DNA from: Botryllus schlosseri
Lineage: Eukaryota
Assembly: GCA_051294905.1 (NCBI GenBank)
Contig: CM119372.1
Location: forward strand, 930,001 to 994,000
Reading direction: 5' to 3'
DNA length: 64,000 nucleotides
Shown here piece after piece: positions 1 through 64,000 of this stretch. Under the pieces are notes generated by a model. The model had not been told where the DNA came from, ran no database searches, and was given only the letters and a program-made list of their open reading frames with translations. Both the position numbers and the translations under genes were made by a program. Each line of letters opens with the position of its first letter. Position 1 is the stretch's first letter.

Positions 1-45
1 TCCGGTATGCCTCCCAAGCCCGTCCGATCTTTGATGGCTTTGAAA
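1..45 (-). CDS. ASIC: ASIC cassette B exon 5 (partial)
   Basis: ttttcAG acceptor at 48-46; GA+T completes Asp, then FKAIKDRTGLGGIP open to the window edge. Confidence 0.7.
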
Positions 46-3000
46 CTGAAAATATATGATACAGTGTCTTTATTGTCCCTGCATGTGTGATGTGATCTCG
101 TGTAAACTCACGACACTTCGACGTAAGCGATTAGCTACCAGAGGTTGTCAGAGTACCATATTCAGTGTTGATATACACGCGTGGAAGTAGAAGTAGCCGT
201 TTTAAAGACACGTCAAAACTACTTCAAGTAGAAGTTGTAGATAAAGAGCTGAAAAGTTCTCAAATGAATAGTTTCCAAACGTATATTTGATCGATGATTT
301 ACAAACTTTTAGAGTTAGTCCGAGGTCGCCACTTTCGAAATTGCAGGTGCATATCTTTGCAACTATACACAAAATGACTAACGACACTATAAGTAGATGC
401 AATTTTGAGAAATACTTTAGGCTATCATGATGCATGGGATCTTTTGCCTAGTTTCAATGAACGTATATCTTATAGTGATGATGTAAGCATAATCCCCAAT
501 CCGAATTGCAAAAAAGGTATTGTACCTGAAAGCTCTTGAAATAGAACATAACCACTTAGGTACTACAATGAGTACTACAAGTAAGCAAAGTCTACTTGAG
601 TACTTCAGAAAAAACAGAAGTACTTCGTTACTGACTGGCTAACGTTGGCTACAAAACTCACTCATCAGTGAAACCCATCGTGTTTTCGTCCAAGATCCTA
701 AAAATCGGCGCCGCGACCCGAAAATAGTCGTCCGTGGTGATTCGACTCAGTCGAAACGAGTTCATATTGCAAATGGTGATAGCGGGGAAAAACATCATTC
801 CAACGTCTTGCTCGTCGAGTTTGGTGACGTGAGGTCTTGAATTATAATAGGAGATTCGGTTCTCGGCCTGAAACGAAACGCGTCGAATTCGAGGCAGATT
901 CGCGAATATCGTCCTCACCAGAGGCGGTCAATGAAATCATGGTATTCAAGTAGAAGTAGAAGTAATGCTGGAACTTTCTACTCGAACACAAGTATAAGCA
1001 GAGCTGGAGAACTAGAAACTTTTCAGTTTTTCCATGTCAGTTTCGATTTAGAATTGAAGTCGCAGTTTATTTGTCAAATTAGATCAGGATCAGAACCAAT
1101 AAATTCGCAAAAAAAAACTTGGAAATTCAATTCAACTCCAAATTGGAGTTCATTCTCATGAGCGCAAGGATGATAAATATCTGTACCGAGCTTGGCTTGA
1201 TTAGAATTCAAATGAAAGAATAACAAGAATTGACGAATTAGAATACCTACATTCGTTTTCATTTGTATATTGAGAAAAATGAGCATATTATGAATGTGAG
1301 GCTTTGATCAACCAGGTGTTTCAAAAAATTTGTTGAACCTGACTTGAACTCAATAATGAACAGTGAACACTATGACTTGAATGCCGGACTCTCGACCCTT
1401 TGATTCCTGATGTGGACTCGGATTTCACTCGGTGGTGAATTGAAAATGACTCGTCCTGACTCGAAACAAACTGCAAAAGTAAAATCGACTTGTGAATAGG
1501 AACCTTGTGACTTGATCACAGTCCTGCACTTGACCACTTCGAAAAAGTGAAAGCGCTTCGCTACTTGCCGCCTCATCTTTTCCTCACCTGATGCAAAAAC
1601 AGCCCCAGCGACACGAAGAACGACACGAACCAGACCGCGCGCCGAAACTTCCCGGTGCGTTTGAGAAACACGTGACTCACGCCGTGCAGCGTAGTGTTCT
1701 CCGCGAAGAAAGAAAGGTCGGAAGGTTTCGGCTCCTCTGGCGCAGGCGAGGGGAAATCACCCGCGGAACGCTGTCAGAACAGATTGTCAATCAATCAATC
1801 ATTCAATAAATCAGTCATTTAACATCATCGTTGAAATTTTCATCATAATCAAACCATCACCAGATTGCGATATATTGAAAAGATGTAAGGGTGTCGAAAC
1901 GACTTGGAGTAGTCTTTAAGCCAAACAACCAAATTGGCCTAGAGCAGTGGTTTTCAACCTATTTGGTCTTGCAGACCGGTAACACTTCAAAACAAATGTT
2001 GCGGTCACTTGAGGGTCTTCAAAAATCAAAATCAACCCTAAATTGAGCCACAACAAATGTTTGCAACTCATATGCCGCATTTTTTATATTATATATTTAT
2101 ACGCCGTTCTATAGAAGTTTCTGCAAGGCGAAGCTCGCGAAGTCCTGTTTTAGACCACTAACTTGATTGTGATTGTTTGGACTCCATACTCCATTGAAAT
2201 AAATGCGACTTCGCTGTTTCCCTATTATCCTGACAAGTGTCGTATAAAATTGCACTAAATTTAATGAAGTTTTGGAAGTCTCTAGCTTTCACACATAATA
2301 ACGCAGCCTATCGCAAGCGAGTGATAGACTATACCTATGTAAAATTCTTACGACGTCATGCAGAAAAACACGTTTTAAAATTTTAAATCTATTGAATATT
2401 TGATGCTTTATATCTTTAATTAACGGACAAGCGTCCAACCTCGTACATTTTGGAATTGAGATATGATATTCTAATATATTTGGTGGAGCGGCAGCAAACT
2501 TGTAACGGATTGGCACCGGTCCGCGGACCCGCGGTTGAGAAGCAATGGCGTAGATAAATGTAAATAAGAGACATGCATACAGGTGAAAAGAAATTGCGGA
2601 TGAAGAGACTGGCGAATTAGAGAAGACAATGACATCTAGATAATTCAAGTTGTCTAATTCGACGAATTAATGCGAAATGCCGGTACTCAAATTATAATCT
2701 AATTTGTAAAATGTTGCTATTTTCAGTCTAATCTAATTTCTGGTTCTCCTGAAAATGCTACAGGAGAACTGAATCGTGAGAACGAGTCAAGCTCGGTGTA
2801 CAGAGATTTTTCCTTCTCGTGTTTATGTGAATCAGCTATGAGTTGATAAGAACTCAACTTGTTTTTTGTTGTATTTCTTTCAAATTTGGAATCGAATTGA
2901 ATTTACAAGATTTTGTAAATTCAGTCCTTCTAATTCTAATCTGATTCGAAAGAAATGTGTAGCTATCATTCTAACTGTAATCTAATTCGGAAAAACCTGC

Positions 3001-6000
3001 TCTTCTAGTCATGACCAAGCTGATAAATAATCAAACGCAATGACGTACAACAATCGCACGCCTAAATTTCGGATCACGTCGGATGATGTCACAAATCCGA
3101 AAATCCTCCGCCACGGCGCACGCCGCATTTATTTTCCAATCCATTACGCGGAGTTTTGTTGTCAATGCGTCGCGCGACATGACGATAATACGCAAAGCAA
3201 GGAGCGCTCTCAAATCCGGCTTTCGCGCGCCTCCCACGAGACCCCAAGTCATCGTAACGAGACAGAGTTATTAAAGTGAGCCCAACGAGGGAACCAGAAA
3301 TCAATTATTCTGACGGGCTCATTATTGGATTTTTGAGGATATGGAATCCATTATTACTCGCTACGAGACAGTACATCGAACTTGCGAAGCCTAGTCAGCC
3401 CGCAAGATGATCGCACCACGACCCAACATATCTAACTCAACTTACGTCGCCTGTCACGTCATTTTCTCGCTTGCCTTCTATATTCTCTGCTTAAATACTT
3501 TCCAATCAGTGTGCATCCTCTTCTTTACATCGCATAGTCCCGGGCGGGTGTCTGATTTCGAAGACAACTACAAGTCGTTTTGAGACCTTCCTATCTTCTC
3601 ATTGTATCGCAGTTTTGTGGTGTTTTGAAATGATGAAAATATTAATAAACTGATCCCGGGGCCTACGATAAGTATCGTAGGCTACGCTGATCCTGATACT
3701 GCATTGTTACAAGGGACGGACACAATGGATGGTCCGAGTATTCGAATCCGAATCGAGTACTGATTCGAATGATTCGAGTCAAGCAGTAAGAGCTAATTTT
3801 GTCGAGTACTGAGAGTTGATTTATCGACGCAAATTATAGCTTCGATACTATTTTTTCCATGAGGAAAACTGTAAACCTCGACTTGTCGTATGGCAGCATA
3901 CGAAACATGTATAGTACAAAGCTGCGCACGTTAATTGAAATGAGATATCTGTGAGGTCGTGATCGACCCACAGAATTGCCACTTGGGGTTGCAATTAAAG
4001 CAAATGGTACTTTAAAACACTTTGTTTAAAACATGTTTTTAAAAAATGCCTTTATATAAAAACAAAATCGTGCTTTTTTCAAAGTTGCATAATTGTGCCC
4101 TAAATGTGTGAATACTTTCGAAAAAAACATGTAGTATGCCTAAGTGCCTACGGAAGATTTGCGCCCGATATAGTCGACGTATACGATATGGAATGGTTGG
4201 ATCAGAGGTATCAAACTCAAATATGCTCGCGGGCCAATTTCCTAGTTTTTGACGCCGCCGCGGGACGCAGCATCAGTATTAGGGATATTCAATGTAAATT
4301 TCCAAGTAGGCCTTATTTGACGAGACCTTGCATATAGGCATTCCACAAACATCGTGAAAATGTAATTTACTATTGTACTATTCACGCTTGCCACGGCAAA
4401 AAATCACATTTCCAAAAATTGTCTTTGTGCCGGGCATAATTTGTTAAGATAATGAGTTATATAAACCATGAGAGAGGACAAATGTGTGATGACATAGTAA
4501 AAGCTGTTGCGTTATCTTATTGCAGCTAGCGGAGATTTGACGTGCCACAATTATAGGAAGGATATTCTAGAAGTTACCAAAGATTGTTCTGATATCAGAG
4601 GTCAGAGCATTTGAGCAATGTAGCCTAATCCGGGTTTCTTGTATAGACCTGATAGGCCATTGCTCATGTCATTACAAAAGTCAAATTACATCTGCGTTGT
4701 ATTTGCCTTCGATTGGAACAGGTCACTAACAATTTAAATCTAATATTTATTGTGTCATAATAATAGCAGTGTTTATTAACCTTTTTAGTGATCATACCCC
4801 TTGTGCTTTCAATAAGATTTCTCGCATCCCTCCCTATCCATTTTCAACCCCAGTTAAGATGATACCAACCAAAAAGTCAATTCACTTAAAATCGCGCGTA
4901 GTGCAAAGAATATTTTTCAGTTGACTAAATTAGCCCGAAAATATTCCACTTTTTGTTGCTTTGCAAAATAATTTTAAGCTCCAGATAGCATATAGGCCTA
5001 ATTCCACGATGCATCTCGTACCCCCTAATGTAGTGCTTCGTACCCCGAATGCATCCGTGGACCCCTGGTTAAGAACCCCTGGAATAGAAACGTCCAATCG
5101 CCGAAGAATCCATTGGGATTACAGCTGTGGAACGTACCACTACCTGACTCGCCACCGGCGATAATAACATGGATAAGGAGACCAAAGATCACCACGGCTG
5201 TAACTAACTATACATCATGGGGACAACAGAATGCCAATGGTTTCCATATTGACATAATTAGATAACTATATCCGCTACGCAACGCAAGCTATGACATTCT
5301 GATATCTTACTATTCCATATGACAGATTGGCAGTTTGTTGTGTCCTTGGTCGTACAAGGTCACGGCGTTCCGAGTCCTACTCTAATTTCAACGTTCAACC
5401 CTACTCGACTCGAGTTATCATCATTTTATCACCCGGCAGTCAGTCCAAATTCGAGGTAATTTCACGAACTGTCGCGGTTAAGTCCAAATCACAATTTTCA
5501 GTCACAAATCATCTACGGGTCATGTTTTATCATCGTGAACTACAAATGTGACATAATAGCTGATCTTCCACCACATGGTAGCTATTGGACGTGTTGTGAA
5601 GGTGAAGTTCGATGAGATTTCAGATTTTTGAAATAGTTTTACATCGAACTTCAAGTAGTCAAATATGAAAAAGATATGGGTAAGTTAAATATATTTTCGA
5701 ATACATGAAAATCCAGAGCGCCGTCGCGAACTAGCTCTCGCGGGCCGCGTGTTTGAGACCTCTGATATAGATCATTGGTTATGACCACCGACCGTAAAAA
5801 TGCTGCATAACGAATTAGTCCTGGTTAAAGATATTTTGGTCCGTTTATGACAGGGGACCAAAGGAGCCATATTTACCCTATATTTTCAATTGTTAATATC
5901 CTTTCGCTATCACGTCACATTAAAAGATTCATGACGTAATGGCTTAAAAACAAAACAAATGAAAAAAAAAATAAAAAAATGTTATAAACATGTTTTTTTA

Positions 6001-9000
6001 ATTGATTTTTGTTTTAAATGAAACCCTAGCTGTATCACTTCTGACTCAACTCTCATTGTCAGAAAGTGCGATAAAATTGGTGTGGTCGAAAAAATACCAA
6101 ATCATATTTATTGTGATGTAGAACTGACGTAATATTTTTATGGTCGCATAAAGGGCTCATATTTGAATATTCGACATCATTTCTACTGTTGTGAAGTCTA
6201 ATACTCGATTCAGAATCGAATCACTCAACTCATTTACTATATTAGGAACCTAAGGTTATTAGAAGCTTTTTCCGACATGGAAAAAGTAAAATAGTAAAAA
6301 GTTAGTAATTTGACTTAAAAAGTAGAAGTAAAAGTAGTATAAAATGTACGTAAAAAGTATAAAAACACGCGAGTAAGTATCGTATAGGCAAAACCTACTT
6401 CAATACTTGGAATAAGTAGAGATACTTCGATACTGACTACATCTGTAATTTGCCAAGTGCCACTTATTACAAGTATTCTTCAAGTATTCTTCAAGCACAA
6501 GTAGAAGTAGTCTACAGCATAACCGCTTGAGGAAGTAATGAAGTATGCAAAGTATACTTGAAGTAGAAGTACTTGGTTCCTCACCTTGTCGGACATGGAA
6601 CTCCTCCTTCTTGTCCTCGCGCCGTTTTCCTGAACATGCGACTTTGAAGTCACGATCGGAGCTACCTTGTCGTTGAAAGCCGACAAGATGGTGTGGGGCC
6701 GGCGGACAGGCGCCGTTTTATGGTCTGCGGGCGCGTGCATTCCCGCGCAGCGCGCGCACGAATTGTCGGAGATATATGCCGACGGCGCGGGTAAAGCCTT
6801 GCAGGACTTCCCGCCGATATTGGAAACGCTCGATGTCGTGGCCTGGAAAGGTAATGAAATCACGTAGACTTATGATAAGTTGACTATACGTTCACACGTT
6901 AGTAGCTGCAATGAGACTTGGACAACTAGATAATTCTAGTTGTTTAATTATATCGAAATGCATGTGATGTATTTCTAACCTAATTTGTGAAATTTTCCAT
7001 GCTTAATCTAATGTCTGCTTTTCCCAAAAAAGCTACAGGAGATCGAGAGAAGTTTGCTGCACAGACATTTGCCATTCTCGTGCATGCTTAATAAGAATAA
7101 ACTGTGACGTCGATATGAGCTGATTTTGAACTTGATTTTTGTAGTATCTCTTTTAAGCAGGAATTGATTTCAATTTCCAAGTGTTTACGATTTCAGCCAC
7201 AGTAATTTGATGATTATGTTTTGACAAAAGAACTATGTAGCTATCATCGTAATTCTAACGTAATTTGAGTTGAGTATTTAAAAGCCACCAATTACGACCT
7301 CAAAACATTATTAATGGCTTGAAAAGGTCAATTGTGCACCTTTTCATCGGTCACAGGGAAATTACGATGGTTATTAGATACATAGTGTACGACTGGACGC
7401 AGAAATGCCGTTCCATGAATATTCGTAACCTTGTGCACCATGTTTTCTGATGCTGAGATATCAATTCTTCAACGGCGAAATAAAGTATCGGAAAGTATTA
7501 AGATATCGCTCTTGTCGGGAAGGCAAATATTTCTTATTAAAAAAATCACCTCTAGCTAATCGAACTGAATCATTACAATTGATACTCGGCTCGAATTCGG
7601 CTCCAATCATTGCCCCAGCCCTTTGCAAGGATTTCTACTTTGCGGAGTACTCAAGTAAGTTTTGTCCTACTTACACTACTTACTCAAGTGATTGTGATAT
7701 TAGACTACTTCTACCTCACAGCCTTCAGCTTCTTTACAGCTGAAATTAGACCTATATTACCTACTCTTACCTATAGTTTAAAATCAATGCATCACACTTC
7801 AATCCTACTTTTTACCGACTTGGAAATCACTACTTAGCAGCAACCAGTTTATAGGCAAAATTAGACGTACAATATCTACTTTCTACTTAGTCAGAAATTA
7901 TAAATTCTACTTGGGGTTGAGCAGAAATCTAGGAAGTTACGACTACTTTCACTGAAGTACAGTAAAGTACAGTTTCCTCAACTATTGTGAGATAGGAGCT
8001 AGTTCGTGGACGAATTTCAATCTAGAGAATACGGAAAAAGCCCTGGTTAGTCTAAAACGCAAGGTGCGGATCCTAATGACTAATTCGCGTATCGAGTTCT
8101 TGTCATGTTAAGACTGGGAGCTCTGACGAATGACGTTTCGATTAAATTTCGCGAGACTGAAATGATGACAGGACTTCAATATTGTGTTCACATCGTGAAC
8201 GAAATGCGTCGATCCGAAACTGTCAGCTACCATATTCTTTACGCGGCGCAATCGCCAGCGCGTGGCCACTATAGGGCTGGGCGCAATGGTCCGAGTACTC
8301 GAAGTCAAATCGAGCAATAATTCTAATGATTCGAGTCGAGCAATGTGAGATGACATTTTGCGTATTGAACTTTGTGCAACGGAGAGTGGATTTATCAACA
8401 AGAATGATAGTTTCGACACTCTTCCATTGTGGAAGGTTTGAAACCTCCATTATCCGTATCTCAATACACGAAACATAAGCTACGAATATTACTGGAAATT
8501 TGGTGTCGCCACGCGGGATGCGATACGATGATATGTTCAGGTAATACGTCAGGGCATCACACGAGCCCCAGGGGTTCGCTGGATGTCAAGGCACATACAG
8601 GACTTATACGGCAGAAGACACACTGATTCGCAGTAAATATTCATTAAAATCTGTTCTGTTTGTGTTAAAATCGTGTTTTAATGGTATGATTCTTTTAACA
8701 CCGTTGTGTTAACACCGTTGTGTTTTAACACGGTTCATTTTGTGTACTATAGGATTCTATAGAAATCTATTATATTTGTAGTTTGGTTGATTTATGTTTT
8801 TGTGGCTAGGCGAAAATTTGGGGCTCGCCGAAAGCTAATAGATACTTGTGTAAGAATTATCCACACTGCGCTATGTGTTTCATATTGCAACATAGCTGCC
8901 ATTTGTGATTGGTGAAGGGCTTGTCCACACATGATCGAGCATGACTTGGGCATGTGACTTTGATTATATGGGTTAATATTTTGCCTACGATGGGTTAAAG

Positions 9001-9366
9001 GTTAATTTTGGGATTAAGTCGCATGCTCTACTCATTGTATATCATGGGGTTGGTGATTTTTTTTAAATTTCATTGGCGTACGCCATGAAATTATTAGGTT
9101 GCCTAAAAAACGCTGCACATCAAATTTGGCTGAATTACGACCCGTAGAAGCAAAGTCATGGGAGTACAAAATCTTTGACTTGAAATGAATAGTATTTACG
9201 ATGGAGAATTCTATCATTTAGTTTTGCCGAAAAATTGTTTCTGAGTATGTGTCGCGTGTGCTCAAATATCTGGAAACCCTATGAAGTAACTGGTCGCCGC
9301 TGAAAATGGAAGATTACATGTCGAAAGATTGTGACTCACCTTACCAGGGACGACGTTCATTCTCAT
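1..9366 (-). CDS. ASIC: ASIC (DEG/ENaC) N-terminal cassette B: long cytoplasmic N-terminus, HG motif, TM1 and start of the ectodomain; continues off the left edge
   Basis: Exons 9366-9340, 6842-6585, 1770-1588, 867-662 and 45-<1, all GT-AG, phases 0,0,0,2 consistent. Translation MRMNVVPGK|ATTSS...MSDK|RSAGDF...FAENTTLHGVSHVF...WFVSFFVSLGLFLHQ|AENRISYYNSRPHVTKLDEQ...[13 protein letters not shown]...|FKAIKDRTGLGGIP carries the TxHG, PHVTKLDE and FPAITICN signatures. Confidence 0.85.
662..867 (-). CDS. ASIC: ASIC cassette B exon 4
   Basis: tttcAG acceptor and GTGAGT donor; [42 protein letters not shown]... Confidence 0.93.
1588..1770 (-). CDS. ASIC: ASIC cassette B exon 3 (HG motif and TM1)
   Basis: 183 nt, 61 codons: RSAGDFPSPAPEEPKPSDLSFFAENTTLHGVSHVFLKRTGKFRRAVWFVSFFVSLGLFLHQ; ctgacAG acceptor, GTGAGG donor. 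Confidence 0.92.
1945..2547. mobile_element. hAT/Charlie-type MITE
   Basis: TIRs CAGTGGTTTTCAACC / GGTTGAGAAGCAATG; degenerate 8-bp flanks GCCTAGAG / GCGTAGAT. Confidence 0.6.
2630..3005. repeat. Dispersed ~380-bp CTAATT/ATTCTAATCTAATT-patterned repeat family
   Basis: Recurs near 1040-1260, 6920-7270, 9810-10115, 26010-26350, 29025-29345, 44320-44645 and 48660-48930; shared core CTGAAAATGCTACAGGAGAACTG. Confidence 0.7.
6585..6842 (-). CDS. ASIC: ASIC cassette B exon 2 (N-terminal extension)
   Basis: GC-rich 258-nt open exon, ctttccAG acceptor and AAG|GTGAGG donor, phase 0/0 in frame with exon 3. Confidence 0.72.
9340..9366 (-). CDS. ASIC: ASIC cassette B first coding exon (MRMNVVPGK); exon 9411-9340 includes 5'UTR
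   Basis: ttttatcAG acceptor at 9414-9412, in-frame TAG upstream of the ATG at 9366, AAG|GTGAGT phase-0 donor. Confidence 0.55.
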
Positions 9367-12300
9367 GCCAAGCCCGGATGATTCCTTGAATAATAGCTAC
9401 TTCCGGTTTCCCTGATAAAAAGGAAATATTCGTTACCGCGGGGATTCGTTGTCACGAACATCATCACCTCTTTCCTGCCTACAGATTTTGAAAACTAGAA
9501 AATGCTCAGCTATTCCAAATTTGACCTATCGATCTCGCTTCCCATGACATGCCGCCCTATTTCTCGTCGCTTTCTTTTTCTATACTATCTTCTTTACTTT
9601 CATTCAGTGTGCATGCCTCCTCTTTACATCGCCTAGGCCAAGGTGGGTGTCCGATTCCATAGACTACTCCTTGTCGCTTCGACATCTTCCTGTCTTTTCA
9701 TTGTATCGCATTTTATGTGGTGTATTGAACTAATAAAATTGCAAATAAACCAATGATGATGAATGATGATGATTAAAATTATAACTAGAATGATACGCAT
9801 AAACCATTCTTCCAAATTAGGTTTGAATTTGAATTACCGCAGACCTGGAACTTGAATTAAACTTCGATTTAAATAGAAATGCGGCAAAAATTGAGTTCAG
9901 TTCATGTGACGTCACATTCGATTCTCACAAGCATGAGAATGACAAATACCTGGACACCGATCAATATACAGTAGCACAGTTATATAGCATTTTCAGGAAA
10001 TCAGAAACAAATTAGAATTAAAATGAGAGAATAGAAACATATTACACATTATAGTACCGGCATTTCGCTTTAATCCGGCTAATTAGGGAACTAGAACTAT
10101 CTATAGTTGTCCTGGTCTGATCCCTGACTATCTGCGAATCTCAACTAATTTCCTTCAAAAACTTGATTGGAATTACGCATGTACTCGGAATGATACGCTA
10201 CGGCTCAACTGGATTCAGGATTTCAGCCGCTAGGCTTTCGCGTGAGCGAAACGACCGGTAACAAAAGAGCACTCTCTTACACTGCATGCATCGGTCTAGT
10301 TTCTTAGTTCACTGTCATATGCAATGTCGCACATTTTTTCTTGTACATTTTCTTCCCGATCGATCGCGCGATGGGAAAACGAATGACGACAAAGACAGAA
10401 CAATCGCCGACTCGTGAGAGTCATCCGCCTTGTTAACTAGTTGGCAATATTTGTCGGCTCTCTAGAGATTCACCGATATGAGAATTGCATCGTTCTTGTA
10501 ATTGCTATTTCGTTGTGACGGGGCCCGGGACAAATGAAAGATGGGATAAACTTCACCGAACCGAAATTACCCCCAGTTATAGACAAATAGTAATAGTTCA
10601 GCTTCTCCTAATGAGATTAGAATTACAATGAGAACTACACGACTTTTCTCAAATTAGATTATAAAATTAAAAGTTACTGAATGCGAAAAGGCTTGGAAAT
10701 TGAATGAAATTCCGGGTCCCTTCATTTCAAATCAAATATTTATAATCCCACCAACCGCTATTATAAGCACCGCAACATAAGTATATTGTTAAATAATATT
10801 AATAATAATAATTTGTACGGTTCAAAAATAAAGATTTTCTATGTGTCAGAAACCAGAGATTAGTATAGATTTGGAGTTGGATCGGAAATGGATTGTGAAT
10901 ATTTTGAAGATGGATTTATGGATATGGACTTGAAAATTGTCGCAACACAATTTTCATGTAATTTTTGATCAAATGTCAGCCATTACCGGATTTTGACTTA
11001 GATGTGGACTGGACGCAATGCAGAGTAAATTGCAGATTTGGAATTGGATTTGTATTTGGATCAGTCTAGTCAGAGCTCGAGATAAATTCTCGCTTCTCCT
11101 TTTATGTCATCTTATTTTATGTTTCATTCAGTGCGCAAGCCTTCTCGATACATCGCCCACACTCAAGTGGCTATACTCCAAGTCATTGTATCGCAATCTT
11201 GTGGTGCATTGATTGGATGAAATGTTTAATAATAAACCGAAATCTAGAACAAGATTTGGACTTGAAAATATCAATTCTGATGATCTCTGCATGATACGGT
11301 GTTATTTCATGTGCCGCGGCGAAATAGCAAATAACTCATTCGACATTTAGCGATCGCAAAAGTCCATTAACTGCTTCTGTTCGGTGTTATGCGTACCGAC
11401 AGTCAATGCGGGTCTTTTGGGACTTCGATTCTATCGATTTTCGGCGAGTAACGACAGGATTATAGCGAAAGTCGAGGGGTAGTGACAGTAGCCTGGTCCG
11501 TTCGGAGACGCTTTATAGGGCTCCGACTTTTACAAACATCTTTAGATTCACTCCAGACTTGACGTTCGGTTGTTACGAGGGATGGGCAGAGCGATTTAAG
11601 TACTCAAATCTAAATCGAGTATTAATTCCAATAATTCGAGTGTAGTAGTTCGATATTTTTTAGTACTGTAATTATCAACTCCTTGACACAATAAGAGCTA
11701 ATTTATCGACGGAAATATAGTTTCGATGCTATTTTCCACTGTGGAATTCTTGAACTTTGATCGGTGGTATCGCAGCATACAAAACATGTAATATAAAGCT
11801 ACGCATGTAACTGGAAGTCACATCTGTGAAGCCGTGATCAACCCACAGCATTTTCACAAGGTGTGATGAAATAGGTATGGTCGGGAAATACCAAGTAATC
11901 TTTGATATTATCTGGCAATATATTCTTCGTGGTGACATATTTAAAATTTTGACAACATTCATACTGTTGTGAGTAATCGAATCACTTAGGTACTCGATTT
12001 TGCTTAGCCCTATAACGATGCTGTAAGTTATTGCTCGAACCAGGAAATAATCTCAAATATATTTCAAAAACTATAATATTCCAATTATGACCTTTACTTC
12101 AAGTCGACTCTGATTTAATTGGACTTTCTCAGTGGCGCAAAGCTACCCCGACAAAAAAAACAACTTTGACTAGACATTTCATAACACCGCCTACGGCCTC
12201 GATTAGTGCCACCGTTCCGCCATTAGTTATTCGGTATCCACGTGACCATCGATTATATTAATTCCCGCATCCATTAATCGATCGCATCGGTAATAACCCC

Positions 12301-13696
12301 GAAGATTTTTTATGAATAATAAATCCGTAACAAACTAGTTTCGACTTTGCGAATAAGTCACAAAATTTTTGTTACAATCATGTTTTTGAAGAGCTTCTTG
12401 GAGGTACAGAACTTCAATATACAATTAAATAGTATATTCATATTTCATGTTTTTGTATTGTAATTTCTGAGTCTAGTATGATCTTGCGAGTCGAGTCGAA
12501 TGTTCGCGTATCAATCACCATGGCGCTATAACAGTATGAAAATATGTGGGAAGTTCCGCTATGTACCTTTTATGCTTTCACAGCACAGCATATAATGCCA
12601 GTTCCACATCACATTAAAGATATCTTGGTATTGCTTCGACCATTCCTATTTCATTTCACTTTGTGAAAAAAGGGTCATCACTTCGACTCGATTCCCGATT
12701 CACCCGATTTTTTTTCACAAACCTCTGACGTTCGCTGCGTCGGCGTCGCGTTTGCATTTTAAGACTTTTTATAGTTAAAGAGGACAAATTCCCCAAAAGA
12801 GGACATTTTGGCGTCCTACGAGGACAGCACTTTCAATTTATCGAAAAAAGAGAGGACAAATCCTCTTAAAAGAGGACGTATGGTAACCGTAACTAATACT
12901 CGATGCAGATTCGAGTACCCGAATCGTTGTGCTCAGCTATAGTTACGATTCCACAACATTCGCAAATCTGTTGAACATAGGACAGAGCATAAAAAAAACT
13001 AACACAAGTATCACGATCAAGTCGCGAACCAATACCCAATTCAATTTATATCGAAGCCAATCGATTTGTACCAGAGAATTCTCTGTCCAAATTTTATTCC
13101 TCTGTTGTTATTCATTATCTAGTCATTCCAAGAAAAATCACTCATTAATATTAATGCAAAATATAGTTGTGTCGCCAGAGAACTGCCGCTGCGGAGTTAC
13201 AGTCTGGCACCAGACTTACGAAGAAGGGCATTTGAAGATTTGAGATGCTCTGGAACTGCCAATCAACAGGGAGATCGAACCGACTACAGATCTTGCATGC
13301 GTTCAATGGCAGGCATCCATATTGCACAAACATGGCTCATCTACCGCAGCTTTCGGTGATGCGATGTGATGCATACAAATTTCTCTGCTGGTTGATGACG
13401 ATTACCCTTGACGAATGTCAAGGTTAATTTGGGGGTTAATTTAAACATGAATATACTGTTCAATGTCACATTGAAGTCATGTATACCCCGAATAGCTTTT
13501 CTATTGACTAGTAGCATCTCTCTCTTCCTACAATTATCGCTGATAATATAGATCAGTGGCAATTTCTCAGTATAGTTCTCTAGTGTGTGAGGTGTATTTG
13601 TGCTAGTAGGTAAAACCTACTTGAGTAATCTGAAATAGAAGAGATACTTCACTAATGATCACTTTCGCTTACGAGTGTCCAGATGGAGTAATTTCA

Positions 13697-13890
13697 TTGT
13701 GTCAACAAAAAGAGTTCGTGTACCATCTGAAAATAATACATTGGGCGCTCTCTTATTGGAAATTTCATGCTGGTGTGGTGTCGTCTTATTTTATGATATA
13801 GGCCTACTATGTTCTTTCCAATTCTCTGCTAGTTGCTGACGAGTGTCAGCCGAAAAGATTCGGGTTCATTTCAATATGAATATACTATAT
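13697..13890 (+). mobile_element. Penelope-like element 3' fragment with hammerhead core
   Basis: Homologous to 41290-41468 (LCQQKEFVYHLKI); CTGACGA-GTGTCAGCC-GAAA at 13836-13855. Confidence 0.7.
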
Positions 13891-15916
13891 AATTTTATTT
13901 TATTCATGTCAAGCGTAGCAATGCAATTCAATTCAATTTATTGCTAAAAATTTCTTCATTTCAATATACCACAAGACTGCGATACAATGAAAGTTAAGAA
14001 AAAAAGTGTCGAAACGACTTCGAGTAGTCTGAGAAATCAGACAGCCACATGGCCTGTAGGGTTGTAGCAATGGTTGCAAAGCTGTCCGAATAAATGCTCT
14101 GAAGTTTTGGAAATACGAGTTACGACTTACGATAGAAGGAATATATTTTGAATATCCGCTGAATATATAGGGGTTATTATGTGGTGAAGGTGCTATTGTT
14201 ATCGGTATTTATCGGTATCGGATTATAGACCGCCAGTTATTGATTGTAAATGTACCAGAATTATGTCTGGACAGCAGCTGACTTGAAGAATACGCCTCCG
14301 GAATGTGGTCATATCGCTGTCATTGTCTTTCTTGAATATTTGTGCAAAACTGAATTTAACGAAATTAAGAATCTGTCTTTCTGGCTCAAACACCCGATAT
14401 CGGTCAGGTCATACCCAGGAACCAAATAGAGCGGAATATATTACAGTTGTATACGATAGTTCGCATGTTCAGGTTCATACAAAATCAGCAACCACGAGCA
14501 GCATGCAACATTTCTTCATATGCTATCGAAGGATGAAAGCAAACGAGACAATCTATCGAACATGCCCATGGAGCCGTGAACGATTGATATACCGCGGACA
14601 CACCGTTCTACCTTTGTGGTATCTATGGTTTTCTATCATTTCACTGAACTTTGCCGCCATCTAGAATCGTTAGAAAAAGGCAGGACTTACCTTGTACGCT
14701 CATTCTTGCCATCTAGCGCGACGATTTCCATCCCGATATGTCGCGTTAGGAGATAGTCACCAACAGAGCTCTCAACTCTCGGTTGTCGTAAAATAACGAA
14801 TGAGTGACGTGAAGTACGCTCTTTTATTATCGCGCCCGGATTACACTCAAAGAAATCAAAACTCTCTCGTCTATCACCCCTATGACTGAAATACATCTGA
14901 TCCCAACCATGGGGTGTATCTTATAGCCCTGTTATAATCACGTCATCATGTATCAGTAAATCATTTTGTTGTTTATGAAATTAATTAGCTTGCGATGCAA
15001 AATACCTTCGTTGTTATAAACATCATACCATTATTTAAATAATGAATAGTAATGGTAATATAATGATTTAAAATGCTTATGTTACCCATTAAGATTAAGT
15101 TCTTTAGTCACAATGTATACATATAGACCTATATGCTGAGATTGAAGTTAGTAAGAGCCCATAAAAATGCAGTATTACGCAGAGTTTGACAACTAGAAAA
15201 TTTCCATCTTCACTAATTTAGATTTGAATTACTGAATTCGCAAAAAGTTGGAAATTGAATTAAATTCCGTACTAAAGAAAATCAACAAAATCAAGCTCTG
15301 TCCCTATCAAGTCAGAGTTCATTGAAATAAGCACGAGAACGCTTGGATCGTGTTGCTCTATACCAGGGGTTCTCAAAGGGTGGGCCACTAGTGGGCCACA
15401 GGAGTAATTTGGGTGGGCCACAGAGCTATTTGGAAAATTGTGGAATTCGTGAAAGTGTAGTTGCATTTATCTTTTCTTCATATATTAAAAAATATATCGA
15501 ATTATACGTATGCTACATAAAGCTTTTCATCCGACTCTGATGAGACCTAGTGGTAGCCTACGTATGGAGTCACGAATGTACAAGTCGAAATGGCTGGGGA
15601 TGCGGCGGCTTTTGTACCAACAGCTATGACAACCTCCGGCCAACAGCAACGAAAATAATTTCGATTATATAATAACTGAAAGTTAATGCGGGGATAAATA
15701 TCCAAGTATTCCGACTGGGTCATAATGGATTGAGGAGTTGGCAGTGGCACAGCTCATTAATCTTCGGAGTCGGTCGAAAAATGTCCGGTCTTGAAATCAT
15801 TGTACACAATGTAATAAGTCACATGAATTGGTGGTATCATTGGATTTAATGTTATTACATCGTGACTTCAGAAGGTACAAGGTATATTAGGTAAGACTAC
15901 ATTGTATTACTAGGAT

Positions 15917-18900
15917 CATAGGCGCCGACTTTTATTTTTTTACGAGGCGGCGCAGTGTTGTGACGTCATAATTCTTCCATGTCGATTACGTCATCGTCGC
16001 ACATAAACGCACTTTACTGCATGCCGCTGGCGTTCGTACAGAGTTGAACCATCCGCGTGACATTTTAATATCGGCGTCGCACTCAATAATATCAAACCAG
16101 GCAGTCGAGTTTATTAAATGGAATCTTAGAACGGTACGATCATTTGAAGTGTAACTGCAGCCTGCGCTACCTGTCCGTCCGACGGAACCTGCAGTTGCAT
16201 CAATGTTATTCACGCGCAATGCCCAGTGTGACTAACGAAATACACTACGCATTGGCCTTGAAAGTAACACACGACAACTCTCGAATACTTCAAGCAGACA
16301 ATAATAATGATTACAAACGCGAAATCGCGCGGCCAATCAGTAATTGTCTCTTGCGGTTTCTTGCTTCGCGTTGACCAACTCGCATTACGGCGACTGTTTG
16401 ATGATTAAAACAATGATGCATTTCCCGCTTTAAGTTCGCGAAGCATTTCGGGAGTTCATCGGGCAATTCGTAAATTCAATCTCCATGCCGATGGCCGCCA
16501 ACGCATACCAATGGAATCACGTGTTGACGGCCGCACAAATTTTGTTCTACCGCCGCGGGTTGTCCACCCTTGGGCTAGAATAAATTCCACTTTCGGACAT
16601 TCGATAATGTTTTCTCGATACGAGTACATCAAGCAATCAAGTTTATCGGAATGTAGAAGGTTCCCTGTTCAAACGAATCGAATAGAATCAGAATTTGTGC
16701 CACCCATAATCTTGTGATGCATCACGTTAATAATGAAAGGAAGACTGAAAAATGACTTTGTGTGACAATTTAGGAGTACGAATGTATCAAGTAGGTAACA
16801 AGAAATATCGATGATGGCAAATTAGAAAGCGTGCAATCTAATCAGTATCGCCACGAATCGGTTTTGAGTGTGACATCGTATTGATTAGCTTTCGCCGCGA
16901 CAATTGTTTTGTCATTATATCGGTGTTAAAGCTGTATTGCTGCATTTCCCGATTAATGTCACTGGCAGAGCTTTGTTAGAGAAACGAATCTGCGCAGAAA
17001 TGAATTCCAATTTGCTGGCACACACCAACACACCCTCCAATTTCGCGCTCCGATTACCTATCACGAAGCTAGCTAGCTCATGAATGGTTTTGTAAACGGA
17101 TATTGGTGCAAATAATTTAGATTTCAGAAAAGCAGAACGTATATTTGGGCGTCTGGTCAGCAGAGGATATCTAGGATTGTGCTTCTCAGCACACGCTAGG
17201 CGCGTAGCCAGTGAAAAATTAGGGGATTTGGATTTTCTTTTCAAATTTGGATTTTCTTTTCAAATTTATCAATATAGCATCAATTCAATTAGGGTCAAGT
17301 ACATGTGTAATTGGCGATCATATAACCTCTCCGTATCGACGATTTTAGCCGTATGATATGCTTGCCAAAGAGTCCTGGAGTGCTGTCAATTATAGCGAGT
17401 CACAGATCTCTGGTCAACAATTAAATACGCGCGCGTATTTCGCAGTCTCGGCTAGAGTTTTCGCAAATCAAAATGTCCGAACTCGATGGCACCGATTTCA
17501 AACCTTTATCGTATTTCAGAACTCGAGACATGATACACATCTTCCGGTCGTTACGTTCAAGTATTAGCGGGAATCAATTTCGCACGTTAAAGTCTGTTTG
17601 CAGCGATTTGATGTTATACAGTTTCGCGATGTCGCTTTTTAACCAATATGACAACATGACATAAAACAATCACTGATCAGCGTAAACTCGACTCGATCGC
17701 ATTGTCTCGAAACCAGCGAGAAATCGGAGCCAAAGCATGCTAGACCCGAGATGCGATAGTTAGGCATAGGCCAGCAATTATATCTTTCACTCCAGGCCTA
17801 TTGCAGATGCTATTGTGTAGGGCTGGGCAAAATCGAGTACCTGAGTGATTCGATTCTGAATCACGTAATATGCTTCGAGTCGAGTCGAGTAATCGAGTAT
17901 CACTCATTATGACGTCATAACAGAATGTAATACGTCAAAGTTCAAATATGTACCGTTTATGCCCCCACAATTGCCACAAAGATTATAATGCTTGTTATCC
18001 TTCTCATAAATTATAATTTGGTATTTTTCGACCATACCGATTTCATTCCACTTAGTGACAAACTGACAATATTGTGGGATAATCATGACTTCGGAAATGT
18101 GCTACGTCCAGTAACCTTCGTAGCTTTGTACGATATGTTTCGTATGCTACGATACCGCCAATCAAGGTTTCAAGACTTCAACAGTGGATGATAGTATCAA
18201 AACTATAATTCTAGAGATAAATTAACTTTCAGTGGCGATAAGCGTATAATTTCAGTGCTCGAAAAAATCGACTTTTGCTACTCGACTCGAATCATTAAAA
18301 TTAATACTCGATTCAGATTCGAGTACTCGAATCATTGTGCCCAGCCCTACTATTGTGTAGACCAGCGATGATATCGTGTACACCAGGCTAAAGCAGCCAA
18401 TGCAGATTTGATTGCGCAGTTAAGCGATGATATAGTGTGAACTGGGCCTATTGCAGATGCGATTGTTGAAGCCTGCGGAACCAGGCATGATCGAGACGCG
18501 ATAAATCAGGCTAGCGACGATTGCCACGCGCACGGGAATGAATGACCTAATTTCGTGACCATCTCAGCGGGAGATCATCACTGATTCGTCTCGCTAGTTG
18601 TCAACACGTTTCTCGCAAATCCGTCGCGCGGAACACTGATTACACAATTATTGAATTGCAACTGAATATTAGAGTTAAAATGATCATTTAAAACTGACGG
18701 GGTTGCGTGTTTCAAATAGGGAGTTCGACCTCCGAAACCCCGGTGGCTAAGAGCCTGGCACACGCGCGTATCGAAATCAAAGACATCTCTAACGAGGTCG
18801 CATCGATTTGTCTTATTACTAATTACTGGTCACAAATCACTTGGGCGTTTGAGCATTTTGTACGAGGTGGCCGCCACCTCGTAAATATGGTCACGAGGTG

Positions 18901-18938
18901 GCTGCGCCACCTCGTAACCTCGTAAGTCGGCGCCTATG
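15917..18938. mobile_element. Nested DNA transposon (hAT-like, 8-bp TSD)
   Basis: TIR CATAGGCGCCGACTT / AAGTCGGCGCCTATG; TSD ACTAGGAT at 15909-15916 and 18939-18946. Confidence 0.85.
17818..18349. mobile_element. TAGGGCTGGGCA-family hAT MITE (third nesting level)
   Basis: TIR TAGGGCTGGGCA / TGCCCAGCCCTA; TSD CTATTGTG on both sides. Confidence 0.88.
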
Positions 18939-19049
18939 ACTAGGATATTAAAAAAATAATTCACTTCTCTTTAGTATCCCATTCATCAAAGAATTGTTTG
19001 AAGCGGGTCCAGAATGGGTATAGTATTCCCCACCAGAGTGGAATTAAAC

Positions 19050-19397
19050 TAGGCTTACCACTTTTTCAGAAATTGGAGACTTGCAAAGCTGGAGTAGAAT
19101 TCTCAAAAACCGGTCAATTTTTCCCACTTTGTGACCGGTTGACTGAAAAAAAAGGTCATCTTTCCGCTCGGAGCTCAATATAGCGTTTTTCGCTCCGAAA
19201 TACCCTCCGGAGCGCCACTTCTGTGCTAATTTACGGCATGTCACTCGCAATTTGCTCTAAAACTGACCTCAATTTTCAAAAAAGAGAAAGAGGACAAAAT
19301 CTCAAAAAAGAGGACAAAAGGGCGTCCTCCGAGGACACTTTCAAAAAAGTCGAAAAAGAGGACAAATCCTCTTAAAAGAGGACGTATGGTAAGCCTA
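19050..19397. mobile_element. hAT MITE (GAGGAC-rich family)
   Basis: TIR TAGGCTTACCA / TGGTAAGCCTA; TSD AATTAAAC on both sides; related pieces near 12780-12890, 21686-22057 and 27350-27755. Confidence 0.85.
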
Positions 19398-20053
19398 AAT
19401 TAAACCCACAATCACACAGTGAATGCGGGGAACGGATCATTGGGTTTCGCTACTTGAGTGGAACAGAGGGTGTACGCAAGAGTTATACGATTGCAGGGCT
19501 GTAACTTTCGCACCCCTAACCCACAATTGGGATAGCTCTAAGTCTAATAATTATTTCGTTGGTTGTCTGTTGGAGATTTATTTACCTCGAAATTTTTCGT
19601 CGCGCTTCGCGCGATTTCATGTTCCCTCAGATCGACATTTAAATATGAACGCTGAACAGTAATAAAAGAAACATCCGTATATTATAAAGAAATAGCCATA
19701 TCGGCGGCGATAAGCCTACATATTGAAATGCACTACGACTTGAAAAAAGGAGGGCCACAGAACATTTTCAAACCAGAAAATGGGCCACAGCCAAAAATGG
19801 CTGAGAACCCCTGCTCTATACAGTTATGGTAACCATGGAACTGGCGAGTTCAATCAATCAATCGACAGATTATATTTTCATTTGACCAAGACACATACAC
19901 AATGTACAATGCGATATACAAGACACATAATACCGTATGCTGTGCTGTGTCATTTTCAGGAAAACCAAATAAGATTAGAATTAAAATGGGATCATAAAAA
20001 CATTTCACAAATTGATCATTATCGACATTTCCCTCTAGCTAGTCCAATTCGAC

Positions 20054-21214
20054 CAGTGGTTCTTAACCTCGCCTGCAGCGCCCCCAAAGAAGCGCTGGCG
20101 ATATTAAAGGGGGCGGTAACGCTCAGCGAGCGGTAACGCTCAGGGGGCGATATTGGGGGCTCTGGGCTCAGGGGGGGCGATATGGGGGCCGCTGAAGAAA
20201 AATGGTTTCGTAGCAGATTATGTGGTACTAAGATCCAATATAAAAGTCCCGAAAAGACCGACAGGACTTTCACCTCTTACCAGGACCGAAACTGCTGCAG
20301 CCCAAACCCCCAATCGGTGAGCTCGAAGGGTGCCCTAAATTATTTCGGTGAACGAACATAAATTACACATCATGTTTTGACGACTCCCCAACGGCAAAAT
20401 ACGCATAATTATAGAAAATAGAAATAGGCATTTCGGCGTCGGCCATCACCACGCCATGATGCACGAAGACATGAAGTTCCGGTCAATATGGGACTCCGAG
20501 CAGTGTGTCAAAAAAGATCGTCAGCGAGAAAATCTTAGCCGAAGAGGATTGCCCTTATGTTGACCGTAAACCTCAATGTATATAAGTCTAATTGTCCACA
20601 GGTGCTTAAATCGCTCGTGCCGAATTATCATGTCGTCGCAATCTGCACCCCACAGGACAAGTAACCTCCATCAGGGAAAATTATTTGCCAGTGAAGAAAT
20701 ACCAATTTTAAATCGTGTGCTTACTTTAGTTTAACACGTTTATGCGTTTCAAGTTTTTTTACTATAACGGACAAGAGCTAACAAAATAACACCATGTAAC
20801 TAATTGATTGTACCAACACGAACGCCCGAATATGTTCAATTATTAATTACGTGGCCTTCATTTGCCAATACAAAAGCCCACTCAGCGCTACTGGTAAATC
20901 TGATTACGTGAGCTGAGAGCATAAAAAGTTTATAGCGACATACATATGCAATTGCCATCTATTCATTCATGCATTATAGAACATTTTGGCGCATGCCGAC
21001 CAACGAAATCACGCGACGGGGTTCTTGACGGCGAAGCCCTGAAATGTTTGGTTTATCACGCTATGGGTGCGCAAGACAATCGTTTTTAGGGGCCTGTTAC
21101 GGCCCTCTCTCTAACCCATTGTTTTCATTACAGTCCTTACAATATGAGGTGGGGGCGATGGAGTACGATAATTTTTGAAAGGGGGAGCTAGAGGATAAAG
21201 GTTAAGAACCACTG
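20054..21214. mobile_element. hAT/Charlie-type non-autonomous element
   Basis: TIR CAGTGGTTCTTAACC / GGTTAAGAACCACTG; flanks AATTCGAC / AATGAGAC; GGGGGCGA subterminal repeats. Confidence 0.75.
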
Positions 21215-21271
21215 AATGAGACCATTGGAATTATCTAGTTGTACTTGTACAATTCATGTCTGATATATACG

Positions 21272-22057
21272 TAGGGCAAGTTTTTGCAACTTTTGCAACT
21301 TCTTTTTACAGCTTCCGGCAGCTTCCTAAATACTCGTAAGATATGTAGAATGCTGTTTTAAGCTGTTTGAACGAATCTTATAGTGCAATCTTTTGCAACT
21401 TTTTTCCATTTTTTCATGCAACTCTTTGCAACATTTTGCAACTTTTGCGATTTTTCATGTGAGTATTTTCGGTTTTGGTGAAATACACGGCCAAATTCGA
21501 CTAAAACACCGTAAATCAGCACCGAAATACGGGTATTTCGGGAGCTGAGCCGGTAAATTGACCTTTCCTTTTTTTAGTCAACCGAGCAAAATGTGGTCTT
21601 TTAGTGCAACTTTTGCAACTTTTGTCAAAAATAGATAAATAAATGCAACTTTCCACGGATTTAACTGCAACAAAAACTTACCCTAGTTACCATTTTTGGA
21701 AATCTGAAAAGAGGTCACTTTATAAAAAAATTCAGAATTGCAAAACCGGAGGAAAATCCCGAAGAAATGGTAAATTTCTCCCACAATGTGGTCGGTTGAC
21801 TAAAATAAATGTCAACTTTCTTGCTCAGTGTCCAAAATACAGTTTTTCTTTCACATTGTTAGGTGGTTGACTTAAAAAAGGGTAAATTACCCAGCGGAGC
21901 GTTACTTCAGTGCTGATTTACTGTAGCTAAGTCGATTTTGCCATATATTTAACCAAAATTCTCAAAAAAGAGGTCATTTGGGCGTCCTCCGAGTACACTT
22001 TCGAAATAGTCAAAAAAGGGGTCAAATCCTCTGAAAAGAGGACGCATTGTAACCCTA
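21272..22057. mobile_element. Composite of two MITEs (TTTTGCAAC-repeat element abutting a GAGGAC-family element)
   Basis: TAGGGCAAGTTTTTG...CAAAAACTTACCCTA (21272-21685) followed by a GAGGAC-family element ending GTAACCCTA at 22057. Confidence 0.55.
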
Positions 22058-23633
22058 TGTATAAGGATACAATTTTACAAACCGAAATCTCAGCATATCT
22101 TGTGAAGGCAATTAACGAACTGTAAGTAACAGTATTTCGAAACGGCTATAATCGGACTCGACTCGTCTTTCAATCGCGAATACGATTAGCATCTTGAACC
22201 CGACAATCCGATTTAGACTAACATCTCAGGCTATAGAGTCCAAAATACTATCGAAGTAGCTATACGCTTTGCCAAAAGTGACAGGGAGAAGTGAAGGCAA
22301 TGACTACTGCATCATTCCTGGAGAACTTGAGGAAGCGCACCTACTTGTTTTTGCTTATTCTGTTCGATTAATTTGTAATAATCGATATTCTTGAAGTGCG
22401 TCTAACTTGAACCACCCATTATAAACTTCGAGAGTTGGTCAGAAATTGCAGACGTACATCAACGAAGTACTTGTACTTGTTTAGATAACTTTTACTTCTT
22501 CTGTTTTTAGGTGAAACTACTTATTTTTTACAGTTGGTTTCTTGAAAAGTAGAAAGTAGTTGGCATCACTTATATAAGTTAAATTGTAATTACCATGCTG
22601 GGCGAACCAGTCCCTGTATCTCGATAGCTAAACATATTTTCGAAAATTGCACATATTCGTCTTGTTATTAGACATTTTGTGTTAGTAGCGAATATACCAG
22701 ACTTGTAATGAGTCGAGTCACACAATGCGTAATTTTTCGTTGACTCGACTTGACTGGGGTCATCACAAGCCTGGTTTATTCCATTTCTAAGGAAATGATT
22801 CTACTCGACTAAAGTCAATTTGTATCGACTTCTACTCGAGTCATTGCGCATGACTCGGCACGTTCTATTGAAATCTTTTATATCAGGAGCAATAATTATA
22901 ATTACAAAATAGTCCCTGAAACACTGTTTTTTGTTTGCTTGAATAAGCATCTTTACAGTGAGAAAAATAAGTATATTTTGAAGCCGAGGCCTTCTATATT
23001 TCCCAAGAGTTTTACAATGGTGAGTTGAACCTGACTTGAAGTCGAACTAGAACCTGGCTCTGTGATGATTTGAAAATCACTCGACTTGAAAGTGGCCACA
23101 TCTGATTACCTGTTAAAGTATGCGACCTATCAAGTAAGTCTACTTCTTGAAACTATTGCAGTACTTTTCAGACTTCGATTTTCTACTTCCGCTTAAAGTG
23201 GTTTTGAAATGTTTCAAGCTACTTCTATTTCTACTTGAGCAGTAATTTACCGGGTTACTTTCACTGGAGCTCCAGACGCTCATTACTTTGACCACCTCTT
23301 GAAATGAGACCATTGCAGGAGCGCCGCAGATAAATCATGGATAATTAACCTTCGGAATGTTAATTGTCGGCTTTTATTTGCTATTTATTTTAGGGTAGTT
23401 GCAGTGCCCATGTCTGTATTATAATTCATATTTTCGGAATCAGTGCGACAGTAGCTTTCGTTCAAGATCGTTACAGTCGTTTGGCAAACTATAACATTAC
23501 CAAACCTCTTTACGAAGTTACCAGATACTGTTAGTGATTTGTGGTTGCCCAACCGTGCAGTCACGTGTTTCGTATCCCTCCGTATGTTGGTTATCTTTAG
23601 TAACGACATCCTTGGTTAATAAATGGAGCTCAC

Positions 23634-23751
23634 TTTTTTGAAAAAGGTTGTGTTGCAGGTTTTTCCGCGGTACGTGCAGCTGAGAAGATACTCGGAAAGC
23701 TCGTGTCCGGTACGGTCGTAGAATTCTGTCATGTTGAAATCTCCCTTCGCT
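23634..23751 (-). CDS. ASIC: ASIC cassette A exon 4
   Basis: catttcAG acceptor, AAA|GTGAGC donor; [12 protein letters not shown]...[11 protein letters not shown]. Confidence 0.92.
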
Positions 23752-26700
23752 CTGAAATGATGGTTTGTTCCGATATCACTGGTCGACACATATTTTTTTG
23801 CAGACAAAGTAAATGTAGTTTTGGGGGTTCTGAAGGGCACTGATTCCGAATATGTCCTTACTTTTTTCAAATTGTCTCTTGTTTTTTAGATAATCCATGG
23901 GACTATTTTGACCAAAATTCCCCATTTTCGCTGTAATGGCTTGATAGAAAATCGGCTCAGTCGTACCATAAAGTTTAGAAATTCAATCTAGGCCTACTAG
24001 ATATTTTTTACACAAAGAAGACTTTTTTAAAATCAAAATACAGCAACAGCACTATATTTAATGTTATTAGATTTGTCATAGTTATAGACTTTCACGTATA
24101 TTATCTTGCACATAAATAAACTCCAGTCATGTATATATAAGTATTTACACATATACTAAAATAACGTGGCATTAATTCAATCAATTTTACGTCAACTACC
24201 TATTTTAAATTGGAAATAATCAGTTGGAATATCATATTATTAATTAATGTTGAAGCACAATTGTTTTTTGTTCGATTTTCGCCTGTAAGCAATTTAGTGC
24301 GGTTTCGCGAAAAGTTCTAGGTAGTGATGTTATTCTCATCCATACATATACACACAATATATAATTCCATGCAAGAAGGACAGTGTCATGCAATGAGCAG
24401 GTATATCTATCAGCCGGATTTTTTGATGTGAAAGGGATCTTTGATAAATCTTCAACTTCGCATTTGATGAGCTTCTTATTGATCAATGTCTCTGAAACTT
24501 TTTCTTATTATATTTTCGTAACGGCCAGAATCAGTAACTGAGTCAAGTCTATTATGTGAGGTCATGAGAGTGGCGTATCCCGGGGCTAAGGATCTAGGAA
24601 ACCCCCTTTCCACATCCAAAAATTCATTGCCTGCTGATAATTGCTCATTTGTCAGTCCAATATATATAATAATAGTGCTTACATGAGTACGAACTCTGAT
24701 TTGATAAGAAATGTACTTGATCTTTGTGATCTTTGTTGTACTTTAATCAAATTCGGAATTTAATCGAATTTCCAAGTTGTTGCGAATTCAGTAATTCTAA
24801 TAGTAATCTAATTTTAAAAAGCTACAATTCTAATTTTAATAACTAGCAAACATTCGATAAAGCGAAACGTCAATAGACAGCATCTAGTGACCACAGTAAA
24901 CGGATTTTCACGTCTTTTCGATTTTACACGGAACACATTGATTATGTGCTGTTGACAACGGAAAGAAATTAGAGCGCAGTTGTCATATATTCTGTCCTAC
25001 GTGAAGTCGGTCCTGAAATTCGTCAGCTTTTCAATCCATTTCTTCTGACGTTCGAGCTCCTGGTGCGCTGAGAAATCGGTGATGTTTCCTTCGGCAAGGC
25101 TTCTGAGAAAGGGAGGCTCGAGCATCTCGTCGTCCTTATTCAGGAAACCCAGTAGCTGCCCTGAAAAAGTCAGTGAAAACTGAAAAGTGCCAATTAGAAG
25201 TAGAAGTAGTTTAACATCATAACCACTTAAGGAAGTAGTGCAAGTAAACTAAATTTGCTCGAAGTACTTCTAAAAGGGAAAGTACTTCATTACTGGCAAC
25301 CTTTGGTGCTAGGGATGAGGCTGGGGTGAACAGTTCGGTAAAGTCTACGAAAATTTGCAACTCTGGTCAGACTTGATTCGAGTCATGACACAAGTCATTG
25401 CAACCTTGGTATGTAATAATCAGTATTCGGGTTACAGATTAATGTTAAGTGTTAGGAGCTAGGTTAAGCGTGAGATTACGAGTTGCCTGGTGCCGAATGC
25501 ACTTGAAACATTCCTTTCATCATGGCATTTTTATTGCAATACTGTATGTTTCTCACCTGCGAAGTACATGTCGTTCTTGGTGACTTCGTTGAGTCGAAAC
25601 TCGTTCACGTTGCAAATAGTGATAGCGGGGAAGGTCAAATTGCCGGCTGCGACTTCGTCCAGTCGCGTTACGTGAGGAAATTGCAAATAATACACGGCAC
25701 GGTTGGTGCTCTGAATGCAGACATCGCAGTTTTAGGGTGTATTGCAGATATGCCCCTTGAAAAGTCATTGGAGATCTCCTAAATCGGTGATAGTTGACAA
25801 GCTATTAAACTTCTCCCGATTAATGACTGATTGCCATCTGTGTAACGCAAGCCAACCGATTACTGACGCGATCGCGGATTGATCGGGATCTGTGCAATCC
25901 ACCCCGAGGGCTCCCCTAAACGCATTCCTTCGCAGGATTAACGGGGCAATAATTGGCGTTTTGGCGCTAAATCACATTTGAAAAAGGAGATAATAATATA
26001 GTTATTAAATTAGACAAATTAGAGCGAAATGCCGGTAATCTAATTCTAATCTAATTTGAGAAATGTTCTTACATTTTAGTTCTGAACTAATTTCTGATAT
26101 TCCTGAAAATGCTGCAGGATAACTGTATCGTGTGAAACGATCCAAACTTGGTGTACAGACATTTGCCATTCTCACGCTTTTGGACTGAACTCGATTTTGT
26201 TGAAGCTCCTTCTAATTACGAATTTAATTCAATATCCTGTTTGCTGCTAATGCAGTTATTCTGATTATATCTAATTAAATAAAACTGTGTAGCTATCATT
26301 TTAATTCTAATCGAATTTGGAAAAGCCTAAATATATCTTAGTTTTCCAACTCTGTTTTTATCAGAGCAGACAGCAGAGTCACACGCAATCAGGCTGCAGA
26401 TGACGCCAGACCTTTCTCTGCAAATCGCGCCGAGGTGTCGTTCATTAATTATTAATTGTTATTAAACAGGTTCAGAAAATATTCTCTTTGATCTTGCTAG
26501 GATTCGAGATCACATGCAATATTGATGCGACGAACTGGCGCGTCTGTAAACGGACTGCCATGGTATTGATGTCGAGATCATCCATAGATAACTATAACCT
26601 GCGGATAGACGCACAGCACGTGACAGCACGGTTGGGCAATCAGATGCAAATTTATAAATCTGTACTGTTGCGAACCACTTGAGGTCATAGTTATGGTCAC

Positions 26701-28688
26701 TGCATTGCGCAGAGGTGGTCAAAGTCGTCATCGTTGGTACTCAAGTAGAAGTAGAAGTAAAGTCGTACATTTCTACTCGAGTACATGTAGAAGTAGTGAT
26801 TTGAAAGAAAGTAAAAAAAGTATATTCTATAGGACTAGTTTTGCCAAGGAAACTGAAAATTGTTCAAGTAGAAATAGAAGCGCAGAAGAAACATAAACAG
26901 GTGAGGAAATAGTGTACTTCGGCAAAATCTACTTGAAGTAGAAGCTGAAGTAATTCGTTACCGACCACCTCTCAAAACATGCCCATGTTCAACAATAACA
27001 GCAATTTTGAAGTAGTAGCAGTGCCCTGAGTAGATTATAATACATATTTTCCGAATCGATGCGACAGTAACTTTCATTCAAGATCAATTTTCATAAATTT
27101 ACTGTAAAATTACCGTGTTTATTTATGAATAGGGCTGGGCACAATCATTCGAGTACTCGAATCTGAATCCTAATTGTAATGGTTCGAATTGATTAGTGAG
27201 AGACGATTTTATTTTTCGAATACTGAAAATATACGGTCCTTGCCACTAACAGATGGTTTAACAACGAGATTTGTAGTTTAGATACTATTTCCCACTACGG
27301 TAGCCTTGAAACCTGAATTGTTCGTATCACAGAATACCAAACGTTAGTATGCCCGCCAACAGGATTTTCCCTCCTTTTTTAGGAAATCTAGAATGTCATC
27401 CGAGGACGTCTAAATGTCCTCCTTTTTGGAAATCCGTCCTAGTTTATAACTTGGACAGTGGGCAGCCAGGGTAATGGAAAAAAAATGAAGCGAAATCTGC
27501 AATGCGGACGTTCGAGCGGGTCATTGGGGAGTAGCATTGGAAAATGATCTCTTATGTAGTTATGACCACAGCAGTGGGCCTATAGATAAAAAAGTGGGTA
27601 CATTTGGAGTGTAGTCGGAATGATGCCATTTTTAGTCAATACAACAAGAATTAAAGAGCAAATTTTCTAATCAGTAATATTCTAGTACGCTAATCCGACC
27701 TTTATGATTTGTAAGAAGTGTCCTCCTATCCGGATTCCAAAATATGGTAACGCTACGAAACATATTTAATGAAAGTTACTGTATATGTACGTTAGTGGAT
27801 ACGACGTATGTATCAAGTCGTGATCAACCCATGCACACTTGCACAGTTGCACACTTGCACAGTATTGTCACAAGCTGCAATTAAATAGGTATATTTGGAA
27901 ATTACCAAATTGTCTTTACTGCCGTGTAGAATTGGCATTTCATTGTCCGTGATCGCATAAAATGTGCATGTTTGAAATTCCCACGTCATTCTGACATCAG
28001 ATTGCGCGACACTCGAATACTTGACTCTACTCGAAGCCTATTGCCTAATACACGATTCAGAATCGAATCATATAGGTACTTGGTTTTGCACAGCCCTGGA
28101 AGCTATGAGGAATTGCTAGCTGCGTCTGATTGCCCAACCGTTACTTAATCAATAGACCAAGTCTCCCCGTACGCCTAAGCCTACGTCTACCCCGCTAGAT
28201 AGCGCTTTCTCTTTGTTTGTGTTTGTTTTGTGGTATTCATGGTGTTAGTCGACTACTATGGTCATTTACACCAGGCCGATATTCTTCTTATTTTCCGTAA
28301 CTGCCGACTTATGGCACGGCCCACCTCTAGGCTTTTTGTAAGACACCGCGGATGAGGTGGCGAGGTGGAGCCTAGGTAAACCTCCAACACTTAGGTATCG
28401 GAATTCGGAAGTCGACCCGCACCCATTGGTGTTTTGCAGCCGCGGATTATACTACTGCGCTATCTCGCCACCCAGCGCCTTCTCTTCACGTACCTGAAAT
28501 ATGAGCAGAGTGAAACTGGTCAAAAAGGCCATTGCCCACGCGAATCTTCTCAGCGACGAGTGATGTCTCGCGAAAACGTGACTAAATCCGTGTAGAGTCG
28601 AGCTTGCTGCAAAGACGTGAATATTCGCCGGACGGTTGTCGTAACTACTGCCACGCGACTCTTCGTCGTCCATTAGCGACTCTCCCAT
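23634..28688 (-). CDS. ASIC: ASIC N-terminal cassette A (ASIC1a/2a-like, 209 aa), ending in an open phase-0 donor
   Basis: Exons 28688-28494, 25710-25557, 25160-25001 and 23751-23634, phases 0,1,2,0. MGESLM...[14 protein letters not shown]...[45 protein letters not shown]...[15 protein letters not shown]...|[35 protein letters not shown] aligns by eye with the first ~185 residues of vertebrate ASIC1a. Confidence 0.93.
25001..25160 (-). CDS. ASIC: ASIC cassette A exon 3 (finger domain)
   Basis: tttttcAG acceptor, AC|GTAGGA donor; [53 protein letters not shown]; phase matches both neighbours. Confidence 0.88.
25557..25710 (-). CDS. ASIC: ASIC cassette A exon 2
   Basis: cattcAG acceptor, G|GTGAGA donor; PHVTRLDEV and [13 protein letters not shown] motifs. 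Confidence 0.93.
28213..28473 (-). mobile_element. tRNA-derived SINE family 1
   Basis: tRNA-like head GGCGAGATAGCGCAG, (AAAC)-like tail, 12-bp TSD AGCGC(T/C)TTCTCT; homologous to 52118-52377. Confidence 0.78.
28494..28688 (-). CDS. ASIC: ASIC cassette A exon 1 (ATG, HG motif, TM1)
   Basis: 65 codons ending [23 protein letters not shown] matches ASIC1a FASSSTLHGLAHIF. Confidence 0.93.
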
Positions 28689-31600
28689 TGCGTGAAAATT
28701 GTATTACCAACGCTGTGTTCGAACAAGGGTTTTTATTCGCTTTATAAGGATCTGAAGAGCCTCTTTGAGGTAAAAAAAACTTAAATACACGATTGAATAT
28801 TATATTCACTTTTAAATAAACCCGAATAGTTAGCCTTGGCGAGCATTAACCGATAGTATTCGACTTTATTTCAATATGAGTATATGATTTACCTTAATAA
28901 CTACAGAAATGAATTGAAGTAAAAAATATACGTTTACTTTGATGTTCTAATAAAAATAAGTGGGATAAACTGGACAGTGACACCTTGCTGTTACCCGCTG
29001 ATTTCCTGAGCGACCAGAGCAAGCTGTCTAATTAGCCATAAATGCCGGCAATCTAATTCTAATCTAATTTGTGAAATGTTTCTATGCTCTCAATTTATTT
29101 CTAATCCAATGCCTGGTGTTCCTGAAAATGCTGCAAGAGGACTGTGTCATGCGAAAAGATCCAGGCTCGGTGTACAGAGAATTGCCATTATCGTGTTTAT
29201 GAGAATGAACTCTGATATGATATGAACTAAACTTCATTTTTATTGTATTTCTTTCTAATCCGGAATTGATTCCAATTCCAATGTTTTCACGAATTTAGAA
29301 ATTATAGTTCTAATATAATTTGACACAGGTGAACATTTTCTAGTAGGCTAGTACAAATCTATTTAACTGGAAACAACGCGCTAAGACATATTAACATACC
29401 AAACTAAAGTCATTCTCGACCGAAATAGGCCTACTTCTAACAAGCTCCTGAATACGCGAATAATGTATCCAAATATTCAAATATTTGGTGCTTCAGCTGT
29501 AGCATGGGTCTATCGTGCGTCTGTATCCTCATCCACTGATTCGCACAATACTGTAAATCCAAATGTTTGAGTAAATGTAGACTCGTGACACTTCCCAGTG
29601 ATGTTTTTTCCGCACGTGTCTTCGAGTTTTCTGAAACTGGACGTGAGCGGAGTTCGACATTGAAATCATATTCGAGCTATCGACACCAGACCGCATGTTG
29701 CTGTGACTATGTATACTACAGTACCGAGAAACCAACTATATGCAGTCCACACTATATCTAAGTCAATAAATTCTGCTACAGAAAACAGAAGATTTCGAAA
29801 TTGAAAGCATTTTAAGTATACCCCTTCGCAAAGCACTTGAATGATGGGTGGATTGTATATACATCAGGGTTGTTCAAAATTTTTTTTTAAGGATCCCAGG
29901 GATTTACTGATTAAATTGTTAGGTTACCTAAAATACGCTGCACACCAAATTTGGCTCAATTCCGATTAGTAAAAGCCGACGCAGAGCCAATTGAAGATTT
30001 TAAATTTATTGTAAAAATTGGAGAAAATTTTGAAATTTTACTATCAACGCGATGTTTAGCTTTCTACAAAATCGATGTATAACAAATTTGGCGCGAGTCT
30101 GGCCAGTAGAAGAGAAGTTATTTGAGTTTATTATTATTAATTCTGTGTTTACCCAACCGTCAATGCTAATTTTGCAAATCCAAAACGATCAACTGCAATT
30201 ACGTCACTTCTAACGAATAAATGTGATCAAAAATTGTTATGCATTGTTAATTTAGGCAAAGTAACAATTTCATGGGGTTGACAATTAAATCTGAATTTTT
30301 TACATATTTTTAAATAAATTCAGAAACTGCAATTGCCTTCTACTGATTGTAATCGAGCCTAATTTGGTGTGCAGCGATATTTTAAGCAACCTACCAATTC
30401 AATCAGTGAATCTCCGTAATCCGGTTAAAAAGTTGACACTAAGTTTAATGCATACACAAGTATATATTTATATCACTCATATATACTTTCCTGCTTTCGG
30501 CTTTAGTAACCTATATACTTCAAAATATCAAGTATCAAGATCATATGTGAATATGCAACAGGAAAGGGTCTCAAGACCGCCTTAATACGCACTGGAATTG
30601 GAATCTCGTTCAACTCTATCCTTGAACACCACTACCTCGAAGAATACACAATTGCTCCAAAATCGCATGGCAATGAAAGCAAAAAAGGTTTGCTGTTATC
30701 AACTAAAAACTGGCTGTGATACTTGGCTAAGTTCTCAAAGTTTGCGAGGTGACCAACACTGCACTGCCACCATTATCTGATGACGATATATATCACAAGG
30801 ATACTCGACTATTTTTGGCAAAGGTCCAGTTATAACTTTCATGAAATAATTTACAGTCGTACAAACGTAATACAGTAGGCTATAACTATAGAAAAAATCT
30901 GATAAAGCGGTATTAGCAGATCAATATCAGCTAATGTATCTATTGTTATGTTAGTCGCAGCTATAGAAGGAGAATTATTTTTATGTATTCCTTCGTTCTA
31001 AATTGGCGAGAGGGAGTCGAAGGCAGTGGTGGTGAAGGTTTTCACTTTTGTTATACACGTGCGAAATCTATTCTTTATTAAGTTCAATTTGAAAACGCTG
31101 ATTGCAGCTGCGAATCAACGATATCAGATTTGGTTTTGTTAAAACACCAACTCAATACGGAGACAAATAAGGCCCGGATTCGCCACTGAAAACCTCCGCT
31201 CACCAGTTTAGTAGTCCTGCGACCTACCATCTCAGAAAACACAGAAATCACGGTGGCATGGGGCTTATCACAATGCCTGCATGTCATTGCTACACTACTA
31301 CATTATTCCTCGCTGTTCTATTCGATAAGGCTCCACACGCCGACATCTTTGCTCGGCTGCGAGCAGCTTACCAAAACTTTCGGTGCGTTTAGGCCCCGGC
31401 GAAGTTAATCAAAGAATTAAAGACGCCCATGAGCGAATGAAGTGTCTGTTGGCGTAAGTTGGATTTTCTTCTTTACTTTTCGCGTCCCGGGAGAATTAAA
31501 TGAGTGTGTTAGATAGAATCAGATATCGATTTCCGCCTCAATTTTGCAGATACATCTTGGCCGTTATTTATTTCATTGCCTATAGCCTGTCTCTGTTTAC

Positions 31601-33289
31601 CGAGCCGCATACGTAGGCCTGCGTCATTTTAAGCCTGGCCGTATAGGCTACAACTGAGATCAATAGCTTTCCCCTGAGCTCCTCTATCAAGATATGAAAC
31701 AATATATCATGTCTACTCAACTACTTCTAGCAGAAGGTCCATTGTAACTCTCATTGAATAATTTACATTCATCCAGATGTAATAGGCTATACGCATACAA
31801 AATCCGTCGCAGCAGTATTAGCAAAAGCAATGAGCGAAATATATTTATTGTTCAGTCTCAATCATATCTAGTAGAAAACTTATTTTTTATATCTAGCTAG
31901 TTCTTTAAATCTAGGCTCTATAGCCTACTGGCGAGAACCTGAGAGCGGGTCCAAGTCGGAAAAGTTTCCGCTGTTCATAAATACGAAATATATATGTTTT
32001 ATAAAGTTCACGTTTGAACACGCTGACTGCCTCCCCTAAACAATGGTTGGTTTAAAAAAAAAAGAGACAGATAACGTCCAGATTCAACACAACGAGACTT
32101 CGCTTCTTCACGTTTTGCGCAACTAACGCCTACCAACCCTAACGGAAACTCTGTGGTTCGTAATAAGACACATCCTTCATAATGTTGACAAACAACTCTT
32201 AAAAATTCCTTGCAACACAGTGAAAATGCGTACCAGAAATTTTGAAAATCGTTATTAAGCGATGACGCATGACCTCGATAGCACAGAGGTAAGCTATGGC
32301 GGAAAGTAACACTCTCGAAGGTATATTAATCATCATCATTGCATCTTGAATACGGTGTGTTTACGAGGAAAACAGCAGCTGGTAAATATTTTTCCCGCTT
32401 ATATTTTTAATTTGACTTCACGTCCTATTTAGAGTGCAGTACCCCTATGATATGAGGATTCTTACCTTCGTAATACCCAACAATACTGACTATTAGGGTT
32501 CGAGTCTAGTCGAGAATTAAGTATCACTCAATATGACGTCGCCAGTATGAACGACATGGAAAGTTCAAGTATGTGCCTTTTATACGACTATAGTAAAATG
32601 CCATATACAATACAATGTAAGTTCTACATTACGTTAAAGATAAAATTGTATGTCTTCGACCATACCTATTTCACTGCACTTTGTGGTAATGTATAGTGGC
32701 CTTAAAAAGAATTCAAAGATATGTAATTTAGCTTTCAATACAATATCCATGGTAAAATAATATTTATTGAACTCGAAGACTTTTCGGGTGCCTCTTTTCA
32801 ACAGTTAGCGGCAATGGATATTGTATTGAAAGCTATATTCAAGTTCTGTACCACGAACCAGCTATTTAAGATTTGTAATTTATATCAACGTGCGTAGCGC
32901 TATACGACATGTTTCGTATGCTGCGATACCACCAATCGAGGTTTCAAGTCTCCCACTGTCTAAACCAGTGATTCCCAACCTTTTTGGATGTCGGAACAAC
33001 ATTGCAAACTTCAGAGTACGTATGGAGCCGCATCAAAACACTCGAGTAGGCTACTACGAAAATTTAAAGGTAGTTAGCCTACCTCTGTATGTCATCATCC
33101 AGCTAATTCTAAAGCATACACAATTACACATAGTCTAAGACTTCTATAGATTCTATGTCAGTTATTTAAGCATCGATAGACGCAGATGGGCGAGTGCTAT
33201 ACATTGAAATGCACTGAAGATGCACATCATTACTGCAACATATTATGATGTCGTAACGTGATGCTCCTCATACATTTCAGCACCTAAAT

Positions 33290-34156
33290 ACTCAAGTCTG
33301 GCGGGGAAACATACAATCACTCAAACCACAACTATCGAATGTATGTGGTCTGTTTCGCCGCCTTAGCTACAATCTGCCAGTTAGGGTTCTGTTGATACTC
33401 TTCAACACTCTATTCCTATCAAAGTTACAATATGGAATTCTTTATTGGGATGCTGCCTGCAAGAATACGATTGGCCCACTACAAAAACTTGGACCATCCG
33501 TGTCATTGCCAAAGCTCCACGGCGGCCTGAATGTGCAACTGTTATGTCGCTACTCAAAAGATTTGGTGTTCTAAACATCGAAGATATGAGGAAGCTAGAA
33601 ATTGCCAAGTTTATGTATCAGTTCCATTGCGGTCAATGTCCCTCAAATTTCAACGACTACTTCACTTCGGAGTCGAAAACGCACAAGTGCAGCGCACGCG
33701 CGTCAGCGAAAAACAACTACCATATGATCAGGACGGAATACAAGAAAACGCATTGCTCTATCAAGTATGCCGGACTCCAATTGTGGAACAGCATCTCGCC
33801 GGCTATCCGGCAGTCGTCGAGCATGTCCGCATTCAAGTCGAAATACAAGCAATTTCTTCTAAATGAATTGGCCTATTAGTCAGCCGTCAGGACAACCGGA
33901 CTACGACCTAACATCGACCTCGCCTTCCGCCACATGCCACCTCATTTTGTCGCTTGCGTCTTATATTCTCTGCATTACTTTTCATTCAGTGTTCAGTGTT
34001 CAGTGCATGCCTCTTCTTTACTTCGCCTATAGGCCAAGGTGGGTGTCTGATCTTAAAGACTACTCCAAGTTGTTTCGACACCTTCCTATCTTTTCAATGT
34101 ATCGCAGATTTTTGGTGTTTTGAAACGATGAAAATATTAATAAAACTGATTGATTG
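33290..34156 (+). mobile_element. 5'-truncated, frameshifted non-LTR retrotransposon (CR1/L2-group-like ORF2 C-terminus plus 3'UTR)
   Basis: LILFNTLFLSKLQYGILYW...KFMYQFH...SIKYAGLQLWNSI...FKSKYKQFLL is a typical post-RT region; it ends AATAAAA followed by (TTGA)n. Confidence 0.8.
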
Positions 34157-34574
34157 AGTAATATTGGACTTGTTGCAATTTATACTTGACTATGATGTTA
34201 ATAAAATTGTGTCGACATTTACTCTTCACAAAGACGATCTATAAAGGTATATGACTAGCAGAACTTAAGATATATCTTTGTCTGTCGCGTAGTGATCTAT
34301 GCGTTTGATGCTAGTCTGCTAGAATTATTTTTCGCTGCTTTCAGAAGCTGCCTTGGACGGCTTTAGACATAGCTAATGTCCCTCATTTTAGCATTCATAT
34401 AGAATAACCGACAATATATTCATAGAAACAGAGAACCACTGTGATCTATTGCCTTTGTGTGGCATATTTAGAGGTCGATCAGAGCCATAAGAAGGCTACC
34501 TTGGAGCCGCATGCAACTCTGAGAGCGGCGGTTGGGAATCACTGGTGTAAACTATAATTCTAGTTGATACGAAA

Positions 34575-34873
34575 GGACGTAGTTTATTTGTGTCCTTGAT
34601 GTTTGTTGCGGTATATACACCGACTCGTGATATACATACACACGATCCGTGCATATGCATACCATGAGTGTATGATGTGCATATGCTACTGGACAAGGAA
34701 GGTACGGATACAGCCTTGTAATGCACGAGCCCTATAATGCATGAGCGCCAAGCGAGAAAGTCGTGGATACTAGCGTTAGTAATCAGGCCTCTGGTCTGAC
34801 CCTGCCGGGGATCGAACTCACGACCTACCGATCAACAAGCCGGACGCTTCGGACGCTACACCATTATGCTATC
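34575..34873 (-). mobile_element. Probable tRNA-derived SINE family 2
   Basis: A-box-like TAGCATAATGG and B-box-like GAGTTCGATCC on the minus strand; the 3' end is uncertain and no TSD was found. Confidence 0.5.
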
Positions 34874-37059
34874 TTTGCGGTGATAAATGAAATCTTTTAC
34901 TGTCTTACTGTCAAGAAGCGTATACCGTTAGTACTCCAAAAAAAACATCTTTCACTGCTCGACTTGGACCATTAGAATGAATTCTCAGATTCGAGTACTC
35001 GAATAATTGTGTCCAACCCTGGCACGAAACAAAACTTCCAAAAATGCGTAAAGATCGATAAACGCAGTCGACACGTTTTTGATGCAAGTCGGCCTCTGTC
35101 GAATCAATAACGTGTCTTTTAAAATTAATTATCAGGAATACAAGCGGGTTCTCTGCTCCTCTGGGAGCTCGATTGCTCGGAAGCGAGATTGGATCGACCG
35201 AGACACATAGCTCTTTCAGGTTTACCGGCAAAATTTGGAGTTTGACGAGCGACTTAAAGATACTCTTGGAGGTATGCAGAAGTTCAATACACAAACCCGA
35301 ATATTTTCGGCTTGCACTCGTCGAGGTAATCATCAGTAAGTATCGGTAATATAGAAGCGGAAATCTGAACATTGTATATCGACAATCCAGCGAAATCTGA
35401 CCGCCCTTGGATAATCAATCACATCCATCGCGTATTAGAATTTTGTAGTGTGCTGCGAGCTGAAAAAGTTTGGGAACCACTGGTTAACACTATTGCGTTA
35501 ATCAAGCCTACAAAATACAGTCACGTCTATAAGGGCGACGAGTATTTCACGAATATCTGTGATCCGGACTATCTCATTACGTAGCATACCCCCTACAGAT
35601 ATCATCATCCGTATCAGAACACCATTACAGTTTATTGTTAATGGTTTTATCATATCAAAACACACCACACACCATGAGACTGCGATACAATCAGTCTTTG
35701 AAATCAGACATCCACCAGAGCCCAGGAAAAGTGAAGAAGAGGCATGTAGCCTACACTGAATTAAAAGTATAAGAAGACAACATAAAAGGACAAGCAACAA
35801 AATGAGGTGGCATGTGACGGAAGACGACGTCGATATGTGGGGTCCGGACATCTTGGGGGCTGAATAGTATTCATTCATTGGTTCTGTTCCAGTGATTATA
35901 TAATCTGAGTGTAATAAACTGATGAACCAACAACTTTGTCGAGTATTATACGCCGAGTATTTCCAGTCCAAGTCGTCTAAGCTACGTGTTTTTTCGAAAA
36001 TATCATACAATTATGATATAATTATGCAACTTTTGAAAATATATTGTATTTTTAAAAGGCATTTGTTTGAATCAATTTAGAATATGTGGAACAGAGCATC
36101 TAAAAATACACTTTCCGTTTTCAATACAAAACAAAACCTACGGATTTTAATGAATTTCAATATAATAGAAAGTCATGAAGGAAGTAGGTTTTCTCACTCT
36201 TAACATGTTTAAGTTTATTCAAGCTGATAAAAGACAGTTTCTAGGTCTATACTCGAAGTTTCGGCCCTGATACACGAGACTTGAATTAAGTAGTATGAGA
36301 TTTTTGCGTAGTATAGGTAACCAAAGTCTCCTGGTTTTGTAGTTCAAACGTACAACGATTTCTAACGAGCTACGTGAGGCACTCATGCTCGCTCAGAATC
36401 AATTGATTTGCAATGCAGTCGTTACTTCTCCGAACCGATTGCGGTTGCAGTTTGTACCCTTGGGCGGTTTTCTCATATAACTCTATTATATTAACCCGCA
36501 GATGTATGAATTGAATCTTTAGCTGCTGGAAAAACGTCGTCAGCAAGTGAAAGGTTAATATATATAATAATGGTCCGGTTCAGTTGGTATTAGCTCACAA
36601 TGTTGCGTTACATCGACGACGCTTTCGATCGAATTTGATCAAATGCTTGAGATCGTGACGGACGTAGCCAGGACACTGGAACCTAGTCAGACTTGTGCAA
36701 ACTACCAATCTATTAATTTGACGCAAACTGACTACTGCTTTTAAGAAGCTCTAGTTCTAATTCTAGTACAGGGATTTTGAAATGTTTGAGTAGCCTTAAT
36801 TTTAATTCTAGTTTTGTATTTAAAAAAATAGTTGCCAAACAACTACAAAACGATCTATATCGTTTGGCGTGAATCGTGATTCGAGAGTGCTGGTGTGTGA
36901 CGGTCGTGCTGCGATTTCTAGCTCAGAGTCATCGCTACTAATCGTAGCGTAGCCAGACGGTGGGCTTGTTCGGTCGAAATCTCTCTATTTCAAACTTTGC
37001 ACTAATGCACTCATCTGATTTCGATTAAATAAAAATTGAATCTATAGTTTAGGTTCGGT

Positions 37060-37345
37060 TTATTAGCAATTTTTATCATTTCAATACACCACAAAACTGC
37101 GATACGATGAAAAGATAGGAAGGTGTCGAAACGACTTGGAGTAGTCTTTGAAATCAGACGCCCACCCGGGCCTAGGAGATCCAAGGAGAAGGCAAGCCTA
37201 CGGAATGAAAAATAAAAGAAGATCATATAAAAAGCAAGCTACAAAATGAGGTGGCATGTCACGGAAGGCGATATCAATAGGTCAGGTCGTGGTCCGGTAA
37301 TCTGGAGGGCGAATTTAGTAGATATTGCTTGCATTTCGACTTGAA
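37060..37345 (-). mobile_element. Truncated copy of the LINE 3' end
   Basis: Reverse-complement match to ~33825-34145; other copies near 1790-1940(-), 3420-3650(+), 9545-9750(+), 11090-11235(+), 13930-14060(-), 35670-35860(-) and 59530-59600(+). Confidence 0.75.
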
Positions 37346-38537
37346 TATGGATGGCCAGCGATTTTATAGTTGTGTTTTGAATAGTTAGTTGCGTATTTTA
37401 TGACATAGTTGTGGATTTTGAAAGGTGAGTAGGCTAGTTTTAGTTCTAATTGCGAGTTTTAAAATTGTTTACTTCGATTTCTAGTTCTAGAATTTGAAAA
37501 AGAAAGTAGAGTTGTCGTTGAAAATCAATTAGCTAGTACAATTATGGGTATAGCGCAGGGGAGGCTACCCCGTGGCCCGCGACGTAATTCTCGAAAATAG
37601 TTATAATATCCCAAAAATAACTTATCAATGTAATTTATTGTGAACTTGCAAGGCCAACCAAAATTTAATTAGCATGACCGCGAACTTTGGGATGTTGATG
37701 AATAAAATATTAGTTCACACGCATTGGTGCAGCCAGGGGCTAGTCACATTTTTCGTAGATCTTTGTATATGACCATGAAGTAGAATATTCGTGGCAGGTT
37801 TTATGACTTGACATTTTTCTTAGCACTTCGCGTGATTTATTGTCACTTGATTCTTTGCTTTTAGTAAAAATTAAACATATGCCCAATTTGCAGAATGGAG
37901 TCTAACTATATTAGCACCACAATTATCAGTGAACGTGTTGCCAAACATGCGAATTCGCGTGTGTACTCGCGGAAAGATAGTCGGCGAAGAAACATTTGCA
38001 CAAAATGATAGACACATGCTTGCCGAAATCTTCAATATTTAAATGTCCAAGCGCCGAATAACCCTGTCCTTGACAAATGAACCCGGCGATGTACCATCGC
38101 GACCCACAATATATGCAAGTAACATTATTATTGACCAAATTCATTCATTAACTTTGAAAAGTTTTCGCGCTGTGCGCTGCTAGGTCGCGTTTACATGCTG
38201 CGTCTTCATGTCATAATTGTTATACATGTTGATGGTTGCTAATATTTGTCTTGTTTTCACCGTTACCTAATCCGGTTCGCTCCCAACGGAAGACTAAAAT
38301 AGGTCATCAACATCCAAGTGACCCGCGCAATGTTTCATAAATCTCACATGGCTCTTTGACCGAAAAGGTTGGCCACCCTTGGAGCACAACCCTTCAGGAA
38401 TCCATTTTGAATATGATAGAAGCTTATAAGCGACAGCATATAATAACCTTTCGTCGATTTTTCAGCGACAGCTTTTCAACAAGTTGTGACTCCGTAGCTG
38501 AAAAATGTTAGTCTGACTGTGACCGCTTTCTGAAAAA

Positions 38538-39032
38538 ATGACAGATAACGACTCGAAACAAGCGGATGGCAAAGATGGTGGCGTCACGGAAGGCCTGAAC
38601 GGCAGGACAACGTTGGGTGTGTGCGTGGCCTTGAGTCAGGCCAGCAAGTCGAGTCGATGGCCTGATTACGATTTCGGGGAGGACGATACGCCTAAAAGTC
38701 GGCAAAACGAAAAAAAACGGAAGGACAGCAAAAAGAATAGAAATAAAATTAAAATGGGTAAAAAGAAAAACAATAAAAAGAATAAAGAGACTGACGAAAC
38801 CGAAGTGGCGTCACACGAGCCGAACGGGCAAGCCCGAAGAATAAAAGACAAAAAACCTAAAACTTTCGCACTGAATTTTTACCCAGATGAAAAGGCTGTA
38901 AATAAACGGAACGAAATTAAAAAAGACCAACAAGTAATTCCTACTCAAAACGGACTCGGTTCGTGGAAGGAGCATCCGATTTACCGTTATTGTTTGAGAG
39001 CTGGAACTCTGATCGGGGGAATCGTGTTCACG
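38538..39032 (+). CDS. 4-TM gene exon 1
   Basis: Longest ORF in the window; ACG|GTCAGT phase-0 donor; tttttcAG acceptor upstream ending at 38465. Confidence 0.72.
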
Positions 39033-42000
39033 GTCAGTATATTGATTTTTGCCGCCACCAAGCATCTGTATCGCATCGCATGGTTCTGGTATTGAATTGG
39101 ATCGTCCATGTTTTTTCCGGATTTACACCGTTAAAAGCAGGGTAGGCCAACCTGTGGTAGTGGAACGAACACTATACATCCGTCTATACCTAAGTAAATT
39201 AGAGTGTTTGTATGTGCTATTCATGGTGTTTGCCGACTTCCATGGCCATTTGCCATTTACACCAGGTCAATTTTCATTTCTATTCCGTAGATGCCGACTT
39301 GTAGCACGGCCCACTTTCAGGCTTTTATAAGACACCGTTTACACGAATGAAAGGACCAGGGGGAGCCAAGGTAAAGAGTGAGTTGATAACATTAAAGACG
39401 GAAACGGGATCTGGTTTAGATAGGGATACCATCTTATACAGGAGTGGTCCAGCTTTTTGTTATTCACGGTCGCATTTCAATTAAACTAGCCTACTTATGT
39501 CGCCTACGGCCGCATTCCAGTGCATAGGCGTAATGAACTCACTAGACGCCAAATACCCATGTCCGAAGAACTCCGGACTAATCTATACTTATTCGCATCG
39601 GCTTACTATATACGCACCAAAAAACGCAAGTCATCGTGCATGTTATGAATAGTTACTGCGCTTGGTTTTGTAGTCACGGGTAACGCGCAAATATTTTCAA
39701 ATTCATTAATGAATTCCGTCACTGATATTAGTGGTTTCACATATTACTATCAAATATATATACATTCTCAGCCCGTATGATCAGAGTCTCAAAATGAGGT
39801 GGCATGTCACGGGGATTATCAACGAAAAATTCAAATAGTTCCGCTTCTACTAGTCCGAATTGACTCAAATTTGTTTTGCATCGTCTTTGAAGACAGCTCA
39901 ACAATTTCATGGGGTTGACAGAAAAATTTGAGAATTTTTATTTTTTTATTTTTAAAAATAATTTAAAAATTTCAATTCAAGATTGCACGGCCTTTACTGG
40001 TTGGAATTGAGTCAAATTTGGTGTGCATCGTTTTCTTGGACAACCTGACGATTTAGTCATTAGGCGAGTGCGATTTGGAAAAAAAAGTTTTTTTTGAACA
40101 ACCCTAATGGCCACCCTATTCTAGCCTTTATGGTTAGGGCTGGGCACAATGATTCGAGTACTCAAATCTGAATCGAGTATTAATTTTAACGATTCGAGTC
40201 GAGTAGTAAAAGACGAACTTTTCGAGTATTGAAATTATACGCTCCTCGCCACTGAAAGTTAATTTATTAACGAGAATTATAGTTTTGATACTAATTTACA
40301 CTGAAACGTTGATTGGCCATATTGTAGCAGACGAAATATATAGCATAAAGCTGGGAACGTTACTGGAAATAGCACATTTCCGAAGTCATGATCATCCCAC
40401 AACATTGTCACGAAGCGCAATGAAATCGGTATGGTCGAAAAAATACCGAAGTATGTTTAATGTGATGGATAACAGGCATTATACTCTTTGTGGTCGCATA
40501 AAAGGTACACATTTGAACTCTGACATATTACATTCTGGTATGACGTCATAATGAGTGATACTCGATTACTCGACCCGAAGCATATTACGTGATTCAGAAT
40601 CGAATCACTCAGGTACTCGATTTTGCCCAGCCCTATTTATAGTACTGAGCAACAACTGCAAATCGTTCGAAATCATGGTTGGGCAAAAAGCATTTCGAAG
40701 AATGAAAATCGCCTAATTCAGATAAGTGCAAAATCAGGCTATCAAAACCAAAAAACTTGAAACAGCAATGGGAAAACATGTTATCATACAAATTTGGGCA
40801 TGAAAAGAGTGAAAGCTTGAGAAATTGAATGCTTCCGGGTCATACTTTGTCTTCTACATGTTTGGAAATTGAAGTGGTTAATTTCTCGAAATTTCGGTTG
40901 TGAATATCTCAATCATTTTTGAGGCAGGAGCAGTCGTCCGATCAACTTTAAAATTTGAGGATTCACATCCCTCGAGATTAGGAACAAGATGAAAAGTTTT
41001 TTTTTCTGTGAATAAGTTAGGGTCCAAAGCTTGCAGGAACGCATAAATCAACATGTCCCCATATTCATTATAACACGCTCGGTGAAAAGCTCACCCTTAA
41101 CTCATCTGCTCGAGATTGATGCCGAACAATCAAAGGCCATAAATTCTGCAATTGGCAATCACTTGTTGGATAATCCCGCCTGTGCGAAAAATTATCGAGA
41201 CGACAGATTTTGCATACTCGGAAAGGGTCGTTCACGCTTTAATTTGTGTGCCTTGGAGTCGACTTTTATCAAAATACACCGGCCAAAGCTGTGTCAACAA
41301 AAATAGTTCGTATATCATCTAAAAATAGCACAGTGAACGCTCTCGTATTCGACATTTCATGCTGGTGACGTCATATTTTGTACTACGATTGTTGATATAC
41401 GTTGTTCTACTAGTTGCTGACGATCATCCCTGGCGAGTGTCAGTCGTAAATATTCGGGTTTATTTCAAAGAGCTTTAAGGAAAAACTTCACAGAAACATT
41501 TCGCTGTTAGATTCCCGATTAAAAAAGTTCATATTAACAGAAAATACCAAAATATTGCTTTCAAAATGGATCAATGAACGTAGACCAGTGGTTCTCAACC
41601 TTTTTCGCTTCGCGGACCCCTTTTGACCGCCCCGGACCCGGGCGGACCCCCTCAAGTTTTAGTTCAATTTTAGCTCTTTTATGGTGCAACCTTCGTCTGT
41701 CTTGTGCAAATATGAGCTGTAGGCTTGTGATAAACAGCAAAATAATGCTTTTTCTTGAAAATAATGTTATACTATTTATGTATAAATTGGTGAACTTTCA
41801 TTACTTCAAAGCTAATTTGCTGCCTTATTTCTTGAAGTAAGTGGTCGTGTCTTGAAAATCCGGGTCTTAGTTTTGATATGAACGAGGAGTGCCGAAAACT
41901 ATTTCCGCAAAGATAGATGGAGGCTAATGCAGTATTAACGCATAACGCTTCCGACGATACTTTTAGTGTGATCGCGACATTTATGACACCAAAATGAAGA

Positions 42001-45000
42001 AACATATATTTTATGAACATAGCACGCCCAGCATCTAGCGCAGAGACGGGTAACATGCGCACCGCGGGCCGGATTCGGCCCGCAGAGAGTTTCTACCGTC
42101 AAAGTGAAATCCTAATCTAAAAGTGTAGACAAATTATATGCGCCAAAGAATGTATCCAAGTTTTCCAACCTGAGAAAGACTGTCATGAAACGACTTGTTC
42201 TGTTCGGGTCTACATATATATTTACGAGCAAACATTTTCGACCAGGAACAATTGAACATTAACACGACAAGGCTGCATATCAATATAACTGGTGATATGA
42301 ATTTCAGGGTTGGAGCGTAATGCTTGGACAGTAGGGCTGTTCAAAAATAACTTTTTTTTCCTGATTCCAGCCATTCACTGATTAAATTGTCAGGTTGCCA
42401 CAACAAAGGCTGCACACCAAATTTGGTTCAATTCGAACATGTCTAAGCGTCCGCAGAGCCAATTAAAATTTTTAATTTACTACGTAAAATTAAAAAAAAA
42501 AAATTTCAAATTTTTCTCTCAACCCCATGACAATGTTGAGATGTCTTCAAAGACCATGCAAATGAAATTTGAGTCAATTCCAACCAGTAGAAACGGAGTT
42601 ATTTGAGTTTTTCGTTGATAATTCTCGGATTATCCACCAATCAAGGATAATTGGAGAATTATCAACGAAAAACTCCAATAACTCCACTTCTACTAGTCCG
42701 AATTGAGTCAAATTTTATTTGCATCGTCTCTGAAGACAGCTCAACAATTTCATGGGGTTGACAGAAAAATTTGAAAAATTTTTTTTTTCAATTTTCCTGT
42801 ATAAATTAAAATTTTTAATTGGATCCGCGGAGCCCTATACTTGTTAGAATTGAACCAAATTTGGTGTGCAGCGTTTTTTAAGGTAACCTGACGATTTAAT
42901 CACTGAATGGCTGGAATCCGGAAAAAAAAGTTATTTTTGAACAGCCCTATTGGACAGCAACGAAACAGTCCTTGTTAATCAAAAAACCAGCCTTGTCGAT
43001 AGGGTATCCGCAATAAGAATGCGCACAATCTGATAGCAGAGATTGAAAAGTAGGTATATCATTGTCCGACTTATGACGGGTGTCAGCCGTAAATATTCGG
43101 GTTCATTTCAATATGAATATACTATTCAATTGTATATTGAAGTTCTGTACCTCCAAGAAGCAGTTCAAATAGTGGTTATGTATATCACAGGATAAATGGA
43201 TTTCGTGGCGAGGTTTCAATCCCTGCATTGAGACAAATTTGGGAAATACTTCAGAAATTTTCATTTCAAACGACTGTTCACTAATTTGATGACAACTTCA
43301 AATCGAGAAGGTTTCGCAGACATTACGAAGTCACCCTGATTGACGTTACTATCTCCATATTTTTATTCTAACCTCAAACCCCAACAAGACGTCTCTAAAC
43401 AGCAATATGTTTGTATCAGCAGGTTATTGGAAAATGGGCAATGAAAATGAACTTCCACACAACGATAGCTCATGTCAGACGATCATTATGATGATATGAG
43501 TCCTGAGGTTTCAGCAGTTGTGGTGCGGAACTTCCTTATGCTTTCTCAAATTAAAAAATAAAATAAAAATTAGGTTATCAACCATTTTAAAAATTTAGAG
43601 GTCTCGCGGACCCCCTGAAATTGCTTCGCGGACCCCTAGGGGTCCGCGGACCCCCGGTTGAGAACCGCTGACGTAGACCATTCCCCACCAAATTTTCACC
43701 ACAGGTAGGATGTCGACCAAAGCACCCTCAGTCCAAATTTCAGAAGGGCTGCTTCATTAGTTTTCAAGTTATGAGTTTTCACTGATTTTCCAATTGGGAT
43801 GGTTGTCCACAATGTCCAGTTCCTTGAGTAAGTGCCCTAGTGCAAGCAGCAGACTAGTATAAACTACTGGGTTTTCAAAGTACGAATATAGAATTAGAAC
43901 TACTCACTTCTCAAAATATGCAACTGGAACTTGAACTACCCGCTTTTCAAAACACGCAATTAGAACTGGAACGAGCATAACTTGCTTTTGAAAATACGCA
44001 ACTAGAGATACATTCCAGCAGATCGTACACCGTCAACTAACTAGAATGGTAGTTGGTTCAATTTTGTTGATATCACATTTCAGATCTTGTGCATCACCTA
44101 CCTGGTCGTTCGAGTCAAAGAGTTCCAGATCAGGGCCGTGTTCGGAGTGTGGAACGGAGATCATCTTCTGCCTGACGTTTGGAGGGTTCTTCTCATATTA
44201 GGATTCATCACTGCGTCGCTATGCTTGACCGCCTCTCTCCTTCTAGTCGTAGCCTCATGTTTATGTGCAAGTAAGGTCAGTGAGTCACTCGCAGTCGCAA
44301 TAATGTGAAAATGTGGAAATATTTCTTGGCTCTCATTCTAATTCTAATCTAATTACTGAAATGTTTCTTAACACTCAGATTAATTCTAATGTAATTTCTG
44401 GTTTTCCTGAAAATGCTACAGAAGAACTGCATCGTGCAAAATAGCCTGAGCTCAATGTACAGATAGTTGCTATTCTCGTACTTATGAGAATTACTCAACT
44501 GTGATTTGATATGAACTCGATTCAATCAATGTCCAAGTTTTCTCGAATTCTGTGATTCAAATTCTAATCTAACTTGAAAATAACTTTGTAGGGATAATTT
44601 AAATTCTGATCTAATATTCAGAAGAAAATTTTCTAGTTTTCCAGTAATGATTTTTCCTACTTGCACTACTACCTCAAGTAGCTATGATTTTACACTACTT
44701 CTACTTCATAGGTTGGTATTTAGCAAAAACTAGGCCTCACATGTAAATCAAGACTTCTATTTGTACTCGAGTATAAATATATGACGCTACTTGAGTACCG
44801 AGTACTTTGACCAGCTTTGGTCTTTCAGGAAAAGTACTCGAAGATTCGCCTGGTCATCTCGTTTTGGTTTGTGGCATCCGTGGCGGCACTGATCAATAAC
44901 GTGGGTGAACTCGTCTTCATTGAAGCGATGCCAGAAGTCAACATGGGGCTTCATTATCCCAGCGACAGCATTGAGGACATCAAGTCAAACAGCAGGCCGC

Positions 45001-46090
45001 TGAGGGTGCTCATAGGACATTTCGCGGTGGCTTTTGTAAGGTCACTTTTTTATTAGACCTGTGCAAACAAGTAGAACTAGTCACCTTTTAAAATACGCAA
45101 CTATATTTAGAACTACTCAGTTTTCAAAACTCGCAACTAGAACTAGAACTAACGATCTTCGAAAGTCTGTAACTAACTAAAACATCACTAACTCTATTCA
45201 AGTCCGAAGCAACTCATCAATTTGCAATAATCGAAGACAGTGGTTCCCAACCTGGGCGAAAATGACGAAGGGGGCGATAGGGGGGCGAAAATGGACAAAG
45301 AGGGCGACGGGGGTGAAAATAGCGAAGGGAACGATAGGGGGCGATGACGCGTCAAACTGGTGACCTTTTTTTAGTCAACCCGCCGGTGATTACAGTTTGT
45401 ATGCCCAATTTTCGGTACACAAAATTTGGGGGGCGATGATCGATATGGAGCATGAAAAGCGGGCGATGGGTCGAAAAAGGTTGGGAGCCACTGATCTAAG
45501 ACATATTGGAGAGAGAATCGTCACTTAAAAAACATGGGGTATCCAGCTTGAAATGGTAGGGGTTTCTACCCCAAAACTCGCCCCTGCTCTTAGTAGTGAT
45601 GACTGTGAGCTAGCAATGGCAGCAAGAATATCATGCAACAGAACACAGGTATCACGATTCACGCCAAACGATGACCTGTTTTCTCGTTGATCGGCGACTA
45701 AATTTTTGGTTAAATGAAGAACTAGAAGTAGTCACTTTTCGAAATCTGCAACTAGAACTGGAATTGGAACTATTCTCTTTTGAAAGCTAGCGACTAGGAT
45801 TATACCCCGAAAAACTCAAAAATCATCAGTTAGCATACCGTCAACTAACTCAATTGGTAGTTTGTCCAAGTTGGTCCTTTACGTAAACGTTAAGTACAAC
45901 GCTTTCGTGCATAATTGACATCCGATTTCATCTGCAGATGTTCATCTCGCTGGATCTGGTGTTATACTTGCGACTGTTGAAATACATGGATTCACCAAAT
46001 ATCCTCATCGCATGGCTCAGCCAGGAGGGCGGTAAGATCGGAGGAGGAAAGCCTGTCGGCAGAGCAGACTCTGCCAAACTCGGTTCGTGA
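38538..46090 (+). CDS. Four-transmembrane protein (348 aa), LAPTM/DUF4728-like topology, with a Lys-rich hydrophilic N-terminus
   Basis: Exons 38538-39032, 44084-44275, 44829-45035 and 45938-46090, all phase 0, GT-AG, ending TGA. Hydrophobic segments: GTLIGGIVFT|ILCITYLVV, VLLILGFITASLCLTASLLLVVA, LVISFWFVASVAALI, VLIGHFAVAF|MFISLDLVLYL. The family call rests only on CLRAGTLIGG resembling the LAPTM CxxRTGTxxxG start. Confidence 0.72.
40135..40635. mobile_element. TAGGGCTGGGCA-family hAT MITE
   Basis: Full TIRs; TSD TTTATGGT / TTTATAGT; inverted copy of 17818-18349. Confidence 0.88.
41031..41468 (+). mobile_element. Penelope-like retroelement fragment: GIY-YIG endonuclease C-terminal half plus pseudo-LTR with hammerhead motif
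   Basis: LQERINQH...SAIGNHLLDNPACAKNY...F.ILG...LESTFIKIHRPKLCQQK is typical of PLE GIY-YIG domains; a premature TAG sits where the 13697 copy has GAG. Confidence 0.8.
41426..41459 (+). ncRNA. Degenerate minimal type I hammerhead ribozyme motif
   Basis: ATCC-CTGGCGA-GTGTCAGTC-GTAA-ATAT-TC-GGGT; the consensus of the copies restores CTGACGA and GAAA. Confidence 0.5.
41586..43670. mobile_element. Non-autonomous hAT/Charlie element hosting nested insertions
   Basis: TIR CAGTGGTTCTCAACC / GGTTGAGAACCGCTG; perfect TSD ACGTAGAC at 41578-41585 and 43671-43678; CGCGGACCCC subterminal repeats. Confidence 0.88.
42332..42949. mobile_element. 618-bp foldback (almost entirely palindromic) hAT MITE
   Basis: Arms of about 300 bp pair around ~42635-42645; termini TAGGGCTG / CAGCCCTA; TSD TTGGACAG on both sides; decayed copies near 9045-9170, 29866-30430, 39815-40106 and 49615-49867. 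Confidence 0.9.
44084..44275 (+). CDS. 4-TM gene exon 2
   Basis: catttcAG acceptor, AAG|GTCAGT donor; 64 codons, hydrophobic. Confidence 0.78.
44829..45035 (+). CDS. 4-TM gene exon 3
   Basis: tctttcAG acceptor, TTT|GTAAGG donor; 69 codons. Confidence 0.78.
45238..45493. mobile_element. hAT/Charlie MITE
   Basis: CAGTGGTTCCCAACC / GGTTGGGAGCCACTG; TSD ATCGAAGA / ATCTAAGA. Confidence 0.8.
45938..46090 (+). CDS. 4-TM gene exon 4 (terminal)
   Basis: tctgcAG acceptor; MFISLDLVLYLRLLKYMDSPNILIAWLSQEGGKIGGGKPVGRADSAKLGS then TGA. Confidence 0.75.
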   Translation: MFISLDLVLYLRLLKYMDSPNILIAWLSQEGGKIGGGKPVGRADSAKLGS

Positions 46091-47569
46091 AATCTCTCGA
46101 CTTCTAGTCTACTTTCTTGTCCTCAAAGATATGACCGTCTCCAATCAGGGCTCCTTGCAAACTTTTGAAAGTTACTGGTTAAAATTGGCCTAGAGTTGGG
46201 ATATTATCGAATCAGGATAAAGCAGTGATTTTAAACCTTTTACTCTTCGCAAACCCCCTCTGGAGTCTGGACCGTCACGGACTCCCGCCGACCCTCCAGT
46301 TTTAGTTCAAATTTAGCTCAATTATCGTACACTCGTCATCTGCCTTGTGCAAATATTACCTGCAGGGTAGTGAAACAGAGTAACAAATCGACATTTCTTG
46401 AAAATATAACATCATGCAATCTTTTGAATTTCAGTTGCTGACGATTACCCCTGACTGCCAAAAATATTCGGGTTCATTTCAATATGAATATACAATTCAA
46501 TAATTCAATCATACTATGGTTGTAGAAATTGGGACTTTCTGCATTTGCCTACATTTCCTGCATTAGGTAATAAACCAGTTCTTTACAATGGATGTTGCAT
46601 TGAAAGCTATATTCTGTTTATGTGAGTCCCGAAGTTTTAGCAGTTAGGAAGCGAAAAGGTTATTTAATTCTGATCCCGAGAACCGAGAACTCCGAGAGGC
46701 GCATGCCGCAACTCACATTGAATAATGGATACAGAGATAGTTCATTGTGAAATCGTTTATCACCATAAGTATGAACGAAAATTGATATAATTTCATCAAT
46801 CGGGATCCCGAAAGCTCATTTCGGCGAATACATTCGGACTACGTTTATCATCTTTGGCGTGGCTGCAATGTACCAGTCAGTCACAAACACCAACTCTGCA
46901 TATGAGAGAATAAACGCTGATGAAACCCGTCCGATCTTTCATTAACAACAAAGCTCTTTATCAGTTTTCGCGCCCTTTTTACAGTGTTTTATAGCGCCGT
47001 GTAGTCTCAAAGCAGAGGCGTCTAATCAAACGCTGTCATTCCCGTTGAAGTCTTTCTCTTCGGCGGAGAAATCAGTCGTCTTCACCAATAGCTTATCCTG
47101 AAAATCATCAAAAATTTTAGGCGGCGTTGTAATGCGTCGAGTCGCGTCTTTTAGGTGACTTGACTTACACTCGAGAGTCATTTTCTAAAATGCAACTCGA
47201 CCCGACTCAAATCAATTTGTGCATTGACTGGACTTGTGGTCGAGTCATTGCGCATGACTATACCAAGTCATTTGACTCGAGACTCGGACCACCAAGACAG
47301 GCATTCGTGGTCATTTTGTAGAATAGTGAGCTACTACAATATTGGTATTTCGTCCATCAGTATTGTTATCATTATTATTATTATTATTATATTTAAAAAC
47401 AATTTTAGTGACGCATATAACAACTATGGTCTTTTGCGTCACGACATAACAGTTGCTAATCGAATCGATATTGCGATAAGTAAATACAGTCAACTAAACA
47501 TTTATTACCGTCCCTTTGTCTTCGCAATGAATTCCCACAGCAAAGGTAATATATAATCAGTAATTATTA

Positions 47570-47860
47570 TATTTTCCATGGTGGAGGGTACTCTCAACTC
47601 TCAAGTCCAGTACGGCAGCTCTAAACTGGCATCTTTCGTTGGCGTACTTCGCACACTCGATAATAACGTGCTCTGCAGTTTCTTCAACATGGCATGTGGT
47701 ACAATCAGGGTCAGGGGTATCCAATTTTGCTAAGATGGGAGTTTAGACGATAGTGTCCGGTCCGCAATCTGAAAATGGTGGTTTCGGCTCGGCGTGGCGT
47801 AGTTAAAGTAGGTAGTTTCATGTATATGTCAGGGCAGAACTGCTTGAAATGTGCTCCAGA
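47570..47860 (-). mobile_element. Non-LTR retrotransposon ORF2 C-terminal fragment with a CCHC zinc knuckle (I/Jockey-group-like)
   Basis: RRAETTIFRLRTGHYRLNSHLSKIGY, a stop/frameshift, then PDCTTCHVEETAEHVIIECAKYANER. Confidence 0.75.
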
Positions 47861-48330
47861 GGCGGTTTTGATGAAACTTTGGTTCTAGTCTTGCCTACAT
47901 TGACTTAAAATCAATGAGTTGGCCTCACTATCTATCAATAGGCCCACTAGTGTTTGCAAAATAGGGCTATAGAGACTGTGTAAAATGACAAAACTTGCTA
48001 TATCACGAATTCGAGGCATTTAATATCATCATAGCTGTAAAAAGTAAATTGAACGGAATTGAACTTGAAAATAAGCAGTGAACACAATGACGTGTACTCG
48101 GACTCGAACCTTTTGAACCCCGACTTTGACTTAGATTTGACTCGGTGATAAAGTGAAAATGACTCGACATGACTCAAGTCAAAACTATGAAAGCAGAATT
48201 GAATTGTGACTCGGGACATTGTGCCTTGGTTACAACCCTTCTTCTAGGTCTGTCGATTGTGTTTAGTTTTATTTTCACTGCATTGGCCCAATGCTACTAT
48301 GGCTTGGTTGTTCAATTAGACTATTTAGAG

Positions 48331-48652
48331 TAGTGGTTCCCAACCTGGGGGCGCACCCCGCTTGGGGGGGAGGGGCGTGAAAGCATCTGAAGGGGGCGCG
48401 AAGAAGCGGTCCACTGAAAATTATTTCGCGCTCTGCCCGATTTACCTCCAATTCACGCGTGTTTCTCTATATATAGACCGAATTTGATATTTTTGAATTC
48501 TCTCATCAACAGTCATAGCCTTCCAGGCCATCAAACGATCTGTTGGGGTTGGTAGCATCCCGGTTGGATTTTGTGATATGCCGATAAGGGGGGCGCGAAA
48601 TTTCTCACTATAATAAAGGGGGGGGGGACTAAAAAAAGGTTGAGAACCACTG
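48331..48652. mobile_element. hAT/Charlie MITE
   Basis: (T)AGTGGTTCCCAACC / GGTTGAGAACCACTG; perfect TSD ATTTAGAG. Confidence 0.82.
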
Positions 48653-49983
48653 ATTTAGAGCGAAATTTCGGTAATCAAATTTTAATCACACACATCTGCT
48701 TTTCCAGAAAATGCTACAGAAGAATGCATCGTGCGAAACGAGTCAAGCTTGGAGCAAAGACATTTTCCAGTCTAGTGGATCTGAGAATGAACACTGACTT
48801 GATGTGAAATAAACTTGAATTTTGTTGTATATTTCTCATAATTCGGAATAAGCAACTTTTGGCAAATTCATTAATTCAAATTCTAATATTACTTGGGAAA
48901 GCTGAAAATTTTCCGATAGCAGTCCAACTCTGCCGACAGAAACTAATACATGCATTTAACATGTTTTTTGCTGTTTTTTCTGTTTTTTTAAAAGCCACGA
49001 CGTCACTGATATTCAATTGTGACATCATAGTGGATTGACATTGACAATTGACAATATAGGGTGAATATAGCTCTTTTGACGAGATATAAGTACTATTAAT
49101 GTTGAACTGACTATTTTGCGAGTTCCAACCATCCCATATCGATATACGTCGGCTATCGGCTGGTAATTGTCCGTAGGCTTATACAACGCGATTTTGGAAA
49201 GTATTTACACAATTACAGCACAATTTTACAAATTAAAAAAAACATTTTTTTTTAGATCGGTAAACACGGAATCAAAGATAAAGAATATCAACCTGGTGTA
49301 AAATGACTAATGTAGAAATGACCAATGTTGAAACACCATGAATACCAAATAAACGTACATTCGTGTGTCGTCATAGTAACGAGGTACTACTACAATTATG
49401 GTAGTACTCAGATATGTTTTGCCCACTCGCACTATACTTACTCAAGTAGGTATGTTTCTACAATACTTCCATGTCTTCTTGAATAATTTGTAGGCAGAAA
49501 TACAGACTTTTACGCTTTGAAAAGTAGTTTTGAGATCACATTAAATAACGTTCACGTGCCACGGTAAATATCCCTTTTCAATTCAAATCCGGAAGTTTCG
49601 ACACCAATAACGACGCTTGTACTAGTTGGAATTGAGCCAAATTTGCTATGCATCGTTTTTTCAGACAACTTAACAGTTCCATGGGACTTTCAGTAAAATT
49701 CGAAATATTTTTGATATATTTATTTTTTAAATAACTCCGATAGTCTCGCTTGTATACGTTGAAAATTGAGATAAATTTGCGGTACAGTGTTTTTTTTAGT
49801 CACCCTAGCTATTGTATGGAATGGCCGATAAAATTCGACGGAAAAGGTCATTTTTGAGCAATCCTATTTAACCCATCCTCATAACGCTACCCTACTGTAG
49901 ACGCGTTGTGGGAAATAACCCAAACAAACAGTATTGTATTTAAGCACAGTTCAATCCCGTCATCAATTACATAGAATTATTAC

Positions 49984-49989
49984 TTTATT
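49984..49989 (-). promoter_or_regulatory. Candidate polyadenylation signal of the GPCR
   Basis: AATAAA on the minus strand about 37 nt after the stop codon. Confidence 0.4.
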
Positions 49990-50025
49990 TAATGAATTAT
50001 TGTGGAACAATCATTAGGAATAGAA

Positions 50026-50128
50026 TTATTCGCAAACCTCCTCGTCCGTCTTGAGAACGTCAATTCTGACGTCGCCGTCGCAGATCTCTTCCAGCGAAGT
50101 CTTAGGAGTCGTGCCCAAGTTCATCAGG
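50026..50128 (-). CDS. GPCR terminal exon
   Basis: tcttctcaacAG acceptor; LMNLGTTPKTSLEEICDGDVRIDVLKTDEEVCE then TAA; AATAAA follows. Confidence 0.68.
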
Positions 50129-50954
50129 CTGTTGAGAAGAAATACGCAATTATGCTGGAGCCCTACATTGTTTCATTTCATCGTGTAAAATACTGACACC
50201 AAAGGAAAATACATGATGTGGTACGAGCTAACTGGATAAGTTTAGACTTGAAAAATGTTATACTCTTATACTGACGTGGCGTGTGGGAGATTGCCCTCAA
50301 CCCTGAATAAGTGACTCTGGCTTGCTTTGAAGCCAACTACGGACCCTCGCGTTAGTGAACCTTGACAATTCGAAACACTACAACAGTCATTTGAGACAAA
50401 TTGTTATCAATTGTATCGTACGATATCTAGCTCGTCTCAAATTTTCGTTTAGTCGACTTGACTTGAGTCATTCTGCTAAACTACAGCATGACTCGTCTGG
50501 AATTGAGGGAATCGTTGTGCTGACTCGACTTTTTCGGGTGTTATGCTCAAGTCATATGACTCGAGAAATTCTACATAACCTGATTCAAGTCTCGTTTATT
50601 AGTACTTGAAAATAGGTCCAGAAACCTTTCATGCGGCTGAATAAACTTGTTAGTGAGAAAATGAATATATTATGAATGCAAGGCATGCGATATCACCCGA
50701 AAGTTTTAAAATCACTTGAACCTGACTTCAAAACGATAATGAACACTAAACACGATGACTCGGAGCCGACCTTTTGCTCATTGACTTAAACTCGGACTTG
50801 ACTCGTGGGTGAATTACAAATGACTCGAGTTGACTCGACTTGGTTACAACCATGTAAGTGATATATTCATCGCTAAAGCACCTTGATGGTTTACACAAAT
50901 ATAAATAATAAGAGCCTTGGAACGTGTCTGACAGACGCCATCTATATTCCCACT

Positions 50955-50985
<31 letters not shown>

Positions 50986-53900
50986 TTTCTTCGTCAACCG
51001 GATTAAAACAGAATGAGTATGCAAAAAAAAATACTCAAAACAAAAACAAACACATATACATTAATAATAGCGTGTAACTGGCTTTATAACGGTATAAACG
51101 GGTGCCGGCGATATGATCCTTACGATCTTCATGTCAAGCCGAAACCTATAGGTGATTAGAAACAAGTATACAGATACATACACTCATGCTTACTAGTTGT
51201 GGTGGTTTGTAAAAAAACGAAAGATGAAAAACACCAGTCGCGTCATCTTGCGGATTCCATTGACAGCTTTGCTATCACGCGAGGTAAGTCAAGTGGGACG
51301 GTATCATAGACGTTGATAAACCACGAGCACAGACTCATTTTGATCCATTGAAAGGATTTGGATTCGAAATTTGGTGGCTGAAGGTGCCTTATGCTTGATT
51401 TATATCTTAATCTAGGGTTGAAATCGGCTAAACACATGTTTTTCGTGTACAGCAGTCGCCCTCAACAATTTTGACCTCGCGACACCCTCTGAGAGTGAAA
51501 AATATATAGTTCGTGCCATAAATTTGTGTCTCATAATAAGGCGAATTCAAAGAAGATATAAAAAGAGCGAAGAAGCCTAAAACAAGAAAGATCAAGATTC
51601 AACACCGTTACGACGGACATAAGGCTGAGCAGGTGCCAGATTGAGAGACCGTACCTGGTCGTTTCGATATTCTCCTATGTTCATCACATTGCATTGAATA
51701 TTGTATATCTTGAACGGGTAATAACAATAGAACCGCTGACTATGCCCTACTTAGTATTTGGTGACCTCAAATGTTGGTGTACGTGGACCTTGTTTACAAC
51801 ACTCTCTCGTGGCACCCCGGAGCAATCCAATTGGCACACTAGTGTGCATCGGCACATCCGTTGATAACTACTGATTTACAGTGTGGCGAGGATTCTCTTG
51901 GCATATGCTTTGACAGGCATTTCGATGCGGGTAACAAATACTAGACCAAGATTACCGGAGTTGATAATTTTGATCGTCGCAGTTAATCTTCCTTCTGTCA
52001 TTTGATTTGGGCGTGGCGGTTGCCTGGCGAAGAAAATTTCGGTTACGTGGATAAATAACACGAGAATTAGACTTTGAGTTAAGTATTCGGGTATCACTAA
52101 GACATCATAACAGTATGCTGTTGTTGTTTGCGGTATGCATGGTGTTTGTCGACTACAATAGTCATTTACACCAGGTCGATATTACTTATTTTTGATTACA
52201 AAACTGTCGACTGCCCGCGTTTGGACTTTTGTAAGACACCGCTTACGCGGATGAGATTGCGAGGAGGAGCCCAGATAAACCTACAACACTTGGGTAGGAA
52301 TTCTGGAGTCAACTTCGGTCGGACTCGAACCCACAACCCATTGGTGTTGCAGCCAGTGAACTGCGCTATCCCGCCACTCATAACAGTATGAAAGCAGGAC
52401 AAAGTTCAAATATGTACCTTTAAGGTGACCACAAAGAATATATTGTCGGTTCGACATCACATTTAAGATTTTTCCGACCATGCTTAGTTCATTGCACTTT
52501 GTGAGTCACAAATTGTGGCAATGGTGTGAGTTGATCACGAGTTCGCAGATATGTCGTTTTCACTAACGTGTGTAGCCTGTAGCGTTGTACTACATGTTTC
52601 GTAAGATGCCATACGACCAAGTGAGGTTTCAAGGCTTCCACATAGGTAAATCCTACCGAGACTCTACTTCTCGTTGATAAATTAACTCTTAATGGCAAAG
52701 ATCGTATCATTTCAGTACTTGAAACAAATCCCCTTTTAGTACTCGACTTGTATCAATAGAATTAACACTCGATTTAGATTTGAGTACTCAAAGTCGGTCT
52801 ACTATTCCACTTTTTGAAAGTAATGAAGTAGGTTTTGCCTCCTAGTACTACTCACTCAAGTGATGATATTTTAAAACTATACTCACTCTTCAGTTCACTA
52901 CAGTCTTTGAGGCAAAACTACCCGATCCTACACTTAACTTACGTCCAATCCTACTTGACAGTTTCAGTTTTGTTAGGCAGATTATGCCCGAATACTTACA
53001 GCATTCCTAGAATATTTACTTTGTTACTTACTTGTAAATATCTACTTCTACTTCTGCTATAGTAAAAATTGACTCCTACTTCTCCTTTAGTACCGACAGC
53101 TGCTACTTTGACAACCCCTGAGTACCAACCAACAGTTATGCATTTCCATGCATGAGAATGAATAAAACCCACAAGGGGGATATGTCACAGGGGTGTATAG
53201 TGGGTACTGACTACGTGTTTGTCTTCAATACGTCACCTCCGTGTTCATAAGAACTTTTCGATGCTCCCTCTTTTTACACAAGCAGCACATCTTCACATTG
53301 TACAACATTTCGGTGGCCTGCACAAAAAAAAACGAACAGTGACGAGACGGGGAAAAGCTATTTTCAATTAAAATTTTCACAATTTCAATCGGATGCCTCG
53401 TGTTATTAACAAAATTTGGGAAATCCTGACCTTGTTTCGAAGATCTTCCCGCATGAACGCGTAAAGAATCGGATTTATACAGCTGTGTGAAAACGCGAGG
53501 GTGGTCGTGAACATATGAACGTAGTAATGTGACCTGTCCGATGCTGTTTTGCCTGGTGACAGCGCAATGAAATTCAGATAAGTTCAGCACGGTAAGAAGT
53601 AGCCTACACAAAAGAGTGGGCAGCTGTATTCACAGTAGGTTTACTCTACTCAAAATATTCAGCGTTGCGGCTCAAGTAAAAGTAGTGCTAGGAATACTCT
53701 ACTCTATTACAAACAGAAGTAACAATTTCCAAGGCAAGTCCAAACTACTCCGAATGGAAGGAGAAGATGACAGGTATGAAAAGAAGGGTTGTAATGACTA
53801 GACGCAATTTTTCGTTGACTCGAATTGACTTGACTCGAGTCGAATTAATTACCATTTATACGTAGATTACTCGAGTCAAGTCCAGTCAACGAAAAATCGC

Positions 53901-56900
53901 AACTCGAGTCATTGCAACCCTGCCTTTGAATACAGCATCATGATCCACTGATTCTAGCCGATGAATCACTACTTACTCAGACTGTGTATGACATAAAATA
54001 GGTTTGAAACTTGATTTGGAAGCCAGCACAAAAGGAACACAGCGATCACCACCAGCACCATTTTCGTGGCTCGGTCCTAAAATTAAATAATTAAGCTGCA
54101 AGGCATATACATCAACTAAATGTCGGCCATACTTGACGCTTTCCAGTCAACTTGCCGGTCGTTCCTCTGGATTGGAGAAAAATAATGATTGCTGAGTAAC
54201 AAATGAGAATAATGAGAAGTGGAATTGCGAACCCGACAACAGCCCTGAAAAGACAAATCAAAAATATAATGCGGATAACACGATGCTTCATAAATATCAG
54301 TGAAATTTTCGACCAAACGTGGAGTAATCGCAGTCATACATTTCTGATCCATAGTCAAGTGGTTAAAGTTGTCTTCGTTGGGACTCAAGTACGAGTAAAA
54401 GTACCAGTGCGAGGACATTTTATGAACTCTCAAGGTTAAATGCAATAGTTTGTAATAAATACATATTTATACATGATCGAACCTAATACAGCCAAATACT
54501 CCAAAGAAATGTATAATCGTACTATACATGATCAAGTTCAACATTACCAAGTACTATACACAGAAATACATAATTCTACGCCGTCGAACAAAAATTATGA
54601 GAGGTAAAGAATGTCACCTGGTCAGAGCGAATACGATGAGCCAGGTTTGGTGTGATTCCTGTTCGTCATCAAATGTCCAAGCACATTTAGGCAATCCGCC
54701 TGAAATCGAGGAGAAAAGTTTGGATTACCGGAATTCCGCTCTAACGAGTCTTGTAATATCGAGTTGTCCAAGTTTGCATATAATGTAATACCGCTCTCCC
54801 CCAACAAAGCTGCCAGTAGACTTAATTCTTCGAGCACAATTTGTATCGCATACCAACCTGGTGAAGTGTCAACCGTTCCTCGAAAGTAGGTGGGCACCGC
54901 CCCAAGAATACCCGAAAAGATCCAAATGGAAACAACGGCTATTCTGGCGCGGAACCGGCTCCTGGATAGAAATATACACTGACAGATATATTTTCAAAGT
55001 AGCCAACGTTGGTAATCAAGTAAAAGTGCTGCCGTAAATTTTCACTTTCACAGAGATTTTTAAGCCTTACCAAAACTTCAAAACGAAAGGTCTGAAAAAC
55101 ACTCAATTAGGTATAGTGACGAAGAGTAGATTTGGTGACTGCGTGGCATATTTTAGGTAGTCAGTCGCAGATGACTCTTAGCGAAAGGGCCGAAAAGGGT
55201 GGTACACGAAAACAGAACCTAACTCAGAATTATATCGCGGCCATAGATCCTGCATGCCTACACGCATGCATAATTTTGATTAAAATGTTGTAGGCTACTT
55301 GACTCATACCGCGGTTTTAGTCTGAAGTAGGTTCAGGTTCCGTGTGCCATGGCTGTATAGTGTTTATTTACACCCTATATCAGGAGTGGTACACGGGTGG
55401 AAATACACACTCTTTTCGCTAAGATCGTACTTTTCTACTCTCTACTAGGCTACTCTCTGCATAATCCCGGCCAGTGTTTATTTACCTTTTTTATAGCGGG
55501 TCTCCTAAAATTCTGGAGGTGGTTGCTTGGGACCCTCAGCCCAGTAATTTAGCGAGCCTAAAAGATCACCCCTTCTATCAAGGTCTCTTATTGCAAAGTT
55601 ATGTGGTCTATACTTGTCGTCTACCTGATGACGAAAAAGGAGACAAAATAACGAAGGAAGTAAAAGATAAGGACACATGGTACAAACAATGATATAGTTT
55701 CAGCATTGACCAATCATACACCCCTAAGAGACACCAAGTCGTTTGTTTTACGGCAAACTTGTTGTTTTATTTAAAGGATAAGATTATTATCAATAATATA
55801 CTTAACTTAGAGATTTGGAACAACATCGCAACTCACCTTTGTATGGTAGTGTAAAAGACAACGGCGATCATACGATCTACCGCCATGGCGGTAAGGAAGA
55901 ACACACTTGCGTACATGTCGAAGTAGGTACACCCGCTGGCAATACGACACATCGCGCTCCCGAATGGCCATCTGCAGACAAGGTTCAAGTTGCGACAAGT
56001 GTGAACTACGGGTCTACTGATCGCACTTGTACGAACTGGATATTGACAATGCGCAACTAGAACTAGAACTAGAAATAACGACCTTAAAAAAATCCGCAAC
56101 TAACTAACTATAATAAACCTAACTAATAACTGATTATGCAAATTACTGAATTGCAAAGGAGCTAAGAAATATTGGAGAGAGAATCGGAATTTCAAAAAGA
56201 TCGGTTTCGAGTTTGAAATGGGAGAGTTCCGATCGTCCAAACCCACCCCTGTCTGCACCGCTGTTAGTAGTGATTACTCGGAGCTATAGCAATGGATACA
56301 AGAACATCACACACCAGAACAATAATTTGTACAAATCTGTCTTTCGACGTGACAACAATTAATAATCTTACCCTCCTAGGGCGTGGTCGACTGTCCACAT
56401 GGGCAGCATGCTCACGAAAATGAAGTCCGCTATCGCGAGGTTGAGAACGTAAATGTCGGTGATGCTTTTATCTTTCCCCTTTGAGAGATACATAGGAGAT
56501 TGTTATTATATTCTTTATTACAAGTAAAACTGGTAAATACACACATATATGGCGGACAGCAGCATGACCCGGAAGGCAAATGTTGAGATTGAAGTAAATG
56601 TCAGTAAAAAGTAAAACCTTTATTCCTTCGCAAAACATGAAATATTTAGATTGCAGAATTGAAATGAACAATTGTCAAGGGTTTAGACTTTAGAGGTAGA
56701 GATAATCCGTATTTACATTATCTTCTTTACTTACAGTAAACTTAGTAAATACACAAACGCAATGCTTGCCACGTCGTTATCCTGTATCGTCACGGGCTAT
56801 AATGCGGTTAGGATTGCATTACCAGATAATCTTCTTACTATAGGTAGAACGAATTAAATCAATTGGAAATGCATAGAATTAAATTTTGTTTTACATGGAG

Positions 56901-57436
56901 TTATTGGTATGATCTACCTTGGAGTGGTGCTAGCATTATCTAGCTGTGCAAGTACCACGTGACATTCTATAGTAGCGATGCCTCATGGATATTTATTTTG
57001 TGATAGTGAAAGCGAGCTTTTGACAGAACGATTCGGACTTGAGATTGATTTTCCAGCGAACCCGACCGTCTCCAATACCGACAGTTGAAGACATAATCAC
57101 AGAGGCACAGAACTTCAATATTCAATTTGATACTATCCGGCTGACTCACGCCATGGGCAATCGTCAGCAACTATGGATAATTAGAGAGAACCTTGCAACC
57201 TTATATATCAACAATCATATATCAATAAAAATCGGATACATCGCAAGGAAATGTTGACTCACCTTCGTATGCATGATGTATATCACAATCCCATTGCCAA
57301 TCAAACCCACGAAAACGACAATCGTGTATATGGAAGGTAGGATGATATATCGGAACTCTTTGAGAACTTCTTCAAACGTAGCATTAGTCGGCCCAGCAGA
57401 AGATGCCGTAACACTTTCTATTGTCGTGTTCCACAT
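50026..57436 (-). CDS. Class A (rhodopsin) peptide GPCR, RXFP3/4- and angiotensin/apelin-receptor-like, 395 aa, 11 coding exons
   Basis: Exons 57436-57263, 56478-56372, 55971-55837, 54961-54858, 54699-54618, 54244-54133, 54076-53977, 53552-53431, 53317-53237, 52023-51956 and 50128-50026 (1188 nt, phases consistent). Motifs: GLIGN (TM1), NLAIAD (TM2), WPFG..C, MYASVFFLTAMAVDRM (TM3), TM4 Trp, ECL2 Cys, FAIP..CY (TM5), CWLPNQ (TM6), SCINPILY (TM7). Confidence 0.9.
50955..50980. repeat. (AG)13 microsatellite, possibly the tail of a minus-strand retroelement
   Basis: Seen directly; on the minus strand AATAAA immediately precedes the (TC)n run. Confidence 0.9.
51956..52023 (-). CDS. GPCR exon 10
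   Basis: ttcttcgccAG acceptor, CG|GTAATC donor; phases bridge exons 9 and 11. Confidence 0.6.
52118..52377 (-). mobile_element. tRNA-derived SINE family 1, full length
   Basis: A box TAGCGCAGTT, B box GGTTCGAGTCC (52331-52321), (AAC)n tail, perfect 13-bp TSD TCATAACAGTATG at 52105-52117 and 52378-52390. Confidence 0.88.
53237..53317 (-). CDS. GPCR exon 9 (C-tail with Cys cluster)
   Basis: Strong polypyrimidine acceptor; ATEMLYNVKMCCLCKKREHRKVLMNTE (candidate palmitoylation Cys). Confidence 0.8.
53431..53552 (-). CDS. GPCR exon 8 (TM7, helix 8)
   Basis: HYYVHMFTTTLAFSHSCINPILYAFMREDLRNK; the acceptor position is less certain than the donor. Confidence 0.85.
53977..54076 (-). CDS. GPCR exon 7 (TM6)
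   Basis: DRATKMVLVVIAVFLLCWLPNQVSNLFY; preceded by a 56-nt intron. Confidence 0.9.
54133..54244 (-). CDS. GPCR exon 6 (TM5)
   Basis: AVVGFAIPLLIILICYSAIIIFL. Confidence 0.9.
54618..54699 (-). CDS. GPCR exon 5 (ECL2)
   Basis: tttcAG acceptor; GLPKCAWTFDDEQESHQTWLIVFALT containing the ECL2 Cys. Confidence 0.85.
54858..54961 (-). CDS. GPCR exon 4 (TM4)
   Basis: SRFRARIAVVSIWIFSGILGAVPTYFRGTVDTSP; CAG|GTTGGT donor. Confidence 0.85.
55837..55971 (-). CDS. GPCR exon 3 (TM3)
   Basis: WPFGSAMCRIASGCTYFDMYASVFFLTAMAVDRMIAVV. Confidence 0.92.
56372..56478 (-). CDS. GPCR exon 2 (TM2)
   Basis: GKDKSITDIYVLNLAIADFIFVSMLPMWTVDHALG; GTAAG donor. Confidence 0.9.
57263..57436 (-). CDS. GPCR exon 1 (N-terminus, TM1)
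   Basis: MWNTT...VFVGLIGNGIVIYIMHTK, donor GTGAGT; two N-glycosylation sequons (NTT, NAT). Confidence 0.9.
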
Positions 57437-58175
57437 TCTTCACCAAATTTGATAAACAGACGCAAAAATAGGGTTAGGGATGTCTTAAATTTTATGGGTG
57501 AGATGCATTATCGCTGCGCGAAATAATTCGTAGATTAAAAGCAGGGAGATAAATTAAAGAAAATGTCGAGAGAATTCAAGGATCATTATATATATATATA
57601 ATTAAATATTGAACATAGCAAGAAAGTAAACAGGTATTCAAATTTAATTGACGGAACACTCTGATATTTTCACTCCCATATCGCGCATTTGTAGTTTTCC
57701 CTCCACTGTCTCTCAAAATTGCCCCCTCCATGCGATATCGTCCACTTTGGGGGCCACTGGTCTAGATTCAGTTGGTTGAAACTGTCATTCTTTTTGCCCT
57801 GTGTCTTGTCTCCAAATTTATTGATCCAATTTGGAAAAAAAGAACGAGGCCATATATGGAATCAGTGCCATCCAAAAACCGGAAAACTTTATCTGCCAAA
57901 ATATGTTTTGACCAGTGTTATTGGTATTTGTCTACTAATGTTCGTGAATGACTGATTTCCAAATTATGTACATCTAAAGTTACGGGATATGTATATGTAT
58001 TGTTCGCAAATAGGTCGATAGGAGAACTGATGCAGTAAGAAACTATAAGACTCGTCAGTGATAACAACCAGAGCTCATAATTTATATCCTCTATCAATGG
58101 AGTGCCATGTAGCACTGATTCCGAAAATCGGAAAAGCAACAACGTCAGGACACCAGAATCTTTCAAGATCGTAAT

Positions 58176-58690
58176 TAGGGCTGGGCACAATGATTCGAGT
58201 ACTCGAATTTGAATCGAGCATTAATTCTAATGATTCGAGTCGAGTAGTAAAAGACTAATTTTTCGAGTACTGAAAATATACGCTTCTCGTAACTGAAAGT
58301 TAATTTGCTAATGAGAATTATTGAGTTGATACTATTTTCCACTTAGGAGGCCTTGAAACCTTGATTGGCCGTGTCTCAGCATACCAGACACAGTATAAAG
58401 CTACGAACGTTACTGGAAATTACACATTTCCGAAGTCATGATAATCTCACAACATTGTCAAGAAGTGCAATGAAATCGGTATGGTCAAAAAAATACTAAA
58501 GTATCTCTAATGTGACGGATAACAGTCATTATGTTCTTTGTGGTGGCATAAAAGGTACAAATTTGAACTTCGACATATTACATTCCGCTGTGACGTCATA
58601 ATGAGTGATACTCGATTACTCGACTCGACTCGAAGCATAATACGTGATTCAGAATCGAATCACTCAGGTACTCGATTTTACCCAGCCCTA
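58176..58690. mobile_element. TAGGGCTGGGCA-family hAT MITE upstream of the GPCR
   Basis: Near-identical to 40135-40635; GTAAT direct repeat at the flanks. Confidence 0.85.
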
Positions 58691-61209
58691 GTAATATGAC
58701 AATCGGTTATATGTTATTCATACCTCATTGAAGCGAAGTGATTAATATGCCTCGCCAATTATGTCGGAGTAACACATCCACCAATAGTAGCGTCGTATGA
58801 ATTGTGAAATTGCGACGATCAACGTTTAGTGCGGACCAAATACCTTCCCTGGCTTATGTAACTGATGTTGTTTTCCACACCTACCTTCAAGTAGTCCACT
58901 AAAGACGAAAATCGTGTTTCGCCAATTTTCCCCCTCGCGGGGGATGTCAATCAGGTAAACAGGACTGTCGGGTGCTATATCGTTATTTCACACTCCTTCA
59001 TTGCATGAAAATGAGTGAAATACACCAATACCTACGGATATATATCCCAGGGGTAAGTTCTGTTTTCATTAGTCACCCCGAGAAATTCCAAAGCGCTGGT
59101 AAGCGTAGAGAACCCAATACACCCTTGGGATATGTATCACATAAAGAGTGTCACTCATTTACACCCTTCCTACGTCCCTACGTGCAAGCATCATTGGGAT
59201 TAAATGTAGTGTTTGATTTATACCGTGGTATAAATCTGAGGTAGGTTCTGCGGTGTATATTCACACCCGTATATCACGGGTGGTACACGGGTGTGGATAC
59301 ACACTTTTTTCTCTCAGGCAGTATTTTCCAACCAAAGATTGTATAGTGCACCTTCTTACGAGGCCTGCTCGCAAATAGCACTAAAAAGTATTTAACTGAA
59401 TCAGCTACTCGTTCAGGCTTTCTATCTTTGAGAATGTGATTCTAAAAGGGAATCTGCATCCTCAATCACGAACCACACTTCACGTCACTGTTTATAACGA
59501 AAAGTCAATTCCCTGATAAGATGCGGACTTTTCATTATATCGCAATCTTGTGGTGTTTTGAACTGATGAAGATTTCAATAAAACGACTGACTGATTAAAT
59601 TATGCTTTTAATGCGGTCTATCACAGCAGTAGTATTATTATCCTTTTTATACGCCCCGCCCCTCAGGCTATTTAGAATGTAAACACTCTCATAATATAAT
59701 TTGCGTCGGACTATGCCCGGTTTATGATGTCATCACAGAGGAATTAGGCGATTGCAATGTTTTGTGAATTTCAATACCTATTTTCCATTTGTATTTAGCA
59801 ATATGTATTGAATACCTTTGCGATTTTGAGCGCTGCGACTCGATAATATCAATCCCTACGCTTCTGATGTATGATTTTTTGTGATAAGGACCTTGGTAAC
59901 ATTCAGAGTCTGCAACGATTGTTTGGATATACATTATAGCAATTCCCTCACTAAACTATAGGCGGTTATATTACTCTATTGGTCAGAGATAACTCATCCG
60001 TCCATATTTTTAAACTTGATTTTATGTATACAAGTTACGGTCTCTGCAGGCTCCACATTTTACGACTTATTTTCATTAGACGCAGGCAAGCGATTCTCAA
60101 GTTCAGAGCTACGGAAACAAATCACTCGCATGTGCACGTTTCGAAGTCGTAACAGCTTAGTAGCATATACGCGAATCCCAAGGCGAAAATAATCGAACTA
60201 ACAATAGCCGCAGGCGTGCGATTCGCAGGGCATTATTTATACAAACACTTTCGATACCTGTACGCGAACCCCAGCGTCATAACGATAAGGTCTAATTAGC
60301 GCGTTCTGAAACCGTAAATTTAGTCAACATCATTGAGATAGCCCTGATTTAAAGATGATGATCGAATGAGACGATAGCACTCACCAAGGTTATACTATCT
60401 TAACCTTAAACTACTCTCTACTTCACAAAATATAAAGTTATAAAAGTAAATAATCCAGTGATCTATTTTCAATCACTATATTTTTCATTAATCAAAACTA
60501 AGAACTGTTAGTAGACAAACCCTAGGACCGATGCAAGACGGCGTGAAACAGCGCTTTCGCTCGATTCTTGTAGTGACCACATTTCATACGATTCAGTCCT
60601 TTTCATGTCACTAGAATAAGGGTGATTAAACCGACAGTGAAACGCCGCCAGCGTCTTATAACGTAATAATGTAAGCTGCGTCGGGCGCTGCTATAATGTT
60701 AGGAGCGAATATAGTAGAAAGTACACGTCTGGACACCTGTATGCAGATGCGCATACTACCGTAGTAAAACGCATAACAGAATGCACGCAAAATTCGATAT
60801 TGCTTTGTGATGATTTTGATGTTGTTCCATACCGATTGGGAAGATAGGACTCCTAATTTCCTAACTAACTACATAATCCCTAGTAACATAGTCGGACGCA
60901 TAACGGAATTTACGCAAAATCGGTATTGCTCTGCGATAATTTTGACCACTATGTTTTGATAATAACTTGCTTCCGAGAAATAAATAACATTCATTATACG
61001 TTAGATGATACTTTTCCTTGATATTCTATTATGTGTATTTAGGGCTTATGCGACATCACCATGTTGGCGACAGGCCTGATTTGAACACACTAATTTCGCG
61101 AATTAAACTTATCGCTCAACACGGACACTCAATGAAGAGCGCCCCGGAGACCCACATAAATGCTCCACAATTCTTGACATATAATATACTGAGCATATAA
61201 TAAGATGAC

Positions 61210-62601
61210 AAAACCTATACTTGAGTACTCCGAAATGTACAAGTACTTTACCTTTTCACGACGTTTTTGTAAGATGAATACTAATTTTATTGAAAAATAA
61301 AAATTATGTTCTCAAGTAGGTTTTTGTCTACACGCACCAACAACTCAAGTAGTTATGACATGGGAATGATTCATTAAGTATAGCGCAAGCAGGCCAAACC
61401 TATAATTGAGTGCTCCAAAATGTACAAGTACTTCGCTATGTACTCCGTCCACGTAAAAAGTGACTAGGTTTTAGACTACTTTATCGATTTTAAATGTTGC
61501 ACAAATACCACAAACTTTGCCTGCTTTCAGAGCTGGCAACTAAATGCAAGACAGACTTTACGCAAAAGTCTCTATTCTGAAAACTTTATCAAGTTAATAG
61601 TTTAAAAACTTATACTTGAGCACTATGAAATGTACAAGTACTTTACCTTAACACGACGTTTTTTGTTAAATGAATACTAATTTTATTGAAAAAATAAAAA
61701 ATAAAAAAGAGCGAAAAATTACATGTTATCCCGGAACGCAACAAGAAAATTCGTATGAATTTGTAAACTAATTATTCATGACATAATATTAATTCTACTT
61801 GTATACTTTTTCATATTTTATAACAATTTTAGTAGTACTTAAATAAAATTCGGAATATAAACTAATCGAAAAATTCGGTAACCAATTTCGCATAGGCTTG
61901 CATACAAATGAGGAAAGTTACATCAACGCGTGTTAACTAATTGTATTATGTAGCTTGTAATTCATGCAAGTTTCGAAACTTCTACACTGAGTCTTTTAAA
62001 GTAGATAGAATCGAAAAATCTAATCGAAAATATTTACGAAGTTTGGATGCGACATATTTGGTTTTTTTTTTTAAATTATTCATATCCATGATTCGAAATA
62101 CTTTTGACTAACTTATGTTGTCGACATAAGATAAGCGTGAAGTGTACAAATTTCGATGTTGCGCAAATACCACAAACTTTGCTTGCTTTCAGAGCCGGCA
62201 ACTAAATGCAAGACAGACTTTACGCAAAAGTTGCTATTCTGAAAATTTTGTCAAGGTAATGGTTTGAAAACTTATACTTGAGCACTACGAAATGTACAAG
62301 TACTTTATCTTTACACGACGTTTTTTGTAAAATGAATACTAATTTTATTGAAAAAATAAAAAAGAGCGAAAAATTACATTTTATCCCGGAGCGCAACAAG
62401 AAAAATCGTATGAATTTGTAAACTGACATAATAATAATTCTACTTGTACACTTTTTCACATTTTATAACACTTTAAGTAGTACTTAACAGTTTCAGTTAT
62501 AAATAAAATACGGAATATAAACTAATCGAAAAATTCGGTAACCAATTTCGCGTAGGCTATGCATACAAATGAGGAAAGTTACATCAACGCGTGTTAACTA
62601 T
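61210..62601. repeat. Local tandem duplication / complex satellite-like block
   Basis: 61494-61940 recurs at 62156-62601 (offset ~662); shorter related units near 61210-61305 and 61398-61433. Confidence 0.8.
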
Positions 62602-64000
62602 CGAGTTATCGAATGATTTTTTCCTTACATCAAAACAACTAGAGTGTGTAACTACATTAAAAAACGTATCTAAATGAGCTCCAGGGCATTGTGATTATGC
62701 AGCATACCAAATTTCATCACACATTGCATGATGGAACAACTTTAAAACTAACGCAGTTCTATAGCAACTTTTGCCTAAATCTGTTTTCGCTAGCGTGTAC
62801 ATATACATAGTCAGCTTTAATAACAGAATTATCATGCTAATATGTGACTCCTCACCCTGAAACTTGGTACGTAGTTGTAGGACACTGGCATTTTACTTAT
62901 TCTAGACATGCAAAAATAAATCATGCAGGTATTAGTATTAAGCTCTACTCAGTAAACTGCGATCTGAAATAAGTCGTAGGGATGGTACCACAAAAAATAA
63001 CTATTCATCGTTTTGTATGGCCACATATTGTAGTGTTGCGACATAGAGCGGGCGCATCAGTGCAAGTTTTGAAAGCTGGAAAAGATACGCTCGTATTATT
63101 TGATTCGGATATTAATCCTGTGGAATCTCAAGTTATTCGTAGTCATTGGAAGGATAATTGCATCATAGATGTGCAGGAAAAAGAGATCTTTCGATTTGTG
63201 GGTGTCGTCAATATTCAACGAAAATCCGGCCATATAATTGTGCGCGGGTCCCATTGTTGAAATTGAATTGATCAGCGTGACGTTTTACATACTGCGCTGT
63301 ATCGAAAGCATCAATGCCAGTTGAATATCGTCGAATGACTGTCTATAATGTTAATGACATACAAGAGTCCTAGTTATCTAAGCTGTGGATTTGCATAGCT
63401 GCTTGTCGATATATATGGATACAAGAATGGAACTCGTGAAGCGACATCGAAACATCAAGCGATCTGGAGGATTTCAGCAAGTGAATCGATGCAATGACGC
63501 ACAATGATATCATTGATATATTATGCTCTTTTTCGAAATAAATGAACTCGTACACTATGCAATGCTATTTCAATCAGACTGATTAAGTATCAGCTAAAGT
63601 ATAAGACACGAAAAAAGCTCGGCACTGAATCGTTATATTATGGGAATCGATTCGACTTCTCGGAATCGTAATTAAATGAATGTATCGACAGACAACAAGT
63701 TAGTTGAAAAGTAAAACTAAGCACCAACGAATATCCGTGAAAGGGTTGTAATCTCGGTGAAATAGTGTGCGACACATTTTTCCACAAGTCGAATGCATGT
63801 CGGTTCATACTAAGACCATGTTACGGCCAAATATGTGTGTTTTTCTGTCTCCAAGTCAGCTACCCCCACATTGAATGTACAGAGTCGGTGCATGTATGAG
63901 ACTTCAGAACATTTGAAAGTTATGCAAATTCCAGGATCCTCATTTTCAAAGTAGCTTAGATCTCGAAATAAGCTCTGACTCGCTATTTTCCTCAAAGCAT

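Follow-up and report, generated by a model that had tools for sequence, protein, structure and literature searches.

How two N-terminal cassettes come to serve one ASIC gene, how a transcript of the distal cassette would get past the proximal one, and how old this design is are the questions raised by a locus on contig C2 of the tunicate Botryllus schlosseri. We read a stretch of 64,000 nt (C2:930,001–994,000, hereafter the window; coordinates without a contig name are window positions) together with two 10-kb flanks, and searches of the animal's own genome were added. The locus is very probably the single ASIC orthologue of this tunicate, giving rise to two subunit forms from two promoters. 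It is one gene of ~36.8 kb on the minus strand (C2:921,899–958,688), the strand of all features described below, with two cassettes (A and B) that each code for an N-terminus, TM1 and the first third of the ectodomain, and with one set of common exons for the remainder.

Exon structure of the two cassettes

Cassette A (28688–23634) consists of four exons bounded by GT-AG sites throughout, which together encode 209 aa (627 nt), from the N-terminus through the HG motif and TM1 into the ectodomain, of which they cover the first third. Exon A1 (28494–28688) starts with an ATG at 28688, carries the N-terminus, the HG motif (..TLHGFSHVF..) and TM1, and ends in phase 0 after ..LLIFQ at a gt donor; it is 81% identical to Styela clava isoform X3, and its 5' UTR measures at least 26 nt, as an RNA contig extends to 28714. 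Exon A2 (25557–25710), which encodes the ectodomain following TM1 and matches Pfam ASC positions 37–167, and exon A3 (25001–25160) were both placed by tblastn, splice sites and an RNA contig. The last exon, A4 (23634–23751), has a weak ASC match and ends in phase 0 after ..TTFFKK at a gtgagc donor.

Cassette B starts at 9366 and passes the left edge of the window, ending 165 bases beyond it. Its tentative first coding exon, Bs (9340–9366), was read from the sequence only: an ATG at 9366 opens MRMNVVPGK, followed in phase 0 by gtgagt and in frame with exon B0. The latter (6573–6842, with a donor at 6573 or 6585) encodes a cytoplasmic N-terminal extension of the B form and was placed by its splice sites and a weak tblastn match to residues 17–88 of S. 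clava isoform X2 (E 0.009). Exon B1 (1588–1770) carries the KPSD.. box, the HG motif (..TLHGVSHVF..) and TM1, and ends in phase 0 (..LFLHQ|gtgagg). Exon B2 (662–867) encodes the ectodomain after TM1 (ASC E 1.2e-9) and has a phase-2 donor (GA|gtgagt). Exon B3 runs from 45 across the window edge and ends 165 bases past that edge in phase 0 (..FWKE|gtcagt); its acceptor was set at 45, an alternative at 78 scoring equally.

The two cassettes are 34% identical over 173 columns. Both have a phase-0 intron directly after TM1 (..IFQ|STNR in A, ..LHQ|AENR in B); their other introns are unlike, the exons that follow TM1 numbering three in A and two in B. Over the same 173 columns, cassette A is 69% identical to its S. 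clava and 62% to its Ciona counterpart. Cassette B lies on a long branch (0.99) and is 48% identical to S. clava B and 50% to Ciona B, the B cassettes of these two relatives being 65% identical to each other.

A single set of common exons

The sole set of common exons lies left of the window (C2:921,899–928,964) and begins with VYTRYGKC in exon C1, which starts at C2:928,964, 1,036 bases from the window. This set holds the Cys-rich ectodomain exons and TM2 with its G-A-S motif (..GLFIGASLLT..), and its C-tail ends in ..ETDIH. Exon by exon on C2, the Pfam model PF00858 (ASC) was matched at positions 37–167 (A), 38–91 (B), 147–222, 218–267, 267–323 and 427–455. C1 starts in phase 0 and both A4 and B3 end in phase 0, making either cassette compatible with it.

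We weighed the reading that the locus comprises two tandem ASIC genes, with the C-terminal exons of the upstream one having been missed. All that speaks for it is the general tendency of DEG/ENaC genes to form tandem arrays. Against it, within the window the Pfam ASC scan of the genome gave N-terminal matches only (model 37–167 at 25324–25719 and 38–91 at 715–873), although the same scan readily detects the TM2 exon at every other locus. In 9412–23633 the S. clava isoforms gave a single tblastn match at E ≤ 10, which is noise (E = 8), and the gene's own common exons, compared with the whole window by tblastn and blastn, matched nothing below E 0.05. The 495-Mb genome contains only one close C-terminal exon set: 13 of the 20 matches of S. 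clava X3 fell at the ASIC locus, the other 7 being paralogues on C7 with 29–44% identity, and so did 13 of the 19 matches of S. clava X2. We regard two tandem genes as exceedingly improbable. By the Pfam ASC scan, the other DEG/ENaC loci of the genome have complete N-plus-C sets, and tandem arrays of such genes lie on C7 and at C2:6.52–6.55 Mb.

The layout could also stem from false duplication or a misjoin during assembly, for which nothing specific speaks. This is contradicted by the low identity and unlike intron layouts of the cassettes, by the separate orthologue clade in which each is found, and by contigs from independent runs that fall on both regions, and an artefact of this kind has next to no probability. 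The first-pass annotation had already outlined most of this anatomy, namely cassette A with its phase-0 end, a homologous cassette B running from 9366 beyond the window edge, the shared phase-0 intron after TM1 amid otherwise unlike introns, an interval free of C-terminal exons and shared exons to the left; each of these points was borne out, and C-terminal exons between the cassettes, which it named as the finding that would speak for two genes, did not appear in the HMM and tblastn searches.

Transcripts from cassette A

RNA mapping covered four public runs and cassette A, and the contigs cited here are among those listed. A 636-nt contig from a public run (X2 record 14) joins A1, A2 and A3 at the predicted sites: it matches 28714–28494, 25710–25556 and 25159–25001, with junctions at 28494|25710 and 25556/7|25159/60, and since it spans three separated blocks of the cassette it represents spliced RNA. 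A second contig (X1 record 5) matches 23632–23831 and carries 28 loose letters past the A4 donor. It overruns this donor by 2 nt, as is predicted by C1, which begins with GT, but by none of exons B0–B3; the same contig also covers 80 nt upstream of the A4 acceptor and is thus not a clean mature mRNA. Raw reads of two bulk RNA runs, sampled at ~6% and ~13%, covered the A exons hardly at all.

We propose that the A form would be transcribed from a distal promoter upstream of 28688 and would comprise A1–A4, with the A4 donor at 23634 joined to C1 at C2:928,964 across an intron of 24,669 nt that holds the entire B cassette. The B form would start from a proximal promoter near 9.4 kb and pass through Bs-B0-B1-B2-B3 to the same C1. 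The palm/thumb Cys-rich ectodomain, the TM2 GAS segment and the C-tail would then be common to both proteins, which would diverge in their cytoplasmic N-termini, in TM1 and over the initial third of the ectodomain. That A transcripts splice past cassette B onto shared exons had been suggested in the first-pass annotation, and the suggestion is supported by the compatible phases (0/0), by the same switch point in relatives and by the splicing of A1-A2-A3; the A4-to-C1 junction itself is what we infer from these. Because the variable N-terminal part sets gating and proton sensitivity in vertebrate ASICs, according to the available text of PMC6790391, the A and B forms probably differ in gating; they probably also differ in site of expression.

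Cassette A might instead be a truncated partial duplicate, transcribed to a dead end and yielding no full channel subunit. The near-zero read depth on its exons fits such a reading, as does the fact that the A4-to-C1 junction is not displayed among the contigs listed, and a 24.7-kb skip past four usable acceptors is demanding. However, the frame of cassette A is intact over all 209 aa with canonical sites, its first three exons are correctly spliced, and its close S. clava and Ciona counterparts (62–69% identity) are annotated as joined to common exons. The 34% identity between A and B moreover implies an old duplication, in which a dead copy would have decayed. We consider a truncated duplicate very unlikely.

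A further reading holds that A transcripts are mostly spliced from A4 into B0 or B1 in frame, giving a long fusion or a non-functional RNA, and that a clean A form is rare. The boundaries of A4, B0, B1 and B3 are indeed in phase 0, B0 and B1 would continue the reading frame of A4, the acceptors of B0–B3 are normal, and no RNA-pairing signal that could loop out cassette B was found in the upstream pre-mRNA. Yet the annotated A isoforms of S. clava and Ciona pass directly from the A cassette to [VF][FY]TRYGKC, the 2-nt overrun of the second contig fits C1 and not B0–B3, and a fusion protein containing both TM1 cassettes would be topologically incorrect. Splicing of this kind as the main fate of A transcripts is thereby rendered improbable to much the same high degree as a dead-end duplicate, and direct joining of A4 to C1 is the reading we retain.

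The switch point in other chordates

Annotated isoform pairs were compared in S. clava (P0002/P0003), Ciona intestinalis (P0004/P0006) and Branchiostoma floridae (P0105/P0122), and in each pair the differences are confined to the sequence upstream of [VF][FY]TRYGKC. The closest relatives found were S. clava X3 (666 aa, P0002) and X2 (839 aa, P0003), which have the same switch point as B. schlosseri; X2 also has the same C-terminal end (..ETDIH). These isoforms are computed gene models, with cassettes 69% (A) and 48% (B) identical to those of B. schlosseri. Ciona X2 (P0004) and X1 (P0006), isoforms of one gene, combine an A-type and a B-type N-terminal third with identical sequence from VYTRYGKC; cassettes A and B of B. 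schlosseri share their clades with those of Ciona, the B. schlosseri B cassette being much more diverged (50% identity). B. floridae X1 (P0105) and X4 (P0122) are identical from VFTRYGKC on and 49% identical upstream.

ASIC1a/1b and ASIC2a/2b are described as splice variants in vertebrates in the available text of PMC6790391. Their alternative N-terminal thirds join the common exons right before VFT[RK]YGKC, as in B. schlosseri, a position visible in the read-through models P0014 and P0019. Each B. schlosseri cassette is split into four or five exons, whereas a vertebrate cassette is one first exon, not known to carry an acceptor.

The abstract of the 2008 study of Ciona ASIC by Coric and colleagues reportedly speaks of two splice forms. 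The a/b forms are already named in the Ciona literature, a 2026 paper, as far as its available text goes, citing the 'CiASICb enhancer' of Coric et al. 2008 (FASEB J 22:1914, pmid 18211956). Ciona ASIC is reported as not proton-gated in the available portions of two reviews (PMC6790391, PMC2780683). The arrangement at the B. schlosseri locus is expected for the ASIC family and already annotated in other tunicates, and the first-pass annotation overrated it. The present work provides, for a further tunicate, a gene model with coordinates that covers the single ASIC orthologue in both its forms. It also finds the three chordate subphyla alike in their switch point, which is useful for comparing how gating is tuned by the TM1-proximal region. 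The point with some reach is mechanistic: four exons of the proximal cassette are spliceable and in frame, and yet would have to be passed over in transcripts begun at the distal promoter.

Age of the cassettes

In a tree of the cassettes, B. schlosseri A fell inside a tunicate-A clade (support 100/96), which grouped with the vertebrate 'a' cassettes (84/79). Vertebrate 1b grouped with ASIC4 and not with tunicate B, and amphioxus X4 sat weakly with tunicate B (57/87). An approximately unbiased (AU) test rejected an A/B duplication confined to tunicates (p 0.008), and tree and test together argue against a duplication inside this group. By the same test, B. floridae X1 and X4 as one clade, which would correspond to a lineage-specific duplication, were not rejected (p-AU 0.28), so that an origin before the chordates diverged cannot be claimed. 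Of the two origins previously offered, ancestry and renewed duplication, the second is thus disfavoured within tunicates and compatible with the data in amphioxus. A literature search on the age of ASIC cassettes (splice variants in Branchiostoma, Oikopleura and lancelet), with most subscription papers outside its reach, found none.

It seems to us quite possible, if a little short of probable, that the a/b design arose a single time, in the tunicate–vertebrate ancestor or earlier. Tunicate A would then be the orthologue of vertebrate 'a' (1a/2a/1c), and B would represent another old lineage, to which amphioxus X4 may also belong. With tunicate cassettes built as multi-exon blocks, A transcripts would have to skip the four in-frame internal B exons, by an undescribed mutual exclusion of two such cassettes.

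Repeats in the introns

The interval between A4 and cassette B (9367–23633) is without ASIC exons; it is the upstream region of cassette B and, in A transcripts, would belong to the intron of 24,669 nt. Dispersed non-autonomous repeats are plentiful there (e.g. 15904–18945 and 20051–21217). In 9400–23633, at least 5,733 of 14,234 bases (40%) belong to dispersed repeats, a lower bound obtained with 39 of 43,309 candidates scored, and the earlier estimate that about half of the interval is transposons is plausible to that extent; transposase or reverse-transcriptase domains were found in none of the 65 ORFs of ≥85 aa in the window.

RNA pairing of the docking/selector type was sought between the B3–C1 intron and all upstream pre-mRNA and was rejected. 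The best duplexes reached −64 and −57 kcal/mol (27310–27330) and −53 kcal/mol (8401), compared with a best null value of −52 kcal/mol in 30 shuffles; these duplexes are formed by dispersed repeats present in inverted copies, and the A4 donor has none of them next to it.

The intron directly after A1 contains a tRNA-like SINE copy (28247–28470), outside the coding gene. ARAGORN made 0 calls and Rfam (gathering) gave 0 matches, including at this copy, which has very high multi-copy depth in RNA contigs.

Gene anatomy

The two-cassette ASIC gene of Botryllus schlosseri is real, and the interpretation offered by the first-pass annotation, in which cassettes A and B are alternative N-terminal exon sets of one gene with shared C-terminal exons, is correct; computed models of relatives are annotated likewise. 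Minus-strand stop-to-stop frames in the window hold the ASIC pieces quoted in that annotation. The window is C2:930,001-994,000 of an assembly of 495 Mb in 219 contigs. Searches covered this assembly, and 20 kb of flanking sequence on the left (lower-coordinate) side were also examined. Two Styela clava isoforms placed cassette A by tblastn at 28688-28494, 25713-25555, 25161-25015 and 23756-23619, cassette B at 6773-6552 (weak), 1773-1588, 870-682 and 32-216 bases left of the window, and the common exons in one series further left than cassette B.

Exact splice sites (all GT-AG) put the minus-strand exons of cassette A at 28688-28494 (A1), 25710-25557 (A2), 25160-25001 (A3) and 23751-23634 (A4), which sum to 627 nt or 209 aa, with A4 ending in ..TTFFKK at a phase-0 donor, gtgagc. 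Cassette B, also on the minus strand, comprises a tentative start exon, Bs (9366-9340; MRMNVVPGK, then gtgagt), followed by B0 (6842 to 6573 or 6585, predicted splice sites), B1 (3' end at 1588; ..LHQ, then donor gtgagg), B2 (867-662, predicted splice sites) and B3 (from 45, or with equal score 78, to 165 bases left of the window; ..FWKE, then gtcagt). The first common exon, C1, starts on the same strand at C2:928,964, 1,036 bases beyond the window's left end, where ttccag precedes GTCTAC.. (VYTRYGKC); the common part continues with Cys-rich exons, a GAS/TM2 exon and a tail ending in ..ETDIH. Both cassettes carry a phase-0 intron directly after TM1, as had been noted, and their remaining introns are unlike.

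A single set of C-terminal exons

The claim that 9412-23633 contains no C-terminal ASIC exon was borne out. A whole-genome scan with the Pfam ASC model scored 54 candidates and returned 38 matches, and the only two in the window, at 25324-25719 (model 37-167) and 715-873 (model 38-91), were both N-terminal. Model positions 147-455 occurred once for the ASIC locus, left of the window. In the same scan, five tandem genes on C7 and three at C2:6.52-6.55 Mb each showed a full run of N- and C-terminal exons, so the method detects C-terminal exons where they are present. The proposed tblastn of 9412-23633, run with the S. clava isoforms at E ≤ 10, gave no match in this interval except one at E = 8, and the gene's own common exons had no tblastn or blastn match below E 0.05 in the window. 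Genome-wide, close matches of the S. clava isoforms fell at the ASIC locus only (13 of 20 and 13 of 19 matches), the remainder being C7 paralogues with 29-44% identity. The C-terminal set therefore lies where it had been predicted, left of the window, and a second close set is absent from the genome. Distant DEG/ENaC tandem arrays (C7:8,930,000-9,050,000, C2:6,516,000-6,549,300 and C14:10,820,000-10,828,500) have their own N- and C-terminal exons for each gene, whereas in the ASIC gene a single C-terminal set accompanies two N-terminal ones.

Isoform pairs in relatives

The arrangement is already known from the annotation of two other tunicates and of amphioxus, and a/b forms are named in the Ciona literature. 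The abstract of Coric et al. 2008 reportedly describes two splice forms of Ciona ASIC. Exon A1, used as a query against proteins of 115-2000 aa, had one match, S. clava isoform X3 (P0002, 81% identity). Among computed models, this A-type isoform and B-type isoform X2 (P0003) are the same from VFTRYGKC on, barring one extra residue and the tail end; Ciona intestinalis A-type P0004 and B-type P0006 are identical from VYTRYGKC on, and Branchiostoma floridae P0105 and P0122 are unlike upstream and identical from VFTRYGKC on. The S. clava difference (..KDAVSN.. vs ..KDVSN.., together with the last tail stretch) suggests that the C-terminal region is alternatively spliced as well. A passage in a later paper attributes a 'CiASICb enhancer' to Coric et al. 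2008, and PMC6790391 gives two splice variants each for ASIC1 and ASIC2.

Age and divergence of the cassettes

A tree of cassettes A and B with vertebrate N-termini, as had been suggested, was built from 29 cassettes and 174 columns, with ASIC1b and ASIC2b represented by partial pieces excised from vertebrate models P0014 (640 aa) and P0019 (632 aa). These two models run through 'a' and then part of a 'b' cassette in series before VFT[RK]YGKC and are evidently read-through gene-model errors. Cassette A fell inside a starred tunicate-A clade (100/96), sister to the vertebrate 1a/2a/1c cassettes (84/79). Cassette B, whose branch is long (0.99), belonged to a starred tunicate-B clade (100/100). 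The tunicate-B clade joined amphioxus X4 weakly (57/87), and vertebrate 1b grouped with ASIC4 (84/93). The alternative raised in the first-pass annotation, that the cassettes arose by duplication within tunicates, was disfavoured: forcing all nine tunicate cassettes into one clade cost 23.8 log-likelihood units (p-AU 0.0084), in a test of that alternative run after the tree had been seen and to which the long B branch could contribute. Forcing the two amphioxus cassettes together was not rejected (p 0.28).

Over ~173 columns, the window cassettes were 34% identical to each other; cassette A shared 69% with S. clava A and 62% with Ciona A, and cassette B 48% with S. clava B and 50% with Ciona B, vs 65% between the latter two. 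Among tunicate B cassettes, that of B. schlosseri (window 1-1770 and the 165 bases left of it) is thus unusually diverged, and cassette A shows no such divergence; constraint on the B form may have been relaxed or have shifted.

Transcripts and splicing

No run listed as containing 23400-28900 was recorded as RNA. Four runs were mapped to 8901-28900, the cassette A stretch, with B0-B3 outside it. Record 14 of run X2 (636 nt, minus) lies on 28714-28494, 25710-25556 and 25159-25001, in placements that exclude its last 100 nt, and is therefore spliced RNA with A1, A2 and A3 joined at the predicted sites. Record 5 of run X1 (228 nt) lies on 23632-23831. At one end it extends 80 nt past the A4 acceptor into upstream sequence; at the other, beyond the donor, 28 of its letters stay unaligned. 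Its match extends two bases past the end of A4; because C1 starts with GT, as does the intron, and B0 (GCC..), B1 (CGT..), B2 (GCC..) and B3 (TTT..) do not, this overrun is compatible with a putative A4-to-C1 junction, but is only suggestive. Raw-read RNA runs X6 and X10 had almost no depth over the A exons.

Two promoters feeding one shared back end would most likely describe the gene, with the A4 donor reaching C1 over 24,669 nt that contain Bs and B0-B3. Some factor would have to hold A transcripts off B0 and B1, since both start in phase 0 with ordinary acceptors. RNA pairing that would loop out cassette B was considered and rejected, as the matches were inverted repeat copies only, unhelpfully placed.

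Repeats and other features

At least 40% of the interval between the cassettes (5,733 of 14,234 bases) consists of dispersed repeats; this is a lower bound, because only 39 of 43,309 candidates were scored. These repeats include a non-autonomous composite of ~3 kb at 15904-18945 (at least 15 genomic copies, 84-96% identity), broken by another repeat at ~17821-18350, and a non-autonomous 1.2-kb family at 20051-21217 (at least 25 copies, 80-86% identity). No protein domain was found in either family, and no transposon domain among window ORFs of ≥ 85 aa. A tRNA-like SINE copy at 28247-28470 (minus), immediately past the A1 donor, drew no call from ARAGORN or Rfam and reached a multi-copy word depth of up to ~94,000 in the RNA contigs of run X1. 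A 102-nt repeat occurs in two copies, 85% alike, at 19295-19397 and 21956-22057. Hundreds of X10 reads were stacked at 19353-19387, and sequencing-adapter letters in their loose ends suggest that the inserts were very short and came from a repeat fragment or an abundant small RNA. Upstream of the ASIC gene, an open frame at 55836-56099 (minus) gave a match to 7tm_1, the domain of rhodopsin-family GPCRs (E 4e-10), and is thus a predicted GPCR gene or fragment.
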